Of a DNA stretch of 64,000 nucleotides, positions 1-64,000 are shown piece by piece (position 1 is the first letter of the stretch; every line of letters begins with the position of its first letter). This stretch comes from Methylicorpusculum sp. (GTDB lineage: Bacteria; Pseudomonadota; Gammaproteobacteria; Methylococcales; Methylomonadaceae). The stretch covers positions 3 through 64,002 of the forward strand of contig NZ_JAUSBX010000107.1 of the NCBI RefSeq assembly GCF_030651835.1. Reading direction: 5' to 3'. The notes beneath the pieces were generated by a model, which was not told where the DNA came from, did not search any database, and worked only from the letters and a program-made list of their open reading frames with translations. Made by a program: the position numbers and the translations under genes.

Positions 1-10
1 TCTAAGAATA

Positions 11-117
11 GAAGGTATGGGATGTGTCTATCGAGGACCGCCGTGAACCCCTCCATGGGGGCTTGACGGCAGCAATCCCTGCTGCCGACATCCTCGCTAG
101 CCACACCCCATACCTTC
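11..117 (-). repeat. Structured intergenic repeat with two GGA-loop hairpins (TwoAYGGAY-like core), own outer arms
   Basis: Outer inverted repeat gaaggtatgggatgtgtctatcgagga (11-37) / tcctcgctagccacaccccataccttc (91-117). Minus-strand core hairpins GGCAGC-AGGGAU-UGCUGCC and CCC-AUGGAG-GGG. A degenerate family-1 TIR (tcaaacggggaattactg) lies at 159-176. Confidence 0.8.
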
Positions 118-236
118 ATAAAGTTAACCATTTTTTGAGTATAAAGGGAGTAAAAAGCTCAAACGGGGAATTACTGCAGCCTATCGAGTTATTGCGATGG
201 CTTTAACTCATAGCATTTGGAGGGATGAGCAGATAC

Positions 237-1994
237 TTACAAAGAACGTTTTGATGGATCAAACTCTTCAAATGTCGCATACGTCTGCATGCCGCCTGAC
301 AGATTTTTTACGTCAAAACCGTGCTGCTGCAAAATGCGCGTAGCATTATAGGCTCGTTGCCCGACGCCGCAGACCACCCAAACCTCTCTTTCCCTGGATA
401 ATTCATCAAGCCGCTGCCTTAAAGCATCCAATGGAATATTCACTGCTCCCGGAATATGCTTCTGAGCAAATTCGGCCTCGGTACGTACATCAACAATCTG
501 GGCTTGTTCATAGGGATCTTGCAGGATCAAAGAAAGCCATTGACCAGCTTCATCCTGATCTTCACTGACGTGCGTGTTGCTGTCAAACAATTCCTCCCAT
601 TTTGCCAATGGATGATTGCCGCGCAACTGATTGGCAGCAATCATGCCCGCCAGATTGACCGGGTCTTTGGTTGCTCCGAATTGAGGCGCATAACACAGTT
701 CGGCCTCTTCCAGATCATACACGGTACCGCCCATCTGAATGAATGACGCTATGACATCAATACGTCTGGCTACACCGGATTCACCCAGCGCTTGGGCACC
801 CAGAATCATGCCGTTGCGAGTGTCGTACAACAATTTGATGTGAATGGGTTTGGCACCGGGATAATAGCCGACATGGTTGCCGGGATGCAGATACACTTTT
901 TCAAAATGGGTCATGCCGGCGGCTTTCAGCATTTTTTCGTTAACACCTGTTGTGGCAACAGTAACGCCAAACAGTCCGCATACAGAAGTCCCCTGAACAC
1001 CCCGGTAAGTCATTGGCGGTGTTTTGCCCGACAGCTTAGCCACAATATTAGCAGCCGCGATACGTCCTTGACGGTTGGCAGGTCCCGCCAATGGAAACAG
1101 CTGCCATTGGCCGGTCAGCACATTCTTGACTTCTATGACATCACCCACGGCCCAGATAAAGGGATCGGAGGTCTCCAAAAACTCATTGACGCGAATTCCG
1201 CCCTGCTCACCCAGACTCAATTCTGCCTGAACGGCAAGTGTCGTCTGCGGCTTCACGCCAATGGAAATCATCACGGCATCGGTGGTTATCGACCCACCCT
1301 CTGTCAATGATACTTCAAGACGATCATCGGCATTTCTCTGAAATTTTATAACCTTTGCATTCAAACGCAGATCAATACCCTGCTGAATTAAATAGGTGGT
1401 CATGAATCGGGCCATTTCAAGATCCAGCGTAGGCATGATTTGACCTGATGATTGCAGAACAGTCACCTTGACCCCGCGTTTGACCAAATTCTCGGCAAGC
1501 TCCAGCCCCAGATAACCTGCGCCCATGACCACGGCATGTTTCATATCCGGCAGTTCTGATCTTATTTTACGGCTGTCCGGTATGGTTCTTAACGCATGAA
1601 TGCCGGGCAAATCGATGCCTTCTATCAAAGGCCAAACGGCGCTGGAACCCGTTGATAATACCAACGCATCATAGGGCTCGATTCTATCGACGCCCGTTTT
1701 AAGGTCGCGCACGGTCAAGGTTTTTAAATCCCTGTCAATCGCTAAAACTTCGGTATCCGAACAAACCTGAATATTGAACCGGTTCTTGAACAGCTCAGGC
1801 GTTGCAACCAACAGTTTTTCTTCTTCAACGATCACATCGCCGATAAAGTAAGGCAAACCGCAATTAGCAAATGAAACGTAGGAACCTTTTTCAAACATGA
1901 TGATCTCGTATTCTTCGCACAAGCGCCGAATCCGTGTCGCACAACTGGCGCCGCCAGCAACGCCTCCGACGATCAAAATACGTTTACCGGTCAT
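237..1994 (-). CDS. cdr: CoA-disulfide reductase / NAD(P)H-dependent persulfide reductase with C-terminal rhodanese domain
   Basis: GGVAGG FAD motif, SFANCGLPY redox Cys motif, GAGYLG NAD motif, GD motif, C-terminal rhodanese (DVR...HIPGA...CGVGQRA). Confidence 0.85.
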   Translation of the reverse strand: MTGKRILIVGGVAGGASCATRIRRLCEEYEIIMFEKGSYVSFANCGLPYFIGDVIVEEEKLLVATPELFKNRFNIQVCSDTEVLAIDRDLKTLTVRDLKTGVDRIEPYDALVLSTGSSAVWPLIEGIDLPGIHALRTIPDSRKIRSELPDMKHAVVMGAGYLGLELAENLVKRGVKVTVLQSSGQIMPTLDLEMARFMTTYLIQQGIDLRLNAKVIKFQRNADDRLEVSLTEGGSITTDAVMISIGVKPQTTLAVQAELSLGEQGGIRVNEFLETSDPFIWAVGDVIEVKNVLTGQWQLFPLAGPANRQGRIAAANIVAKLSGKTPPMTYRGVQGTSVCGLFGVTVATTGVNEKMLKAAGMTHFEKVYLHPGNHVGYYPGAKPIHIKLLYDTRNGMILGAQALGESGVARRIDVIASFIQMGGTVYDLEEAELCYAPQFGATKDPVNLAGMIAANQLRGNHPLAKWEELFDSNTHVSEDQDEAGQWLSLILQDPYEQAQIVDVRTEAEFAQKHIPGAVNIPLDALRQRLDELSREREVWVVCGVGQRAYNATRILQQHGFDVKNLSGGMQTYATFEEFDPSKRSL

Positions 1995-2021
1995 GGATCA
2001 GGGTGCCTCGCTTTTGGATAG

Positions 2022-2049
2022 CGACAGACAAGTATCAACTTGTCTGTCG
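2022..2049. other. Perfect 12-bp inverted repeat (hairpin or operator) between the cytochrome c gene and cdr
   Basis: cgacagacaagt-atca-acttgtctgtcg. There is no U-tract on the minus (sense) strand, so its role is uncertain. Confidence 0.5.
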
Positions 2050-2097
2050 AGAGGTGAATGGCAGGGTAAAACCTTCTTTACCCTGCGAGGGGGATAA

Positions 2098-2742
2098 TCA
2101 ATGCATTTGTTGATAATACTGCGCCAGCTCTTTAATTTCATCATCACTGAGTTGCTGGACTATCAACCTCATACGGCTGTAGATATCGTTGTGACGCTCG
2201 CCTTTTTTATAAGCCAACAAGGTATTCGCCGTATAGTCAGCTTGTTGACCGGCCAGTGCAGGAACATCCATCTTTTCGCCTCGACCATTACCACCGTGGC
2301 AGGTAAAACAGGGTGGAATAATCCGCTTGCCGTCGCCCGCCTCAACCAATTGCTGCGCTTTGGCCAATTCTTTATCGCCTTGCTTTGCCGGAGGTGGCGT
2401 CAAGGAACTGAACCAGGCAGCCAAATCGGCGGCGTCTTGCTCGCTCAAACCGCCGGCAATGGATGTCATTAATGTATTGACTCTGTGACCTTTGGCATAA
2501 TCCATTAATTGCTTGTAGGTGTAATTGGCAACTTGCCCAGCCAGTGACGGATACTCTGACAGTGCGCTAACACCGTTTTCGCCATGGCAGCCGGCACAGG
2601 ATTCGGCCAGCTTTTTTCCTTTGGCCAGATCACCTTTTTTGACCAGATTAAGTGTTTCCGGTGTCCAGGCAACCTCGGTCGAAGGGCCTGCATTAGCGAG
2701 CACAGGGGCGAGTAAAGAAATAAACAGAATAATATGTTTCAT
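2098..2742 (-). CDS. Di-heme cytochrome c4/c553-like protein
   Basis: Signal peptide MKHIILFISLLAPVLANA, two CxxCH motifs (CAGCH, CFTCH), P.LAGQ motifs typical of c4. Start placed at ATG 2742, 3 nt after the cbaA stop. Confidence 0.88.
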   Translation of the reverse strand: MKHIILFISLLAPVLANAGPSTEVAWTPETLNLVKKGDLAKGKKLAESCAGCHGENGVSALSEYPSLAGQVANYTYKQLMDYAKGHRVNTLMTSIAGGLSEQDAADLAAWFSSLTPPPAKQGDKELAKAQQLVEAGDGKRIIPPCFTCHGGNGRGEKMDVPALAGQQADYTANTLLAYKKGERHNDIYSRMRLIVQQLSDDEIKELAQYYQQMH

Positions 2743-2744
2743 GA

Positions 2745-4370
2745 TCAATAACCCCAACCGCTTGAACCAAAGGTATCCATAAAGAAAAATTGTAAAATCG
2801 GCACCCCGAAACTGATAAACATCAGTACGGCAATCACCTTGTTCCAAAGTTTAAAGTCATTGAGATATTCGGGTAACGATTCGACCGCATGAATCGGTTC
2901 AGCATATTCGACTTGCTGAACAAACTCGGCAGACGCGGAACTCAACTGAGTTTTGGCCAGATTGTAGATAAACAGACAGGCTGAACCCAACAACACAAAT
3001 CCGCCGAAAATCATGACAAATTCGTAAGGATCCCAGGATAGAGTCAACAGACTGTTATACGCCACGCTGGAAATTCGGCGCGGCTGACCCAACAAGCCCA
3101 GCACATGCCAAGGCGTTGTCATAATGGCCATACCAATAAACCAGGTCCAGAGCTGAATCAGCGCCAGCGAATCCGAAAACAACGGTTTGCGGGTCAAAAT
3201 CGGCCAGAAATAATAAGCAATAGCGAAATACATGATAATGGTTGTTCCACCAAAAATGAGGTGAAAATGGCCGGGAACCCATGCCGTATTATGAATCATC
3301 GCGTTCATTGCATAGCTGGCATTAACCAAACCGCCAAAGCCACCGAATATCAACATCAGTAGCGACAAAATCACAGACAGCGTCATGGGATTTGTCCACG
3401 GCAAAGTACCGATCCAGCCGAACAGGCCTTTTCCACCTCGCAAGCGACCGGCAATTTCCAAAGATGCGATGACGGTAAATCCGGTAATCAGGGTCGGAAA
3501 ACTGACCACAAAGGTACCGAAGGCATGCAGCAATTTCCAGCCGCTGGCTTGCTCAGGATCCATGTATAAATGATGAAAGCCGATAGGCAATCCGAACACC
3601 ACCAGAATAATAAAGGCAACTCGCGCCATTTCATCGCTAAACAGAAATCCCCCGGCTTGTTTGGGCACGAACACATAAAATGCGGTGTAAGCAGGAATCA
3701 ACCAAAAGTAAACAATCGGGTGCAAAGTCCATGCAAATAGCGTTCTAGCCAGACCCGGATCAATGGTATCCATCCAGCCCAAAGCCAACGGTATCAACTG
3801 AAACAAAACTTCCAATGCCACTCCCGCACTGGTCCATAACCATAACAAGGCATTGGCAGTCGTCGCAAACATAGCCAACGGCACCGGTTGATTGGGATTC
3901 GCTTTTTTCCATTGGTAGAACATCACCACCATGATGGCGCACCAAAACCACGACCCCACAACCAGCAATGTCGCTCCGATATAAAAAGAGACGTGGGCCA
4001 GCAGCGGAGGATAGAAGGTGTAAAGAACCGATGCTTTGCCTATCAATAAGGGAATCGCCGCCAGCACTGTGCCGCCTAACGCAATCGAGAATCCAGTCCA
4101 AGCCAGGGGTTTATTCCAGATCGGTATTTTCAAGCTGGTCGATGCAACATAATACCCAAATCCCATAATAAAAAAGGTGGTCAGGACAAAAGCCATCAAC
4201 ACGCCGTGGGTACTCACCGAGGCAAAATACACGGAAGGAGAAGTCAGTGCTTCAATAAATCCGCTACGTTCAAGGACTTGATAAACCCCCATAAAACACG
4301 CCAGTATGAAAGCGCCAAAGGCAACCCATAAGTGGCTCAAAATAAATTTATTTTCTACCGCATCATTCAT
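2745..4370 (-). CDS. cbaA: B-family (ba3-type) cytochrome c oxidase subunit I
   Basis: About 13 TM helices; HGVLM, HPIVYFWLIPAY (CuB His plus cross-linked Tyr), HHLY, GHFHL. Start at 4370 overlaps the cbaB stop (ATGA). Confidence 0.9.
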   Translation of the reverse strand: MNDAVENKFILSHLWVAFGAFILACFMGVYQVLERSGFIEALTSPSVYFASVSTHGVLMAFVLTTFFIMGFGYYVASTSLKIPIWNKPLAWTGFSIALGGTVLAAIPLLIGKASVLYTFYPPLLAHVSFYIGATLLVVGSWFWCAIMVVMFYQWKKANPNQPVPLAMFATTANALLWLWTSAGVALEVLFQLIPLALGWMDTIDPGLARTLFAWTLHPIVYFWLIPAYTAFYVFVPKQAGGFLFSDEMARVAFIILVVFGLPIGFHHLYMDPEQASGWKLLHAFGTFVVSFPTLITGFTVIASLEIAGRLRGGKGLFGWIGTLPWTNPMTLSVILSLLMLIFGGFGGLVNASYAMNAMIHNTAWVPGHFHLIFGGTTIIMYFAIAYYFWPILTRKPLFSDSLALIQLWTWFIGMAIMTTPWHVLGLLGQPRRISSVAYNSLLTLSWDPYEFVMIFGGFVLLGSACLFIYNLAKTQLSSASAEFVQQVEYAEPIHAVESLPEYLNDFKLWNKVIAVLMFISFGVPILQFFFMDTFGSSGWGY

Positions 4371-4894
4371 TTCGCATCTCCGGTAACAGGCGCGTTGGTC
4401 GGTGCCGTCCAGTTTTCCTTGGCGACGACAGAAATATTGCTCCACATATGATCATGACCCAATCCGCAATATTCGTTGCACAAAACAGGGTACTCCCCTG
4501 GTTTTGGAAAAGAGGTTGTAACCTGAGCCACATAGCCCGGCACAATCATTGTGCTCATATTCGTCATAGGGATATGGACGCCGTGCAATACGTCGGTACT
4601 GACCCATCTAAACGTCACTTTGGTTTCCGAAGGCACAGCAATGTGTTTGGGATAAAATGAATAACGGCCAGCCACCATTCTTACCGTGATTGCGCCTTCA
4701 GCATCAACCTTGACGCCCAGATTATCTTCGGCAAATTCCTCGCTCAAATGTAAGCGCGCCGAATCAATCGTTTCAACATGACTGGGCGCATTGATTCCAT
4801 GGATCAATGCATCAACCATAATGATGCTGACAAAAAGCCCCGCCATACCCAGGGCCGTATAAGCCCATTTCCTCTCTAAAGGATCAATATGCAT
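4367..4894 (-). CDS. cbaB: ba3-type oxidase subunit II (CuA)
   Basis: One N-terminal TM helix; DVLHG and CNEYCGLGHDHM CuA ligands. Confidence 0.9.
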   Translation of the reverse strand: MHIDPLERKWAYTALGMAGLFVSIIMVDALIHGINAPSHVETIDSARLHLSEEFAEDNLGVKVDAEGAITVRMVAGRYSFYPKHIAVPSETKVTFRWVSTDVLHGVHIPMTNMSTMIVPGYVAQVTTSFPKPGEYPVLCNEYCGLGHDHMWSNISVVAKENWTAPTNAPVTGDAK

Positions 4895-4903
4895 CTCCGC
4901 CCC

Positions 4904-5056
4904 CTATTGAATGCCGCCGCGCGGTAAAAAAACGCCATAATACAAAAACAGCCAGGCGACAACCATCGTAGCCCCTACTGTCAATAACAGCACCCAGGTG
5001 CCTACCGGCGCGCTTTCGAGAATTCGTTTGCGCTCTTCTTCACTCAGCTGATTCAT
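4904..5056 (-). CDS. cbaD: ba3-type oxidase subunit IIa (50 aa, not in the ORF track)
   Basis: MNQLSEEERKRILESAPVGTWVLLLTVGATMVVAWLFLYYGVFLPRGGIQ: single TM helix with the P.G...W...Y..F..RG pattern, directly upstream of cbaB. Confidence 0.8.
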   Translation of the reverse strand: MNQLSEEERKRILESAPVGTWVLLLTVGATMVVAWLFLYYGVFLPRGGIQ

Positions 5057-5388
5057 GGCCTTCCCCTTGAATGATTAAAAAATAATTGTGAACTTATGGA
5101 TTCGATGATTTGCGTTGATCTGACGAAATTATTATCAAATCGGCAATGGCATGTCTTTTAGCGAGGGGCTTAATTATAGTCATCGCACTCCAAGTATCAT
5201 TCTTCTGCCCTCTAATCCCATGCTTAACCCGGCATTGGCCAATTGCTAAAGCCATATAGACCATCAACAGGCCCGTGAATTGAGGTAGCGTATTTGAAGT
5301 GCGAAAAGTATACACACAGTTTTTATTGTAATTATGGGTGCATCCTAATGTACTGGACCTAAATTTGTAAAGCCGGACAGTAAAACCG

Positions 5389-5602
5389 CAGCAATTCTCA
5401 GTTTGATCTTTTCGGCGTCATTTTGGGCTGGGGAAAGCCTTTTGAGGAACGCCGTAAACCCTTCCATGGAGGCTTGACAGCAGCATCTGACCGCCAAGGA
5501 CGGTGGAAATGCAGATATTGTCCGGAATAAAAATCTGCCCTGCTGCCGACATCCTCAAAAAGCTTCCCCAAGCCCTTTTTCTCTTCAAATTGAGAATTGC
5601 TG
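5389..5602 (-). mobile_element. MITE-like repeat family 1 (18-bp TIRs) with GGA-hairpin core, interrupted by a 51-nt insert
   Basis: TIRs cagcaattctcagtttga (5389-5406) / tcaaattgagaattgctg (5585-5602). Core matches the copies at 34111 and 39542. Insert at 5488-5538. Confidence 0.8.
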
Positions 5603-5637
5603 GTAAAACCGTCTTGAAATGAATTATTTTCTTTGAA

Positions 5638-5784
5638 ACTACTCGCCCGCTTTGAATTAAGGGTGTAGGTGCTTGATTTCAAAGGACGCGTAAATGCGTC
5701 CCTGTAGCTCTCTGCAACATCCCTGTTGCAGAAGCATTTTCAATCAACCACCTACAACCACTAAAATTGGAGGGGGTGAGCAGA
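5638..5784 (-). repeat. MITE-like repeat family 2 with GGA-hairpin core
   Basis: Near-identical to the reverse complement of 46214-46360. Minus-strand hairpins CUGCAAC-AGGGAU-GUUGCAG and UAC-AGGGAC-GCA. Confidence 0.8.
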
Positions 5785-5812
5785 AACAAAAATTGAATGC
5801 TTTCTCTCACTA

Positions 5813-6613
5813 TTAATCAACTGGCTTAAACTCTTGCGCAAATTCGGCGAATTCGTTTTTCCAGGAATTTTTGTTATATCCCCAATCACCTTCTTCCAAA
5901 AGCTTCTCCGCTTGCGCCAATTCGGCTTTAATCTGGGTTAGATTTGCTTCGTCGCCCTCGGCCCAAAGCGCTCGGGCATAAAACAGGTGATTAAGCGGAT
6001 GATCTGGATGTTCCCTGGCGGCTTTTTCCAACAGCTCCAACGCCTTGTCGATGTCTCCGATACCATTGGGCCAAGACGGCGCCTTGAGATAAAGCATTCC
6101 CAATAGTCTTAGCGGACCGCCACTATCAATGTCCGGATTCAAAGCCACCGCTTGCTTCATCTCGTCTTCCAGACGGCCAAGGTTCCTCATGGCCAGGGTA
6201 ATATGTTCGCGAACCGAAAGACCGAGATTGGCCGCTAAATAGTAATGCACCGCTCCATCACCGCGTCCTCCTCGTTGCAAAGCGGCTTCGGCAAAGCCAA
6301 CCCCTTCGGCAGCCAATTTCTCGCGCTTGTTTTGGTCCACTTCGCGTTCGGCCAAGAGCAGAGATAGGCGGCTTCCCAGCGAGGTACCAAGCACCGCAGG
6401 ATCTTGAGTATTGCGAAGAACGGTCAGTGCGCAAGCTAAGGTATGAGTATCCGTCAAGGGGCCCAACTGGTTTTGCTCTTCGACCAAAGACACAGCAGAG
6501 AGATTAGGACAATCATCAGGCAATGCTATCTGCACCTGGTCACGCGGCAAACCGGTGCAGCCGGTCAGGAATATCAACATTAAATGCGGAAAAATCCGGA
6601 TGTTATACACCAT
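5813..6613 (-). CDS. bstC: Sterol-binding lipoprotein, BstC-like (TRAP T-component/TPR-like fold)
   Basis: Lipobox LTGC, helical TPR-like repeats, last gene of an MMPL/SBP/lipoprotein trio in a sterol cluster. Confidence 0.72.
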   Translation of the reverse strand: MVYNIRIFPHLMLIFLTGCTGLPRDQVQIALPDDCPNLSAVSLVEEQNQLGPLTDTHTLACALTVLRNTQDPAVLGTSLGSRLSLLLAEREVDQNKREKLAAEGVGFAEAALQRGGRGDGAVHYYLAANLGLSVREHITLAMRNLGRLEDEMKQAVALNPDIDSGGPLRLLGMLYLKAPSWPNGIGDIDKALELLEKAAREHPDHPLNHLFYARALWAEGDEANLTQIKAELAQAEKLLEEGDWGYNKNSWKNEFAEFAQEFKPVD

Positions 6614-6614
6614 C

Positions 6615-7454
6615 TTATTGCCCGGTCGCCCACAGTTTGATCATGGGTTCAAACACTGCAGAGTCGACAGTAGCAAAGGCTTCCACCCCGAATAGCTCAC
6701 ATAGCTTTTTGCCCTCGCTATCGGAACACATGCCTTCCAATGCCTTGCCAAAACGGACGCGCTCGTCCGCAGTCGTGGTGGCGCTGTTGGCGACAACGCC
6801 CATCAGTGGAATTTCCTCGGAGGTAAAGACAGCGTCAAGAGTCGTATCCATTTGGAGCGAAGACAGTCCGCCAAATTGCTGCTCGTTCAAGATGACCGCA
6901 TCCAGCTCTCCTTTATTTAAAGAGCGCAGGGCACGGATTGCCTGATTAGACTTTTGTAAAACAAAAAAAGTGTCCGGATCGTATTTTCCGGCAAAAACGA
7001 TTTTGCCGATGAAGGAAGATTCTTCCAAGACCGTGCCGCCCAGCGTTTTACCTTTAAGCTCATCCAGGTTCTTGAACTTGTCTTTCTGGACCATTACCCG
7101 ATAACGTTCATGGGTAAGGCCTTTAATTTTGGGCTGAACCACAGGCACCAGATTGTGTTGATTGCGCAATTCCAGAAATAGCCCCAAAGAGGTGATGGCG
7201 AATTTGGGTTTATTGTCGGCCATCTGTTTTCTGCATTCGTCCGATTTAGCCGTAAATAGACTGTTAAAGCTGTTCTCCTGCCATTGCCCTACACGTTCAA
7301 CCACGCGCAACATCGAAGTCATTGCACCGTTGGCGTCTTTTTCATTGACCGATCCGCCGGGATAGCACACCACTATCATTTCCGGATTGGGTGCGGCATT
7401 AGTAACAAAGGAAGCCGCCAAGCCGGAAAGAATAAAGAGACAGATTTTTTGCAT
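6615..7454 (-). CDS. bstB: Periplasmic sterol-binding protein, BstB-like (phosphonate-binding SBP fold)
   Basis: Signal peptide, PhnD-like features (DELKGKTL, AIRAL...GELDA), position between the RND/MMPL gene and the lipoprotein gene. Confidence 0.72.
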   Translation of the reverse strand: MQKICLFILSGLAASFVTNAAPNPEMIVVCYPGGSVNEKDANGAMTSMLRVVERVGQWQENSFNSLFTAKSDECRKQMADNKPKFAITSLGLFLELRNQHNLVPVVQPKIKGLTHERYRVMVQKDKFKNLDELKGKTLGGTVLEESSFIGKIVFAGKYDPDTFFVLQKSNQAIRALRSLNKGELDAVILNEQQFGGLSSLQMDTTLDAVFTSEEIPLMGVVANSATTTADERVRFGKALEGMCSDSEGKKLCELFGVEAFATVDSAVFEPMIKLWATGQ

Positions 7455-10168
7455 TAGGGTTTTCTCTTGAAATCAAGTAATTGTCCAATGGCAGGAGCCA
7501 CGACGAGGGTTGCAGTCAGGCAGCATACCAATCCTATGGTTATACTCAGCCCCAAAGAGGATACGCCCCTGTAACTGGCCAAGGTGATAGCGCCCAGACC
7601 TGCCAAAGATGTACCGGCGGCCAAACCGATGGTTTTACCGACGTTCAGACTGACTTGCAACGGCGTATGGCTCTTTAATTCATTCCAGCGGTAGCTGAAC
7701 CAAACACCGTAATCGACTGCCAACGCGATGACCAAGGGCAAGGCAACGATATTGGCGTAATTGTAACTCATGCCTGCCAGTGCCATTATTCCGAGCATCC
7801 AGCCCCCGCCGATTAACAAGGGCAGCGCTGCCAACGCAAAACCGCGCATGCTGCGTGTCGCCGCCATGACCCAAAGTAAACATAATCCTAGAGCCAACTG
7901 CGTGCCGTGTGTGAAACTTTCAACCACAGCCTTGGCAAACTCTTGATGAGTTGTCGGAAAGCCGGTCGCATCGGGTGAAACGCTATAAACATCGCGGATC
8001 AGCGCATCCAGATTGGCGGGGTCATACACGGTTTTTGCTGGAAAAGCATATACCGCGATACTGCCGTCAGCAGCGAAGAAACGGTCACGCAATGCGAGCG
8101 GCAATTGATTCGGCACAAGCGGTTGAGCCTGCCGCCATGCATTGATTATCTTGAGCCCGGTATCCGCTCCGGACAATAAAGCACGCAAAAAACTCTCGCT
8201 ACGCACCCGGCCCTGTTCACCCTCTGTGGCGAGCTTATCTGAAATGGCCGAAAGCTGTCCGCGCATTTCTTCCAGACTTTCGACCAGATTGGAATGCCCT
8301 GTGGAAAAGGCCTGCTCCTGAGCTTCGTCTATCACACTTGCGCTGTTTTGCAATAACGCTTGCAATAACTCGAATGATTTTACAGAAAGGCCCGACTCAG
8401 TCAGTCCGGCGATCTGTTTGGCAGAGTCTGTACGGGAAAACGCTTCACCAATACTCACCGCTTTTTGCAGGCGTTGATCAGCGTCTACTGGAAACAGATT
8501 AGTCAGCGACTGCACTTGGGCTATTGTCTTGAGATTGCCAGCCTCGCTAGTGATACGCCGGGCTTCCGGCAAGTCTTTAGCAGTAAAAACAATGACTTCC
8601 GCCTGGTAATCGCTCTCCGCTACCATCCGCTGCTGGTAATAGGCCGCTTGGGAATCTTTAGGCAACATGGCCAACACATCGTAGTCGAATTGAATAGCTG
8701 AGCCCTTGAACCCGCCAAAGACAGCACCGCTTATGGCTATTATCACAAGGACCAGCGCGACAGGCATTGGAAATGCAGCGATTGATTTGCGTGTACCGAC
8801 CGAAAATGAAGGCTTAGCTAGTGCGGAGGTATCGCTGAGTTTAGGCGGGAGTAAAACGTAGAGAGCAGGCTGAACCATCCAGGTACTGATCAGAATCATC
8901 AAAACACCCAAGGCCGCTATGACGCCCAGTTCGGCAAAACCGGGAAAGTCAACCGTAGCCAGGACACTGAAGATCAGTAAAGAAGCTCCACCCGCTGTTA
9001 GCACTGCTGTAAAAGATGAGCCGACGCCAACGCCTATGGCTTTAATCAACGATTTACCTTTACGACGTTCTTCGGCGATACGTGAGGACGTAAAAATACC
9101 GTAGTCCGCGCCAAGACCGAACAAAATAGCGATGAAGGCTGCGGTGATCATATTGAGATGACCGACCGTGAGCAAGGCCAAACCCAAACTCCAGAGCACG
9201 CCCAGCCCCATAGGGATGAAAATCAGCGCAGCCCAGCGCAAGCTTCTTACCACCAGCAGAATCAGGGCGGCGACCAGACAGGCGGAAGTCAATGTCACCA
9301 GCACCATGTCCTTGCGAAGGTTGACATATTCCTCATACTCGATGGCAGGCAACCCGCTTAAACCCAAAGTGGGCGGGGTTCGGCCGGAAGCTTTAGCTTG
9401 CTCAGCCAACTCCGCCGATATGTGTTTGACCTTGTCGACGAAGGGGCCAAGATTCTCGAAGTCTCCCGAAGGGTTTTTAGGGTGGACAAACAAAAACAAC
9501 ATCCGCCCGTCACGCGAGGTAAAGTAACCATCGTTCATGCCTCCTGCCCCATTTTTAACGAGCAAGCTGTTCCAGTCAACGCCTTCAGGAACACTTTCGG
9601 AGGACAGCCAGCGCAGCCATTCTTCCAGGAAAAAAGCGGTTATATTCAGACTTGTTTCGGCCGTCTTCAGGTCAATGTCTGTCCCTCCCAACGGAGAACT
9701 GCCTTTGCTCCAACTTAATGCTTTGAGCAGACTCTCTTCCAACCCGCCATGAATTAAGGAAGGCTGGCCCGCTATGGCTGCAAGCTTGTCAAGGCCCTCA
9801 GGCGGCATCAGTAGGTAAGCATGGTCCAGAAAAAACGCGATATCGAGACGTGAGGTTGCTTGGCCGATTTCCGGTTCCGGCCTCAATCTGGCGGCCAGAT
9901 CGTTGGCAAATGATTCCAATTCATTGCGCGGAGCACCCTCCAGAACCACTATCAGATCCGAAGCTGCGCCAAAGTTTTTCAAAAAGTCGTTAAAGCGCCC
10001 GGCGACTGCAGTGTTCTGAGGGAGCAAAGCTTGTCGCGAGGTGTGGACCGGAAGTTGTGCCGTTGCCAAACCGGCCAGTATCGACAAAACCAAGGCCAGC
10101 CCCAAGATCTTCTTGGGATTTCGGGCAAAGCATTCTGCAATCGTGGCAACACGCTGGTTGATATTCAT
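7454..10168 (-). CDS. bstA: RND/MMPL-family inner-membrane sterol transporter, BstA-like
   Basis: Two TM bundles with GLGADYG and ALAVDYG motifs plus large periplasmic loops. Start set at ATG 10168 (the ORF track start at 10228 overlaps sdmA by 41 nt). Confidence 0.78.
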   Translation of the reverse strand: MNINQRVATIAECFARNPKKILGLALVLSILAGLATAQLPVHTSRQALLPQNTAVAGRFNDFLKNFGAASDLIVVLEGAPRNELESFANDLAARLRPEPEIGQATSRLDIAFFLDHAYLLMPPEGLDKLAAIAGQPSLIHGGLEESLLKALSWSKGSSPLGGTDIDLKTAETSLNITAFFLEEWLRWLSSESVPEGVDWNSLLVKNGAGGMNDGYFTSRDGRMLFLFVHPKNPSGDFENLGPFVDKVKHISAELAEQAKASGRTPPTLGLSGLPAIEYEEYVNLRKDMVLVTLTSACLVAALILLVVRSLRWAALIFIPMGLGVLWSLGLALLTVGHLNMITAAFIAILFGLGADYGIFTSSRIAEERRKGKSLIKAIGVGVGSSFTAVLTAGGASLLIFSVLATVDFPGFAELGVIAALGVLMILISTWMVQPALYVLLPPKLSDTSALAKPSFSVGTRKSIAAFPMPVALVLVIIAISGAVFGGFKGSAIQFDYDVLAMLPKDSQAAYYQQRMVAESDYQAEVIVFTAKDLPEARRITSEAGNLKTIAQVQSLTNLFPVDADQRLQKAVSIGEAFSRTDSAKQIAGLTESGLSVKSFELLQALLQNSASVIDEAQEQAFSTGHSNLVESLEEMRGQLSAISDKLATEGEQGRVRSESFLRALLSGADTGLKIINAWRQAQPLVPNQLPLALRDRFFAADGSIAVYAFPAKTVYDPANLDALIRDVYSVSPDATGFPTTHQEFAKAVVESFTHGTQLALGLCLLWVMAATRSMRGFALAALPLLIGGGWMLGIMALAGMSYNYANIVALPLVIALAVDYGVWFSYRWNELKSHTPLQVSLNVGKTIGLAAGTSLAGLGAITLASYRGVSSLGLSITIGLVCCLTATLVVAPAIGQLLDFKRKP

Positions 10169-10187
10169 AGAAAGAAAACTGTTTAAA

Positions 10188-11294
10188 TCAATTCGGACTA
10201 CCAACTTGAGCAGTTTTAGCGCGCTCAAGATGGTTTTCCCACTTGCGTGCGGTCAATCTCTGGAACAGGGGTACCACAGGATTGAGTTCGATGGGAGGAG
10301 CATCCCAATAAGATTCATAACCTAATTGTTCAGCTTCCAGGGCAACACCGTCTTCATTGAGGATGGGTTTGAATACCAAAGGTTTGGCGATATTCAGTAC
10401 CATTTGGGTCAGCCACTTAGGCGTTTTTAACGAAATCAGCGGAATGATGAGCGCATCGAAATAAAACAGGAAAAAAACTCGCGTGGTGCGCTCATCAATG
10501 GGCAACATAAACGACCAATTCTTGATACTGTCCCCGGTATTGGTCCATTGATACGGATATTCATAGCACAACTCGATGGAACGGGTATTGACACGTTTGC
10601 GGTCAACGAAAATCCCGGAAATCCGGCCACCGGCCATATACGCGTCGTAAGTCAAATACACCCTATCTTCATTATTTTCATGATGGGTCAGTTTGGCATC
10701 AATAAAAGGTTTGTATTTCCTGTGCAGGAAGGCATGAGAGAAATCGCATATATTCTCGATCACCATTGAGTGATGCGTGCGCCAGGTATAATCCACAGCG
10801 AAGTTAGCCCAGGTATCAGTGCCGGTAAGTTCGGGTATTTCCGGTATCTTTTGTTCAACGGCAAGTTCAGGTTCACCGGGAAACAGCCAGATAAGACCGT
10901 AGCGGACTTGCACGGGATAAGTCCGTAATTGTTTCTTAATCAACGGGTTACCAAAATTGTCGTGTGAGTAGTCCTCCAGCCAGCCTTCCCTGTTGTAAGC
11001 CCAGCCATGGTAAGAGCAACGCAAAGTGCACTTGTCTACCGCGCCATGGGTCAATTTTAGCTGACGGTGCATACAGAGATTACGAAGAGCCGCGAGTTCA
11101 CCATCTTCACCGCGAAAAAGAGCAATAGAGGTATTGGAGAAAATCACCTCTTTGACCTGGCCTTTTTTTACTGCACTGTCGTATTCCACTACATACCAGC
11201 GATTCGGATCCATACCGGCCGCACGTGCTTTTTGCCGCGAATTTTTAGCTTCAGAAAAGGAAGGGGGTGGGGATTTCGTCTGAGCATTCTTCAT
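10188..11294 (-). CDS. sdmA: Rieske non-heme iron oxygenase, sterol C-4 demethylase SdmA-like
   Basis: Rieske CMH...CSYH, mononuclear iron ENICDFSHAFLH, adjacent to an SDR gene and osc. Confidence 0.8.
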   Translation of the reverse strand: MKNAQTKSPPPSFSEAKNSRQKARAAGMDPNRWYVVEYDSAVKKGQVKEVIFSNTSIALFRGEDGELAALRNLCMHRQLKLTHGAVDKCTLRCSYHGWAYNREGWLEDYSHDNFGNPLIKKQLRTYPVQVRYGLIWLFPGEPELAVEQKIPEIPELTGTDTWANFAVDYTWRTHHSMVIENICDFSHAFLHRKYKPFIDAKLTHHENNEDRVYLTYDAYMAGGRISGIFVDRKRVNTRSIELCYEYPYQWTNTGDSIKNWSFMLPIDERTTRVFFLFYFDALIIPLISLKTPKWLTQMVLNIAKPLVFKPILNEDGVALEAEQLGYESYWDAPPIELNPVVPLFQRLTARKWENHLERAKTAQVGSPN

Positions 11295-11330
11295 TTTCGG
11301 AACTCGGTTATGTGGTTAAGAGGGGGCTAT

Positions 11331-12347
11331 TTACCTAGCAGTAACGATTAAGCCCCTGCGGACGAAATCATCGTAGGCTTCTTGCACGGCTTGGGACAAT
11401 TGAGTGGGCTGATAGCCCAATTCCTGTTTCGCCTTTTCATGACCAGCACGTCGCCGCATCTGAAGCAAGCGCACCGCACCCGGCGTAAAGCGTCTGGGCA
11501 GGTTGGGAAATACCTTATACCACGTCTTGTCTGCCACTTGGGCCAACATGGCCATCAGATAAGGAGACAATTTCAGACCGGGCAAAGGACGGCCGGTAAC
11601 TTCCCTGAACATCTCCATCAGGTCGTCGACGCTGGCATAGCTGGTGCTGAATATGTATTTCTGCCCGGAGCGACCCTGTCGCATCGCTAAAAGGTGGCCT
11701 TCAGCAATATCCCGGCTGGATACGAATTCGAAACCACCGGGAATGTAGGCGCGCAAATTACCATGCGCATAATCAATGAGTACGCGGCCCATGCGTGAGG
11801 GCACGTAATCGTGAGGGCCGATGATGGCGCAGGAGGTCGCGACGACCACATTGAGACCGTTGGCGTGGGCCTTAAGACATTCATGCTCGGTCAGATGCTT
11901 GGTAAATCCATAGGGCAAATGTCGGTCGAATGGATAAAACGGCATGTCCTCGTGGCTGGAACGATCCGGTTCATATCCGGTGGCACTGAGCGAACCGGAC
12001 ACAACCACCTTGTCGATTCCATGGCGCTCGGCAGCCTGCAGGATATGGATTGTTCCTTTGACGTTGGTTTCGAAAATTTCGCGTTTATGGACTGCATTTC
12101 CTTCAATGGTAGAAACCAATGCCGCACAATGATAAACACGGGCACAACCCCGCAAAGCGTTCGATACCGCCTCGCCGTCACGCAGATCAGCGAACACACG
12201 CTCCACATTCAGGCCATCCAATGCCCCGTTATCGCGTTCGGCCCGCATCATCACCCGAACTTGCTCGCCTTCTTCAAGCAGGCGGCGAACGAGGTTAGCG
12301 CCTAAGTGACCGGTGGCACCTGTAACGAGCGAGATACCTGCGCTCAT
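11331..12347 (-). CDS. sdmB: NAD(P)-dependent extended SDR, sterol C-4 decarboxylase/reductase SdmB-like
   Basis: TGATGHLG Rossmann motif, YGFTK catalytic motif, 3-beta-HSD-like, paired with the Rieske gene. Confidence 0.78.
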   Translation of the reverse strand: MSAGISLVTGATGHLGANLVRRLLEEGEQVRVMMRAERDNGALDGLNVERVFADLRDGEAVSNALRGCARVYHCAALVSTIEGNAVHKREIFETNVKGTIHILQAAERHGIDKVVVSGSLSATGYEPDRSSHEDMPFYPFDRHLPYGFTKHLTEHECLKAHANGLNVVVATSCAIIGPHDYVPSRMGRVLIDYAHGNLRAYIPGGFEFVSSRDIAEGHLLAMRQGRSGQKYIFSTSYASVDDLMEMFREVTGRPLPGLKLSPYLMAMLAQVADKTWYKVFPNLPRRFTPGAVRLLQMRRRAGHEKAKQELGYQPTQLSQAVQEAYDDFVRRGLIVTAR

Positions 12348-12574
12348 TGCATTAACTCAAGTAAGCGCCAGCCATTATCCAGCAGGAAGAACAGAACAAG
12401 AGATTTGGATGTCATAGTCATTGCTTTAAAAACGGTCCAGTAAATCAACTGGAACAAAGGTGTAAATTATTCTGCTCTCGGTATTTGGCATAATAAACTC
12501 GGAGTTCACTTAAAATTATTAACCTTTTGCCGGGCAACAAGCGCGAGGACAACGTGGTTCGAAATCCTCATGCC

Positions 12575-13969
12575 TTAAGATCTGTCAATATTTGCGCCAT
12601 ACCCGAAATAGGCAAAAGATTTAATTTTCGCTTGAAAAGGATACAAAAATGAAAACAACGGAATCTCATTTTTTATCAATGGCTTGATAATGGTAAACGC
12701 ATCTAAAAGCAGTTTTACTGCCTTAGGTATATTCGAAATATTGTGACGGATTAAATTGCCGGCACCGAATACCGCCAAAAAACAGAATTGTTTGATCAAT
12801 GAAAAATGTTTTCTGTTCAGACCGGCTAAAACAGCGATCGATTCCTGTGCGTTGGGACCTCCGCACTGTAGAAATTTGAACGCCGCCATTTTAAGCAAAT
12901 CATTCGACATGACGGCATACAGCGCGTTGGCAAGAATATTAAGATTGGCATTGGCTATTTTTCGGTCTTGATAATAGGCTTCGATTTTTTCGTGAAGCAA
13001 ATCGTTATTACTAAAATCAGGCATGGCCAGTAAATGCGCACTCAATATTTCAATATCGGAAAACACCGCGGTCAATCCGCCTCCGGTTAAGGGATGGCGC
13101 ATATTCAAGGCGTCTCCCAGCATCACAGCACCCTTTCTTATTTTGGGTTTTGCCGCCATGTAATGATTTGGCATGACCTTAAACCCTCCTTCCTGTAAAG
13201 CTTGTGCGTAACTTTTAGCCATACAGTCGGGAATATAAGGCGTTACATTGGTCTCTAAATGCTCTTTCAGCAAAAAGTTTCTAGGTAACTGATCACCGGG
13301 AAAATCGATTAAAAGCCTGACTTCATTATTGGAAATCGGATAACAGATAAAGGGCGTCGGACCCGATAAAAACACATGGCCATGTTGCGGAAAAGGCATG
13401 TCACAGTCTTTTAAAATCAAGCCTATGAAATAAGACGTTACAGTTTTTTCGTTATTACTGAGATGCGCTCTGAAATTTGAAAAGAATCCGTCGCTGGTAA
13501 TGGTTAAAGGGGCATAAACAGACTTTATCTGAGACGTATGCGATTCCCGGTAACTCACGCCGATAATTTCATTCTTTTCATTTTCGAGAAGTTGCAACGC
13601 CTTTCCATGGATTTGTGTGACTGATTCGTTTTGCAGCGCAGAGGCTCTTATTTGCTGCAAAAACCGGCCATTATGCAAACCGACTCCCTCAAGCTGTTGA
13701 GGATATGGAATAGTCGTTTCTTCGTTACCTTGCAGCAGGGCATAACCATTGACCCGCTGAGCTTCAAAACCATCCAGACAATGCTTAAGACCCATTTTCT
13801 CAAGCGACAACACGGCGCCTGGTTGCAGCAACTCACCGACGATACGCTTTTTCTCTTTATAGCAATGATCGATTAAAGCGATCCTAATGCCTTTTGGAGC
13901 GAGATAAGCACTGATGGTGGCGCCCGCCATGCCTGCACCGATAATGCAAATATCAAACTCTGATTTCAT
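12575..13969 (-). CDS. Squalene epoxidase (monooxygenase)
   Basis: GAGMAG FAD motif, RIVGELLQPG, GDALNMRHPLTGGG diagnostic motif, immediately downstream of osc. Confidence 0.93.
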   Translation of the reverse strand: MKSEFDICIIGAGMAGATISAYLAPKGIRIALIDHCYKEKKRIVGELLQPGAVLSLEKMGLKHCLDGFEAQRVNGYALLQGNEETTIPYPQQLEGVGLHNGRFLQQIRASALQNESVTQIHGKALQLLENEKNEIIGVSYRESHTSQIKSVYAPLTITSDGFFSNFRAHLSNNEKTVTSYFIGLILKDCDMPFPQHGHVFLSGPTPFICYPISNNEVRLLIDFPGDQLPRNFLLKEHLETNVTPYIPDCMAKSYAQALQEGGFKVMPNHYMAAKPKIRKGAVMLGDALNMRHPLTGGGLTAVFSDIEILSAHLLAMPDFSNNDLLHEKIEAYYQDRKIANANLNILANALYAVMSNDLLKMAAFKFLQCGGPNAQESIAVLAGLNRKHFSLIKQFCFLAVFGAGNLIRHNISNIPKAVKLLLDAFTIIKPLIKNEIPLFSFLYPFQAKIKSFAYFGYGANIDRS

Positions 13970-14021
13970 ATTGAGCTACTTGATCCACATACTTTTAACT
14001 GCGTTGATTTATTTATCATCC

Positions 14022-16259
14022 CTAAACATAACGGCTAGAGTATCGATTTAATGCCCAGATAGGGAATATATTCCTATAGTTTGCGTAGGTAATCATACAG
14101 TTATAATTGAAAACACCGGAAATATTTTCTTGGGGCCAATCACCGATATCAGTCTGTCTGCTCAACAACACATTAATACCTGATTCGATAATACTTTTAT
14201 CGCCAAAATCAGCCGCCATGAGGGTCAATAATGCCCAGGCGGTATTAACGGATTGAGAAGTCTCTGCCTCGGTATAGACCAGCTTCGAACACGATTCGAA
14301 AGTTTCTCCCCAACCGCCATCCGTTTTTTGCTTATTTACTAAAAAGGTACAGGCTTTGTTGATACTGGCTGACAAAACATCATCGTCATAAAAGCTTTTG
14401 CCTTTGGCCTTACTGATAGCCTCGACACCAAACCAGGTGGCGTAAGTAAAACAGACCGCCCAGCCACCATACCAGGATCCATCCGGTTTTTGTTGTTTAA
14501 TAATAAAATGGATGCCGGAACTGATGGCATTACGTATTTCGCTGTTTTTATACTCAGGATAAGCTTCATGAAATTCCACTAATGAAATTACGCAAGCTGC
14601 CGTGCATTCTGTCCATGAATAATCAATCATAATGTCGGCAAATACTTCGGAAGGATTGAGCTTTTCCAGCCATTTAGGCGCTCGCGTCAACTCATAGGTT
14701 GCCCATCCACCATCGGCATTTTGATACGAAAGAATGACATCGACGGCCTTTTTAATGCGTATATCATCAATCGCTGGATGAACCAAACCTGAATAATGAA
14801 TGGCCAGCGTCGCGCTTAAACCTTCCGCTGTGCAATCGGCAACCGGCCAACCATTTTCTGCCGTTGAAAAAGGCCAGCTGCCTATCATGGGATGACGAAA
14901 AAATTCTGCATGCGTCGAGTGTTCGGATTTGATTTGCGAAAACTCGATAAACTCATAACTTTTTGCAATTGTCTTAGGAAAAAGTTTCCCACATTCGCTT
15001 TCAAGCATCGCGCGAGTTGCAAAAGCGGTATCCCAAAGCTGAGAGCCGTTGTAGCCGTTCATTTTCATACCATCTTCGGCAACCCACAAATAATCATACC
15101 AACGTGCCGTGTGTTTTTTAAATTGTTCCGAATCCTTACCGAAGGCGTGCCAGATACAAATGGAATTAATGGCCTTATTAACCGGGCCTATGTTGATGTA
15201 GTGGGTCTGCTCATCTTCCGCATTGAGATATTTTAAAATAAAGGCAATGGCCCTTTTTCTTAACCAGCCGCAGGGGATTTTTTCATAAGCATTGGTAAAA
15301 AAGTTCATCCACTTCAATACCGGTGAGGGCGTGGTATAGCAATCTTTTTCACAAACGGCATTACGTTGTTTCGGCCAGTCAATCGTGGCGAAATCTTCGT
15401 TATAAATTTCCTGTCTCAATGACAGAATCAGGTCATTTTCCGGCGCTTTGATGCGCTGCGCATAGCAATAAGCCATGGGCAGATAAACCATGCGGCTATG
15501 GCACCAATAGCGCCAAGGGTGAACCGGCAGCCACTTGGGAAATAGCCACATTTCCGGGAACAGGCTATTAAATCCCTGCCAGTCATAAAGATTCATTATG
15601 GATAGATAAAACTTTCCCCAAGAGGGTATGCCGGTTGCACCGCCATTAGTTTTTATCCACGTTCTGGCTTTGACCAATTGCTCATGATTGTTATCGACGC
15701 CCAGAATACGCAATGAAACATATTGCATGACCGTGCCGAACATCGTCGATTCACCTTCAATGTGCATACCCCAGCCGGCATCTTGATTTTGATGATTCAA
15801 TAAGTAAATCTTCATCATTTCCTGATGGGCTCTGGGGAACGGTGTCTCCGAGATATAGGCCGCAATCAGCAAGCCGGGCAAAAGAAATAGAGGGCCGCCA
15901 TAATCCCCCGGCCAATTGCCATCTTCAGTTTGCAAATAGGCGTAATAGTTAATCCCCTTGATGAGCGCGTCTATAACTTTTTGCGCTTCAGGATTTTCTG
16001 ACTGGGGTATTTTTCCGTCAAATTCGCGAAAATTCGAGTTTATGACCGTATTTCTAAAAACCTTATCGCCCGAATTGGGATTGCCGGATTTATCAAACTG
16101 AAAATCTTCAGCAAACCGGGCTATTTCCTCATCGGTAATCTTATCGGCATTTTGCAAATGGTCATTGATATCGCTTGAGTCCGGCTTGAAGGCCCAAATT
16201 TGCCTCCCTTTTTCAGTGAGCAGATGCCAGTTCTTCCAACCCGGTTTTACATTCAGCAT
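14022..16259 (-). CDS. osc: Oxidosqualene cyclase (predicted lanosterol synthase)
   Basis: DCTAE catalytic motif (not the DDTA of SHC), QW repeats, GYNGSQLWDT, WPGDYGGP. Confidence 0.95.
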   Translation of the reverse strand: MLNVKPGWKNWHLLTEKGRQIWAFKPDSSDINDHLQNADKITDEEIARFAEDFQFDKSGNPNSGDKVFRNTVINSNFREFDGKIPQSENPEAQKVIDALIKGINYYAYLQTEDGNWPGDYGGPLFLLPGLLIAAYISETPFPRAHQEMMKIYLLNHQNQDAGWGMHIEGESTMFGTVMQYVSLRILGVDNNHEQLVKARTWIKTNGGATGIPSWGKFYLSIMNLYDWQGFNSLFPEMWLFPKWLPVHPWRYWCHSRMVYLPMAYCYAQRIKAPENDLILSLRQEIYNEDFATIDWPKQRNAVCEKDCYTTPSPVLKWMNFFTNAYEKIPCGWLRKRAIAFILKYLNAEDEQTHYINIGPVNKAINSICIWHAFGKDSEQFKKHTARWYDYLWVAEDGMKMNGYNGSQLWDTAFATRAMLESECGKLFPKTIAKSYEFIEFSQIKSEHSTHAEFFRHPMIGSWPFSTAENGWPVADCTAEGLSATLAIHYSGLVHPAIDDIRIKKAVDVILSYQNADGGWATYELTRAPKWLEKLNPSEVFADIMIDYSWTECTAACVISLVEFHEAYPEYKNSEIRNAISSGIHFIIKQQKPDGSWYGGWAVCFTYATWFGVEAISKAKGKSFYDDDVLSASINKACTFLVNKQKTDGGWGETFESCSKLVYTEAETSQSVNTAWALLTLMAADFGDKSIIESGINVLLSRQTDIGDWPQENISGVFNYNCMITYANYRNIFPIWALNRYSSRYV

Positions 16260-16338
16260 AGATTCGTGTGATATGACTTTTTATCTTAACGTGTGCAACA
16301 TGCCAGACTTCGAAAGGATGGCAACTATTTTTGATGAT

Positions 16339-16941
16339 TTATTGATTAAATAGCGCGATTCGGACCATTGCTATAAAACCTTTCAGTTTTTTCCATAAAC
16401 CGGGTTGTTCACGCAAACGCTCATGGCCGGGCAGTAATTGCCCCTTGGCCAATTTGCCTATTTTTCTCTTCACGGCAGGGTCCAGTTTACCGTCTGCAGC
16501 TAATTCAAAAAACAAGGCTTTCACGTTACCTAAATCAAAAAAATCACGTTGCCATTCCCATTTATAATTGCCCCCATAACGAAACCAGGAGCCGCCTATT
16601 CCAGCGACTTCATAATGCGAACCGTCTTCGCGAAGGGCTGGCGATACCTGGCGCCATAAACCGATGACTTCGCCCTGTTTTTCGTCGATTAAAATGCGGT
16701 GGTACGGATAACGCCATTCTTCAAAGCCTTCCATTTGCACGCCTAAAGCCCATTCTTCTATCTCTTTACGGCTACGCGCGACAAACTCTTCATTAGGTCC
16801 GATATTCCAGCGGTATTCTGCATCATCGGTATACATAGCCCCCAAGTACTTGGGCCAGTTACCTTCCTTTTCAGCGTTACGATTTGCCTGTAACCAGCGC
16901 TCAACCATTTCTTCAAGTTCTGCTCGGGGATATGCGGTCAT
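16339..16941 (-). CDS. SnoaL/NTF2-like protein of unknown function, translationally coupled to cyp51
   Basis: YTDDAEY...GIGGSWFRY...WQRDFFD. From recall it closely resembles mycobacterial Rv0762c. ATGA overlap with the cyp51 stop. Confidence 0.75.
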   Translation of the reverse strand: MTAYPRAELEEMVERWLQANRNAEKEGNWPKYLGAMYTDDAEYRWNIGPNEEFVARSRKEIEEWALGVQMEGFEEWRYPYHRILIDEKQGEVIGLWRQVSPALREDGSHYEVAGIGGSWFRYGGNYKWEWQRDFFDLGNVKALFFELAADGKLDPAVKRKIGKLAKGQLLPGHERLREQPGLWKKLKGFIAMVRIALFNQ

Positions 16942-18596
16942 TCTTTATCTTTTAAGTGGTTGGGTTCAGTAGAATTCACACTAATTGCCTTGGTTGGGCA
17001 ATACTTTTCGGCTTGCCGGGCTTTTGTCAGCAAATCCAGCGAAGGGTTTTCTTGCAGCACCGTGACATTACCTGCATCGTCAACATGAAAAAGCTCCGGC
17101 GCCTCAGTCATACAGGTTGCATGTCCCTGGCAAAGCTCCCTATCTAATTTGATTTGAAAGCTCGGACTTGGCGGCTTACGATCCTGGACGATAGTATTAG
17201 TTGATTTATCAGCAGCCGCTTTAAGGTCTGTACGTTTTATATAACGAACACGGCAGGGCGAGATTGGCTGCACGACCATTTGGGTAAAATCATCCTGATA
17301 AGTATCCTTGTCGTCAATCAATTCAAAGGAGTAACGCCTCAAAAGTATGCTAAAAATGGCTTTCAGTTGCAACATGGCAAATGCGTTACCGGAACATTTG
17401 TGTTTGCCGCCGCCAAAGGCAATCCAGCTGAAGGGCTTTGCGTCCTCCTGGCGTGTTTCTGAATAACGATCAGGATCAAACTTTTCCGGATCAGGAAAAA
17501 CCTCCGGGATACGATGCGATACTCGCGGCGAAGCGCAGACGTATTTTCCTGCCTTGACGGTATAATCTTTAAAGTGAAAATCCTGCATCACTTTTCGGAT
17601 TAAAAAAATCAAGGGTGGATGCAAGCGCAGCACCTCTTTAATGACATTTTCCAGTATAGGAATTTCGCGTAAAGATTGAAACGTAACTTCGCCATCTACG
17701 CCAAAATGCGCATCCAGCTCATTTAACACTTCAACCATATAGGCCGGTCGGCGCGCCAATTCCAGCAGGGTCCAGGCTGCCGTCCCTGCTGTGGTGTGAT
17801 GACCGGCAAATATGGTGCCGATCAACATACCGGTTATTTCATGAGCCGATAAGCCGCTGCCATCATCATATTTTGCATCGATGAGTAATTGAAATGCATC
17901 TTCACTTTTTTCAGTTTTTTGCGCTCTTTTGGCAATAATGCCGGTGACTAATTCCTGCAGTCTGGCACGTGCTTTATCGCGGCGGCGAAACACGGGTAAA
18001 GGCAAATAGGGAAAAACAAAAGCCAGTGGGTTAACGCCTTTTTCAAGATCGTGATAAATTTTTGCAAATTCTTCATTCAGCTCATAGCGGAATTCATCCC
18101 CCAGCAGACAGTGGCTGGAGGTGTAAATGGTGAGTTCTTTCATGAACTCAAGCAAGTCAATTTCGCCGGTGTCGCCCCAGCCGGCAATCATTTGCTCGAC
18201 TTCCTGAACAATCACTTGAGCATAACCGCGCATCGGTTTGTCACGCAATACCGGCATAAGCATTTTAAGCTGTTGATCTTTTTTATGCGGAGGCGCGTCA
18301 AAAACCACGCCCTTACCAAAAATAGGCGTCATGATTTTATAGGCTTGGCTTTGATCGAGCTGAGCATCTGGCGCTCGAAAAAACGCCTCATTCGCTTCAG
18401 GCCCGGTCATCAGCACCATTTTTTGATGAAACATACGAAATTCACCGATTTCCCCGAGTGTTTTTCTGAGCTCCATCATATAGCTGAAAGGATTTTTGCC
18501 GAATTCGAGCATATTGCCTAACAAAGGCAAAGCGCGAGGCATTTTAGGCGGCACTTTGCCTGGCGAATCTGGTTTTTCGGTATTCGTCGTAGTCAT
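16938..18596 (-). CDS. cyp51: Sterol 14-alpha-demethylase CYP51 fused to a C-terminal ferredoxin
   Basis: AGHHTT I-helix, EVLRLHPP, FGGGKHKC heme ligand; C-terminal CQGHATC...CP [3Fe-4S]-type ferredoxin after a linker. Confidence 0.93.
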   Translation of the reverse strand: MTTTNTEKPDSPGKVPPKMPRALPLLGNMLEFGKNPFSYMMELRKTLGEIGEFRMFHQKMVLMTGPEANEAFFRAPDAQLDQSQAYKIMTPIFGKGVVFDAPPHKKDQQLKMLMPVLRDKPMRGYAQVIVQEVEQMIAGWGDTGEIDLLEFMKELTIYTSSHCLLGDEFRYELNEEFAKIYHDLEKGVNPLAFVFPYLPLPVFRRRDKARARLQELVTGIIAKRAQKTEKSEDAFQLLIDAKYDDGSGLSAHEITGMLIGTIFAGHHTTAGTAAWTLLELARRPAYMVEVLNELDAHFGVDGEVTFQSLREIPILENVIKEVLRLHPPLIFLIRKVMQDFHFKDYTVKAGKYVCASPRVSHRIPEVFPDPEKFDPDRYSETRQEDAKPFSWIAFGGGKHKCSGNAFAMLQLKAIFSILLRRYSFELIDDKDTYQDDFTQMVVQPISPCRVRYIKRTDLKAAADKSTNTIVQDRKPPSPSFQIKLDRELCQGHATCMTEAPELFHVDDAGNVTVLQENPSLDLLTKARQAEKYCPTKAISVNSTEPNHLKDKE

Positions 18597-18832
18597 AACT
18601 CGATCTTGATGTGTTTATCCATTTAGGAACGCTGATGTTACTGGTTCCTTCAAGAGCATTAGCCTTTGAATACTGCCAAAGACAAAAGCCAATTAAACGC
18701 TGATTTTACGCGGTGCATTCCTAATGTACAAAACTTTCTCGAAACGACTTACTCATCAGCCCCTGCGATAACGATGTAACTGATTGCCTGACAGGCTGTT
18801 CGCTGAAATACAGGGACAGAGTCAAACTATGG

Positions 18833-18865
18833 AATTGAGAAATAATGTCTTTGGAGCGCGTTTTA
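18833..18865 (+). repeat. Left direct repeat (att-like)
   Basis: aattgagaaataatgtctttggagcgcgtttta; 32/33 identical to 31364-31396. Confidence 0.85.
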
Positions 18866-18929
18866 CATTTTAATGCGCCCTCTACCGCAAAATAGGCAAC
18901 GAGCCTTATGGTTTAAAGTTAACGGCCAG

Positions 18930-21900
18930 CTATTTTCTAGAAAATCGGTCATACACTTGGCTACCAAGCCATTTCACAATAAGCTCTTGCAGCTCAGGTT
19001 TGCCCATATAGTCTGTAAACAAATCCTCGTTCAACTCCATGCGTTCGATAAACAAAGATTCAAGCACCTGACTAAAAACCAATTGAAACTTATCCTGAGA
19101 ATTCACCTTAGCAGCTTTTCGCAACAATTCATTTTGCAGTGCAGCTTCAGCGATTTGATCGAAAAACAACTGATCCGCTTCATTCAATTCACCACCAAAA
19201 CGCTCATTGATAATATCGATTAAGCGTGAAAGCGTGACTTGTTCTTCCCTGACCATACCTGAGCCGACTTCCGTTGGGCCATCCAATGGTTTGGCGTAGC
19301 CTTCGTTAAGGCTGATCGAACCCTCGCTGATCTTTTGCAGCCGGTAATATTCCAAATCAACTTCTTCGTCAAACTGATAGCCGGCACCGGTTTTTCGCTT
19401 GGGCAGTTTCAACGCCAAATGCCGCAGATAGGTAAATAGCTTTTCCAGATCGCTGTCCTGATAAGGAATTACCTGACTCAAAAAACTGTAAAGGTTTCGA
19501 AATGCCTGAATCTTACCACGCCATTGTTCAGCGACTTCCTCTTCCGACTGCTGTAACAAGGCAAACCGAGCAACTGCCTGATCCAGAATGGCATTCATGG
19601 CCTTATGATCAGAGGGACTTTGCCGGCGTTTGGGTGCAAAAAAAACCTTGGCAAAGGCATCCACCTCTTCATCAAGATAAATCGCAGACGCATCCAGTTC
19701 GGTTTTGATTTCGTAAAGATGGTCAGGATCGACTTCCTCGCCCATCACAGAGCCATCGTAATATTGCCGAAAAGCCTCCTGGATTTCACTGGGATCGTTA
19801 ACAAAATCCAGCACAAAAGTATCGTTTTTCAAAGGGTGCGTTCGATTTAGCCGGTTAAGCGTCTGCACCGCCTGAATACCCGCCAGTCGCTTGTCGACAT
19901 ACATCGTGTGCAGTAAGGGCTGATCGAAGCCTGTTTGATATTTTTCCGCCACCAATAACACGCGAAAATCCGACTTGGAAAAAGTCTCCGGCAATTCCTT
20001 TTCCTTTAACCCATCGTTCATCGCCACTTCGGTATAGGTTTTTTCCGGTATTTTGTCATCTTCGACCTTACCGGAGAATGCCACCAGGCTTTTGATGGCA
20101 TAACCTTTTTCTTTGATATATCGATCGAACTCCTGTTTATAACGCACCGCTTCCAATCGAGAGCCGGTGACCACCATGGCCTTGGCATGACCGCCAATCT
20201 TGTGCCGAGTGAAGTGCTGAAAGTGTTCGATGATAACTTCAGTTTTTTGACCAATGTTATGCGGATGCATACGCATGAAGCGCGCCAAGGCTTTTGCTGC
20301 CTTTTTGCGCTCAACGTTGGGATCGTCTTCCGCTTTTTTGATCAGTTTGTAATAGGTTTTATAGGTAACGTAATTACGCAAAACGTCTTTAATAAAACCT
20401 TCCTCAATCGCCTGCCGCATCGTATAGCGATGAAACGGCTCTCCGTTGCGACCAAAGATTTTTAAGGTTTTGTGCTTGGGCGTTGCGGTAAAGGCGAAAA
20501 AACTCATGTTGGCTTGTCGGCCACGCTTCAGCATGGACCGATACAGCCGTTCAAAATGAACTTCGCCTTCTTCCTTAGCCATCTCCATGGCCTTTTGTCG
20601 CAGGTCCGCGCCGCCCAGAACACCCTTCAATTCGGTCGCCGTTTCGCCGGATTGAGAACTGTGCGCCTCGTCGATAATGACTGCGTAATGGCGTGTCGGT
20701 AAATGACTCAAACCCGTTTCGCCGCGTTCCTCATTCAATTTGGCCAATTGGCCGGCAACGAAGGGAAATTTCTGCAAGGTGGTAATGATGATCGGCACTA
20801 TTGATTCCAAAGCCTCGGCCAGTTGCCGGGAGTCTTCATCGATTTTTTGCACCACACCTTGGCGGTGGTCAAATTGGTAAATCGTGTCTTGCAATTGCCT
20901 ATCCAACACCACCCGGTCGGTAATCACGATCACACTGTCGAAAATCCGTTGATCGGTAGCGTTATGCAAACTCGATAAGCGGTGAGCCAGCCAGGCCAGA
21001 GTATTACTCTTACCGCTACCCGCTGAATGCTCAATCAAGTAGTTATGGCCAACGCCCTCAGTTGCCGCCGCATCGACCATTTGCCGAACCGCTTGCAATT
21101 GATGGTAACGCGGAAAAATCATGGTTTCCTTGCGAAATTTTTTGCCTTCGTCGGTTACCTTTTCTTCAATATTCAAGTGTAAAAAACGTGCCAGTAAATC
21201 CAGCAAACTGTCACGCGTTAACACTTCTTCCCACAAATACGCCGTTTTGTAATTGCGTCCAAACTTATCCGGCGAATTGCCGGCACCGCCGGTGTTACCC
21301 CGGTTAAACGGCAGAAAATGGGTATTTGAGCCGACCAGCCGGGTGGTCATGTGGGCTTCTTCGGTATCGACGGCAAAATGCACTAAAGTTCGCTTGGTGA
21401 ATTGAAAGAATAATTCGCGCGGATCGCGGTCGTGACGGTATTGATGGATAGCATTTGCAGCTGTTTGGCCGGATAACGGGTTTTTTAATTCCAAGGTCAC
21501 CAATGGAATGCCGTTGACCGACAACACCACATCCAGCGAATTTTGATTGTTGGGACTGAAATGCAATTGCCGGGTCAACCCCAAGCGATTCGCCCGGTAA
21601 CGTGCGTCTAACTCGGCATTGAGACCATGAGCTGGCCGGAAATAAGCAATCCGCAAGGTTTTGCCGAAGCATTTGAAACCGTGGCGTAAGGTAGCCAATG
21701 CGCCATGCGTATCCAGCCATTTGCACAAGGCTTGTAAAACCCGTTCGCCGGTTTCATCGCCATGCAAAGATTCCAACTTGTCCCAGGTTTTGGCTTGGGT
21801 GCTGCGGATGAAGGTTAAGGCAATTTCTGGAAATATCGCTCGTTCGCGGTCGAAGTGGCTGGACGATAAATTTTCGTAACCATCGGCCAGCAGCACGGCT

Positions 21901-21941
21901 TCGATTGCGGTTTCGAAGGCGGCTTCCGAAGTGGGTCTCAT
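18930..21941 (-). CDS. hsdR: Type I restriction endonuclease subunit R
   Basis: NGIPLVTLELKN nuclease motif, HSAGSGKS Walker A, IIDEAH box, TGFDQP helicase motif. Confidence 0.95.
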   Translation of the reverse strand: MRPTSEAAFETAIEAVLLADGYENLSSSHFDRERAIFPEIALTFIRSTQAKTWDKLESLHGDETGERVLQALCKWLDTHGALATLRHGFKCFGKTLRIAYFRPAHGLNAELDARYRANRLGLTRQLHFSPNNQNSLDVVLSVNGIPLVTLELKNPLSGQTAANAIHQYRHDRDPRELFFQFTKRTLVHFAVDTEEAHMTTRLVGSNTHFLPFNRGNTGGAGNSPDKFGRNYKTAYLWEEVLTRDSLLDLLARFLHLNIEEKVTDEGKKFRKETMIFPRYHQLQAVRQMVDAAATEGVGHNYLIEHSAGSGKSNTLAWLAHRLSSLHNATDQRIFDSVIVITDRVVLDRQLQDTIYQFDHRQGVVQKIDEDSRQLAEALESIVPIIITTLQKFPFVAGQLAKLNEERGETGLSHLPTRHYAVIIDEAHSSQSGETATELKGVLGGADLRQKAMEMAKEEGEVHFERLYRSMLKRGRQANMSFFAFTATPKHKTLKIFGRNGEPFHRYTMRQAIEEGFIKDVLRNYVTYKTYYKLIKKAEDDPNVERKKAAKALARFMRMHPHNIGQKTEVIIEHFQHFTRHKIGGHAKAMVVTGSRLEAVRYKQEFDRYIKEKGYAIKSLVAFSGKVEDDKIPEKTYTEVAMNDGLKEKELPETFSKSDFRVLLVAEKYQTGFDQPLLHTMYVDKRLAGIQAVQTLNRLNRTHPLKNDTFVLDFVNDPSEIQEAFRQYYDGSVMGEEVDPDHLYEIKTELDASAIYLDEEVDAFAKVFFAPKRRQSPSDHKAMNAILDQAVARFALLQQSEEEVAEQWRGKIQAFRNLYSFLSQVIPYQDSDLEKLFTYLRHLALKLPKRKTGAGYQFDEEVDLEYYRLQKISEGSISLNEGYAKPLDGPTEVGSGMVREEQVTLSRLIDIINERFGGELNEADQLFFDQIAEAALQNELLRKAAKVNSQDKFQLVFSQVLESLFIERMELNEDLFTDYMGKPELQELIVKWLGSQVYDRFSRK

Positions 21942-22564
21942 GCTCTATTCCTTGCAATTTTTTTCTCCAACCAAAACACCATCACCTGCGCATATTCTGG
22001 TAATTCGCCGGGTTGAGAGCCATTCCATTTTTCCAATTCGCGTGCAGCGTTGAGTGGACCTTTTCCCAACCGCTGTTTAAATGCATCAAGAACAGCTCTT
22101 CTGTTGGTAACGAGTTGGTCACGGTTGAGATTCAAAATATCATTTATCGCGTTTTTTATATTCACATTATCAGAGGTAATCTCGCCGTTACCAAGAAATC
22201 TGATTTGGCGTTCGATGGGATGAGCCGGGTCGGTGAGGCAAAAACAAAGATCATCATTGTCCTTACGGGTATCACAATACTGCTCACGTTTAGTTCGACC
22301 TTTTCCTCCTAAACAGGCTCCTAAAAGGTTTTGGTAATCCAATTGTCGGCCTGGATAGTTATCCTGACACTCCCAATGTTCGATTTTCATGCTCGAAATA
22401 TTCGGGTGTATCCGCGATTGACAGTAGCAGCAAAGTCCGCGCTGCTCCTCTACCAGTGATTGCCGTAATACATCTTTATCTCGGTAATTGTCGTAATCGG
22501 AATACGGACTCTGGCGGTGGACAGTTAATGAAGTTGGTTCAGTATTTTTGCGGATCGTGCGCAT
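21938..22564 (-). CDS. ptuB: HNH endonuclease, Septu/retron PtuB-like (TIGR02646-like)
   Basis: EQRGLCCYC...IEHW...NLLGAC...C..K; coupled to the upstream ATPase. Confidence 0.75.
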   Translation of the reverse strand: MRTIRKNTEPTSLTVHRQSPYSDYDNYRDKDVLRQSLVEEQRGLCCYCQSRIHPNISSMKIEHWECQDNYPGRQLDYQNLLGACLGGKGRTKREQYCDTRKDNDDLCFCLTDPAHPIERQIRFLGNGEITSDNVNIKNAINDILNLNRDQLVTNRRAVLDAFKQRLGKGPLNAARELEKWNGSQPGELPEYAQVMVFWLEKKIARNRA

Positions 22565-23979
22565 TATTCCGCGCCCTCAAGAAAGGTGATCAGCGAATGC
22601 GCGCGTGTCAGCTCTGGCTCACTCTCGCCAAGCTGTTGTTCAAGTGCAATAATTTTCTCACGCGCTTGATCAAAATTTTCTTCGTCTATCAGTTCAAAAA
22701 GATTTCGTAACTCGACTTCTATTTTCTTATTGCGTACTGGTGTATCCATCAGCTCTAGTAAAATGCGGTTGGCATCCATACCGTAGGCATCAGTGGGAGT
22801 AATGGTAACCACTTTGCCATCTTGATATTCCAAGAAACGAACGCAATGAGCTTCAACCTCTCCAAGCACTAAAGGCGAATGGGTAGTTACAACAAACTGG
22901 CAACTCTTAAAAGTTTCCCTCAGTCTTAGAAGCACTTCTCTTTGCCATTTGGGGTGTAAGTGCAATTCAACCTCATCAATTAACACCAACGCTTCACCTT
23001 CAGCGATGGGGTTTTCACTATTCGGATTGGCGATGGCAAGGCGGCGGGTGAGGTCAAATATCAGAGCAATCAGGCCACGCTCGCCGTCTGATAACTGCTC
23101 CAAAAACAGCTGCTTTCCTGTGTTTACACCGTTCACCTGCTCATCTATCGTCGAAACTTTCATGACGGAGTAGCGAGGTGGATTTTCCTCATGGAACCAA
23201 AATTCTTTGATCTGAGGCATGAGGCCTGTAATCGCCTCTTGAAGAAGTTTCAGGATTATTGGACCCTGTTGACCGTCTCGTCCAATTGCACGAGACGAGT
23301 TCATCGCTCGGTGCCACTTGGCGAAGTCTTTGAGCGATATTTCCAGCTGCGTCAGAGATTTTGCGAAAGCAGCCGATTGCTTAAAGGGTGATTCTACTAA
23401 ATGTTTTTGGAGCGACATCGAAAGCAAGCGGTATGTCGAGTAGTAAATAACCAGTGGCTGCGTAGGGCTGCTCTTCAAGTGCCGCTTCGTCCACGCCTCT
23501 GACTCATACGTATCGGTAAACAGCCAGTTTAAACGTCTCTCGAAATTTCCCCCCAATCGTTTGTCTATCCAGGTAATTTCATTTTTCAGGTTTTTGTAAT
23601 CGGGCGACCCTTTTTCAAGAAGACGTAGCTTCTTCTTCATTAGCGATTGTTTGTTCTCAAGAGACAGTTTTTGATCGAAATCAAGGCTTTCCTTGGAAAG
23701 AAAAGTGATCAACGTGGCTGCCGACAAGTTGGCGGTTTCCATCTCGATGATGCAGGAGGATTTGCCTTGCTGAATATCTGTATTAAGGATTGGCAACGGT
23801 TTCTCCCGCGAAACAGTAAACTCCCGCAATGTGTGGGAATAAGCTACTGCGATGGCCTGCAGGATTGTTGATTTACCAACCCCATTGACGCCTGCAATCA
23901 CGGTCATCCGGTCGTCAAAATCTATATCCAGGCGATCAAAGCCTCGAAAATTGGTCAGACCTAAACTTTTCAGTTTCAT
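22564..23979 (-). CDS. ptuA: ABC/AAA ATPase, Septu PtuA-like
   Basis: NFRGF...GVNGVGKS Walker A, QLSDGE signature, LIDEVELHLHPKWQ Walker B, TTHSP, DAYGMDANRIL C-terminal motif. Confidence 0.78.
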   Translation of the reverse strand: MKLKSLGLTNFRGFDRLDIDFDDRMTVIAGVNGVGKSTILQAIAVAYSHTLREFTVSREKPLPILNTDIQQGKSSCIIEMETANLSAATLITFLSKESLDFDQKLSLENKQSLMKKKLRLLEKGSPDYKNLKNEITWIDKRLGGNFERRLNWLFTDTYESEAWTKRHLKSSPTQPLVIYYSTYRLLSMSLQKHLVESPFKQSAAFAKSLTQLEISLKDFAKWHRAMNSSRAIGRDGQQGPIILKLLQEAITGLMPQIKEFWFHEENPPRYSVMKVSTIDEQVNGVNTGKQLFLEQLSDGERGLIALIFDLTRRLAIANPNSENPIAEGEALVLIDEVELHLHPKWQREVLLRLRETFKSCQFVVTTHSPLVLGEVEAHCVRFLEYQDGKVVTITPTDAYGMDANRILLELMDTPVRNKKIEVELRNLFELIDEENFDQAREKIIALEQQLGESEPELTRAHSLITFLEGAE

Positions 23980-25349
23980 TCAGTCATCTCCTCCAGCGGG
24001 ATCTGCCCACTAACGGCAGCGGTGATCAGAGCTGCGCGGCGTTCTAAAAGTCGAGAGATGGAGTTTCGGATTTCAGTCAATAACACAGCGCTCTTCTGAC
24101 CTATTGTTTCAAGATGTTCGATGATTGCACGTTGCTCACTTACTGGCGGTATTACTACACTGAAATTTCCGAGAGACTCAAAATTTAAGCCTTCCCGACC
24201 ACTTCCTGATTGAGAAAGATCAATTTGATGTTGGCCGAGGTCAGAGCGAAGTGTGAAATAGAGAAACTTGGTTTCAATTTGACTTGAAGGTCTTACGATG
24301 CAGACATGTTGGTTAACATTAGCCTCACCTTGCATCTCTTCAATGTAAAAACAGCGACCTATTGAAGCACCTGTGATATTGATCAAAACATCACCTGCGA
24401 GTACCTTGCTATTGCTCATGGAGTCATGTGTATCGGAATCAATAAATACAATGTCATCCATTCGCAAGCCATCAAAATGGATGTTTTGGCTCCTGAAAAG
24501 TGGAACACCTTCTGACTGATATGATTCGGCTCCACCTCTTGGAGTTACACCGCTGCCGATTTTGGAAACAACATACTTTAATTTCCAAACATCCCAATGC
24601 GTAGGAATATCGCCCAACCAATCGAGGCCGGAGGGTTTTAGCGGCGCATCGGGATTCAAGCCGCGAGTGACGGCGCGGCTAATCAGCGCGGCGCGCTTTT
24701 CTTCCAGCAAGGCCAGCATTTTTTCCTTTTCCGTGACCAGCGCGTCGATACGCGCGGTTTCGCGGTCGAGGTAATCGGCGATTAGGCGTTGGGTTTTTGG
24801 AGGGGGGATATGTATCCGTAGCTCTCGGAATTTCTCTACCGTGAAATGGGCAATCGTTGCTCTATTACATAAAACATCGAACCAACCTGATTCAGAGGCT
24901 TGTTTTAGGCAATATTTCAAATACCGAACATCATTTGTTTCAGAACGAACTCTGTGGAGAGCGTTTTGATAAATGCAATTATCAGGAGTTGTATTGCTCA
25001 AAATTGAAGCGCGACCCACTTCACCACCCTCGCAAACCAACAAATCATCAATTTTTAGATTTAGTGCTTTTATTTCAGATGAGCTTGCCCACATGGTTGG
25101 TAAATCTTCGGTGTTAATACCGCTCCATTGAACATTGATAGCCTTAATATATGGTGTTTCAACATCATCAGGATTATTTGGACTTGGCTGAAGCATTTTT
25201 CCAAGCGAAATATCAAAAACATGCTTTGCCTGAGTCGCTGGCCATTCCGGTAATAAGCAAGGCTGCCACAGAACTGAAGTTATTCCGCCAGCCTCTTGTC
25301 GGGTTACGCTATCGTTAACCCGACCTACAATATTATTCATCCCGTTCAT
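23976..25349 (-). CDS. hsdS: Type I R-M specificity subunit S with REP-derived N-terminus
   Basis: Two TRDs, each followed by conserved PP..EQ/TQ..I...LD helices; central LKPSGLDWLGDIPTHW; C-terminal RAALITAAVSGQI. Confidence 0.92.
   Translation of the reverse strand: MNGMNNIVGRVNDSVTRQEAGGITSVLWQPCLLPEWPATQAKHVFDISLGKMLQPSPNNPDDVETPYIKAINVQWSGINTEDLPTMWASSSEIKALNLKIDDLLVCEGGEVGRASILSNTTPDNCIYQNALHRVRSETNDVRYLKYCLKQASESGWFDVLCNRATIAHFTVEKFRELRIHIPPPKTQRLIADYLDRETARIDALVTEKEKMLALLEEKRAALISRAVTRGLNPDAPLKPSGLDWLGDIPTHWDVWKLKYVVSKIGSGVTPRGGAESYQSEGVPLFRSQNIHFDGLRMDDIVFIDSDTHDSMSNSKVLAGDVLINITGASIGRCFYIEEMQGEANVNQHVCIVRPSSQIETKFLYFTLRSDLGQHQIDLSQSGSGREGLNFESLGNFSVVIPPVSEQRAIIEHLETIGQKSAVLLTEIRNSISRLLERRAALITAAVSGQIPLEEMTE
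25291..25328 (-). repeat. GTAG-type REP inside the 5' end of hsdS
   Basis: Minus strand gtaggtcgggttaacgatagcgtaacccgacaagaggc; 37/38 identical to 25670-25707. Confidence 0.85.
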
Positions 25350-25615
25350 CCTCTATATTTTCTCCCCACTCCGTCAATTTCCGTCGCAGCAATTCCTTGT
25401 CCGGCAAATAAAGCGAATATTCCCGCGCATGGATGTTGGCGTCTTTGGGCAAGGTGATTTCCACCAAGGCATCGTGTTTCTTTTTACACAACACAATGCC
25501 GATGGTCGGCTGTTCATCCGCAAGCTTGACGTAATGGTCGAAATAGTTGACGTACATTTGCATTTGCCCCAAATTGCCGTGGCTCAGTTTGCCGATTTTC
25601 AGGTCAATCAGCCGC
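25333..25615 (-). pseudogene. 3' fragment of a YhcG/DUF1016 PD-(D/E)xK nuclease gene
   Basis: LIDLKIGKLSHGNLGQMQMYVNYFD...PTIGIVLCK...YSLYLPDKELL is the YhcG C-terminus. The N-terminal part is replaced by REP sequence. Confidence 0.75.
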
Positions 25616-25707
25616 GTAGGTCGGGTTAGCGCAGCGTAACCCGACATTTCACCCGACACCACCGAATCGGCCTCTTGTCGGGTTACGCTATCGCTAACCC
25701 GACCTAC
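25616..25707. repeat. REPIN (inverted REP pair) downstream of the RAYT
   Basis: gtaggtcgggttagcgcagcgtaacccgaca (25616-25646) and the inverted copy tgtcgggttacgctatcgctaacccgacctac (to 25707). Confidence 0.85.
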
Positions 25708-25729
25708 GTAATTGTTTTGATTGTTGGGT

Positions 25730-26266
25730 TTATTCATGACCTATGCCTTCGAATTCAATAACATTCTCGCCCCAATTCAACGGGTACATGCCGGCTTCGA
25801 CATAACGGTGGAAACTGCTGTGTGGCCAATCTTTCGGCGCGGCTACATAACCGTGTTTAACCGGGTTGTAATGAATGTATTCGATGTGTCTCATGAAATC
25901 GGCTTCATCACGCAAGGTATGCTCCCAATATCGATGCTGCCAAATGGCCTGCTCGTGTTTATTTTTTCTTGCCCGGTTCGGCGTCGATTTAAAATCGGCG
26001 TTGCAATGTTTGGTAAACCAAGTTTTGATCAATCGCCAACGCGTAGGGTAATCCAAGTCGGCGGTCGGCAAGGTCCAAATGCAATGAATATGGTCGGGCA
26101 TGACGACGATGCCGTCGATGTCGAAAGGCCTGCTCTGTTTAACTTGGCGAAAGGCGTGACGCAAGGTAGCGATATTTTCCGCCTCATCGAAAATGGGGCT
26201 TCGCCGTTCAGTCACCAGCGTGAAAAAGAACGAGCCGCCGGGAATAAATGCGCGTCGATATTGCAT
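25730..26266 (-). CDS. REP-associated tyrosine transposase (RAYT, Y1 HUH)
   Basis: FFTLVT, VMPDHIHCIW HUH motif, WQHRYWEH, YIHYNPVKHG; flanked by GTAG REPs on both sides. Confidence 0.9.
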   Translation of the reverse strand: MQYRRAFIPGGSFFFTLVTERRSPIFDEAENIATLRHAFRQVKQSRPFDIDGIVVMPDHIHCIWTLPTADLDYPTRWRLIKTWFTKHCNADFKSTPNRARKNKHEQAIWQHRYWEHTLRDEADFMRHIEYIHYNPVKHGYVAAPKDWPHSSFHRYVEAGMYPLNWGENVIEFEGIGHE

Positions 26267-26278
26267 GTTGATTACCTA

Positions 26279-26328
26279 TGTCGGGTTATACCCTTAGGGC
26301 ACAAGCGACTATCGCTAACCCGACCTAC
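26279..26328 (-). repeat. REP upstream of the RAYT with an expanded loop
   Basis: Minus strand gtaggtcgggttagcgatag-tcgcttgtgccctaaggg-tataacccgaca. Confidence 0.8.
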
Positions 26329-26335
26329 ATTGTTA

Positions 26336-27062
26336 TTCATCCTCAATATTTTCTCCCCACTCCGTCAATTTCCGTCGCAGCAATTCCTTGTCCGGCAAAT
26401 AAAGCGAATATTTCCGCGCATGGATATTGGCGTCTTTGGGCAAGGTGATTTCCACCAAGGCTATAGGGTTCTTTTAGCAAGTCTTCGGGGCGGGCAATGC
26501 CCTGTTGGTCGCGGCTGAGTGCGAGACGTTCATAAAGACTGGCATTAAATTGGCGTTTGAGTTCGGGCAGCGTCCAGCCGTTGTTGGCAGACTCGATTTC
26601 GTAAAAGCTGCGCTCGTCGGGGTTGTCGATGGCAATCAGAAAGACGTATTGCGACCAACCCAGCTTGAAGGGTGAAACCAATTTGCCCAATGCGATTTGG
26701 GAATCCTGCGGATTCGTTGCGTTTACGGGCAAGGTTTTAGGCTCTTTAAGTGGCAGCCCGGATTTCCCAGATGCCATCTGGGAAATCCGGGCTGCCCGTT
26801 CTTGATAGGTCAGAAAGAATTTTCGCATGTATTCCAAGTTGGAACGCGAAAATCCTCGACCAAATTCGGCGGTCAATTCGACGGAGAGCGCCTTGAGCAA
26901 TGCTGATCCATACTCGGCCCGTTCTTTGCCCTGTTGTTCGTGCTCTACAAGGCGGCGGCCGATTTCAAAGTTGGTTAATACCTGAATTAAATCAACAGAG
27001 CGGACTATCGTCTTGCGCGCGGCGAGTATAAGGTCGCGGATGTCAATTAATAGGTCGTTCAC
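26336..27062 (-). pseudogene. YhcG/DUF1016 family gene with internal deletion and frameshift
   Basis: DUF1016 N-terminus (FEIGRRLVE...GFSRSNLEYMRKF...GWSQY...RSFYE...QFNASLYERL). After EDLLKEPY it jumps out of frame into a copy of the last ~40 codons. Confidence 0.75.
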
Positions 27063-29290
27063 TCCGTGACCTCGCGCAACAGACCCATAATCCGTTTCTC
27101 CACCGACTCCAATTCCGCATCAATTTCATGCAATGGTCTTGGCGGTTGATATTGGAAAAATTCGCGGTTGAAGTTGATTTCGTAACCGATTTTACCAATT
27201 CCGCCGTCTTGTTCGTCCAGGGCTTCGCGATCGATCCAGGCGTCGCCGACATAGGGCAAGACTTCGCGTTTGACGTAGCTGAGAACGTCTTCTTTCAACG
27301 GGATGTTTTCAAAATCTTTCAGGGCTGAATCAGCTTCGTATTCGTAAAATTTGCCTTTGCCGGCTTCATACTGGCCCAGTAAGGCATGCAATTCGTTGGG
27401 TTGTAGTTCCGGCAAACGCTGGCCCGGAAACAAAGCCGCCGTATCGGGCGCATCGGCTTTATGCAGTTTGGCAATCACCGGTTTGGCGTCGGGGTCAACA
27501 GTGGTAAAGGCATCGCGGAACAGTTTTTTCTGCGCCGTGCCTTTGGCGCCTTTGGCCCAGCCTTCCCTATCGCTCGTCAACGCTTTGACGATGTCCTGAA
27601 CCTGTTCCCAAATGTTATTCCAGTTGTCGTAAGCGTCTTGGCCGAGTTTATCTTCCACGGCGACCAGCGCATCGTAGAGTTCCGGGCAGGCATTGAGATA
27701 GCGTTCCTTGGCGTCCTGGCTGATTTGAAAACGCAAACGCAACGGGCGCTGGATGGTGACACGGCGGTAGCCAAAATCGGTGTTGTCGAATTGCTTGCTA
27801 GTGGCGCGCTCGATCCATTTTTGACCTTCCGGTGCCTCGGTATCGGTCGGAGTAGTGCGCCACTCGACTGGTTTACCGTCTTTATCCAGTCTTAACCAGG
27901 CTTTGCTGCTTAACGCCGATGAGCCGTGTTCTCTGGTGATTTCGTCAATCGCATTTTGGTCCAGATAACGGCGTTTATCGCCCAGGCTGCGCTTCATCGG
28001 CAGCCAGCGTTCGCGAGCGTCGATCAGTTGAATCTTACCTTGGCGGTGTTCAGCTTTCCTGTTGCTGACTACCCAAATAAAGGTGCCGATGCCGGTGTTG
28101 TAAAACATTTGCTCGGGCAAGGCGACGATGGCTTCCAGCCAGTCGTTTTCGATAATCCAGCGGCGAATCTCACTTTCGCCGCTACCTGCGCCGCCAGTAA
28201 ATAATGGCGAGCCATTGAATACGATGGCGGTACGCGAGCCGGGCTTGTCGCGATTGCCTGCTTGATAGGGCTGGAACTTGCTGATCATGTAGAGCAAAAA
28301 CAGTAATGCGCCGTCGTTAATGCGCGGCAGTTTACCGCTATAACCGCGAAAATTCGGCCAGCGGTCGATCAGCTTTTTTTCGGCCTTCCAATCCACGCCA
28401 AAGGGTGGATTCGCCAACAAATAATCGAAGCGCTGGCTTGGAAACGGGTCTTCGGTTAGGGTATTTCCGAGAGCTACCCAGCTATCCTTATGGCCTTTGA
28501 TCAGCAAGTCGGAGGCGGCTACCGCATAAGAACGCGGGTTGTAATCTTGGCCGTAAACTTTGACAGTGGCTTGGTCGTTATGAGCGCGTATCCAATTCTG
28601 CGCCTCGGCCAACATACCACCAGTGCCGCAAGCCGGATCGCAGATCGTGGCGATAATACCTTGCTGGGTTAAGACATGGGTATCGGGTTCCAGCAACAGA
28701 TTGACCATTAAGCGGATCACTTCACGCGGGGTAAAGTGATCCCCGGCGGTTTCATTGGCGGATTCGTTGAAACGGCGGATCAAGTCTTCAAACACCAAAC
28801 CCATGGTGATGTTATCGACCCGGTTGGGGTGTAAATCGATCTCGGCGAATTGGGCGACCACTTGATAGAGTCGGTTGGCTTCTTCCAGTTTTTCGATTTC
28901 TTGGTCAAAATTAAATCGTTCAAAGATTCTTTGAATATTTTCAGAAAAACCTTTGATATAGGTGATCAGATGTTGACCTATGTTATCCGGGTCGGCTTTG
29001 AGTTTATAAAAATCCAGTTTGCTGTGATTGTGAAAGCCTAATGGAGTGCCGTTTTCGTCCTTGGCTACCTCGTTAAGCAGCCGGTCGATCAATTGCGGTT
29101 CTTTGCCTTGCAGGGTTTCAAAGCGCGCCAGGACTTGATCTTTGGTTGGTGCAAGCACGGCATCGAAGCGGCGCAAAACGGTCAATGGCAACATGACGCG
29201 CTCGTATTGCGGCGGTCGATATGGGCCGCGCAGCAGGTCGGCTACCGACCAGATGAAATTGGCCAGTTGTTGGAAATTAGTTGAACTCAT
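27059..29290 (-). CDS. hsdM: Type I R-M methyltransferase subunit M (N6-adenine)
   Basis: GDHFTPREV, DPACGTGG SAM motif, NPPF motif IV, GYEINFNR C-terminus. Confidence 0.95.
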   Translation of the reverse strand: MSSTNFQQLANFIWSVADLLRGPYRPPQYERVMLPLTVLRRFDAVLAPTKDQVLARFETLQGKEPQLIDRLLNEVAKDENGTPLGFHNHSKLDFYKLKADPDNIGQHLITYIKGFSENIQRIFERFNFDQEIEKLEEANRLYQVVAQFAEIDLHPNRVDNITMGLVFEDLIRRFNESANETAGDHFTPREVIRLMVNLLLEPDTHVLTQQGIIATICDPACGTGGMLAEAQNWIRAHNDQATVKVYGQDYNPRSYAVAASDLLIKGHKDSWVALGNTLTEDPFPSQRFDYLLANPPFGVDWKAEKKLIDRWPNFRGYSGKLPRINDGALLFLLYMISKFQPYQAGNRDKPGSRTAIVFNGSPLFTGGAGSGESEIRRWIIENDWLEAIVALPEQMFYNTGIGTFIWVVSNRKAEHRQGKIQLIDARERWLPMKRSLGDKRRYLDQNAIDEITREHGSSALSSKAWLRLDKDGKPVEWRTTPTDTEAPEGQKWIERATSKQFDNTDFGYRRVTIQRPLRLRFQISQDAKERYLNACPELYDALVAVEDKLGQDAYDNWNNIWEQVQDIVKALTSDREGWAKGAKGTAQKKLFRDAFTTVDPDAKPVIAKLHKADAPDTAALFPGQRLPELQPNELHALLGQYEAGKGKFYEYEADSALKDFENIPLKEDVLSYVKREVLPYVGDAWIDREALDEQDGGIGKIGYEINFNREFFQYQPPRPLHEIDAELESVEKRIMGLLREVTE

Positions 29291-29346
29291 TATTTATTCC
29301 AGAAGGCATATTGTTTTACCTGAACTATCCATGTCTAAAAAGAATA

Positions 29347-29874
29347 CTAGGGCGTAAACCCAAAAGTACCTGCCGCATGTCGGCTGAGCAGGTCATAAAT
29401 CATTGTGCAGTTCACACCAAAAACATAAGCAGCATCAGGAATCAGAACGCGTCGTTTAGTTTCAGGCTTACTAAGTTCGTGGGTGGCTAATTTGAAGCCG
29501 TGAGCCTTTGCGGTAGCAATTAGAAACACATCAGCTCTATCTGAGCGGGCAAATTCATTTTTTGCTTGCTGTGTGTAATGGTTGTTGGAAAAATTCCAGG
29601 CCATTATCTGGCCATAAGCTTGTATGACCGAAGCATCATGTGTATCTGGGATGAAAAAGCTATCAGGCAATTGATTGGCCCATAACTTGACTTGATCATC
29701 GTCATTGCCGTCGTTGAGTTCTTGAAACACTTTAGCGGTACTAAAAAGCAAACCCGCATCATGGCCGTCAGCTAACCATTGCCAAAATCCTTGGCAAAAT
29801 TCAAAACGGTAATGAAAATTTTTAGCCTGGATAAAAACGTTGGCGTCGATCAAGTAACGGGTGTCGGGTATCAT
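29347..29874 (-). CDS. DUF4411-family PIN-like protein
   Basis: YLIDANVFIQA...FWQWL...AD.FLIA.A...LATHE...IPD; ATGA overlap with the upstream peptidase gene. Confidence 0.75.
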   Translation of the reverse strand: MIPDTRYLIDANVFIQAKNFHYRFEFCQGFWQWLADGHDAGLLFSTAKVFQELNDGNDDDQVKLWANQLPDSFFIPDTHDASVIQAYGQIMAWNFSNNHYTQQAKNEFARSDRADVFLIATAKAHGFKLATHELSKPETKRRVLIPDAAYVFGVNCTMIYDLLSRHAAGTFGFTP

Positions 29875-30995
29875 TTAATCCCCAATCTCTTACCTAGCTC
29901 AAGCACCGTTTCTGGGCGAATGTTTAACAAGCTCGCGGCTTCACGTAGCATTGTTTGACCGTTAACGGCATTTGCCACAATAGCATTGGTTAACCGTTTG
30001 CTGTTCCTGATCGGATAACTACGGAATGGACTACCACCATCGGATTTACTGGCGCTTTTACTCGCAGTGGCAATCGTTTGATAACCAATCCAATCGATTT
30101 TTCCTAAATCCAAAGCTCTTCTGGCAATAACCAGTTGGCTTACTTTGAATTTTTTGCTGAGCAGATCGTATTGATTGGGCGTTTGCTCCCATGCAGGCAT
30201 AAACTCGCGCTCAGGTGTTAATAATTCTGCGGCTATTCGATTGCAGTATGTCTCTAAGTTAACCTGGCTGGGCTGAATGGGTGCTACGTCGGAAACGCCA
30301 CTTTCTCCCAGCCATATATGCGCCAGTTCGTGGGCCAGGGTAAATATCCAGGCAGCTTCGCTATCTTTACCGTTGATAAAGATGACAGGTACGAGAGGGT
30401 CATAAATGGCAAAACCTCTGAATTCATCTACAGATAAACCTCGTTTCGTATTGCTTTTGACTATGCCGCTTCTAAATACTAACACACCGATGCTCTCAAT
30501 TTTTTCGCTAAGCAGATTGTAAAAGGCTTTGTAATCTTTGGATGTTTGGCGATCCTGCTCGTTAATATTCAACGCTTTACGAATATCGTTGGCAATTTCG
30601 ACAGGAGCATGTTGATCATGGAAAGCGAATTTTCCAATAAAAGATAGTGGATGCGCGCCTTGGTCACGCAAGTAATCCTGATACCACTGTTGTTTACGCA
30701 ACACGTCATCTAAGGTATCGAAAAAATCAATGCTAAGTGGTGCGTGATCGGGTAGCTGTCTTAAATCTGGCAGACTACGCTCGATCTTAGCCGGTGGTGT
30801 CTCCAGAAAGAAATAGCCGAAGGGTATATGAGTTTTTTGTGCAAGCGTTTCCGTTTGAGCGACAGATAATTTTCCCGCTTTGTAATCATCCATCTTACTT
30901 GGTGTACCCAGCAAACCAACCAGCACATCAAGGCTAATGCCACATTGATCGGCGGCCCAGCGTAAGATGTTTGGAGAGATTTGTAGGGTTTGCAT
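29871..30995 (-). CDS. HTH plus ImmA/IrrE-family Zn metallopeptidase
   Basis: N-terminal HTH (ILRWAADQCG...), PFGYFFL, FRGFA, FTLAHELAH HExxH motif, CNRIAAELL. Confidence 0.85.
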   Translation of the reverse strand: MQTLQISPNILRWAADQCGISLDVLVGLLGTPSKMDDYKAGKLSVAQTETLAQKTHIPFGYFFLETPPAKIERSLPDLRQLPDHAPLSIDFFDTLDDVLRKQQWYQDYLRDQGAHPLSFIGKFAFHDQHAPVEIANDIRKALNINEQDRQTSKDYKAFYNLLSEKIESIGVLVFRSGIVKSNTKRGLSVDEFRGFAIYDPLVPVIFINGKDSEAAWIFTLAHELAHIWLGESGVSDVAPIQPSQVNLETYCNRIAAELLTPEREFMPAWEQTPNQYDLLSKKFKVSQLVIARRALDLGKIDWIGYQTIATASKSASKSDGGSPFRSYPIRNSKRLTNAIVANAVNGQTMLREAASLLNIRPETVLELGKRLGIK

Positions 30996-31121
30996 TACAT
31001 TTATCTTAAATTGTTAATTAAGTGAATGATGTCTATTATAGGAGCCTTCTGGTGCCAAGCCCATACAACAAGCTATTTTTGTTTGTATATCAAACTTCAC
31101 ACCCTTTTTGTAGTCAGCAAT

Positions 31122-31358
31122 TCAAAAATGTTGCTGTATTTGTCGCGCTGCCATGGCCTTAACAATAGCTATCCAGTCCGCCACAATTTGCTGAATGTCA
31201 TCCCCGACGGGAATGAAGTATGTGGTGAAACTTTTACAGAACTTGGTTTTAACTTCACGGGCATCCTGGAAGATGCAATTTGCAGCCAGATCGACATGCT
31301 TTAGCTTCATTGAGGCATTCTTGCTGTCTCTGGCGCTGGTAACCGGAGTCCACTTTAG
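31122..31358 (-). pseudogene. Tyrosine recombinase/integrase remnant
   Basis: TSARDSKNASMKLKHVDL...DAREVKTKF...TYFIPVGDD resembles the catalytic-Arg box of phage integrases. Truncated at both ends and adjacent to the right direct repeat. Confidence 0.6.
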
Positions 31359-31363
31359 GCTTT

Positions 31364-31396
31364 AATTGAGAAATAATGTCTTTGGATCGCGTTTTA
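31364..31396 (+). repeat. Right direct repeat (att-like)
   Basis: aattgagaaataatgtctttggatcgcgtttta; matches 18833-18865 with one mismatch. Confidence 0.85.
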
Positions 31397-31405
31397 TTAA
31401 CGCGC

Positions 31406-31438
31406 ATAAAAAAACCGCTTAAAAAGCGGTTTTTTTAT
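31406..31438 (-). terminator. Bidirectional intrinsic terminator downstream of tRNA-Cys
   Basis: ataaaaaaaccgct-taaaa-agcggtttttttat. Confidence 0.85.
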
Positions 31439-31447
31439 ATCAATAAG

Positions 31448-31521
31448 TGGAGGCTGCGGCCGGAATCGAACCGGCGTAGATGGCTTTGCAGGCCACTGCA
31501 TAACCATTTTGCTACGCAGCC
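31448..31521 (-). tRNA. tRNA-Cys (GCA)
   Basis: GGCTGCGTAGCAAAATGGTTATGCAGTGGCCTGCAAAGCCATCTACGCCGGTTCGATTCCGGCCGCAGCCTCCA. Confidence 0.96.
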
Positions 31522-31532
31522 ATACTAAAAAC

Positions 31533-31559
31533 AAAAAAGCCGCGATTACGCGGCTTTTT
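31533..31559 (-). terminator. Terminator-like hairpin between tRNA-Gly and tRNA-Cys
   Basis: Minus strand aaaaagccgcg-taat-cgcggctttttt followed by further U residues. Confidence 0.7.
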
Positions 31560-31570
31560 GAAAACTTTAT

Positions 31571-31645
31571 TGGAGCGGGAAACGGGACTTGAACCCGCGA
31601 CCCCAACCTTGGCAAGGTTGTGCTCTACCACTGAGCTATTCCCGC
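31571..31645 (-). tRNA. tRNA-Gly (GCC)
   Basis: GCGGGAATAGCTCAGTGGTAGAGCACAACCTTGCCAAGGTTGGGGTCGCGGGTTCAAGTCCCGTTTCCCGCTCCA. Confidence 0.97.
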
Positions 31646-31706
31646 AACACCTTCAATGACGAGCATTATATAGAAAATATCACAGTAGTCAAGCATTATT
31701 TTCTAA

Positions 31707-32204
31707 TTACTGAACATTAATCGCTAGCGTCCATGCAGTCTGTCCACTGCACTCACCTTCTGAAAGAATTTTGACATTAACGAATGCATTTTTCTTTCCA
31801 TAAGCGTCCTGAAATCCTTCGACTGAAACAGGTGTTCCTTGTGGCATATGTTTACAGCCACCACTACGGTCATCTTCTTCGGTATCATCATAAGCAGCAA
31901 TGGTACCTGGCACGGCCACAAGCCTGATTGAGGCATTAGGATCGGTTGCATTAGGGCCTTTCAATACATATTTTTGACCCATTTGAAGATCCTTGATTAC
32001 CGGACCGCTTACTGTGGAATCTGAACCCCCACTAAATAAAGAAATTACAATTAATAAACCAACAGCGCCTAAACCGCCATAAAATATTTTGGGCTGGTCT
32101 TCTTTTAGTTTAAGCAAAGTATCCGTTAATTTGCCGATAGCAGCTTGGGACTTTTCTACTGCTTCAGTAGCTTTTTCTTGAGTTGTATTTTCTTCATTAC
32201 TCAT
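31707..32204 (-). CDS. Hypothetical single-TM membrane protein
   Basis: Charged N-terminus, TM helix IFYGGLGAVGLLIVISLF, beta-rich C-terminus with two Cys. Start set at ATG 32204. Confidence 0.65.
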   Translation of the reverse strand: MSNEENTTQEKATEAVEKSQAAIGKLTDTLLKLKEDQPKIFYGGLGAVGLLIVISLFSGGSDSTVSGPVIKDLQMGQKYVLKGPNATDPNASIRLVAVPGTIAAYDDTEEDDRSGGCKHMPQGTPVSVEGFQDAYGKKNAFVNVKILSEGECSGQTAWTLAINVQ

Positions 32205-32470
32205 TGTTTCTCTCACTCTAAAATTATTATCGTAGTGGTTAAGGCCTGAAATTTTTTGGGTTATCAAGGTTATGACTCAGGTTTGATAACTAATTCAGCC
32301 CCCTTTATTTATTATTATAAGGGTCTTAATAATTTAAAATTTTACGTATTCGATGTTAAGCAAGTAACAAATTACCATGTTAATAAAACTTTTCAAGTAT
32401 TAAGTGATCGGGCTATTTTCGTTGATTGCGAATAAAAAATAAAAACGTGAGGAAAAAAACGATTTGATAT

Positions 32471-34027
32471 TCATTTATTTTGTGGTCTGGAGCCCTCTTC
32501 CAAGCGTCTGCATTCAAACTGCCAGTATCCTAAACCTATATTTTTACGGCCTCTCAAAATAATTGGAAAAGTATTTTTATTCATGAACATTCTTACTATA
32601 TCGCCATCTTTTAAATTATAAGATTCAATAATAATGTAACTTTTGTCAGGCCCATTATCTTTTACCCCATAAATCAAGGCTCTAACAGGGGGCGTCAGAT
32701 GATCAAGCGGCTGGTAAAATACGGCGTACACTTGAATTGCCAACAATTCAATTTCGAAACTTACTTTTGACGTTGACTTTGTAATTGTGATTTTATTTAC
32801 AATCCCTAATGAACGCTTATTCACCGGAGCATCAGGCTTCCTGATACTCACCAGACTACCAATAGAAATAAGCTCTGTATTTTCAAAATCACAGGCTAAT
32901 GATCTTTCTGATGCTGACTGTACACGATACTCCAAGCTTTGAATGTTCGCATCACTCGGTTCTGATAGTAAATCATGTGTATTATCGAGGCCAATGCAAA
33001 TACAACGATCCAGACGATCCGAAAACAGGGCATAACCTTTTAACTCGATACCCTGCCATCTCAGACTGAGATAATCCAGCAACTCGATTGGCAGTTTGTT
33101 TTTTGGTACTTTTTCCGCCGTAATAGCGCTAAATCGAGCGTGATCTTTATTGACAAATTTGTCTTTTTGAAAAAGGATCTTATTTACTTTTTCAAAGCCC
33201 AGGTACAGACAAGAAGAATCAGTCCGATATTTAGACTCTGAGCTAAATTGAGGTCCTAGATCTTCATCAGTTAGCACAATACATTGGTTTTTTGCTTGAT
33301 CACCTGCAAGTTTGGTATCAACAATCAAATACGGCGTCAATTGTTCTATAAAATCGAAAACCGGCAGGACTTCTTTTTGCGTCAAGCCCGCCGGCTGAGC
33401 CAGACTCATCATTAATATTTGCCGGTAGCAGTCATCCACAGAAACGGTTTTACCCAAATCACGCTGAAGCCTCGGAACTTTACTGGTCTCTTTTTTTATT
33501 TTTACGCTTAATCTGTAAATTGAGTGGATATCTATCCACACCCAATCAGGAACAGGCATGACCATTAAAAAATGACTTAGAACTATCTGACAAAGACCGC
33601 TGATTGTTCTCTGCAAAGATAAAACGACATGTTTGCCCTGAAACCAGCTGACATCTCTTTTGGTTTGCTCTTTTAAAGTAATCCAATACCCAATCGTGAA
33701 CTCTTTCTGGAGAGTTATCAGAAGATTAAAAACTTTTAATGCTTCTTCATTTTGAGGAAAGCCTTGTGTTATTAGCTTGGACCTCAAAAATTCTTCTATA
33801 CCTAAATAACTCAGCCTCAATATTTCAAGGGCATCCAGGCGAAACTGGGTGGCCATTGTGAGACCATTCAATTCTTTTAATAAATCAAAAAAAAGGCGCG
33901 TCGATAAACCAGGGTTAGTAACGGGGAGTTCACTTAACCAATGCTGTAGGGATTTTGGCTCAAATAATCTAAGCCGCTCCGGCAGGTCCCTTTGGACTGG
34001 GATTACCAGATAAAAAGAATTCTTCAC
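32471..34027 (-). CDS. FimW-like c-di-GMP receptor / type IV pilus-associated protein
   Basis: N-terminus (WLSELPVTNPG...LNGL...RLDALE.LR), W..IH..Y and a C-terminal PilZ-like beta domain resemble Pseudomonas FimW from recall. Confidence 0.55.
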   Translation of the reverse strand: MKNSFYLVIPVQRDLPERLRLFEPKSLQHWLSELPVTNPGLSTRLFFDLLKELNGLTMATQFRLDALEILRLSYLGIEEFLRSKLITQGFPQNEEALKVFNLLITLQKEFTIGYWITLKEQTKRDVSWFQGKHVVLSLQRTISGLCQIVLSHFLMVMPVPDWVWIDIHSIYRLSVKIKKETSKVPRLQRDLGKTVSVDDCYRQILMMSLAQPAGLTQKEVLPVFDFIEQLTPYLIVDTKLAGDQAKNQCIVLTDEDLGPQFSSESKYRTDSSCLYLGFEKVNKILFQKDKFVNKDHARFSAITAEKVPKNKLPIELLDYLSLRWQGIELKGYALFSDRLDRCICIGLDNTHDLLSEPSDANIQSLEYRVQSASERSLACDFENTELISIGSLVSIRKPDAPVNKRSLGIVNKITITKSTSKVSFEIELLAIQVYAVFYQPLDHLTPPVRALIYGVKDNGPDKSYIIIESYNLKDGDIVRMFMNKNTFPIILRGRKNIGLGYWQFECRRLEEGSRPQNK

Positions 34028-34110
34028 TCAGCCCTCAGGTATATGAACATGATTGGCAATCTATAGAAATGCCCATTTTAGGGCTAAACAGTGTTTATCG
34101 GGCTAAAGGT

Positions 34111-34275
34111 CAGCAATTCCCAGTTTGAACTTAAAATATGGCTTTAAGGAGTGGCGTAAGCCTTACAAGGGACGCCGTAGACCCATTCATGGGGGCTTGA
34201 CGGGCAGCATCCCTGCTGCAGACATCCTCGCAAAGCTTAAGCCACCCCTTTTTTTCGTCAAACTGGGAATTGCCG
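34111..34275 (-). mobile_element. MITE-like repeat family 1
   Basis: TIRs cagcaattcccagtttga / tcaaactgggaattgccg; core gacgccgtagacccattcatgggggcttgacgggcagcatccctgctgcagacatcc. Confidence 0.82.
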
Positions 34276-34387
34276 GCTCAAGGTAATAAAACTTGAGAGG
34301 TTTGGATCAACAGAAATAATATTCAGATGTTTCGATTAAAATTTTGTGACTATTCAGCGGAGCAACAAAACAAAGGTGCTGCACGGT

Positions 34388-34474
34388 GTAGGTTGCGGTT
34401 AGCGATAGCCAACCCAACATTTCAAGGACATGGCCTTAATTGTTGGGTTACGAAAAACATGCCGCCCAACCTAC
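34388..34474. repeat. Degenerate REPIN of the same GTAG-REP family as the RAYT-flanking REPs
   Basis: gtaggttgcggttagcgatagccaacccaaca ... tgttgggttacg...cccaacctac. Confidence 0.7.
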
Positions 34475-34565
34475 GCTGGATAAATACCCTTCGTCTGTCC
34501 TGATGACCAAAACAGCGAAGTGCTAAATCCAATCAGCCTGCTGACCACTATACGCTTACACCGTA

Positions 34566-35642
34566 TCAGTTCTGTTTACCTTGCAAACCTAATCGCTCTC
34601 CACGATAGCTGCCATCTAAAATATTTGTCCACCAATTCGGGTGATCAATATACCATTGGACGGTTTTTCTTAATCCGGTTTCAAAAGTCTCTTCAGGCTC
34701 CCATCCCAACTCATTTTTTATTTTCCCTGCATCTATTGCATAGCGCAGATCATGCCCCGGCCGATCGACGACAAACTTGACCAATTGTTTATGAGGGCGA
34801 AATGATGAATGAGGCAAAAGTTCGTCCAAAAGCGAACACAGCGTGTCGACCACTTCTACATTGGTTTTTTCATTATTACCGCCAATATTGTAGACCTGCC
34901 CGACCCGGCCTTTGCACAACACTGCCTCTATTGCCTTGCAATGGTCCTCAACATACAGCCAGTCCCTAATGTTGAGCCCCTGACCATAAATGGGCAGGGT
35001 TTTTCCCGACATAGCATTCAAAATCATCAAAGGAATGAGCTTTTCAGGAAATTGATAAGGTCCGTAATTGTTTGAGCAGTTTGTTGTCAGTACCGGCAAG
35101 CCATAGGTATGATAATAAGCTCTAACCAGATGATCAGAAGCGGCTTTGGATGCAGAATAAGGAGAATTGGGTTGATAGGGCGTATCTTCGGTAAACTTAC
35201 CCTCATCGCCCAGTGAACCATAAACTTCATCGGTTGAAACATGCAAAAAGCGAAAATTATCACGTGCGCTTCCATCCAACTGTTGCCAGTAGTTTTTCGC
35301 CGATTCGAGAAGACCGTAAGTACCCACAACATTTGTTTGTATGAATGATCCCGGATCATCTATGGAGCGATCGACATGACTCTCAGCTGCAAAATTGATG
35401 ATTGCCTCCGGCTGGTACCTGGACAGTAAATAATCGACCAGACTTTTGTCGCCAATGGACCCCAGCACAAAACGATGGTTAATATCATCATCGACATCGG
35501 CAAGTGTTTCCAGATTACCTGCATAAGTCAGCGCATCCAGAGTAATGACTTTTGTGTCACCTTTCTTCAGCATCTGATGGACGAAATTACTTCCTATAAA
35601 TCCTGCACCACCGGTAACGATGATAGTTTTGTACTGTTGCAT
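34566..35642 (-). CDS. rfbB: dTDP-glucose 4,6-dehydratase
   Basis: TGGAGFIGSN, FAAESHVDRSI, HVSTDEVYG, YSASK, DRPGHDLRYA. Confidence 0.95.
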   Translation of the reverse strand: MQQYKTIIVTGGAGFIGSNFVHQMLKKGDTKVITLDALTYAGNLETLADVDDDINHRFVLGSIGDKSLVDYLLSRYQPEAIINFAAESHVDRSIDDPGSFIQTNVVGTYGLLESAKNYWQQLDGSARDNFRFLHVSTDEVYGSLGDEGKFTEDTPYQPNSPYSASKAASDHLVRAYYHTYGLPVLTTNCSNNYGPYQFPEKLIPLMILNAMSGKTLPIYGQGLNIRDWLYVEDHCKAIEAVLCKGRVGQVYNIGGNNEKTNVEVVDTLCSLLDELLPHSSFRPHKQLVKFVVDRPGHDLRYAIDAGKIKNELGWEPEETFETGLRKTVQWYIDHPNWWTNILDGSYRGERLGLQGKQN

Positions 35643-36445
35643 TAAGCTCCCCCTTTTCTGGTCATCATGCCTTTTGATGGATTATAGCCAAAAATTGCCG
35701 CAATCATAAAAATGACGAAAGCAACCGATACGTAAATAAAAGCTTCAAGATTGAATTGACCGTAGAGTGCAAAACGAATCAGTTCAACTGCTTGGGAAAA
35801 AGGATTGTAGTATGCCAAGGTATACAGTAATTCGCTAGATTCCTTGAGTTTCCAGAGGGGATAAAGCGCTGTAGATAGAAAAAACAGGGGGAAAATGACA
35901 AAATTCATCACCCCGGCAAAGTTTTCCAATTGCCTGATAAAGGAAGAAAGCAATAATCCCAAAGCTCCCAGCATCATTCCCGCCATTAATAAAGCCGGCA
36001 ACACCCAAAGATAACCCTCCAATGGCGCTTCAATTTCATAAAACCAGGCTATCAGAAGAAAAACATAGGCTTGCAAGACCGAAACAGCCGTTCCCGCGAT
36101 CAATTTGCTGGTTAACAAGAACCATCGCGGCAAGGGCGAGACCATAAGTATACGCATGCTGCCCATTTCCCGATCATACACCATGGATAACGAACTCTGC
36201 ATGCCGTTAAATAGTTGAATCATGCCGATTAAACCCGGCGTGATATAAACTTCATACAAAATATAGGTTTCGTAAGGCGGTGATATGGCGAGTCCCAAAG
36301 CTGAACGAAAACCTGCTGCAAACACAAAAAGCCAAATCAACGGCCGCACAAGAGCGGAAATAAATCGTTCTTTCTGCTTAAGGAAACGCCATAACTCCCG
36401 CCAGATAATCCCCCACATGGCTCTCCAGAAATGGAGTAATTTCAT
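35642..36445 (-). CDS. ABC-2 permease, PQQ/alcohol-oxidation-associated (PedC/LutF-like)
   Basis: RLVRP-like SALVRPLIW, YITPGL, SMVYDREMGSMR, NFAGVMNFVIFP. Confidence 0.82.
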   Translation of the reverse strand: MKLLHFWRAMWGIIWRELWRFLKQKERFISALVRPLIWLFVFAAGFRSALGLAISPPYETYILYEVYITPGLIGMIQLFNGMQSSLSMVYDREMGSMRILMVSPLPRWFLLTSKLIAGTAVSVLQAYVFLLIAWFYEIEAPLEGYLWVLPALLMAGMMLGALGLLLSSFIRQLENFAGVMNFVIFPLFFLSTALYPLWKLKESSELLYTLAYYNPFSQAVELIRFALYGQFNLEAFIYVSVAFVIFMIAAIFGYNPSKGMMTRKGGA

Positions 36446-37179
36446 GATGCTTCTCCTTGAGTCAGCGCATAAAAAGCCTTGTTAACGGTATCAGCCGATG
36501 TTGTTTTAAGTACCTCTTCAACGCTACCTTGAGCCCGAATAATGCCTTTATGCAAGATCACCAAACGATCTTGAGGATAAATTTCGTCCGTCAGATGGCT
36601 CGCCCATAAAACGGCGATATTGCCATCAACCGCTAACTGATGCACGTAATCGACAATAGCCTGACGACTGGGTATGTCCAGGCCTACTGTAGGTTCATCC
36701 AGCAGCAGCACAGAAGGCTTATGCAGTAAAGCTCTGGCAATTTCAACCCGGCGCCTGTGACCACCATTCAATTGCCGAACTGATTCAAAACGGCGCTCAA
36801 ACATGTTTAAGCGTTCCAGTTCCTCTTGAATCCGCGATGCCGCTGCTTTTCGGCTTAAACCGTGTAAAGCGCAGTGGTAGCGCAGATTCTGGATAACCGA
36901 CAAATCCATATCCAGCGTCGTCTGCTGAAAAACGACCCCTAACCGGGCTAAAGCCTGGGTACTCTGTTTTTTGATGTCAAAACCGGCAAGCGAAATACGT
37001 CCGTGATGACTGTCATAGAGGCGGGTAATCAAGGAAAAAAGCGTGCTCTTCCCTGCTCCATTAGGACCCAGCAGCAAGGTGCATTCGCCTGAATTAACCG
37101 TGAAGCTGACTTGATCCAACGCGGGCTTATTTCCGTAAGCAAAACTTAAATTCTGAATTGTCAAGGCGGGTGAATTCAT
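36442..37179 (-). CDS. ABC ATP-binding protein (PedB/LutE-like)
   Basis: GPNGAGKS, LNGGH signature variant, LLLDEPTVGLD. Confidence 0.88.
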   Translation of the reverse strand: MNSPALTIQNLSFAYGNKPALDQVSFTVNSGECTLLLGPNGAGKSTLFSLITRLYDSHHGRISLAGFDIKKQSTQALARLGVVFQQTTLDMDLSVIQNLRYHCALHGLSRKAAASRIQEELERLNMFERRFESVRQLNGGHRRRVEIARALLHKPSVLLLDEPTVGLDIPSRQAIVDYVHQLAVDGNIAVLWASHLTDEIYPQDRLVILHKGIIRAQGSVEEVLKTTSADTVNKAFYALTQGEAS

Positions 37180-38138
37180 GGTTTTGATACCACTCCCCAG
37201 GGATAGCGCCCTACACCGATAGATTTAGTCACTTTGTGATTATCCAGATCAATAATGGAGACATCATTGCTGAGGCCATTCGTTGTATAAAGTCTTTTTT
37301 GATCCGGTGAAAACGCCAGATTCCATACTCGTTGTCCCACCAACAAGTATTTTTCAACTTCAAAGGTTTTTGCATTGATCACGGCAACCCGGTTGGCCGG
37401 TCCCATGGCAACATAAGCCCAACGCTGATCTTTATCTATAGCAACACCTACGGGCTGAATAGTGTCATCGGTAACCCCTTGAACGGATAGTTTAATTTTT
37501 TTTATGATTTGCCGGGTTTTGGCATCAAGAACAGTGACTGTTCCCGCCATTTCGGATGTCACCCATAAAAACTGACTGTCTGAGGTAAAACTCAGCGCCC
37601 TGGGTCTTGGATCCACCAACGTGTTATCACTGATTGTCAGTGTTTTAGCATCTATCCAATGCAGCATATTGGTTGCCTCAGTCGCACTGACAACCCACTG
37701 GCCATCAGGGCTTGCAGCAATTCCTTCAGGTTCCACGCCAACCGGTATTTGTTGAAGCGCTTGTTTTGTCGCGATGTCGATCACAGTGACGGTATTGTCG
37801 TCTTCATTTGAAGCGAAAAGCCGTTTACCATCGGGCGTGAGTGCAAAAGTTTCCGGGTCTTCACCGGAAGGAAGCCTGCCAATCTCAAGCAGCGTTTCTG
37901 AGTCAATTACTTTGATGGTATTGTCGTCACTGGTTGCTACAAACAGATATTTATAATCATGGCTGATTGCAATACCCCTTGGCCGCTGACCTACAGGAGC
38001 GGTTTTAAGCAGAGTACCTGCGATGGGGTCGACAACAGCAATTGCATTATCTTTTTCCAAAGTCACATATACCGTCTCGGCATGGGCGGCCCAACTCAAC
38101 GCGGCAAGTAGACCCGCGCTTATCATCCAAACATTCAT
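37176..38138 (-). CDS. YVTN beta-propeller protein, PQQ-dependent catabolism-associated (PedA2-like)
   Basis: Signal peptide; repeats VGQRPRG, GEDPE, VGVEPEG, VGQRVW, VGRYPWG. Confidence 0.82.
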   Translation of the reverse strand: MNVWMISAGLLAALSWAAHAETVYVTLEKDNAIAVVDPIAGTLLKTAPVGQRPRGIAISHDYKYLFVATSDDNTIKVIDSETLLEIGRLPSGEDPETFALTPDGKRLFASNEDDNTVTVIDIATKQALQQIPVGVEPEGIAASPDGQWVVSATEATNMLHWIDAKTLTISDNTLVDPRPRALSFTSDSQFLWVTSEMAGTVTVLDAKTRQIIKKIKLSVQGVTDDTIQPVGVAIDKDQRWAYVAMGPANRVAVINAKTFEVEKYLLVGQRVWNLAFSPDQKRLYTTNGLSNDVSIIDLDNHKVTKSIGVGRYPWGVVSKP

Positions 38139-38148
38139 TAATGTAGCC

Positions 38149-39312
38149 TCATTTACAAAGTGATTCAGGTTGATCGAAACCCAAGGTATCCAATTCTGTT
38201 TTAGGGTGTAAAAAGCCCTCTATCGGAGCAACAGCGACCAGTGAGCGTGGTGCAGCCAGTAAAACAGGCTGCCGCATCTGGCCATCCCAAACCCGAAAGG
38301 ATAGCGGTTTGCCTTTATAGCCCTGCAGAGCAAAGTCTTTACTCAGCATATAGGCTTTGATATCAGCCAAATTGACGGAACCGGTCCGCGTTGCCGCTTC
38401 ACCTATGGCTCTTACGGCAATGTAAGCGCCATAATCGGCTTCTTCCATCCAGCGGCCTATTTTATCTTTGAAGCGGTTTTGCATTTGTATCGCGCCCCAT
38501 TGCTCATGCGTTTTGTGCCATGCAGTTGCAATAAGACCCTGTGTTCCGATTACCGGCCTGGGAATCCAGGTGCGATAATCCAAATACTCGCCGAATGCAC
38601 CTTGTTCATCGGCAACAATCAAAACATCATAATCCCCGGCTTGCGTAAATGTTGGAATATCAGACTGTTCAGTTTTACGGGCATCGAAGGTATGTTCCCA
38701 TTTTTTTTCAGCTGTTATCTTGATCCCAAAACGTTTTGCCGAACGTTTAATTGCTGCCGCATAAAGTTCGTCTTCTTTTGCAGGTCCGACGACCAGGAAC
38801 CACTTTGACCAACGCTTTTTCATCATGTATTGCGCAAGAGCATCTGCTCGCATTGCGCGACTGGGGAGAATAAACAAAACTTGCGGCAAGCATTTTGCTC
38901 TTAAAGCGTCGTCCGAAGTATTTGCATCAAAAATGAGCATCTGATCCGGCTTAGCCAGTTCACTGATTTTTTCTAATTCAGCAGCAGGTAAATTAGAAAT
39001 GACAAATGCGTATTTATTGAGAACTTTATCTTTAAATAGCTGATAAGTGTCGCCCTGAACAGGAACGGCTATCTCATCTATTGCATAGACTTGTCCTGTG
39101 AATCGGCCGGTTGTATTGTTATCGGCCACACCGAGTTGCGCACCTGGAAAGCCTTTATCTTTAATAAAGGGATCAAGATTGGACAGTGACTGCGGAGGGG
39201 CAAGATCTTGACTGAAATAGGCAATTTTGATCTCTTTTTCATTTGCCGCACCGGCTAAACCAACCCAACATAAATAAAGAAAAAGTACTCTCAAAATAAA
39301 AGAATAAGCCAT
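38149..39312 (-). CDS. ABC substrate-binding protein (PedA1/LutA-like)
   Basis: GAQLGVADNNTTGRF, PSRAMRADALAQY, YKGKPLSFRVWDGQMRQP, LDTLGFD. Confidence 0.8.
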   Translation of the reverse strand: MAYSFILRVLFLYLCWVGLAGAANEKEIKIAYFSQDLAPPQSLSNLDPFIKDKGFPGAQLGVADNNTTGRFTGQVYAIDEIAVPVQGDTYQLFKDKVLNKYAFVISNLPAAELEKISELAKPDQMLIFDANTSDDALRAKCLPQVLFILPSRAMRADALAQYMMKKRWSKWFLVVGPAKEDELYAAAIKRSAKRFGIKITAEKKWEHTFDARKTEQSDIPTFTQAGDYDVLIVADEQGAFGEYLDYRTWIPRPVIGTQGLIATAWHKTHEQWGAIQMQNRFKDKIGRWMEEADYGAYIAVRAIGEAATRTGSVNLADIKAYMLSKDFALQGYKGKPLSFRVWDGQMRQPVLLAAPRSLVAVAPIEGFLHPKTELDTLGFDQPESLCK

Positions 39313-39541
39313 GATTTATTCCTGGAATTCTGTCAAAAATAAGGGGTGGTTAAGGCGAATTTTTGTAAGCTTACCCAACAACCTGGGCGTGTAAAAACTT
39401 AACTCAGACTCGTTTCAGTATGCTTGAAAAAATCGGAGGATAATAATACTTTGCTTAAGCATTGTAACGTAATCGACTAAAAACAAGTTTATTTCCCGAA
39501 AAGCAGTTAACCAGATTAAAGCAAGATAACAGGCAATTGGG

Positions 39542-39703
39542 CAGCAATTCCCAGTTTGATATTTTCAGCGTCACTTTGAACAGGGAAAAGCCTTTCGGGG
39601 AACGCCGTAAACCCCTCTTTGGGGGCTTGACGACAGCATCCCTGTTGCCGACATCATCGAAAAGCTTCTCCCAACCCTTTTTTCTTCAAATTGAGAATTG
39701 CTG
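39542..39703 (-). mobile_element. MITE-like repeat family 1
   Basis: TIRs cagcaattcccagtttga / tcaaattgagaattgctg; core as at 5389 and 34111. Confidence 0.82.
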
Positions 39704-39943
39704 GGCAATCGGATGTCTTGACTTTTCTGCTACCAAAACATAAAGCCTGCTTTCGTGAGTTTATTTAAAACCAATATTTCAATGCAATAACCAACAAAAG
39801 CCAATTATATTACGCTACGGCTGTTAAATCAGCCCTTATCCATAAAGCTTTGTGATTGAAAAGAAATAATTTTATTTTGACCGTTTCACTATTTCTTTGA
39901 TTCTACGATAATTAACAATAAAGAAAATTTAAGGAATACCCTA

Positions 39944-40339
39944 ATGCCGTCAACCCCGAGTAAAGATGTTGATGACCCAATACCCTATGCCGACGATCTG
40001 GTTCATTCCAATAGAAGAAAATCAGTGCGTTATGTCCGCAATGACGTTCAAACCACACTCTTGATCCGAAATTTTATGGGCTTAAAAAGCTCAATGGACG
40101 TCAAGCTTTTCGATATAAGTAGCCGAGGTGTAAACATTGCATCGGCAAAAAGGCTAAAAATCGGAAAACCCGTCTGCCTGATTTTTAGATTCGAGGACGG
40201 TATGGAATTTAAAATTAATGCATTTATTAGAAATTGCTGCATCAAATCAGAATACCAATACGGAATCCAGTTCGAAAAACAAGAAAATAATTTGGCTGAT
40301 CATTTACTTAAGACTCAAGTAGATCTAGTATTCAAATAG
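39944..40339 (+). CDS. PilZ-domain protein
   Basis: NRRKSVR (RxxxR) and DISSRG (DxSxxG) motifs, YGIQF. Confidence 0.8.
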   Translation: MPSTPSKDVDDPIPYADDLVHSNRRKSVRYVRNDVQTTLLIRNFMGLKSSMDVKLFDISSRGVNIASAKRLKIGKPVCLIFRFEDGMEFKINAFIRNCCIKSEYQYGIQFEKQENNLADHLLKTQVDLVFK

Positions 40340-40385
40340 ATAAAATTAATTTCATCATCTTTTACGATCCAACCAGGAAAAAGTC

Positions 40386-40718
40386 ATGGAAACCTCCGCT
40401 ATTAACTCATCCCAATCAGCCCCCCCATTGACAGCCTCCAAAGCAAACTTTCAGACAACACCGACGGCAATGGAAAAAGAGGACAGGCCAATCCGGACTG
40501 AATCTGAAAATAAAGTCAAACTGTCTGATGATGCGGTCAAATTATCCAGGCAGTTTCAAAAAAACGAAACCGAACAGACAAAAACTCAAATTTCTAACAA
40601 CGAGGAAGCCCAGGCTACAATCAATGACATTAAAATTGCCATGCAGAATGATCCGGGCCGCTCTTTTTCAGCTCAAAGCAACTTTACCTCAAATATGGTA
40701 AAAAGCCTGACCGGTTAA
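40386..40718 (+). CDS. Hypothetical protein with FlgM-like and flagellin-C-terminus-like segments
   Basis: Low-complexity N-terminus, KVKLSDDAVKLS, C-terminal AQSNFTSNMVKSLTG. Confidence 0.55.
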   Translation: METSAINSSQSAPPLTASKANFQTTPTAMEKEDRPIRTESENKVKLSDDAVKLSRQFQKNETEQTKTQISNNEEAQATINDIKIAMQNDPGRSFSAQSNFTSNMVKSLTG

Positions 40719-40731
40719 TCAGTCAACTGCT

Positions 40732-41550
40732 ATGCATCTCAAGTCAATTTATGTCTATCCGGTTAAATCACTAAGCGGTTTTAGCGTCAAATCCTGGCCG
40801 GTTAACGAAAAAGGATTGTTGCACGACAGAAGATGGATGATAGTTGATACGGAAAACCGTTTTATTACGCAACGGCAATTTCCAAAAATGTCATTAATCA
40901 GTACGTCATTATCCAAAGAAGGGTTGCATCTTTCGGCGGCCTCCATGCCACCCATCACCGTCCCTTTTGAATCCGATCCTACGGCTACTTTCAATGTTGA
41001 AATCTGGAATGACAGTTGCTCAGCCAAGCCCGCATCTGAAACAGCCAACAACTGGCTAAGCACGTTTTTAGAAACTGATTGCCGTTTAGTCTATCAACCC
41101 GAGGATGCAGTTCGTGTTGTTGATCCAGACTACGGAAAACCAAAAGACAAAATATACTTTTCAGACGGATTTCCTTTTTTAATCATTTCAGAAGCTTCAC
41201 TTGCAGCCTTAAATCAGGAAATGAACGAAACCTTTTCAATGACTCGCTTTAGGCCGAATCTTGTAGTAACTGATTGCGAGCCTTATGCAGAAGACACTTG
41301 GCGAACCATTCGAATTGGTGCAATTGACTTTCGGCTACCTAAACCCTGTTCTCGCTGTTCCATCACTACGATTGATCCATCAACCGGACAACAAGGTAAA
41401 GAACCGCTAGCCACACTAAATCGAACCAGAAAATGGAATAAACAAGTCTTTTTTGGTCAAAATGCACTTCATGATAAGACCGGCGAATTGCACATTGATG
41501 ACGCGTTAATTGTCCTGACTCAAGGACCAAAACAACCCCCGCTCATATAA
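40732..41550 (+). CDS. MOSC domain protein (YcbX-like)
   Basis: YPVKSLSG, DRRWM, FSDGFPFL, RFRPNLVV, KPCSRC. Confidence 0.9.
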   Translation: MHLKSIYVYPVKSLSGFSVKSWPVNEKGLLHDRRWMIVDTENRFITQRQFPKMSLISTSLSKEGLHLSAASMPPITVPFESDPTATFNVEIWNDSCSAKPASETANNWLSTFLETDCRLVYQPEDAVRVVDPDYGKPKDKIYFSDGFPFLIISEASLAALNQEMNETFSMTRFRPNLVVTDCEPYAEDTWRTIRIGAIDFRLPKPCSRCSITTIDPSTGQQGKEPLATLNRTRKWNKQVFFGQNALHDKTGELHIDDALIVLTQGPKQPPLI

Positions 41551-41654
41551 ATCAGCTCGCTAGTCAAGGCTTACAAACCTTCTTAATACGGGCTTCAAGC
41601 TATTCCGTTGCGCCAATCCTGCAAATCCTTTTATCAAGCCATCTCACCCTCCTA

Positions 41655-43487
41655 ATGCAAAACATTCTGCTCATCCTCGGCGTCCCCTTACTAATTTATG
41701 GCTTTTGGCTCAGTAAAGACTTTACAGGTATTGCCGCAGGTATTTCGATTTTTTTATTTGGCATGCTGGCCCTGGAACAAGGGTTTAACGCATTTACCGG
41801 CGGCACACTGGAACGCATTCTAAGAAAAACCACCCGGACAAATTGGCGGAGCCTATGGTTCGGGATTCTTGCAACGTCGTTAATGCAATCCAGTTCGTTG
41901 GTCTCTATCATCACCATTTCATTTATCAGTGCCGGACTGCTTGAACTCGCTGCGGGTATAGGCGTTATCTTTGGTGCAAATCTGGGCACGTCTACAGGAG
42001 CCTGGCTGATTGCAGGCTTTGGACTTAAAGTAAATCTATCTGAATACGCCCTGCCGCTGTTAGTCTTCGGCATTCTGTTTATTTTTCAAGGCCATAAAAA
42101 AATAAAAGGTCTGGGTTATATTCTGGCAGGCCTGGGCTTTTTATTCCTTGGCATTCACTATATGAAAGAAAGTTTTGAAGCCATCAAGGAGACCCTTGAT
42201 CTGGTTGAATACGCCATACCTGGAATTCGTGGCTTACTGATTTATACCCTGATGGGCTTTGCAGCGACCATCATCATGCAGTCCAGTCACGCGACGATGG
42301 TTTTGATTATCACCGCACTAGCCGCTCACCAAATAACGTATGAAAATGCCTTGGCCTTGGCGATAGGATCCAATGTTGGAACAACGGTAACCGCAATATT
42401 GGGATCGCTGGGCGCCAATGTGGAAGGAAAACGGCTTGCGGCGGCCCATTTTTTATTTAATATGGTTACCGGTTTACTTGCGCTTGCTCTGATCAAGTAC
42501 TTTGAGGTCTGCGTTGATTGGGTTGCACAGATTTTAACCATTGCAGATGATAACTACACGCTTAAGCTGGCTATTTTTCATAGTTTATTTAATCTGCTTG
42601 GCATCATGGTGTTGTTTCCGTTTATCGACAAATTGGTTAAAGTGCTGGAGAAAACCATTAAACCGGCCAAATCCAATATTTTTAAGCCCAAATATTTAAA
42701 CAACTCCGCCGCTGGATTTCCCGAAACTTTTGTCGAATCGGTCAGACTGGAAACCATCCATCTTTATGAAAACGCCATCCACATTGTGCTCAAAACGTTT
42801 GGCTTACACCGGCGGGACATACTCGACAATGACTTGCTTTGGGCTGCATTGCAAAAAGAAAGCACCCGCTCTTATTACGATATCGATGGGGGCTATGAAA
42901 AACGTATCAAAGGTATCTTCAGCGCAATTATTGAATTTATAAGTCAAGCCACGTTCAGCCGTGAACTGGAACAATCATCCAAACTCTATTGGCTCAGGAA
43001 TTCGGGCCGTCATATTGTCGAAGCGATCAAAGATACCAAACACCTACAAAAAAACTGGATTCGTTACGGTCGCTCACCATCAACAGAAGCTCGGCATGAA
43101 TATCAAAAAATAGCGTTTCAGATTGCGTTAATGATCAGGGAAATCGAACAATTCAGGCAGAAAATAGATCAAAATGAACTGCCTCTGCTGTCGCTGGATT
43201 CATTAAAATCAAAAATAGAAGACGATGACCTGCAAGTGACCCGCCAAATAGAAAAGCTTATCAGAGAGAAAAAAATCACCTCTCAGACCGGCTCCTCTCT
43301 GATCAATGATAGCGCTTACATGTACAGCATTAAGTCAAATCTTGTAAAAGCTGCGGAGACTTTATTTCTGCATAAAAGCCCACAAATGTTCCGCCCCGAA
43401 CTCAAATTGACTTTGGATGACTCGGAAATAAAACAGGTAATAGAAAAAATCAACCCCGCTTACGGACAAAATTCCGATATCAACTGA
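41655..43487 (+). CDS. Na/Pi cotransporter family protein (NptA/YjbB-like)
   Basis: Duplicated QSSS/QSSH motifs, GANLGT and GSNVGT, C-terminal PhoU-like helices. Confidence 0.88.
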   Translation: MQNILLILGVPLLIYGFWLSKDFTGIAAGISIFLFGMLALEQGFNAFTGGTLERILRKTTRTNWRSLWFGILATSLMQSSSLVSIITISFISAGLLELAAGIGVIFGANLGTSTGAWLIAGFGLKVNLSEYALPLLVFGILFIFQGHKKIKGLGYILAGLGFLFLGIHYMKESFEAIKETLDLVEYAIPGIRGLLIYTLMGFAATIIMQSSHATMVLIITALAAHQITYENALALAIGSNVGTTVTAILGSLGANVEGKRLAAAHFLFNMVTGLLALALIKYFEVCVDWVAQILTIADDNYTLKLAIFHSLFNLLGIMVLFPFIDKLVKVLEKTIKPAKSNIFKPKYLNNSAAGFPETFVESVRLETIHLYENAIHIVLKTFGLHRRDILDNDLLWAALQKESTRSYYDIDGGYEKRIKGIFSAIIEFISQATFSRELEQSSKLYWLRNSGRHIVEAIKDTKHLQKNWIRYGRSPSTEARHEYQKIAFQIALMIREIEQFRQKIDQNELPLLSLDSLKSKIEDDDLQVTRQIEKLIREKKITSQTGSSLINDSAYMYSIKSNLVKAAETLFLHKSPQMFRPELKLTLDDSEIKQVIEKINPAYGQNSDIN

Positions 43488-43530
43488 TCCAATAGCCTTT
43501 CTTGCCCCGACTAAGATAGAGTCTTTAAAG

Positions 43531-43794
43531 ATGAACATAATCAAATTAGTAAGCAAGTTACAGCGTTTTTTCCGGCCCGAGCTAAAAAAAAATAAAGCTC
43601 ACGCCAAAGAGTTGCAAAACATATTGGATAAACTAAAAAAGAAACAACAGGCACTTGAAAATGAGATCCTGCTGAACCAGGATCCTGAACTGATAAAGCT
43701 TTTTCAGACAGAACTTGAAATCATCCGAATGCAACACCAAAAAGGAATCGCCGCATTGCATGAAATTTATCAAAACATTAAAAGCCTGAGCTGA
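43531..43794 (+). CDS. Small coiled-coil hypothetical protein
   Basis: 87-aa helical ORF directly after the Na/Pi transporter. Confidence 0.55.
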   Translation: MNIIKLVSKLQRFFRPELKKNKAHAKELQNILDKLKKKQQALENEILLNQDPELIKLFQTELEIIRMQHQKGIAALHEIYQNIKSLS

Positions 43795-43819
43795 TAATCT
43801 GCATAAAATAGCAATATTT

Positions 43820-44004
43820 TAGGAGCGAGCATGAAACAACTGCTTCAAAAACTGGAAGGGGTTCGGTGGCTCGATTGACAGGTGTCGGCGTCAGGGATTG
43901 ACGCAGTCAAGCCTACACGGACGTATTCACGGCGTCCTGTCAGGCGAGTGACCGAACCTCACAAACAGTCCTGCTTGTAGAGGTTATTTTGTGTTTAGTT
44001 CTTA
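43820..44004 (+). repeat. MITE-like repeat family 3 with GGA-hairpin core
   Basis: Close match to 45992-46178. Hairpins GCGUC-AGGGAU-UGACGC and UAC-ACGGAC-GUA; imperfect terminal inverted arms. Confidence 0.82.
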
Positions 44005-44263
44005 GAATCAGAATGATCAATTAAGATATGGCAAGCATCTTGATTGACTTTTAACTCAGGCTCTTCAAAATGCAAGTTCTGTCGGCCTTTAGCAAATTCA
44101 CGGCCTTTAACGCTTGTCTTTACGCAGTAGGCTTATTACAGTAGTATTTTGCCAACCTTAAGAATGTTGCTACGTTCTAAAAACCGGACCTGTGCGGCTT
44201 TAAGCTGACTCATTTCACAACTCAACCGCGTTAAAATTTAACGCATTCAATGTAATAAACCCC

Positions 44264-45925
44264 ATGTCAACAAACGAAATTCAAACGGCTTCAAATTTTA
44301 TCCGTCACATCATCAACAATGATCTGAAACAAAACAAGAACAATGGCCGGGTAGCCACCCGGTTTCCTCCCGAACCCAACGGTTATCTGCATATTGGTCA
44401 TGCCAAATCGATTTGCCTGAATTTCGGGACAGCGGCTGAGTATCAGGGTACCTGCAACCTGCGTTTTGATGACACGAACCCTGAAAAAGAAAGCATCGAG
44501 TATATGGAATCCATAGAAAGAGATGTCAAATGGCTGGGTTTTGAATGGCGCGAATTAAGACACGCTTCGGATTATTTCGAACAACTTTACCAGTTTGCAG
44601 TCGATCTGATTAAACAGGGTAAAGCCTACGTTGACAGCTTGTCGCCCGAAGAAATAAGACAATATCGGGGTACGCTTACTGAACCCGGCAAAGAGAGCCC
44701 GGATAGAAGCCGCAGCATCGAAGAAAACTTACGACTGTTCGAAGGGATGCGAAATGGCGATTTTGCTGATGGTCAGTATGTGCTGCGGGCAAAAATCGAC
44801 ATGGCTTCACCGAACATCAACATGCGCGATCCTGCCATTTACCGGATCCGCCGCGCACACCACCATCGAACCGGCGATCAGTGGTGTATTTATCCGATGT
44901 ATGATTACACCCACTGTATTTCCGATGCACTGGAGAACATCACTCATTCATTGTGTACACTGGAATTTGAAGACCATCGCCCTCTGTATGACTGGGTCCT
45001 GGACCAACTCGATGTGCCCTGCCATCCACAACAAATTGAATTTGCGCGCCTGCAACTGGAATACAGTATTGTCAGCAAACGCAAACTCAATCAACTGGTT
45101 ATGGAAAAACATGTCGATGGTTGGGATGATCCACGCATGCCCACCCTTGCGGGCCTGAGACGAGCCGGTGTTACCCCCAATGCCATTCGCGATTTTTGCG
45201 AACGTATCGGTATCACCAAAAAAGACTCCTGGATTGAAATGGCTGTACTTGAAAACAGCATTCGTGAAGATCTGAACGAAAACTCACCCAGAGCCATGGC
45301 GGTCTTGAAACCACTTAGAATCGTTATCGAGAATTATCCTGACGATCAGGTCGAGTCGCTTGAGATCAGCAACCATCCGCAACACCCGGAAATGGGCTCA
45401 CGCAATATTCAGTTTTCAAAAACCGTACTGATTGAACAAGATGATTTTGCCGAAGTGCCGCCATCAGGATTCAAGCGTTTGATCAAGGGTGGCGAAGTGC
45501 GTTTACGCGGGGCTTATGTCATTAAATGCAATGAAATCATCAAAAATGAACACGGTAACATCGTTGAACTCCGTTGCACCTACGATCCTGATACGCTTGG
45601 CAAAAATCCTGAAGGCCGAAAGGTAAAAGGCGTTATTCATTGGGTATCCGAACAGCACTCGGTACCGGCTGAATTACGTTTGTACGATAGGCTGTTCAAT
45701 CATCCCAACCCGGATACATTAAGCAACTTCCTGGATGCGCTGAATCCACATTCACTTGAAGTACTAAACGATTGTCGCGTGGAATACAGCCTGGCATCAT
45801 CGGGACCCGGCAGCCGTTTTCAGTTTGAACGCATGGGTTATTTTTGCCGCGACCTTCATGATACCGACAAAGGCGTCATGGTGTTTAACCGGACGGTGAC
45901 TCTCAGAGATACCTGGGGAAAATAG
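44264..45925 (+). CDS. glnS: Glutaminyl-tRNA synthetase
   Basis: [15 protein letters not shown] (HIGH), [22 protein letters not shown]. Confidence 0.97.
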
Positions 45926-45991
45926 CTTCTGACGGGGTTACGGCTATGTCTTATCAACCAGCCGGGTTGATGTCTGTAGCCCTAACCCTGA

Positions 45992-46178
45992 CTAAGGAAC
46001 GGGCATGAAACAACTTATTCAAAGACTGTAAGGGGTTCGGAGGCTCGATTGACAGGTGTCGGCGTCAGGGATTGCCGCCGTCAAGTCTACACGGACGCAT
46101 TCACGGCGTCCCGTCAGGCGAGTCACCGAACCCCACAAACAGTTCTGCTTGTGGAAGTTATTTCATGCTTATTCCTAA
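45992..46178 (+). repeat. MITE-like repeat family 3
   Basis: Direct-repeat partner of 43820-44004; arms gcatgaaacaac / gttatttcatgc. Confidence 0.82.
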
Positions 46179-46213
46179 GCCAATCTGATCAAAAACATCC
46201 AGTTTCCTGAGTA

Positions 46214-46360
46214 TCTGTTCACCCCTTCCGATTTAATGGGGTGTAGGTAATTGATTGAAAAGGCTTCTGCAACAGGGATGTTGCAGAGAGCTTCATGGAC
46301 GAATTCACGCGTCCTTTGAAATCAATCACCTACATCCAAAATTCAACGCGGGTGAGTAGT
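46214..46360 (+). repeat. MITE-like repeat family 2
   Basis: Reverse-complement partner of 5638-5784; loops AGGGAU and AUGGAC. Confidence 0.82.
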
Positions 46361-46414
46361 TACAAATCTGTGTCTGAAACCGTTGCCGCAGGCAACAACG
46401 GTCAACCCGTTCAT

Positions 46415-48238
46415 TCACAAATGAATGTCGCCAAATTGTAAAGCCGCCAGCCGCGCATAAAGTCCGCCTTGCGCTAACAGTGCCTGATGCGTTCCATTCG
46501 CTACAATTCTGCCTTTATCCATCACCACAATGCGATCGGCGTTTAATACAGTAGCCAAGCGATGCGCAATAACCAGCGTGGTGCGATTTTTCATGACTTG
46601 CTCCATCGCTGCCTGTACCCATTTTTCACTCTCCGCATCCAATGCGCTGGTCGCTTCATCCAGTAGCAGGATAGGTGGATTTTTTAAAATGGCTCTGGCA
46701 ATGGCGATACGCTGGCGCTGGCCTCCGGAAAGTCGGATGCCTCGCTCGCCTAAAAAGGTGTTGTAACCCTCAGGAAGATGGCTGATAAATTCATCCGCCG
46801 CAGCCGCTTTTGCCGCCGCTTTAATCTCATCATCGCTAGCATCCAGTTTACCCATCCGAATGTTTTCCATGACATCTGCAGCAAAAATAACCGTATCCTG
46901 AGGAACAATACCGATACTGCGACGCAACTGATCAATATCAGCCTCGGTTATATTTGTTCCTCCCAAACGAATACTACCGTGCTGCGGGTCGTAAAAGCGC
47001 AGCAATAATTGAAAAACGGTACTTTTCCCTGCTCCGGACGGCCCCACCAAAGCCACAGTCTCACCCGGTTCAATCGTTAATGAAAAAACGTCCAATGCGT
47101 ATTGTTCGGATCTTGACGGATAACTGAAGTACACCTGATCGAATTGAATCCGGTCAATAGTCCGCGGATTAATGACTATCGGATGCTCAACCCGGCTCAG
47201 TGTCGGCAACTGATTCAACAGCTGTAAAATACGCTCCATGGCACCAGCCGCTCTTTGAACATCACCCCAAACTTCAGTTAATGACGCAGTATTGGAAGCC
47301 ACAATGATCGCATACATCAAAAACTGGCTTAACTCTCCAACAGTCAACTGACCCGCCATCACGAAACGGGCGCCGATCCAGATAACCGCCATGATCGCGC
47401 TGAACACAATAAAGAGTGCAAATGCGGATAATAAAGCGCGGGCTTTTAAACGGCGCCTAGCCGTGGAAAAAGCAGTTGCCACCGAATCATTAAAACGACC
47501 GGAGTGATAAGTCTCCAATACATAGGCTTGAACAAGATGAATCGCATTCAGCGTTTCACCGGCTATCGCACTGGATTGTGCAATAGAATCCTGATTGATT
47601 TTGGACAAATACCGGACCTTTCGGCCAAAGAAAATGATCGGAAATATCACCAAAGGCACAATCACAACAATCAGTCCGGTCAACTCGGGACTGGTTAGTG
47701 TCAACATAAAAAGACTGCCCATCAGTAAAAACAGGCTGCGCAACGTGACCGAAAGACCGGCGCCGACCACCGACTGCACCAATGTGGTATCGGTGGTCAA
47801 TCGGGACAAAACTTCACCGGAGGGCGTCTCTTCATAAAAGACCGGATCCATCGCCAAAACATGTTGATACAAAGTTGAGCGAATGTCGGCAACTATACGC
47901 TCACCCAGCCACATGACCAGGTAATATCTCAGTGCTGAAAACAAGGACATCACGACAACAATTGCCAGCAGAATCAAAAAATACCGGTCGATAACCGCTT
48001 GCTGATTAACAAAAAATCCCTGATCGACAATATTCCTGATAACTAAGGGGAGAGAAAGCGATGAAGCTGCAGCTATCACCAGTGCAACAAACGCCATCAG
48101 CATTCTGAGTTTATAGGGCTTGAAAAAAACGGACAGCCGGCTGAATATTTTGATTTTTGCCGAGGCTACACGGGCAATAGATTCATTCAATGAAGTGAGT
48201 TCTCTTGTCGTAGTTAAGATAATAAAAAAGCCGATCAC
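46415..48238 (-). CDS. ABC exporter, fused permease/ATPase (MsbA/AtmA-like)
   Basis: Six TM helices, GPSGAGKS, LSGGQRQR, LLLDEATSALD. The true start may be somewhat downstream of 48238. Confidence 0.9.
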   Translation of the reverse strand: MIGFFIILTTTRELTSLNESIARVASAKIKIFSRLSVFFKPYKLRMLMAFVALVIAAASSLSLPLVIRNIVDQGFFVNQQAVIDRYFLILLAIVVVMSLFSALRYYLVMWLGERIVADIRSTLYQHVLAMDPVFYEETPSGEVLSRLTTDTTLVQSVVGAGLSVTLRSLFLLMGSLFMLTLTSPELTGLIVVIVPLVIFPIIFFGRKVRYLSKINQDSIAQSSAIAGETLNAIHLVQAYVLETYHSGRFNDSVATAFSTARRRLKARALLSAFALFIVFSAIMAVIWIGARFVMAGQLTVGELSQFLMYAIIVASNTASLTEVWGDVQRAAGAMERILQLLNQLPTLSRVEHPIVINPRTIDRIQFDQVYFSYPSRSEQYALDVFSLTIEPGETVALVGPSGAGKSTVFQLLLRFYDPQHGSIRLGGTNITEADIDQLRRSIGIVPQDTVIFAADVMENIRMGKLDASDDEIKAAAKAAAADEFISHLPEGYNTFLGERGIRLSGGQRQRIAIARAILKNPPILLLDEATSALDAESEKWVQAAMEQVMKNRTTLVIAHRLATVLNADRIVVMDKGRIVANGTHQALLAQGGLYARLAALQFGDIHL

Positions 48239-48308
48239 GGTTAGACAAACTAACCCTGACCGGCTTTACTCTGTAGCTTTAGACGAACTAAAGTTCAAAC
48301 GGGGTTTA

Positions 48309-48698
48309 TTACATTTTATGATTTTTCATCATTTGCATCATATGCATATGATGCGATTTCATGAGTTCAATTTGTTGATCTTTTAGTGCCTGTTTTTTAG
48401 CAGGGTCGGTTTCTGCGAGAATTTTATTGGAAAGATCATGCATTTTAAGGTCATGTTCTTGCCTCATCTTCATATGCTCCATCATTTTGGATTCATCCAT
48501 GTTCCCCATGCCGCCTTCTTTACCGCCTCCCATACCGGCCATACCTTCTTCTTTACCAGCACCCATGCCAGCCTTATGTTTCATGGGTTTATCCATTTTC
48601 ATATCGGACTTTTGGGGCATATTATCTTCCATCGCCACAGCCAGCGGTCCAAACTGGGTCAGCACTAAAAATAAACAGGTTTTCATTATTATATTCAT
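48309..48698 (-). CDS. Met/His-rich exported protein (putative copper-binding)
   Basis: AGGAG RBS, signal peptide, about 22 Met and 8 His in the ~107-aa mature chain, C-terminal HHMHMMQMM. Confidence 0.75.
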   Translation of the reverse strand: MNIIMKTCLFLVLTQFGPLAVAMEDNMPQKSDMKMDKPMKHKAGMGAGKEEGMAGMGGGKEGGMGNMDESKMMEHMKMRQEHDLKMHDLSNKILAETDPAKKQALKDQQIELMKSHHMHMMQMMKNHKM

Positions 48699-49090
48699 GG
48701 TGTCTCTCCTCGTTAAATTGCATACCGAACATAACACGTTAATCAGCATCAGTCATCTGTTGACAAGGTTGAATTCATAAAAATCAGGCACTCATTTAGT
48801 GCTAAAAGTATTTTACGCACCACTATGAAACAAAATAACTCCTTTACTTTCTCCTTAGCGCCTTTAAATCCCAATTAATTCAAGTAATTGCCAAACAAGA
48901 TGAGTAAGGAACATTTATTGCTATATAGTGAGCTAACGCGCCCCATTATGAATCGTTCCTATACTTTGCAAGCCTGTTTCTGTCGCAAACAATTAACCGT
49001 CCGTTGCCTTTTTGTTCAGCTAATGCCCAATATAACCGTCTTGAGTTCATCGCAGCCGGGCATCCCGACACCTGATATCATGCCAACAAA

Positions 49091-52000
49091 ATGAGCCGTC
49101 CTATTCATCAAACCATTTCAAAAATTCGCCGGGATTATAATTCCTGGGTTGCCGATGAAACGATGGAAGATTACGCGCTCAGATTTGCACCGCGCAGTTT
49201 TCGTAAATGGTCTGAATTTCAGGTAGCCAACACCGCATTCGGATCGACATCATTTTTAGTGCTTGAGGCTATTGGCGGATTTTTGTCCATCAATTACGGA
49301 TTCACCAATGCTTTCTGGGCCATTTTAGTGGTGGGTTTGGTCATTTTTATTACCAGCTTTCCGATCAGCTATTATGCGGCCCGCTATAACATCGACATTG
49401 ATCTGCTAACGCGCAGCGCGGGTTTTGGCTACATTGGCTCAACCATAACCTCGCTGATTTACGCGTCGTTTACGTTTACCTTATTCGCACTGGAAGCGTC
49501 CATCATGTCGCTGGCGCTGGAATTATATTTTCATATGCCGCTGGCTCTCGCTCATGTGGTCAGCGCTGTCCTGGTGATACCACTGGTGACCTTCGGCGTC
49601 ACCACGATCAGTAAATTACAATTATGGACGCAACCCGTCTGGCTCATCATGTTGATTGCCCCTTATGTCGCGGTTTTTGTACATGAACCGGAAGCGCAGT
49701 TAACCCTCTCCACTTATTTCTGGATCGCCGGAAGCGGCAAGGGATTCGATGCATTGCTGTTTGGCAGCGCGGCAACGGTGGCTTTTTCGATGATGGCTCA
49801 GATCGGCGAACAGGTGGACTTTTTAAGGTTTATGCCTGAAAAAAAACATGAGAATAGATTTCGCTGGTGGGCCGGAGTTTTTGCAGCCGGCCCCGGCTGG
49901 ATTTTATTCGGCATGCTCAGACAATTAGGCGGTGCCTTGCTGGCTCATCTGGCAATCCGAAATGGAATAAGCCCGGAGCATGCGCATGAGCCGACACAAA
50001 TGTACCAAATTGCCTACGGTACGCTGTTTAGTAATCCGGAATGGGTTGCAGCCTGCACTTTAGTGTTTGTAATTATCAGTCAGCTCAAAATCAATGTCAC
50101 CAATGCTTACGCCGGATCGCTGGCATGGTCGAATTTTTTCTCCCGCCTGACCCATACCCATCCGGGGCGGGTTATCTGGCTGTTCTTCAATGTCGCGATT
50201 GCTTTGCTGTTGATGGAGTTTGGCGTATTCGGCGCTTTAGAAAAAGTGCTGGGCCTTTTTTCGCATATGTCTATCGCCTGGATCAGCGCTGTAGCCGCAG
50301 AGTTTTTAATCAACAAACCGCTAAAATTAAGCCCCCCAATCGTCGAGTTTAAAAGAGCCTACCTGCCGGATCTGAATCCGGTCGGCATCATTGCAACCCT
50401 CGTGGCTTCGGTGATATCGATTTTGTCTTACATCGGTCTGTTTGGTGTCTATCCTCAAGCTTTTTCGGCTTTTATCGCGCTTGGGCTGGCTTTTCTATTA
50501 AGCCCTCTGATGGCCTGGCGGTTCGGTAACAGACATTACCTCGCTCGCGACCGACATGAAAATAACAGTGCCGCACATCAAAAATGCAGCATCTGCGAAA
50601 ACCAATTTGAACAGGAGGATTTAGCTTATTGTCCGGCTTATTCGGGTTCTATCTGTTCCTTGTGTTGCACTCTGGACGCCCGCTGTCTCGATGCCTGCAA
50701 ACCTGGTTTTAGGCTGGACGATTACCTGGAAGTGTTTGCCAACCGGATCTTCCCGGCCAGCATGTCACTGCACTCCAAATTAAGATTACTGCGCTTTTTT
50801 CTGTTATTCGGATTTTTGACCATACTCACCAGTATTTTCATAGGCATTATTTATTACCAGGATTTATTGGTTGCGCAAAAGTACTTGCCCTCTTTCGACC
50901 TCTTATTAGCCAATTTCGTCAAAATTTATGCCTCTCTGCTGGTCTTCATCGGCTTGTGTACCTGGTGGTTGATATTGAACGACGAAAGCCGCCGCTTTGC
51001 GCATGAAGAAACCGCCAAACAAACGCAATTATTATTGATGGAAATCGACGAACATAAAAAAACCGATATAAAACTGGAACAGGCGCTGAAAATGGCTGAC
51101 CAGGCCAATAGCGCGAAAAGCCGCTTTTTAAGCAATATGAGTCATGAAATAAGAACACCGCTCAACAGCATCATAGGATATGCCTATGTCTTGCAAAAGG
51201 ACCCGGCCATCCCCGAACATCGACGCTCCGCCATCGACATTCTCAAACGCAGCGGCGAACATTTATCCTCGTTAATTGAGGATATTCTGGATATTGCCCG
51301 CATAGAAGCCAGAAAGTTTGAATTAAAATCCGAACCTATCAACTTTCCGGTATTTATTGAACATTTAGTGAGAATTTACAAAGCTCAAGCAGAGGATAAA
51401 GGCTTGAATTTTTGCTGCCAGATCACTCAATCATTGCCGCAACGCATCAAAGGTGATGAAAAACGCGTTCGGCAAATATTAATTAACATATTAAGCAATG
51501 CGGTTAAATTCACTTCTTCAGGAGATATCCTGTTCCGTATCGGCTACAGCGGTGAAGTGGCTACCTTTCAGATAACCGATACGGGCCGGGGTATCAGGGA
51601 AGAGGAATTACAAAATATTTTCCAGCCTTTTACGCGTTTGATGGATACGGCCGATCATCCTGTTTCAGGCAGCGGCTTGGGGCTCACAATCAGCAAAATA
51701 CTGGCAGAAATCATGGGCGGTGAACTCACAGTAAAAAGCCTGCCTGAACAGGGATCCACCTTTACTGTCCGTTTGTTTCTGCCCAATCAGGGCGGGGATA
51801 ACTACATCGAGCGAGAGGCCGACATTATCGGTTATCTCGGCCCCCAAAAGACGGTCTTAATCATTGACGACCAACCCGAACACCGTGATCTGATGTGCTC
51901 CATTCTGCGGCCTTTAAGGTTTAATACATTACAGGCTGATTCCGGCGAAGCCGGCTTATTGGCGGTTGCTCAACAGATTCCTGATTTGATCCTGCTGGAT

Positions 52001-52456
52001 ATCAGCATGCCGGGCCTGGATGGCGTTGCTACGGCGATACAACTGCGCCAGCAGGGCCATACCTTCCCGATCATCGTACTAAGTGCCAACGCCTACAGCT
52101 CAGACCGGCTTGCAGCTATCCACGCCGGATGTAACGATTTTCTCAGTAAACCGATACAGATAGCAGATCTGCTATACAAGCTCAAACTGCATCTTGCCCT
52201 GGATTGGGTTTACGAAGGCGAAGAAGATCCTGACAACAAGCCCGCAGTTACTATCGCGCTGATTCCTCCAGACTCGGAAGTTCTCGAAATATTGCAGGCT
52301 TTTGTTAGAATTGGCGACATTTTGGGATTGAAAGCCGCGATTCATCAGATGCAAAAAAACGGCAGGATACATGAAGGCTTTTCAACAAAACTGATCGCAC
52401 TGGCCGATGATTTTAAACTTTCAGAACTCAAACAAATACTGACTTATGCAACATGA
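49091..52456 (+). CDS. Hybrid sensor histidine kinase with N-terminal NCS1/APC-like transporter domain, Cys cluster, HisKA, HATPase and REC
   Basis: More than 12 TM helices, CxxC...C...CxxCC...C...C cluster, MSHEIRTPLN H-box, G1/G2 boxes, C-terminal REC (LILLD...KP). Confidence 0.88.
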   Translation: MSRPIHQTISKIRRDYNSWVADETMEDYALRFAPRSFRKWSEFQVANTAFGSTSFLVLEAIGGFLSINYGFTNAFWAILVVGLVIFITSFPISYYAARYNIDIDLLTRSAGFGYIGSTITSLIYASFTFTLFALEASIMSLALELYFHMPLALAHVVSAVLVIPLVTFGVTTISKLQLWTQPVWLIMLIAPYVAVFVHEPEAQLTLSTYFWIAGSGKGFDALLFGSAATVAFSMMAQIGEQVDFLRFMPEKKHENRFRWWAGVFAAGPGWILFGMLRQLGGALLAHLAIRNGISPEHAHEPTQMYQIAYGTLFSNPEWVAACTLVFVIISQLKINVTNAYAGSLAWSNFFSRLTHTHPGRVIWLFFNVAIALLLMEFGVFGALEKVLGLFSHMSIAWISAVAAEFLINKPLKLSPPIVEFKRAYLPDLNPVGIIATLVASVISILSYIGLFGVYPQAFSAFIALGLAFLLSPLMAWRFGNRHYLARDRHENNSAAHQKCSICENQFEQEDLAYCPAYSGSICSLCCTLDARCLDACKPGFRLDDYLEVFANRIFPASMSLHSKLRLLRFFLLFGFLTILTSIFIGIIYYQDLLVAQKYLPSFDLLLANFVKIYASLLVFIGLCTWWLILNDESRRFAHEETAKQTQLLLMEIDEHKKTDIKLEQALKMADQANSAKSRFLSNMSHEIRTPLNSIIGYAYVLQKDPAIPEHRRSAIDILKRSGEHLSSLIEDILDIARIEARKFELKSEPINFPVFIEHLVRIYKAQAEDKGLNFCCQITQSLPQRIKGDEKRVRQILINILSNAVKFTSSGDILFRIGYSGEVATFQITDTGRGIREEELQNIFQPFTRLMDTADHPVSGSGLGLTISKILAEIMGGELTVKSLPEQGSTFTVRLFLPNQGGDNYIEREADIIGYLGPQKTVLIIDDQPEHRDLMCSILRPLRFNTLQADSGEAGLLAVAQQIPDLILLDISMPGLDGVATAIQLRQQGHTFPIIVLSANAYSSDRLAAIHAGCNDFLSKPIQIADLLYKLKLHLALDWVYEGEEDPDNKPAVTIALIPPDSEVLEILQAFVRIGDILGLKAAIHQMQKNGRIHEGFSTKLIALADDFKLSELKQILTYAT

Positions 52457-53388
52457 TAACTGAACCCCTTTTCCATAACGGGACGGTCATGATTGTCGAT
52501 GATACCCCCGGCAATCTGGCTATGCTGTCTGACCTGCTTTCCGAAGCGGGTTATCGCGTTCTGGTCGCTACTGACGGTGTCTCAGCCATCGAACAAATCG
52601 GCTTTTTAAAACCTGACATTATATTGCTGGATGTGATGATGCCCGGCATTGACGGCTTTGAAACCTGTCAACGTTTGAAATCAGACCCTGCAACTGGCGA
52701 TATTCCGTTGCTGTTTATGACTGGTTTGACTGAATTAGAGCATTTGCTGAGAGGTTTTGAGGAAGGTGGTCTGGATTATATCGTCAAACCCGTTCGTCCC
52801 CCTGAAGTGTTGGCCAGAATTGAAGTGCACCTGAATCAAGCCAGACAGATGCAACAAGTTCGAATGGCATTGGATCATAGCGCAGTCTCGGTGGTGACGG
52901 TCAATACAAGCGCTGAAATCACCTGGATGACCGTGGCGGCCAAAACCATACTCCATTCAATTACAGAAAGACAAGTGGCGTCTGAACAAAATGATTTTGC
53001 TGATGCCCTGCCATCGCCCATTCACGATTGGATCATGCAAGCCATCAAACACTCTGTTACTTCAGGAGCCGATCAAATAGGGACAGATTTTGCCTATAAA
53101 GGCATAGTATTCACCCTAATGCCTTGTGAACATTCTCCTGAATATCTGCTTTTTCTTTCAAAACGACAGGAAACATGGGATTTGGACGCACTGCGGGAAT
53201 CACTCGGTCTGACCGGGCGAGAAGCTGAAATACTGATGTGGATTTCACGGGGTAAAACGAATAAAGAAGTGGGCATCATCCTCGGCAGCAGTCCCCGCAC
53301 GGTCAATAAACACCTTGAGCATATATTCGAGAAGCTGGGCGTATCAACCCGAGCTGCGGCAGTTGCCAAAGCATTTCAATCAAGTTAA
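52453..53388 (+). CDS. Response regulator, REC plus LuxR-type HTH
   Basis: VDD...ILLDVMMP...KP; LTGREAEILMWISRGKTNKEVGIIL; ATGA overlap with the kinase. Confidence 0.9.
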   Translation: MITEPLFHNGTVMIVDDTPGNLAMLSDLLSEAGYRVLVATDGVSAIEQIGFLKPDIILLDVMMPGIDGFETCQRLKSDPATGDIPLLFMTGLTELEHLLRGFEEGGLDYIVKPVRPPEVLARIEVHLNQARQMQQVRMALDHSAVSVVTVNTSAEITWMTVAAKTILHSITERQVASEQNDFADALPSPIHDWIMQAIKHSVTSGADQIGTDFAYKGIVFTLMPCEHSPEYLLFLSKRQETWDLDALRESLGLTGREAEILMWISRGKTNKEVGIILGSSPRTVNKHLEHIFEKLGVSTRAAAVAKAFQSS

Positions 53389-53456
53389 TGATCGCAGTTG
53401 AAATCAGATTTTCAAGACCTTGCCTTCATATGAGGATGGCTAATCGCTTGACGGAA

Positions 53457-55940
53457 TTAGACTAAGACCGAAGGCGTATCGCAGCCGTAACCTTGAACAT
53501 AGTCCACCTTCAAATCCAGCAGCATTTTTAAAACTGCATCATTTTCGACAAATTTGGCAATGGTTTTTTTACCCATCAAGTGAGCGATATCGTTGATTGA
53601 CTTGACCATCTCCAATGAGACTGGATCGGACTCGATATTACGGACATGGATACCATCCATTTTAAGGAAGTCGACTTGAAGATTTTTAAGATAAGCAAAC
53701 GATGAAAAGCCGCTACCAAAATCGTCCAGAGAAAACAAGCAACCCAACTCTTTAAGCGAGATGATGAATTCTGTTGCCGAAGTCAAATTGGCAATAATGG
53801 CGGTTTCAGTGATTTCAAAACAAAACTTATCGGGCGGCAAACCCGTTTTTTTAAATTGTTCGACTAAAAATCCAGACATATTTTTGCCCACCAGACTGGA
53901 AGCGGAAAGATTAATCGAACACAACGCTAAGGCCTGCAAGCGATCAGGTTGCTGGAGGAACCAGTCGAATAGGTTACGGATTACCCATTGGTCCAGCTCA
54001 ACAGCGAGTTGATAACGTTCTGCTGCAGGAATAAAAGCGCACGGCAAGATCACATTGCCATCCTCGTCTTCCAAGCGAATCAATATTTCGTAATGCTCGC
54101 CCTCTTCCACGCTGGAATTTAAAGCCATGATCTTTTGCCGGTAGAGCTTGAATCGATTTTGGCTTAACGCATCCTTGATTTTTTCAGGCCAGGGCAACTC
54201 ATTTTGACGCAGGATATTGGCCTGATCCTGTTCGTCAAATACGTGAGATCGGTTACGACCGCCTTTCTTGGCAAGGTAGCAAGCCATATCCGCACGCTCC
54301 AACAGATCATCAAAGGCGCCGTTTTCAGCATTAATCAATACCAGACCGATACTGACGCCGATCCGAAAACATTTGTTTTCCCAATAAAACTGAAATTGTT
54401 CGATTTGCTTGTGGATACGCTCCGTTGTCACCAGCGCCTGCTGCAGCGAACAATGTTCCATCAAAATAGCAAACTCATCGCCTCCCAAACGGGCAATAGA
54501 ATCTCTGTACCGGATCAGTTTTGAGAATTGGCCGCTGATTTGGCGCAGCAGTTCATCTCCGGCCGAATGATTACAGGTGTCGTTTACAATTTTAAAATTG
54601 TCCAGATCCAGATAGCATAAAACATGCTCGGAATTATTGATTTTCGCCGTATTGATAATCCGTTTTAAGCGCCGGTCGAACTCACTGCGATTGATCAGGT
54701 CAGTCAATGAATCGTGAGTGGCCTGATGAGAAATTTGTTCTCGCTGAAGAAGTGCTTCTGTGACATCTTCCTGGATTGCAACGTAATGAGTCACGCACTT
54801 ATCGGAATTCAGCATGGGGGCTATGGATTGTTGAGCCCAGTACAATTGACCTGTTTTCTTTCTATTTTTAAAAACACCCCGCCAAATTTGACCTGAAGAA
54901 ATAGTATCCCAAAGCATCTTGTATTCAAACGGGGGCGTTTCGCCTGAACTGAATATACGAGGATTTTGACCTAACACTTCATCGGCGGTATAACCTGAAA
55001 TATCAACTATTTTGGGATTGGCATATTCAATCGTTCCGTTACTGTCGGTGATGTATATCAGATTAGGGCTGTTTTCAACCGCCAGATTGAGTTTACGCAG
55101 CATATTTTCGGAAAGTTTACGGTCATTAATATCCCTGATGACACCGTAAGTGCCGACAAACTCTTTATTGTCCTGTTTCTTTTTATAAATGCCTTTGGAA
55201 CTGAGTACAATCGTGATCGAATTGGCTTCAACATATTTTGGCTCGTCACTGTTCTTGCAGCAAAGCCGCAATTCAATCGCTTTGGTCGAACGGTCACCTG
55301 TCCTGCGTTCATTAAAAGCATATTTGGCCTTTTCCATATCAGGTTTGTAGACGAGGTCGGAATAATGTTTACCAAGGACTTCCTGTTTTTCGTAACCTAG
55401 AATTTTGGCTATAGCGTTATTCAAAAATACAAATTCCCCTCTATCGTTCAGCATATAAATGATATCGGGCGAACTGTCGACGAAAAAGCGATGCAGTTGC
55501 TCGGACTTTGACAACTGCGCCTGGATCTTGCTGTTGACCTCTTTTAAGCGGATTTTTTCAGCCGCCATTTCAACCGAGTGTAACAAGGCTTCAACCGCAT
55601 AGGGTTTTTTAATGAATTCCTGAACAAAGTTGAAACGCAAGGATCTGGAGGCTTGAGAAAAAGTGGCTTCACCACTGATAATGACGACCTGAACGTCTAC
55701 CTGTTGACGGTCAATATATTCCAGCAAGTGGTGCCCGTCGTGAATGGGCATATTCAAATCGAGCAGAATCAAGGTGACATCACGCTCGTTGATATATTGA
55801 ATAGCCGCTTCCACATTACCTGCAGTGACGACACGATAACCTGAAAGCCTCAAAATATCTTGAAGGCTATCCCTTACTTTAGGTTCATCGTCGATAACGA
55901 GAATCTCAATATCGGAATTTAAATCAGGTCTTGCATCCAT
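53457..55940 (-). CDS. REC-PAS-PAS-GGDEF-EAL c-di-GMP enzyme
   Basis: REC N-terminus, two PAS domains, RLGGDEF, YEILIRL, DDFGSGFSS; AKFVE replaces the usual AEFVE. Confidence 0.92.
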   Translation of the reverse strand: MDARPDLNSDIEILVIDDEPKVRDSLQDILRLSGYRVVTAGNVEAAIQYINERDVTLILLDLNMPIHDGHHLLEYIDRQQVDVQVVIISGEATFSQASRSLRFNFVQEFIKKPYAVEALLHSVEMAAEKIRLKEVNSKIQAQLSKSEQLHRFFVDSSPDIIYMLNDRGEFVFLNNAIAKILGYEKQEVLGKHYSDLVYKPDMEKAKYAFNERRTGDRSTKAIELRLCCKNSDEPKYVEANSITIVLSSKGIYKKKQDNKEFVGTYGVIRDINDRKLSENMLRKLNLAVENSPNLIYITDSNGTIEYANPKIVDISGYTADEVLGQNPRIFSSGETPPFEYKMLWDTISSGQIWRGVFKNRKKTGQLYWAQQSIAPMLNSDKCVTHYVAIQEDVTEALLQREQISHQATHDSLTDLINRSEFDRRLKRIINTAKINNSEHVLCYLDLDNFKIVNDTCNHSAGDELLRQISGQFSKLIRYRDSIARLGGDEFAILMEHCSLQQALVTTERIHKQIEQFQFYWENKCFRIGVSIGLVLINAENGAFDDLLERADMACYLAKKGGRNRSHVFDEQDQANILRQNELPWPEKIKDALSQNRFKLYRQKIMALNSSVEEGEHYEILIRLEDEDGNVILPCAFIPAAERYQLAVELDQWVIRNLFDWFLQQPDRLQALALCSINLSASSLVGKNMSGFLVEQFKKTGLPPDKFCFEITETAIIANLTSATEFIISLKELGCLFSLDDFGSGFSSFAYLKNLQVDFLKMDGIHVRNIESDPVSLEMVKSINDIAHLMGKKTIAKFVENDAVLKMLLDLKVDYVQGYGCDTPSVLV

Positions 55941-55979
55941 TTTATGGCCTTTATTATGAGATGCTTATTATAGTAGGGG

Positions 55980-58097
55980 TTATGTTTTACGGGGTAGAAA
56001 AATCTGAAAGCTTGTTCCTGCGCCAGGCACAGAACTACAACTTATCGTACCGGATAATTCATCGGCAAGATTTTTGGCAATAGTCAGGCCAAGTCCTGAG
56101 TGCCCTGCACCTTTAGTACTGATCACGGGGCTGAACAAGTTATTGCTGATCTTTTCCGGAAAACCGGGACCATCATCTTTTATTTCAATTTGAACGCAGC
56201 ATTTACTGCCCAGATAAACCCGGTCCTGGGTAGTAATCGTGACATCCCCCCCCCCGGAAGAGAGGGCTTCGGCTGCGTTTTTGATCAAATTAGTCAATAA
56301 CTGTTTAAGTTTGGGTTTGCTTAGCGCTATTTTTGGGAGCTTATCATCCAGCTTTAAAACTGAATTCACTCGATAAGACGTAAACAGACCGCCTTTAAAC
56401 AATGAGACCAGATCTTGTATCAAGACGTTAATATCAACGAGGTCGTTGTCCTCGTTGATAGCCCCCTGAGTATCCGAAAGGGTAAGAATCAACTCACCGA
56501 CACGATTGATTTCCTGCTGGATAAGCCCTATTTCCTGAGGACTGTTCTCTCCGAGTTTTTGGCCCAGTAAATAAAGATAATTATTGATAATACTCAGCGG
56601 ATTATTGGCCTCGTGTATAACCTTTTTTGCCTGTAGCTGAAAATCTGTCTGAATAGTATTGAGGCGGTCAAGAATGAGCTCATCAATCTGACGGTGATTT
56701 AAAAAAGATTGTGCCGCTTCGCCTGAAAACATCGCAATCAGGCCCAGCTTAGCTTTCAATTTAGGCAGATCGGTTGCTTCTAATCCTGCTGCAACCACGC
56801 CCAAACAGTGATTTTTTGCAATCAACGGAATCACCACCATGCCTTGAGCTGCCAGCAGACGGCAAATTTGACGGTCGACAACAGGAAACGGGTCCGGCAG
56901 TACCGTGTTAAACGAATCCAGTATCCGTTTTTGTAACAAGGCATTGGCAGCCAGACTCCGATTTTCTTTAAAATCGATCGATAGCTTGGATAAAGTCTCG
57001 TCTTTTGATGAGGAATAGCCCTCGAGCACCATGTTTTCCTTGTTTAACAGAAAAACAGCGGTTGCGCTGAATCCGAACAGCACTTTTAAATCTCGGCGCA
57101 TCTTGCCGATGACATCATCGATCTGGTCGGAGTAGTCATTATTACGAGTTATTGCGCCGATGAATGCCAAATCCTTTGTGTGCTCTCCCAAACGTTTCAA
57201 AATGGCATTGCGCTGATCCACCCTGGCTTTAATGACCGCCGTGCTGTCGTCCCGTTTAACGAGTGAGATACCTAAACTTCCCGCGGTTTTATTCACTTGC
57301 GCCATCACATCGGATGATATTTCCTCCAACAAGGGCTGACTCAGCCCGAATAATGCATAGCCGCTTTCAAAAACCCGTGCCTCGCGTGGGCTATCGAAGC
57401 GGCTTAATTGTGCTGCCAAGTTAACCAGTTTGACTAACGCAGAACTGTCCAAAATAGCGGATATTTCTTGGTTTTGATAATGAACAGCATCGGCAATGAA
57501 TCCTTGAACATTCCAGGTATCTATTATATGAGCTCCAATTTCATTATGGGAAATGCCGATAGCCTTTTTTTCAAGCACCTCGATAACGTCTTCGGAATGC
57601 TCGCTTAACAAGGCAGAGTATTCTTTGGGAAAACATTGCAGTAAGACCAATTGTCCCAAACGGTGCAGCAATCCGGTCAAATAAGCTTGATCAGGTGAGA
57701 CAAAACCAGTCAATTTGGCAAGCCTTCGTGCGAAATGAGCACAAGCCAGCGATCTGAACCAGATGACTTCAAGAAAGTTTTGCTGAGAGGCCGGTATCTG
57801 ACTAAAAAACTGCTGAGTCGCACTGGTCATCGTTATGGTCTTTAAGGTTTCCAGACCCAAAACCACCACTACCCGGTTTAAATTCTTCAGCTCTCCGAAC
57901 TGCTGATAGAAAGACGAATTAGCCGCCGCTAAAACCTTTGAACTTAGCCCTGCATCCTGTGCAATAATCCGGGTTAAATCATCAAAGCTGGTTTGCTGAT
58001 TTTGAAAAGCCTCGATCAGGCTCAACAATACTTTAGGAATAGCAGGAAGCTGATGAGTATCAATCCGGGCAAGAATTTTTAACAAGGCAGCATCCAT
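55980..58097 (-). CDS. Cytoplasmic HDOD-GAF-histidine kinase
   Basis: HDOD (LPAIP...DAGLSSKVL.AANS...GLLHRLG), GAF, HEANNPL H-box, NAAEA N-box, DDGPG and GLGL. Confidence 0.85.
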   Translation of the reverse strand: MDAALLKILARIDTHQLPAIPKVLLSLIEAFQNQQTSFDDLTRIIAQDAGLSSKVLAAANSSFYQQFGELKNLNRVVVVLGLETLKTITMTSATQQFFSQIPASQQNFLEVIWFRSLACAHFARRLAKLTGFVSPDQAYLTGLLHRLGQLVLLQCFPKEYSALLSEHSEDVIEVLEKKAIGISHNEIGAHIIDTWNVQGFIADAVHYQNQEISAILDSSALVKLVNLAAQLSRFDSPREARVFESGYALFGLSQPLLEEISSDVMAQVNKTAGSLGISLVKRDDSTAVIKARVDQRNAILKRLGEHTKDLAFIGAITRNNDYSDQIDDVIGKMRRDLKVLFGFSATAVFLLNKENMVLEGYSSSKDETLSKLSIDFKENRSLAANALLQKRILDSFNTVLPDPFPVVDRQICRLLAAQGMVVIPLIAKNHCLGVVAAGLEATDLPKLKAKLGLIAMFSGEAAQSFLNHRQIDELILDRLNTIQTDFQLQAKKVIHEANNPLSIINNYLYLLGQKLGENSPQEIGLIQQEINRVGELILTLSDTQGAINEDNDLVDINVLIQDLVSLFKGGLFTSYRVNSVLKLDDKLPKIALSKPKLKQLLTNLIKNAAEALSSGGGDVTITTQDRVYLGSKCCVQIEIKDDGPGFPEKISNNLFSPVISTKGAGHSGLGLTIAKNLADELSGTISCSSVPGAGTSFQIFLPRKT

Positions 58098-58103
58098 AAG
58101 CTT

Positions 58104-58622
58104 TTACCGGACCGTGGCTGAGGTGTTACTTGCCATGGATCGCTGACTAGTCCGCATATAAGTTTCCTGTATGATCAACGCATCGGCGCTGGCTCTATGA
58201 CGGCTCAATTGTAAATCAGAAATAACCTGTAATTTGGTTTCTTGCCACATGTTCATTTGCGCTTCATTCAAGATCATTTCAAGATCTCTCATACTAAATA
58301 GCGTTTTAAAACCCGCGGTCTGAAATAAATTATCCAGCCAGGGCTTGTCTATACTGCAACAATCGGTGTAAACAGTGTCTCCTGATAAAATTTTATTGAT
58401 GTCCTCAGCCACCTTATCAACTGATTGTCCATTGGCAATGAGTGTCTGCCGAGTAATGCCATGAACTTTTTCGGCTTCTTCATCCCAATGCTGCCACTCA
58501 GGCGCCGGCTTGATCAAGCTGCAATATTTTTTACCACAAGCCAAAACAATCCCGATTTCGATTGGGTAACTCATTTTTCCAAATCCTGAAGCTTCGATAT
58601 CAATAACACTGGGCTTGAACAA
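58104..58622 (-). CDS. DEDDh 3'-5' exonuclease-like protein
   Basis: IDIEASG ExoI motif, HGIT, HRASADA ExoIII motif. Confidence 0.75.
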   Translation of the reverse strand: MFKPSVIDIEASGFGKMSYPIEIGIVLACGKKYCSLIKPAPEWQHWDEEAEKVHGITRQTLIANGQSVDKVAEDINKILSGDTVYTDCCSIDKPWLDNLFQTAGFKTLFSMRDLEMILNEAQMNMWQETKLQVISDLQLSRHRASADALIIQETYMRTSQRSMASNTSATVR

Positions 58623-58772
58623 AAAAACTCCCTGCTTGATTTAGATGAAATGATTGATAGGCTTTTCGCTAATGAAGTTTAGAATAAAAAACTAATTTTA
58701 GGCCCAAAATAGCCCTAGAAAACGCTTTATTTTGGAAAAGCACTTTTTAATCATTACAGCAGAATAATAAAA

Positions 58773-59654
58773 ATGGCTAATATTCTCATCGCCGGCTGCG
58801 GCGATATAGGCATCCGCCTTGCCGGATTATTGCACCGGAAAAATCACCAAGTAACGGGCATAAGAAGACATCCCCCAGAAAATTTGAATGAAACCGTTAA
58901 TTTCTATCAAGCGGACCTTACTGAAACGTCAAGTTTTGCTGCTCTGCCTCTAAATTTTGACGAGGTGGTTTTTATGCCCACGCCGGGGCAGAGAAGTCTG
59001 GCCAGTTATCAGGCTGTTTATGATACGGCTTTGGAAAACCTGCTAAAGCATTTCGAAAAAGCGGAACGCCCGCCGCACTGGTTTTTTATTTCCTCCACCA
59101 GTGTTTACGGACAATCGAACGGGGAATGGATTGATGAAGATTCTGTCACTGAAGCTAATACGCCGTCAGGACAAATTATCCGTCGCGCTGAGCTTAGGCT
59201 TTTAACGGTTTTACCGGATACCACGATTGTTCGATTTTCCGGTATTTACGGACCCGGCCGCGAATACTTACTGAACTCAGCCCGGACTGCACCAGAAATT
59301 ATGCGTGATCCGCCTTACTATACTAATCGCATTCATCAGGACGATTGCGCAGGTGTTCTGGACTTTCTTATCGGCTTGCGCTTAAAGGGTGAAAAATTAG
59401 CGACTTATTATCTGGCAAGTGATGATAACCCCGCCCCCCAATGGGAGGTTGTAAGCTGGATGACAGAACAACTGGGGTGCCTGCCACCTGCTGTCAAGCC
59501 ACCATCGACTCCGCCCGATCTCAACAAACGCTGTGATAACAAACGCCTAAAAGCATTGGGTTATCAATTAATTTACCCTGATTACCGTAATGGTTATTTG
59601 CCGATGATTCAAAAAATAGTCACTGATCAAATCAGTTCTGCAGCGGCCAAATGA
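58773..59654 (+). CDS. Atypical SDR / NAD-dependent epimerase (YeeZ-like)
   Basis: AGCGDIG, FISSTSVYG, RFSGIYGPGR, NRIHQDD. Confidence 0.85.
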   Translation: MANILIAGCGDIGIRLAGLLHRKNHQVTGIRRHPPENLNETVNFYQADLTETSSFAALPLNFDEVVFMPTPGQRSLASYQAVYDTALENLLKHFEKAERPPHWFFISSTSVYGQSNGEWIDEDSVTEANTPSGQIIRRAELRLLTVLPDTTIVRFSGIYGPGREYLLNSARTAPEIMRDPPYYTNRIHQDDCAGVLDFLIGLRLKGEKLATYYLASDDNPAPQWEVVSWMTEQLGCLPPAVKPPSTPPDLNKRCDNKRLKALGYQLIYPDYRNGYLPMIQKIVTDQISSAAAK

Positions 59655-61404
59655 AAGGAATGAGCCCCACTGTCGTTATAGCGGTGATAATATTCATAGG
59701 CACGCCGACTCGTAAAAAGTCTTTGAAATGGTAACCGCCAGGCCCGTAGACCATCAGGTTGGTCTGATAACCCAAAGGCGTTGCAAAACTAGCTGACGCT
59801 CCCATCATTGTAGCAAACACAAAAGGTTCAGGATTTAAACCCTGGCTGCCGGTAACTGCCAGCACGATCGGAAGCATCAGTAATGCGGCCGCATTATTGG
59901 TGATCACCTCAGTTAGAATTGACACGGTAACATAAGTTAATCCCAGTAAAATCCAGGGATTGCCGTCAGCAACTGATAAAATATGACGGGCTATAAAATC
60001 CGCCGCGCCACTGACCTGCAAGGCGTTACCCAAAGCAAAACTGGCAGCAATGCTGACCAGTACGGTCAAATCCAGACTACGTCTGGCCTCGGCTATACTG
60101 CAGCAGCCTGTCAATACGATGAGCGCTGCACCCACCAGGGCAGCATTCAACATGCTGGTCAACCCAAACGTTGCGGCACCGATGACTCCCAATAAAAGTA
60201 CCCACGCCAGTTTGGCGCGTTGATGATTCGGTCGAGTTTCTTCCAAATCATTGATTAACAAAAAATCGCGTTGTACCCGTTGCCGGGTAACAAATGCAGG
60301 CCGCGCTTCAAGTAATAATACGTCACCGGGCTGCAATTCGATTGATCCCAAATTACCCTGAATGGCTTCGCCGTCTCTGGCCACGGCAAGAACCACAGCA
60401 CCGTATCGATCGCGAAAATGACTGTCCCGAATAGCCTTGCCAATACTGTCACAACGCTGTGACACAACAGCCTCAACCAGACAGCGCTCCGGAGTGTCCT
60501 TATCTATTACGGGTGTCTGGCTATCCGATGGAACCAAGCCATTAATACGCAAAATATCAAAAATTGCGCTGGTCTCACCCACAAAGACTAACCTGTCCCC
60601 GCCCTGCAGTTTTTCCTCTGACGAAACCGCAGTCACAATACTTCCGTGACGTTCAATCTCAACCAGATAGATGCGCTGAAGGTTCCGTAACCCGGCCTTT
60701 GCAACGGTTACACCTTCCAGTGGTCCATTGTTCGCCACAGCCACTTCAAAGGTAAACTTTTTACGATCGGCAAACTGCTCGGCTGCACTTTGTCTGTTGG
60801 GCAACATAAAAGGCATGCATAACACAATAAATAAAACACCCACCACTGCGACAGGTAAACCAATCAAAGTGATATCAAACAACTCAAAGCCTTTTTTTCC
60901 CGTTAATGCTTGATATTGCCCATTCAGCACCAGGTTTGTGCTTGTTCCTATCAGTGTCAATGTCCCACCCAAAATGGCGGTATAACTGAGCGGTATCATT
61001 AATTTGGATGGCGCGATACCAATACGTTTGGACCAGCGAGTGACCGCAGGAATCATGGTCGCTACAACCGGCGTATTATTCAGGAATGCGCTTAAAGGTA
61101 TTAGCGGTAAAACCAATCTAAGCAAGGCACCTTGAGTCGTTTTCGGATTACCCAGCAATTGATTGACCACCATTTCGACGCCTCCTGTCGAGCTGATGCC
61201 AGCAGCGATAACAAACATAGCCGCCACCGTGATCAAGCCTTCGTTGCTAAATCCGGAAAGTGCTTGCTTGGGATCCAATACACCGGCGACACTCAATACA
61301 GTAAGTGCTACCATGAGCACCAAATCGGGCGTGAAACGTGAAAAAATCAGTGTCAATAAAACACCGGCAGTCAGTAAAACAGTAAGCCAACCGTGCCAAT
61401 CCAT
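59632..61404 (-). CDS. SLC13/CitMHS-family permease with two TrkA-C domains
   Basis: FLNNTP, GTSTNL, EVITNNAA, FATPLGYQTNLMVYGPGGY. Confidence 0.9.
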   Translation of the reverse strand: MDWHGWLTVLLTAGVLLTLIFSRFTPDLVLMVALTVLSVAGVLDPKQALSGFSNEGLITVAAMFVIAAGISSTGGVEMVVNQLLGNPKTTQGALLRLVLPLIPLSAFLNNTPVVATMIPAVTRWSKRIGIAPSKLMIPLSYTAILGGTLTLIGTSTNLVLNGQYQALTGKKGFELFDITLIGLPVAVVGVLFIVLCMPFMLPNRQSAAEQFADRKKFTFEVAVANNGPLEGVTVAKAGLRNLQRIYLVEIERHGSIVTAVSSEEKLQGGDRLVFVGETSAIFDILRINGLVPSDSQTPVIDKDTPERCLVEAVVSQRCDSIGKAIRDSHFRDRYGAVVLAVARDGEAIQGNLGSIELQPGDVLLLEARPAFVTRQRVQRDFLLINDLEETRPNHQRAKLAWVLLLGVIGAATFGLTSMLNAALVGAALIVLTGCCSIAEARRSLDLTVLVSIAASFALGNALQVSGAADFIARHILSVADGNPWILLGLTYVTVSILTEVITNNAAALLMLPIVLAVTGSQGLNPEPFVFATMMGASASFATPLGYQTNLMVYGPGGYHFKDFLRVGVPMNIITAITTVGLIPFIWPLQN

Positions 61405-61762
61405 TCTTTACTCTTAAGTTTTGAGAAACGCAATTTAATGCGGCATTATAAGATAAATTGATTTATTGAGTGCCGATTTTAGTCCATCGGCTATTGAGGG
61501 GTATTTGCCGCTTCTTATCACTGGATAAGGCAGAAAGAGTGGAATTCTCTATGTCAGAAACAATAAGGCAATGGGTAACCATTGACCCGTCAGAAGTACT
61601 TGATGATTGTCTGTATTGGTTAACAGCAAGGCCGCTGTTTAATTCGACAAGCTCGTATTTTGCCCCTTATCTGAAGGATCAATTAGAGCTCGTCGAATCA
61701 TAAGCAAAAATGAATTGATGCCCTTCCCTGGCACTATCTGCTGATTATCCTTCTGAAAGAAA

Positions 61763-62128
61763 TTAGCTCTTTCCCGGCAACATACCAACAGAACCCGGTT
61801 TTATGCGCTTGCACTCAACGACTACATCTTCCATGTGACAACGAAAACCGGTTTCTTTGGGGTTATCACAGGGCGTACAAACCGGTTTACCGGAATCTTT
61901 AATTTGTTCCAAATGCCAACCATAACCTTGAGTTTGGCAGAATTTTTTACTGAATCTTTTAATATTATAGTTTTTTGATGCGCTGGCTATTGCGGCTGAC
62001 TCTGCTTCACATTTAGCTGAAGGTAGCGTATTGGCCATCAGTTCACGATATATATAATCGGTTGCCAACGCATTGCCTGCCGTAAAAGTGAGTGAGGCTG
62101 CAAAAATTAGTTTTAAGATTTGTCTCAT
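61763..62128 (-). CDS. Secreted Cys-rich hypothetical protein
   Basis: Signal peptide ending ALA; six Cys residues. Confidence 0.7.
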   Translation of the reverse strand: MRQILKLIFAASLTFTAGNALATDYIYRELMANTLPSAKCEAESAAIASASKNYNIKRFSKKFCQTQGYGWHLEQIKDSGKPVCTPCDNPKETGFRCHMEDVVVECKRIKPGSVGMLPGKS

Positions 62129-62222
62129 AGTGATTTCCTGCTAAAGCGGTTAGGCTAAGCGCAACGATTTAAGTCATAAGTGATGCGTCTTGAATCAGTC
62201 AAAACGCTGATAGTGTTTGCCG

Positions 62223-62402
62223 TTACCTGTTACCTATAACCCGAATGTTCATTTGCTTTTCTTCCTCTATCAATTGTTGCTTGATAGGTTCGAATTTTTC
62301 ATTTTCATTCATTTTAACCATCAGTAAAACCGCCACTAATGAGAAAGTAAACAAGCCGACATATAACCAGAACCGGTCTTTTTTGGGTTCTTCTAGTATC
62401 AT
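62223..62402 (-). CDS. Small (59 aa) single-TM protein, not in the ORF track
   Basis: AGGAG RBS; MILEEPKKDRFWLYVGLFTFSLVAVLLMVKMNENEKFEPIKQQLIEEEKQMNIRVIGNR. Confidence 0.65.
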   Translation of the reverse strand: MILEEPKKDRFWLYVGLFTFSLVAVLLMVKMNENEKFEPIKQQLIEEEKQMNIRVIGNR

Positions 62403-62568
62403 AATTATCTCCTGATTAATGAGTATCTCTGTAAGCTATAAACTTGACCCGATATAAAAACAACACAGTAACTGCTTGTTTATTCGAGTAAAGTCCAACG
62501 CAAACGTTTATTTGCCATTTGGTAGTGCATCGATACTATAAGAAGCAATAAAGGAAATGTCAATAAAT

Positions 62569-62581
62569 TATCGATTCGATA
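62569..62581. promoter_or_regulatory. Palindrome, candidate second MarR operator
   Basis: TATCGA-T-TCGATA; shares the TCGATTCGA core with 63332-63346. Confidence 0.4.
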
Positions 62582-62706
62582 CGATGTATTTTATCGACAT
62601 AATCCACGGCAATCAGAAAAACCGTTTGACGTGAAAACATTCTCAATAGGGGAAATGGACTTGCTGAACCCCAACTTTATGGGGATGAGCAGCGAAAGAT
62701 ATAAAA

Positions 62707-63267
62707 TTAAAGAAGAGTATGTTCTTGACAGATTTTTTCACTGTCACTTTGGGTCAAGGTTTCTTTAGTTAATCCGCATAAAAAGCCGTCATTCGTATGC
62801 GTAAAGAACTTACACGTTTTACATAAACCAAAGGAATTGGATTTATGGGCTTTTTGCAATGCAGTCAACGCATTAATAAAAGGCTCTTCAGTTAAATCCG
62901 GATTATGTGCTTCCAAAAACAAACCCGCATTACTAAAAAGATCAGAGGGATAGGCTTGACCCAACATCAGTTGCCCCTCTTCCGTCAGGTAAAGATGAAC
63001 CATCCGCTTATCGGCTAAATCGGCTTCTTTTCTGACAAACCCTTTTCTTTCAAGCAAAAGAAGCGTTTGCGAAACAGTACCCTTGGTCATGCCCAAGTAA
63101 TTGGTCAACGCAACCGGTGTATTGCTGTATTTGTTGCAACGCGACAAATAATCCATGACTTGCAGATGCACCACCTGCAAACCCATTTCTGTGCAACGTT
63201 TTCGTTCTTCCGAACGAATTAATGCCGCCATTCGTTCAATTAACTTGTAAACATCAACTTTTTGCAT
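62707..63267 (-). CDS. MarR-family regulator with Cys-rich C-terminal extension
   Basis: wHTH (LTNYLGMTKGTVSQTL...DKRMVHLYLT), C-terminal CKTC...C...C. Confidence 0.88.
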   Translation of the reverse strand: MQKVDVYKLIERMAALIRSEERKRCTEMGLQVVHLQVMDYLSRCNKYSNTPVALTNYLGMTKGTVSQTLLLLERKGFVRKEADLADKRMVHLYLTEEGQLMLGQAYPSDLFSNAGLFLEAHNPDLTEEPFINALTALQKAHKSNSFGLCKTCKFFTHTNDGFLCGLTKETLTQSDSEKICQEHTLL

Positions 63268-63331
63268 AGAGCTTCTTAATTTTTTATAACTTAGTTGACA
63301 AATGAAATGGAACTAAAATACATTATGCCCT

Positions 63332-63346
63332 GTTTCGATTCGAAAC
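63332..63346. promoter_or_regulatory. Palindromic operator between divergent marR and the DUF2024 gene
   Basis: GTTTCGA-T-TCGAAAC, a perfect 7-bp inverted repeat. Confidence 0.55.
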
Positions 63347-63459
63347 TAAATGGCTTTTTGCCACCTTTTTTCAAATCCAGGATGGAATACAATTCCTCAA
63401 CCCCTTGTGGTTCAAGGCCGACAGTGTGTCGGCCTTCTTTTGGGAGCTTAGTAACGCTT

Positions 63460-63723
63460 ATGTCAATGTCTCATGTTTTTGATACCTACGCTAAAACAGC
63501 CAAAGGCCGGATAATGCACTTCGATGTTGTGCTCGATAAGAAAGATCCGGAGCAAGCCATCAACTATGCTAAAGAATGGTTAGCCAGCATTGGCGAATCG
63601 GACGCTATCGTTAATCAAACCAATTGTGTATTTTGCCATAGCGCCGAAGCGCCTACAGATATACGCAATGAAATCGATGCTAATGGCTATTGCATTCTGA
63701 AACTCGAAGGTTGTCCGAAATAG
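63460..63723 (+). CDS. DUF2024 family protein
   Basis: HVFDTYAKT..G.IMHFDV...CVFCHS...GC. Start at 63460 or 63466 after a GGGAG RBS, not 63295. Confidence 0.75.
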   Translation: MSMSHVFDTYAKTAKGRIMHFDVVLDKKDPEQAINYAKEWLASIGESDAIVNQTNCVFCHSAEAPTDIRNEIDANGYCILKLEGCPK

Positions 63724-63791
63724 ATACCTGTAATAGGCTGTGCGTTTATAGCAGGCCTCATTTGGCCTGCGCCAGCCTGAGAGACAAAAGA

Positions 63792-64000
63792 TCATCTAAT
63801 TGACAATCTCACACTGACCTCCGGATCACTCCTTTTAGGATCAAGTTCAGTTGACAGTAAAAATACCCTGTTACTGGCTACACCCAATTCCTGCAGATAT
63901 TTTGCAATATTGCCTGCGCGTAATACGGCAAGATCATTTAACCGTTGCTCTTCCGGCGGCAAAAGCGCCTCAAGTTTTTGCCGGGCAACTTCATAAAAAT
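63792..64000 (-). CDS. C-terminal end of a gene running off the window (possibly DUF748/OmpA-like)
   Basis: Open frame ...LNDLAVLRAGNIAKYLQELGVASNRVFL...VRLSIR*. Confidence 0.5.
   Translation of the reverse strand, partial: FYEVARQKLEALLPPEEQRLNDLAVLRAGNIAKYLQELGVASNRVFLLSTELDPKRSDPEVSVRLSIR

Follow-up and report, generated by a model that had tools for sequence, protein, structure and literature searches.

TwoAYGGAY (Rfam RF01731; Weinberg et al, 2010, PMC2864571) is an RNA motif whose function has been missing since 2010. It has already been proposed as a CsrA binder (PMC4333381), and an extended form from Pseudomonadota was described as multi-copy, mobile-like and a possible Csr/Rsm sponge (bioRxiv 10.64898/2026.09.22.753630). 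The copy-number swings of the motif were recently termed mobile-like, without a known mechanism. For CsrA itself, SELEX yielded the consensus RUACARGGAUGU with the GGA in a hairpin loop (PMC4347634). Also known are bacterial MITEs whose RNA forms a long hairpin, among them Correia/NEMIS, ERIC and YPAL/RU-2 (Delihas, 2008, PMC2229807). Here, we analysed a stretch of 64,000 nucleotides from Methylicorpusculum sp. (the window) and the genome to which it belongs, and we consider it highly probable that the repeated elements of this stretch are MITEs bearing a TwoAYGGAY-type tip.

The initial annotation of the window had listed eight intergenic elements with the same two-hairpin core and unrelated outer arms, divided over three families. 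All eight were present at the coordinates given, and covariance model R1 recovered exactly these eight, at 62.8–85.6 bits, with no further match in the window at E ≤ 1. The shared core and the unlike arms were likewise found, but the arms belong to four families and not three: E (11–117), A (5389, 34111 and 39542), B (5638 and 46214) and C (43820 and 45992). The family E element (11–117, reverse strand) is cut by the contig end; its core (29–100, R1 score of 85.6 bits) carries the loops AGGGAU and AUGGAG. All three family A MITEs lie on the reverse strand. The A1 copy at 5389–5602 (core 5440–5561, 77.8 bits) belongs to an insert-bearing subfamily, with a 51-nt insert at 5487–5538 that splits loop 1. 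Its terminal inverted repeats are CAGCAATTCTCA... and ...GAGAATTGCTG, and its 9-bp target-site duplication, GTAAAACCG, could be read directly at 5380–5388 on the left, with the right copy at 5603–5611. The A2 copy at 34111–34275 (core 34163–34234, 74.7 bits) and the other A1 copy at 39542–39703 (core 39593–39663, 79.0 bits) are flanked by the 9-bp duplications GCTAAAGGT / GCTCAAGGT and GGCAATTGG / GGCAATCGG, respectively. Family B MITEs were found at 5638–5784 (reverse strand, core 5677–5744, loops AGGGAU and AGGGAC, 64.3 bits), where the family B inverted repeats GTAWCTRCTCRCCC stretch the boundaries to ~5635–5787, and at 46214–46360 (forward strand, core 46254–46321, loops AGGGAU and AUGGAC, 73.0 bits). 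The two family C elements lie on the forward strand on either side of glnS. The element at 43820–44004 (core 43873–43944, loops AGGGAU(U) and ACGGAC, 74.6 bits) is located 260 nt upstream of the gene and has a 3-bp duplication, TAG, and the element at 45992–46178 (core 46047–46118, 62.8 bits) is located downstream. In agreement with the initial annotation, loop 1 reads AGGGAU in the seven window copies in which it is intact, and loop 2 appears as AUGGAG, AUGGAA, AGGGAC, AUGGAC or ACGGAC, its GGA having been lost in the copies at 34111 (AUGAAU) and 39542 (AAAGAG).

The core is a three-way junction of ~70 nt, composed of a basal stem and two hairpins that each end in a C-ANGGAN-G loop. Hairpin 1 consists of 7 bp and the loop C-ANGGAU-G and is joined by a UCRA linker to hairpin 2. 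Hairpin 2 combines a GCC/GGC base with a stem of 3 bp and a C-ANGGAN-G loop, and its bulge of 5 nt, UUYAC, is conserved. The closing stem had been given as G..GUC/GACGC; it is instead a covarying helix of 5–9 bp or longer that continues into the arms (e.g., GAGGA/UCCUC, AAAGG/CCUUU and ACAGG/CCUGU). The proposed covariation of the stems was borne out in 70 distinct genome copies: 90.1% of cells pair, compared with 37–48% in slid controls, and both sides change at 18 of the 22 pairs. Family founders limit how many independent observations this genome can provide. Strong covariation also holds across ~25 other gammaproteobacterial genomes. For 54 distinct cores from other genomes, 96.6% of cells pair, 19 of 22 pairs are compensatory, and the loop-closing C-G pairs are near-invariant (53/54 and 54/54 sequences). 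Every family is palindromic along its full length, with the core at the tip of a long imperfect palindrome and in either orientation within its outer arms.

A search of the 4.6-Mb genome with an nhmmer sequence profile gave 366 matches at E ≤ 1, 311 of them at E < 1e-3, and 54 of 318 contig ends are attributable to copies. At least seven arm families occur in the genome, including chimeric copies whose left and right arms come from different families. The earlier proposal that the core is a conserved structure residing on unrelated mobile elements is supported. Among relatives, copy number is patchy, ranging from 0 to at least 150. Within the class Gammaproteobacteria, the compact core was present in 57 of 251 genomes, which represent 56 of the 239 genera (~23% of sampled genera), compared with 8 of 250 genomes for RF01731. 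In 56 other genera, where the arms are specific to the lineage, the core scored 60–89 bits; other genera also have short forms in which no transposon ends could be recognised.

The initial annotation had likened the core to TwoAYGGAY, and the Rfam model indeed aligns with it part for part, but at scores below threshold. Against a gathering cut-off of 43 bits, the best RF01731 score in this genome was 20.3 bits genome-wide and, in a search of smaller size, 26.4 bits for a copy of family D, and no match at the gathering level was found in the window. A core of the same type in another genome (L117) reached 44.0 bits. One locus was matched by both the R1 and RF01731 models, and R1 matched 1 of 10 true RF01731 loci over its full length. 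Both motifs place two successive hairpins on a common, often long, basal stem, with loops that broadly resemble the CAYGGAUG type. They also share the linker AAG and, on the 3' side of hairpin 2, the stretch GUUUACG..CGG. Both are also multi-copy, patchy in Gammaproteobacteria, mobile-like and proposed to bind CsrA/Rsm. Family D carries AUGGAU in both loops, and loop 2 reads AYGGAN in most families. The core differs from TwoAYGGAY in its hairpin 2, which is shortened to 3 bp and the GCC/GGC base with UUYAC left as a bulge, and in its loop 1, which is mostly AGGGAU with R instead of Y at position 2 (a purine in families A, B, C and E, and G, U or A across genomes). It also differs in being carried by MITEs that have defined ends and duplications as well as a partner IS, and in that divergent doublets are not in excess (8 divergent, 8 convergent and 11 same-strand). 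The core can be described as a compact relative of TwoAYGGAY, widespread in Gammaproteobacteria, that mostly scores below threshold. A second Rfam model, RF02770 (Yersinia sRNA 224, Ysr224), matched the reverse strand of the core at 20–41 bits, against a cut-off of 70 bits. The consensus of Ysr224, a family derived from Yersinia and annotated on the UCC strand, is the reverse complement of the core, with GACGCCGUAAAUAC-UCCAUGUAGGC and the hairpin GCGCCAUCCCUGGCGC among the matching parts. Ysr224 seems to describe the reverse strand of the compact core.

Like CsrB/CsrC and RsmX/Y/Z, the module presents GGAs of CsrA/RsmE form in hairpin loops, as two sites whose spacing of ~23 nt could be bridged by a dimer. 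In contrast to these RNAs, it has only two sites per unit and exists as hundreds of dispersed mobile copies instead of one or a few regulated genes. A GacA/UvrY box near the copies is lacking as well: a loose search for TGTAAG-N6-CTTACA gave 58 matches, of which a single poor one was situated up to 400 nt upstream of a copy. With Correia/NEMIS, ERIC and YPAL/RU-2, the elements have in common a length of 100–200 bp, inverted-repeat ends, target duplications, intergenic location, a long stem-loop and high copy number, but they differ in that one structured tip is common to families with differing ends and differing duplications (9, 8 and 3 bp), and also to many genera. Resemblance to REP/REPIN sequences, 20–40-bp palindromes with a GTAG or CGTC tag and an associated RAYT transposase gene, consists of palindromic, intergenic, high-copy units with selection on the hairpin. 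Here, however, the ends and fixed duplications suggest DDE transposases, the 70-nt module has two asymmetric hairpins, and neither tag was seen in the consensus sequences of the families.

The elements are true MITEs, non-autonomous and moved by transposases in trans. Family A has ends of 17–18 bp and perfect 9-bp target duplications, a pattern that recurs in 19 copies of the insert-bearing A1 subfamily. An intact 1441-bp IS (G000:C109:1-1441) has ends identical to those of family A and a DDE_Tnp_1 match (E = 1.2e-6); it is present in several 100%-identical copies and contains no core. In family B the ends measure 14 bp and the duplications 8 bp, and family C makes a 3-bp TAR duplication; these lengths point to transposases other than that of family A; a search for a partner transposon of families B to E found none. 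In two congeneric genomes, the sites of the copies at 43820, 45992 and 46214 are empty, and the congeners carry a reciprocal family A insertion. Since the congener flanks of the absent copies are 91–93% identical, these window copies are recent and not conserved at their loci. The 51-nt loop-1 insert is present in ~30 near-identical copies in the genome, at an identical position in all 19 full-length copies that were read. This subfamily, in which loop 1 is split, nonetheless transposed ~19–30 times, indicating that an intact loop 1 is unnecessary for spread.

The initial annotation had further suggested that the elements deliver plug-in CsrA-binding modules into UTRs. Selected cis-acting CsrA docking sites of this kind, inserted into 5' and 3' UTRs by mobile elements and rewiring the neighbouring genes, would agree with the match of the loops to the CsrA consensus, with the intergenic position of the copies and with the sense orientation of all window copies between co-directional genes (4/4). 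Genome-wide, however, the GGA strand was sense to co-directional neighbours in 66 cases and antisense in 79 (50 vs 61 with stricter ORFs), both GGAs were kept in 57% of sense and 54% of antisense copies, and among family A1 copies retrieved solely through their ends the divergence at GGA positions was 0.063, against an arm median of 0.060. Individual copies decay neutrally and lie in either orientation to genes. This combination, together with the recent arrival of window copies that are missing in the congeners, leaves a selected role as UTR switches unsupported; we regard it as distinctly improbable, and most single copies are likely to be outside host selection. At the other extreme, neutral decay and the existence of chimeric copies would also accord with a core that has no function and that the MITE families of one genome share only because they descend from a recent common ancestor or have recombined with one another. 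This explanation is nearly refuted by the recovery of the core in 56 other genera with lineage-specific arms, as near-invariant unpaired nucleotides and compensatory stems across genera require purifying selection on structure.

The GGA strand gives the more stable RNA fold in 208 of 216 copies, the opposite strand being ~9 kcal/mol weaker. When the arms are taken by themselves, the GGA strand is again favoured, in 8/8 families and for 26 of the 30 elements analysed in other genomes. G-U pairs also outnumber A-C (121 vs 70, and 14 vs 4 in a second count). A functional RNA read from the opposite strand, with the UCC loops AUCCCU and AUCCAU, might work as a small RNA with a terminator at its end or as an anti-GGA/anti-Shine-Dalgarno decoy, and the RF02770 matches and a U-run (U6) that follows the long hairpin on that strand in family A are consistent with it. 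Yet all RF02770 scores are far under the cut-off, the U-run is specific to family A and the opposite strand is favoured in only 8 of 216 copies, making this a very improbable reading. The strand asymmetry would also fit a hairpin of single-stranded DNA, because G-T wobbles are tolerated. The tip might then be read as single-stranded DNA or a cruciform by a conserved protein (e.g., a HUH/RAYT-like nuclease, a replication factor or a nucleoid protein), and its likeness to CsrA sites would be coincidental. The full-length palindromes of every family, the variable orientation of the core within its arms, the short forms that lack recognisable transposon ends in other genera and a search for promoter-like sites adjoining copies, in which none was evident, all accord with such a role. 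We nevertheless consider it unlikely: families A, B and C show the inverted-repeat ends and fixed-length duplications that usually result when a DDE transposase moves double-stranded DNA, the core is missing from the family A transposon, and the near-invariant C-ANGGAN-G of both loops is the exact form of a CsrA/RsmE site.

The assignment of the loops to CsrA/RsmE-type sites, already made in the initial annotation, stands as a prediction from their fit, both being ANGGAN hexaloops closed by C-G. Structural work on RsmE-hcnA reportedly arrived at the site form (A/U)CANGGANG(U/A). The loops match the CsrA consensus, some lineages reading CUACARGGAUGUA, and a csrA gene is present in the genome; as CsrA occurs in 86% of the class, its co-occurrence with the core is uninformative either way. 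CsrA may be the partner of the module, with the chances about evenly balanced. Our preferred explanation, held with moderate confidence, is that the elements are MITEs of several families with a shared ~70-nt TwoAYGGAY-type module, which would serve as element-level CsrA decoys and not as locus switches. Family A copies spread in trans by means of the DDE_Tnp_1 IS with identical ends and 9-bp duplications. The module would be kept at the level of the element lineage because its GGA-strand RNA folds into two CsrA/RsmE-type sites, both of which one CsrA dimer could clamp, and transcribed copies could jointly act as decoys instead of locus-specific switches. A bolder version, which we think rather unlikely, takes the tip as an element-level adaptation: a high-avidity CsrA clamp would have been repeatedly captured or kept by unrelated non-autonomous transposons, CsrA titration would aid their spread, and >300 copies would form a distributed sponge that evolves by copy number. 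One possible route is relief of CsrA repression of the elements' transposases; ahead of the start codon of the family A transposase stands CACGGAAGC, a sequence of the CANGGANG form.

For one branch of TwoAYGGAY, this genome gives a concrete mechanism of mobility, consisting of a MITE-borne tip with defined ends and duplications, an intact partner transposon for one family and insertion polymorphism in congeners, and this opens mobility to laboratory test. Annotation could also improve, since the Rfam model largely misses the compact core and Ysr224 seemingly describes its reverse strand. If the copies are inert passengers, the value of the finding is mainly practical, in that they explain many contig breaks and should not be annotated as regulatory RNAs. 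With >300 near-consensus, predicted dual CsrA-type sites, the genome is a good test bed for decoys. Should the tip prove to be a captured CsrA clamp, mobility would be coupled to global post-transcriptional control in methanotrophs and in about a quarter of gammaproteobacterial genera.

The eight intergenic elements lay at 11-117, 5389-5602, 5638-5784, 34111-34275 and 39542-39703, with the GGA-showing strand being minus, and at 43820-44004, 45992-46178 and 46214-46360, with this strand being plus. A covariance model of their shared core, R1, matched exactly these eight positions in the window. Oriented by GGA, the stretch common to all eight is ~63–71 nt long. It opens with a short closing helix and YGU, after which come a hairpin of 7 bp around the loop AGGGAU, the linker (G)UCAA or AGA, and GCC; it continues with a 3-bp stem carrying the loop A-N-GGA-N, then UUYAC, GGC, GU and the closing helix. 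On direct reading, the loop sequences, the two copies with decayed loop 2 and the split loop 1 given in the initial annotation were all right. Its closing stem was not the helix that we read in the core, and the arms in the window, which it had assigned to three families, fall into four (A, B, C and E). A profile built from the window cores gave 366 matches in the 4.6-Mb, 159-contig assembly, of which 311 had E<1e-3 and 249 E<1e-6. As 54 of the 318 contig ends were within 200 nt of a match, the repeat evidently breaks the assembly. The 216 matches that were close to full length and did not adjoin a contig end were sorted by their arms into families A1 (59), B (55), A2 (33), D (22), C (9), A3 (8), E (4) and F (2), plus singletons. 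Family edges were sharp, with identity falling from ~90% to random at the ends. A further two-hairpin element in the source genome (G000:C143:4087-4156; L003:138-207), with loops CAUGGAUG and CAGGGAUG on different stems, may represent another family.

The stem covariation claimed in the initial annotation was borne out. In 70 distinct copies from this genome, the alignment of which was used to make R1, the proposed structure paired 90.1% of cells, compared to 37–48% when partners were slid by 1–3 columns, and two-sided changes were seen at 18 of 22 pairs. For 54 distinct cores from ~25 other gammaproteobacterial genomes, 96.6% of cells paired (slid controls, 38–48%) and compensatory changes occurred at 19 of 22 pairs, a single position showing as many as five pair types. 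This second alignment was fitted to the R1 model, which favors the structure; given the effect size and the slid controls, there is nonetheless little doubt that the core structure is real. The two loop-closing C-G pairs were near-invariant in the other-genome cores (53/54 and 54/54 sequences), as were the unpaired letters C-A-N-G-G-A-U-G, A-GC, C-A-N-G-G-A-N-G, UU-Y-AC and GCGU. The base of hairpin 2, GCC/GGC, covaries as GCG/CGC and GCU/AGC, and a GUCAA-UUUAC pairing was dropped in its favor. Minimum free energy folding of family A allowed hairpin 1 to pair through its 3' strand with ACGGCG; a conserved alternative pairing or switch was rejected, since between genomes the tail stays the same and the stem of hairpin 1 does not.

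Both loops are hexaloops of the form ANGGAN closed by C-G, which is the form bound by CsrA/RsmE, and the two GGAs are spaced ~23 nt apart, within the span that a CsrA dimer bridges. The loops also agree by sequence with the CsrA SELEX consensus RUACARGGAUGU, in which ACA and GGA are invariant and GGA sits in a hairpin loop (PMC4347634), in keeping with the earlier identification of a CsrA/RsmA motif: hairpin 2 reads CUACARGGAUGUA in several lineages, and hairpin 1 of family B reads CAACAGGGAUGUUG. This genome has one csrA gene. Across the class, csrA was found in 215 of 250 genomes, and five of the 56 core-positive genomes had no csrA match, most of these being incomplete assemblies; the co-occurrence of csrA and core is hence uninformative. 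No association with copies emerged from a search for GacA boxes, and simple promoter and terminator scans found nothing inside the elements. In family A, a long G+C-rich hairpin is followed by a run of 5–7 T on the strand opposite GGA (window 5560-5590, 34240-34258 and 39670-39690), which the simple terminator scan misses because of the complex tip; judged from this arrangement, the element could serve transcripts of that strand as an intrinsic terminator that works in one direction only.

The GGA strand was the more stable as RNA in 208 of 216 copies (mean −51.5 vs −42.1 kcal/mol), although the independent units for such strand tests within this genome are families and not copies. When the core was swapped for a tetraloop, the arms alone favored the GGA strand in 8/8 families, and of 30 elements taken from other genomes, 26 showed the same. 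There were 121 G-U against 70 A-C in this genome, and 14 against 4 across genomes; ungapped counts of this kind are unusable in the arms because of bulges, and folding energies were used there. The asymmetry would fit selection on a predicted GGA-strand transcript, and a hairpin formed by single-stranded DNA would produce an asymmetry of the same sign.

Families A, B and C differ in their ends and target duplications, and hence at least three transposition systems move elements with the same tip. Family A ends in CAGCAATTCYCARTTTGA, and at many loci its 9-bp target duplication is perfect; around the element at 5389-5602, the duplication GTAAAACCG was read directly at 5380-5388 and 5603-5611. 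Family B has ends GTAWCTRCTCRCCC and 8-bp duplications, and for family C the flanking duplication is TAR, of 3 bp. An insertion sequence of 1441 bp that lies intact outside the window (G000:C109:1-1441) carries family A ends and an ORF of 457 aa in which there is a DDE_Tnp_1 domain, but contains no core. It is therefore the likely autonomous partner of family A, and the interior of the miniature elements (MITEs) was not derived from it. A further 14 end fragments of this insertion sequence, 100% identical and mostly at contig ends, indicate that it was recently active and collapsed in the assembly. It has an internal promoter-like box, TGTATAAT, and the likely ATG of the transposase has CACGGAAGC 5 nt upstream. 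For families B to E no partner transposons were found, the orphan ends being internally deleted copies. Two deletions show the tip being removed by slippage: at G000:C97:33285-33340 the entire interior of a family D element is gone, with short direct repeats bounding the loss, and at G000:C67:56780-56930 a family C element lacks what lay between the CGGCGUC repeats, two in number, of its core.

Comparison with relatives revealed insertion differences in both directions. In two congeneric genomes, G001 and G002, the flanks were 91–93% identical and the copies at 43820, 45992 and 46214 were absent; reciprocally, both carry a family A2-type element at a site corresponding to ~44127 that is absent here. 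The congener site matching ~45930-46400 (L150 and L151) holds a short remnant, GGAUGWCGGCAGC-AUGAAA-GCUGCCGUCACC, which resembles a decayed hairpin 1 standing by itself and may point to repeated use of one site. The core was present in 16 of 30 relatives, with one to at least 150 copies each. The gene that three elements flank in the window (44264-45925), taken from its size and conservation to be glutaminyl-tRNA synthetase, is ~80% identical to genes of Methylotuvimicrobium, Methylobacter, Crenothrix and Methyloglobulus, placing the organism among the type I methanotrophs (Methylococcales).

The initial annotation had proposed that the elements are selected as CsrA-binding modules plugged into UTRs. 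Orientation counts speak against this, as 66 copies between co-directional genes had the GGA strand in sense and 79 had it in antisense; when the set was restricted to long ORFs and short gaps, the ratios were 50 to 61, 43 to 49 and 24 to 30. The four sense copies in the window are a local accident. The share of copies with both GGAs intact was 57% in the sense and 54% in the antisense orientation. Since copies detected with the core profile give a core divergence biased by their discovery, the calculation was redone on 50 family A1 copies located only through their ends: divergence at the GGA positions was 0.063, compared to an arm median of 0.060 and an arm mean of 0.105. Lastly, loop 1 of the family A1 copy at 5389 is split by a 51-nt insert (5487-5538) that has ~30 copies in the genome, and 19 full-length elements with the insert at the same A1 position were read at different sites, each with its own duplication. 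The insert forms two small hairpins of its own, one with UCCGGA in the loop and hence GGA on both strands. Similar retention in both orientations, divergence at the rate of the arms and the spread of the split-loop subfamily argue against selected UTR modules: selection on the tip probably acts on element lineages or a few source copies and not on most insertions.

At gathering level, Rfam gave only two tRNAs in the window and nothing on the eight elements, and the nadA, rncO and microRNA families among the weaker matches were dismissed as chance. The likeness to TwoAYGGAY (RF01731) held in architecture, and not in score. A family D copy aligns part for part with it, through the basal stem, a CAUGGAUG hairpin, the AAG linker, a second CAUGGAUG hairpin and the UUUACG..CGG stretch. 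The cut-off of RF01731 is 43 bits; its best score genome-wide was 20.3 bits (G000:C143:4087-4156), and a family D copy reached 26.4 bits. By the curated threshold, the core in this genome is not a member. In a sample spread over the class, R1 matched in 57 of 251 genomes and 56 of 239 genera, typically at 60–85 bits over full length, whereas RF01731 exceeded its cut-off in only 8 of 250 class genomes, and R1 matched in full length at 1 of 10 RF01731 loci. One R1-type core in another genome reached 44.0 bits, past the Rfam cut-off. All 13 positives among 301 genomes sampled over the phylum belonged to the same class. From these comparisons we read the core as a probable compact sister form of TwoAYGGAY with intermediates. 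The Yersinia sRNA 224 family (Ysr224, RF02770) matched the reverse strand at 20–41 bits (window 43879-43972 and 46053-46199, loci L103 and L120); its consensus visibly appears to be the reverse complement of a TwoAYGGAY-like core, and its strand or identity may deserve review. In another gammaproteobacterium, the same core forms a six-copy tandem array with a period of 227 nt (G558:C1:94435-95642). Divergent doublets ~210–250 nt apart, of the kind reported for TwoAYGGAY in Pseudomonas, were seen in two other genomes (G496:C11:1433612/1433843 and 788596/788843; G526:C1:1779062/1779275); copies in the present genome had no such orientation preference (8 divergent, 8 convergent and 11 same-strand).

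As to the origin of the shared tip, the palindrome of every family takes in all that lies between the ends and the tip, which is not the product expected from internal deletion of an insertion sequence. The core occurs in either orientation within the outer arms, chimeras between families exist, and a ~105-bp short form of family C without outer arms is found in other genera. The palindromes and the shared tip possibly arose by fold-back next to a transposon end.

TwoAYGGAY was listed as a probable RNA of unknown role (Weinberg et al. 2010, PMC2864571) and later proposed to bind CsrA (Gardner and Eldai, PMC4333381). A 2026 preprint (10.64898/2026.09.22.753630) reported tens to ~200 copies per Pseudomonas genome in association with repeats, and suggested a multivalent Csr/Rsm sponge with mobile-like expansion, the mechanism being unresolved. 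The idea of the initial annotation has thus been published before for other bacteria; our literature search found nothing on it in methanotrophs. Overall, its observation was confirmed and extended and its interpretation was partly supported. Unrelated families of miniature elements may keep the tip because the element gains by titrating CsrA. Of the new facts, the most useful are the defined mechanics of these elements, including a partner transposon, and the wide occurrence of a compact core for which Rfam has largely no match.

Follow-up and report, generated by a model that had tools for sequence, protein, structure and literature searches.

Septu type I systems are composed of two adjacent genes, coding for an ABC/AAA_15 ATPase (PtuA) and an HNH nuclease (PtuB), with no reverse transcriptase (RT) (Doron et al. 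2018; E. coli ATCC 25922, PDB 8EE4/8EE7; Ec-B88). PtuAB linked to a retron makes up only ~7.6% of Septu systems (PMC12640716). The stand-alone Septu Ec-B88 protects E. coli by itself and requires its Walker and HNH residues; mutation of Walker A or Walker B abolishes the defence (PMC13096335).

Two other defence systems resemble PtuAB in architecture. In PARIS an ABC ATPase scaffold (AriA) holds a TOPRIM/DUF4435 nuclease (AriB), and the system is triggered by the anti-restriction protein Ocr. PrrC, carried between hsdS and hsdR of EcoprrI, combines an ATPase and an anticodon-nuclease domain in one polypeptide; it is masked by the restriction-modification (R-M) complex and activated by Stp. Defence genes nested within type I R-M, BREX, DISARM, and Hma systems have been described (Payne et al. 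2024; bioRxiv 10.1101/2024.01.29.577857), and DarTG2 lies between hsdS and hsdR of EPEC (PMC12255303). The examples named there are a Septu inside Hma and, for type I R-M, DarTG2 or PrrC. In the portions of the literature searched, including the Payne 2024 preprint and its supplements, we found no explicit account of a Septu lineage reserved for a single type I R-M family, which is weak evidence of absence. Here we describe a Septu gene pair located between hsdS and hsdR in a 64-kb stretch of Methylicorpusculum sp. DNA (hereafter the window).

Results

Organization of the locus

On the minus strand of the window the genes are arranged in the order hsdS (25349-23976), ptuA (23979-22564), ptuB (22564-21938), and hsdR (21941-18930). 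The hsdS/ptuA junction is ATGA, in which the hsdS stop codon TGA (23978-23976) shares bases with the ptuA ATG (23979-23977). The ptuA/ptuB junction is TAATG with a 1-nt overlap, the last A of the ptuA TAA at 22564 being the A of the ptuB ATG. At ptuB/hsdR the sequence is again ATGA, and the ptuB TGA (21940-21938) shares bases with the hsdR ATG (21941-21939). Coordinates and junctions are thus exactly those proposed by the sequence-only reading. Eight further co-directional gene pairs in the 64-kb window overlap by 4 or 1 nt, and a short gene overlap alone is ordinary here; it is the conservation of the spacing across relatives that is beyond chance. In all 27 related loci ptuA directly adjoins hsdS with a spacing within +/-4 nt, and in 21 of the 27 the spacing is -4 or -1. 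From gene spacing, on which alone the operon structure is judged, we infer that ptuAB is co-transcribed with the R-M genes, and the two are probably also translationally coupled. A promoter and terminator scan of the locus gave signals no better than those of shuffled sequence.

The R-M genes hsdM, hsdS, and hsdR are each present as a full-length ORF. The restriction subunit HsdR (18930..21941, minus strand, 1003 aa), encoded by the last gene of the operon, carries HSDR_N, SWI2_SNF2, ResIII, and T1R_D3-like domains (REase_I 1.2e-38), and its full-length relatives are 83-94% identical. The methyltransferase HsdM (27059..29290, minus strand, 743 aa) matches HsdM_N, N6_Mtase, and the MTase_I model PDLC03029 (3.1e-254). 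Alignments of HsdR and HsdM with relatives cover both proteins completely, at 73-94% identity and without stops. The specificity subunit HsdS (23976..25349, minus strand, 457 aa; Methylase_S, Specificity_I 1.5e-108) keeps both TRDs and the conserved C-terminus, and its first ~20 residues are encoded by a REP-like 47-nt repeat at 25291-25337.

This repeat belongs to a rearranged hsdM-hsdS interval. A DUF1016/PDC-S02 gene is found there in two pieces on the minus strand, an N-terminal fragment (26343..27062; DUF1016_N 5.8e-36, PDC-S02 3.3e-53) and a C-terminal fragment with the YhcG PD-(D/E)xK domain (25333..25737, from profile matches). Inside the gene, also on the minus strand, lies an IS200-like or REP-associated Y1 transposase gene (25730..26266; Y1_Tnp 9.5e-8), and the insertion is flanked by a 140-nt direct repeat and by 47-nt REP-like repeats. 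An intact DUF1016/PDC-S02 homologue occupies the hsdM-hsdS interval of a related locus (L085). Because the interval is rearranged by Y1/REP elements and the HsdS N-terminus is REP-derived, co-transcription from an hsdM promoter and activity of the R-M system are taken here as assumptions.

The defence block lies within a ~12.5-kb island that has a sterol operon on one side and tRNA-Cys/Gly on the other and is enclosed by direct repeats of 33 nt. The left, att-like copy (18833..18865) is 97% identical to the right copy (31364..31396), which lies just downstream of tRNA-Cys. The first gene of the island codes for an ImmA/IrrE-type M78 metallopeptidase, RmrA-like (29871..30995, minus strand; Peptidase_M78 2.9e-17, RmrA 4.6e-14), and is followed by its partner, a DUF4411 (PIN-like) gene (29347..29874, minus strand; 3.9e-41). 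This pair is accessory cargo and lies inside the hsdS-hsdR gap in other loci (L009, L011, L020, and L077-79). The genome carries a second Septu, which adjoins an orphan hsdS with neither hsdM nor hsdR adjacent.

Identity of the Septu proteins

The assignment of PtuA (22564..23979, minus strand, 471 aa) as the Septu ABC-type ATPase is based on PADLOC, Pfam, and PDB matches and on sequence motifs. Residues 1-469 match the PADLOC model PDLC00271 (E 6.8e-117), and the Pfam matches are AAA_15 (1.5e-25), AAA_21, and SMC_N. Retron Ec78 PtuA is the top PDB match (3.3e-40), and the solved PtuA structures (8ee4 and retron PtuA) match at E ~1e-39 in local alignments only. Walker A (GVNGVGKS, G30-S37, with K36) and the signature LSDGE (296-300) are intact; Walker B lies within LIDEVE 333-338 (D335/E336) and the H-loop is TTHS 365-368 (H367). 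These ATPase motifs are conserved across the aligned relatives. The insert in the ABC domain is enlarged, and the insert region is the most variable stretch of the PtuA alignment. PtuA also shows a distant likeness to AriA (6.2e-26 with the PADLOC model, 3.4e-8 in PDB).

Directly 3' of ptuA and on the same strand, as in Septu type I, ptuB (21938..22564, 208 aa) codes for the HNH nuclease. PtuB matches PDLC00322 (E 3.2e-71) and, in a local alignment over the CCYC...IEH...YQNL region, PDB PtuB 8ee7_C (2.7e-8). A Pfam search of PtuB found no match; residues C45/C46/C48, H63, and N79 of a TIGR02646-type HNH are present. With strong PADLOC models, PDB matches, and intact catalytic motifs, the Septu-like ATPase-HNH pair recognized earlier from the letters alone is confirmed. 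PARIS, Gabija, and OLD identities were rejected, since the nuclease partner is HNH and the PtuA models fit best. Compared with the solved Septu type I proteins those of the window are of low identity, the ABC insert is enlarged, and the lineage occurs essentially only inside type I R-M operons.

The pair is not part of a retron. No RVT_1 match and no RT among the neighbouring ORFs were found on the contig, as the sequence-only reading had stated, and the sole RVT_1 match of the genome is on a different contig. An Rfam scan of positions 17000-33000 returned two tRNAs only, with no msr/msd ncRNA. As neither RT nor ncRNA was found, a retron variant (retron type I-A / Septu type II) was rejected. 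Retron-Eco7 and Retron-Eco4 share homologous PtuA and PtuB effectors with this locus, which differs from them by the lack of RT and msr/msd and by the size of PtuA (471 aa versus ~550 aa for retron PtuA). It had been suggested from the sequence that PtuAB would here be under a non-retron control mode. That a PtuAB lacking a retron should need a special mode is unsupported, as the stand-alone, self-sufficient form is the archetype and the retron-linked form the minority.

Distribution of the cassette

All PtuA relatives of at least 40% identity with enough flanking sequence (L001-L016) are found in the order hsdM-hsdS-ptuA-ptuB-hsdR with the same R-M family. For loci in which tblastn gave no PtuB match (among them L008, L010, L012, and L026) a non-PtuB partner was rejected, the ORFs being PtuB variants by PADLOC and HNH proteins by Pfam. 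The five-gene layout spans many phyla and is also found in Pseudomonas oryzihabitans and Yersinia intermedia; according to the annotation, the same cassette is carried by the Ketogulonicigenium conjugative plasmid pKvSKV1. The possibility that the hsdS-ptuA-ptuB-hsdR synteny is a one-off, which the sequence-only reading had raised against itself, is decisively removed by its recurrence in different phyla. Of the 29 best PDLC00271 loci in an even sample of 400 Pseudomonadota genomes, only 4 have hsdS as a neighbour.

The hsdS-hsdR gap was also sampled from the R-M side. An HsdR-seeded sample comprised 16 loci, from a metagenome scan (10 loci, 8 distinct) and 8 genomes. Septu occupies the gap in 9 of the 16, namely in 6/8 genomes and 3/8 distinct metagenome loci. 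The other seven gaps hold an OLD nuclease, MazE-PIN, M78-DUF4411, a Schlafen/AlbA_2-like gene, PDC-M23 with AbiEi, or nothing; the OLD nuclease fills the slot in Pseudoxanthomonas. In five Septu loci (L009, L011, L015, L020, and L033) additional cargo lies between ptuB and hsdR. Since the gap of the same R-M family may hold Septu, unrelated cargo, or nothing, it is regarded as a slot for defence cargo. The locus is in this respect like the "guilt by embedding" systems (Payne et al. 2024), with one whole system nested in another, and the hsdS-hsdR gap is a hotspot of interchangeable cargo.

In the HsdR tree, loci that carry cargo other than Septu branch from within the Septu loci, and two PtuA lineages are intermixed on one HsdR clade. 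HsdR stays at 84-86% identity while PtuA spans 39-77% and the PtuB types differ. This swapping of PtuA lineages and PtuB types on a near-constant HsdR/HsdM backbone indicates that there is no tight co-evolution; by sequence comparison, hsdS-ptuA-ptuB is a variable block between conserved hsdM and hsdR. In the PtuA tree the embedded state is strongly clustered, with 2 changes, whereas 500 shuffles gave 9.1 on average and none was as low. Two deep PtuA lineages were found only embedded, and the sister group of the window's embedded clade consists of six stand-alone rows. PtuA and HsdR divergence are correlated (Mantel r 0.81, 0/2000 permutations). Strict co-speciation was nevertheless rejected, as the Mantel signal stems from two broad clades, and on the HsdR tree cargo has been replaced and the PtuA lineages are mixed.

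Discussion

The reading that we favour, at a probability of roughly three in four, is that the locus carries an ordinary retron-free type I Septu, acting autonomously, in the hsdS-hsdR cargo slot of a widespread mobile type I R-M family. As the same layout recurs in many bacteria, it is a typical layered defence island and does not point to a novel mode of control. Both the turnover of cargo and the existence of a stand-alone sister clade favour an autonomous Septu that would be co-expressed and co-transferred with the R-M system, and co-transcription with probable translational coupling implies that the two would be produced together as well as transferred together. In such an island the R-M system would strike first, on unmodified incoming DNA, and Septu would form an autonomous second layer in the manner reported for stand-alone systems. 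PtuB would be held by a PtuA oligomer, with ATP binding keeping the nuclease off; infection would free PtuB to cut DNA or tRNA-Tyr, so that phage growth is stopped and the cell pays the cost. The conserved hsdM and hsdR could act as homology arms for exchange of the hsdS-ptuA-ptuB cassette.

The sequence-only reading proposed instead a back-up effector triggered when phage inhibitors disable the R-M complex. In its general form, the embedded-only Septu would be a surveillance layer in which PtuA reads the state of HsdS/HsdM or binds anti-restriction proteins and frees PtuB upon sabotage. We consider this unlikely. If true, it would provide the first defined trigger for a stand-alone Septu and would account for ptuA always abutting hsdS.

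The more specific version modelled on PrrC, in which binding by HsdM/HsdS (and possibly HsdR) keeps PtuAB latent until a phage Ocr, ArdA, or Stp-like factor disables or remodels the complex, is a little less probable again. Several features speak for it: PrrC and PtuAB are both ABC-ATPase-based effectors (PtuA resembling the PrrC N-domain in this) in the same hsdS-hsdR position, in both cases the lineage is almost exclusively embedded, two deep PtuA lineages were found in that position only, the contact and overlap of ptuA with hsdS are conserved, and Septu is the commonest occupant of the slot in the R-M family. Some PtuAB also cleave tRNA, as PrrC does (PMC11555353, PMC13096335). PrrC, however, is a single polypeptide, whereas the window has two proteins and an HNH nuclease. 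The tight fidelity of embedding in clustering, Mantel correlation, and spacing would likewise be expected if PtuA needed the R-M complex in the manner of PrrC. Against a guard of this kind, this R-M family also functions with different cargo or an empty slot, the ptuB-hsdR gap often holds inserted genes, and the near-constant backbone has seen swaps of PtuA lineages and of PtuB types. The sister position of the stand-alone clade, the self-sufficiency of stand-alone Septu in E. coli (PMC13096335), and the second Septu of this genome, which sits beside an orphan hsdS, are likewise against it. On balance the comparative evidence leans against an obligatory PtuAB-Hsd partnership.

It is quite improbable that, as in PARIS, anti-restriction proteins of the phage (DNA mimics) are bound directly by the PtuA oligomer, which then frees PtuB with the Hsd proteins untouched, in which case the embedding would pair the R-M system with its own counter-counter-defence. 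PtuAB and PARIS are both ATPase-nuclease assemblies, Ocr triggers PARIS, and PtuA is distantly related to AriA; the variable ABC insert would fit a sensor surface under putative diversifying selection. The AriA match is nonetheless far behind that of the PtuA model, and the partner is HNH in place of TOPRIM/DUF4435. No ligand can be identified from sequence, hsdS is seldom adjacent among the best Pseudomonadota loci, and no stand-alone Septu has a known trigger; the regulation described in the literature is inhibition by ATP (Li et al. 2024, cited in PMC12640716). Least probable of all is a substrate hand-over, in which breaks or stalled translocation complexes left by type I restriction on phage DNA would be degraded by PtuAB in one pathway: a single operon would provide co-expression and E. 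coli Septu is reported to cut nicked or plasmid DNA, but other Septu systems cut tRNA-Tyr (PMC13096335), cargo turnover and the stand-alone clade speak against it, and no sequence feature bears on it.

The locus of the window, read as an autonomous Septu in a cargo slot, is another copy of the widespread five-gene cassette hsdM-hsdS-ptuA-ptuB-hsdR, and tools that annotate defence genes already report it as two systems, "RM type I" and "Septu". One type I R-M family appears to be nearly the sole carrier of a deep Septu lineage, which fills more than half of the family's sampled slots. This R-M family thus offers a good natural setting in which to ask whether embedded defences communicate with the host system in the way of PrrC or merely travel with it, and cognate Septu/R-M pairs can be taken from Yersinia intermedia, Pantoea dispersa, Pseudomonas oryzihabitans, and Chromobacterium violaceum.

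Gene order and identity of the Septu pair

The genes of the defence block all lie on the minus strand of the window: an M78 peptidase gene (30995-29871), a DUF4411 gene (29874-29347), hsdM (743 aa; 29290-27059), a DUF1016/YhcG gene (PADLOC label PDC-S02; 27062-25333) interrupted by a Y1-transposase gene, hsdS (25349-23976), ptuA (23979-22564), ptuB (22564-21938) and hsdR (1003 aa; 21941-18930). PtuA matches the PADLOC PtuA model PDLC00271 (E 6.8e-117), and its strong matches among solved structures are to PtuA proteins only (Septu 8EE4 and the effectors of retrons Ec78 and Ec83, ~1e-39). PtuB matches PADLOC model PDLC00322 (3.2e-71) and PDB PtuB 8ee7_C, with no match in Pfam. Walker A (K36), ABC signature, Walker B (D335/E336) and H-loop (H367) motifs are present in PtuA, as are the Cys, His and Asn motif residues of PtuB. 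The two PADLOC matches bear out the Septu-like assignment of the sequence-only reading, and its statement that no reverse transcriptase is present holds for the window's contig, where none was found; Rfam matches nearby are two tRNAs only. The overlaps that it described at hsdS/ptuA (ATGA), ptuA/ptuB (TAATG) and ptuB/hsdR (ATGA) are exact. Eight other 4- or 1-nt gene overlaps occur in the window; overlaps per se are common in this Methylicorpusculum genome, and the informative part is the conservation of spacing, not the overlap. The window's Septu is retron-free and, like the type I R-M operon around it, apparently intact.

The C-terminal ~60 residues of PtuA (~405-471; 22564-22770) take two forms that track the downstream PtuB subtype, as compared with survey loci L008, L010, L012 and L015. 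The form ...EPELTRAxSLIxFLEG pairs with PtuB type 1 and ...GNTEAIQKLASxIERIERLGK with type 2, even where the remaining PtuA is 68-74% identical. This suggests a candidate PtuB-binding module swapped jointly with ptuB.

Recurrence of the gene order

A PtuA-seeded scan of one genome per species yielded 65 loci, which were checked by tblastn with the window's proteins. All PtuA relatives of at least 40% identity with sufficient flank (L001-L016) lie in the order hsdM-hsdS-ptuA-ptuB-hsdR, in Pseudomonas, Pantoea, Gluconobacter, Acetobacter, Achromobacter, Acidithiobacillus, Desulfobulbus, and MAGs of Lentisphaeria, Campylobacteraceae and Krumholzibacteriia; HsdR identity is 75-88%, except in the truncated L005 (67% over 84 residues). 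Many relatives of 27-37% occupy the same position in a sister clade of the R-M family (HsdR 65-69%). Where tblastn gave no PtuB, the ORF downstream was a different PtuB subtype. Independent gene calls give the identical order in P. oryzihabitans and Yersinia intermedia, and the annotation of the Ketogulonicigenium vulgare conjugative plasmid pKvSKV1 reads methyltransferase, subunit S, AAA ATPase, "retron system putative HNH endonuclease" and type I endonuclease. With these loci the concern that the synteny is a one-off falls away; many public genomes clearly carry hsdS-ptuAB-hsdR loci. The hsdS-ptuA spacing is within +/-4 nt in 27 of 27 measurable loci (-4 or -1 in 21), and that of ptuB-hsdR is -4 or -1 in most loci of the window's clade.

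On a tree of 41 PtuA sequences, the embedded state (Septu inside a type I R-M operon) takes two changes against a shuffled mean of 9.1, and 0 of 500 shuffles were as low. The window PtuA falls in a 19-row clade in which all rows are embedded, and the sister is a six-row stand-alone clade of cyanobacterial, Saprospirales (Bacteroidota) and unclassified sequences. PtuA and HsdR divergence are correlated (Mantel r 0.81).

Cargo between hsdS and hsdR

In a reverse survey, loci were retrieved via HsdR only, from 8 genomes picked regardless of cargo and 8 distinct metagenome loci. Septu occupies the hsdS-hsdR gap in 6 of the 8 genomes and 3 of the 8 metagenome loci; it is the commonest occupant and probably the oldest. 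Other loci found in this way hold an OLD-family nuclease (Pseudoxanthomonas), MazE-PIN (Fulvimonas), M78-DUF4411, a Schlafen/AlbA_2-HATPase_c_4 gene, PDC-M23AB plus AbiEi, or no cargo. The ptuB-hsdR interval frequently carries additions: M78-DUF4411 (L009, L011, L020), PD-Lambda-5 (L015), a Zeta-toxin-like gene (Accumulibacter) or a ~5-kb block (L033). The M78-DUF4411 pair, upstream of hsdM in the window (29347-30995), is within the hsdS-hsdR gap in L009, L011, L020 and L077-L079, and is mobile accessory cargo of this R-M operon family.

On the HsdR tree, the branches with other cargo fall among those with Septu, and two PtuA lineages are intermixed on one HsdR clade. Loci with HsdR 84-86% identical to the window's have PtuA of 39-77%, HsdS of 28-37% and differing PtuB types. 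The borders are constant whatever the contents, namely the HsdS C-terminal helix (ERRAALITAAVTGQIP) and the HsdR N-terminus (MKxTSEAAFETAIE). These comparisons are read most simply as a cargo slot whose cassettes are exchanged, in which hsdS-ptuA-ptuB would be a variable block flanked by conserved arms. At one Candidatus Accumulibacter locus (L125, 3546-5191) ptuA is broken into ORFs of 124 and 323 aa, ptuB, hsdS and hsdR remain whole and the cassette has gained a Zeta-toxin-like gene; this is Septu decay within an R-M operon that is itself intact.

Island setting

The block is flanked on one side by tRNA-Cys/tRNA-Gly and on the other by a contiguous sterol-synthesis cluster (7454-18596, minus strand) encoding an MMPL transporter, Rieske/VanA_C oxygenase, NAD-epimerase/3beta-HSD, squalene epoxidase, oxidosqualene-type cyclase, a 200-aa ORF with no Pfam match and a P450-ferredoxin fusion (CYP51); this cluster points to a Methylococcales-type methanotroph. 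A 33-nt direct repeat with one mismatch (18833-18865 and 31364-31396), probably the scar of site-specific integration, encloses the entire 12.5-kb island beside the tRNAs. A search of 40 relatives from the genus, family or order found no close HsdR (best 55% identity). From the location, the bracketing repeat and this absence we infer a horizontally acquired island. The type I-like restriction gene load of the 4.6-Mb genome is unusually heavy: the HSDR_N profile has 12 matches, with the top six in ORFs of 1004-1073 aa and most of the other six covering part of the model only.

Between hsdM and hsdS (25291-27062), the Y1_Tnp (IS200-like/RAYT) gene inside the DUF1016/YhcG gene lies between copies of a 140-nt direct repeat (25345-25484 and 26336-26475, 94%), with three 47-nt REP-like repeats also flanking it; the DUF1016/YhcG gene at this position is uninterrupted in L085. 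At 25291-25349 the annotated HsdS start lies within a REP-like repeat, which supplies the first ~20 residues of the protein (MNGMNNIVGRVNDSVTRQ...). Given this rearrangement and the repeat-read N-terminus, it is assumed here that the R-M system is active and that transcription from the hsdM promoter reads through. Upstream of hsdM, cassettes of Pseudomonas, Yersinia and Geomonas carry a small HTH_17 gene of 65-68 aa (L118 4178-4384, L120 3734-3940, L128 1338-1535), which, by analogy with RptR, is a candidate for regulating the operon; nothing equivalent was seen ahead of the island in the window.

Septu as a probable second layer

We favor, with a probability of about 0.75, an autonomous Septu that would provide a second line of defense, an abortive one, behind restriction; its genes would share a transcript with hsdS and hsdR and probably be coupled to them in translation. 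The PrrC-like arrangement that had been proposed for the pair, or a PARIS-like variant in which PtuA itself senses anti-restriction proteins, would fit the embedding of the whole lineage and the invariant hsdS-ptuA adjacency. Together these two are unlikely, however, as the slot cargo turns over, insertions separate ptuB from hsdR, the sister of the embedded clade is stand-alone and characterized Septu is self-sufficient. A second Septu of other subfamilies in the same genome (contig C92, 903-4451; PtuA PDLC00267, 6.8e-128; PtuB PDLC00349, 3.2e-93) also argues against them: it lies directly 3' of an hsdS from another family, as an orphan hsdS-ptuA-ptuB with hsdM absent from the 900 nt upstream and hsdR absent downstream.

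Septu Ec-B88 protects E. coli unaided, requires its Walker and HNH residues and cuts tRNA-Tyr upon infection (PMC13096335). Since the stand-alone form is the Septu archetype, ~7.6% of Septu systems are retron-linked PtuAB (PMC12640716) and Ec-B88 is self-sufficient, the "non-retron control mode" suggested for the pair is not a new category. Defense genes embedded within type I R-M, BREX, DISARM and Hma systems have been described, including Septu in Hma and PrrC in type I R-M (bioRxiv 10.1101/2024.01.29.577857), and in EPEC DarTG2 lies between hsdS and hsdR, a site termed a likely hotspot (PMC12255303). The present loci share with these the nesting of defense genes inside another system. For a Septu lineage dedicated to one type I R-M family, no explicit description was found in the literature searched. 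In a phylum sample of 401 genomes (an even draw of 400 plus the window's own), PDLC00271-type PtuA was found in 43, and of the best 29 non-self loci four follow hsdS, one follows a retron RT and the others are stand-alone or in other contexts. R-M embedding therefore belongs to particular Septu lineages, not to Septu at large.
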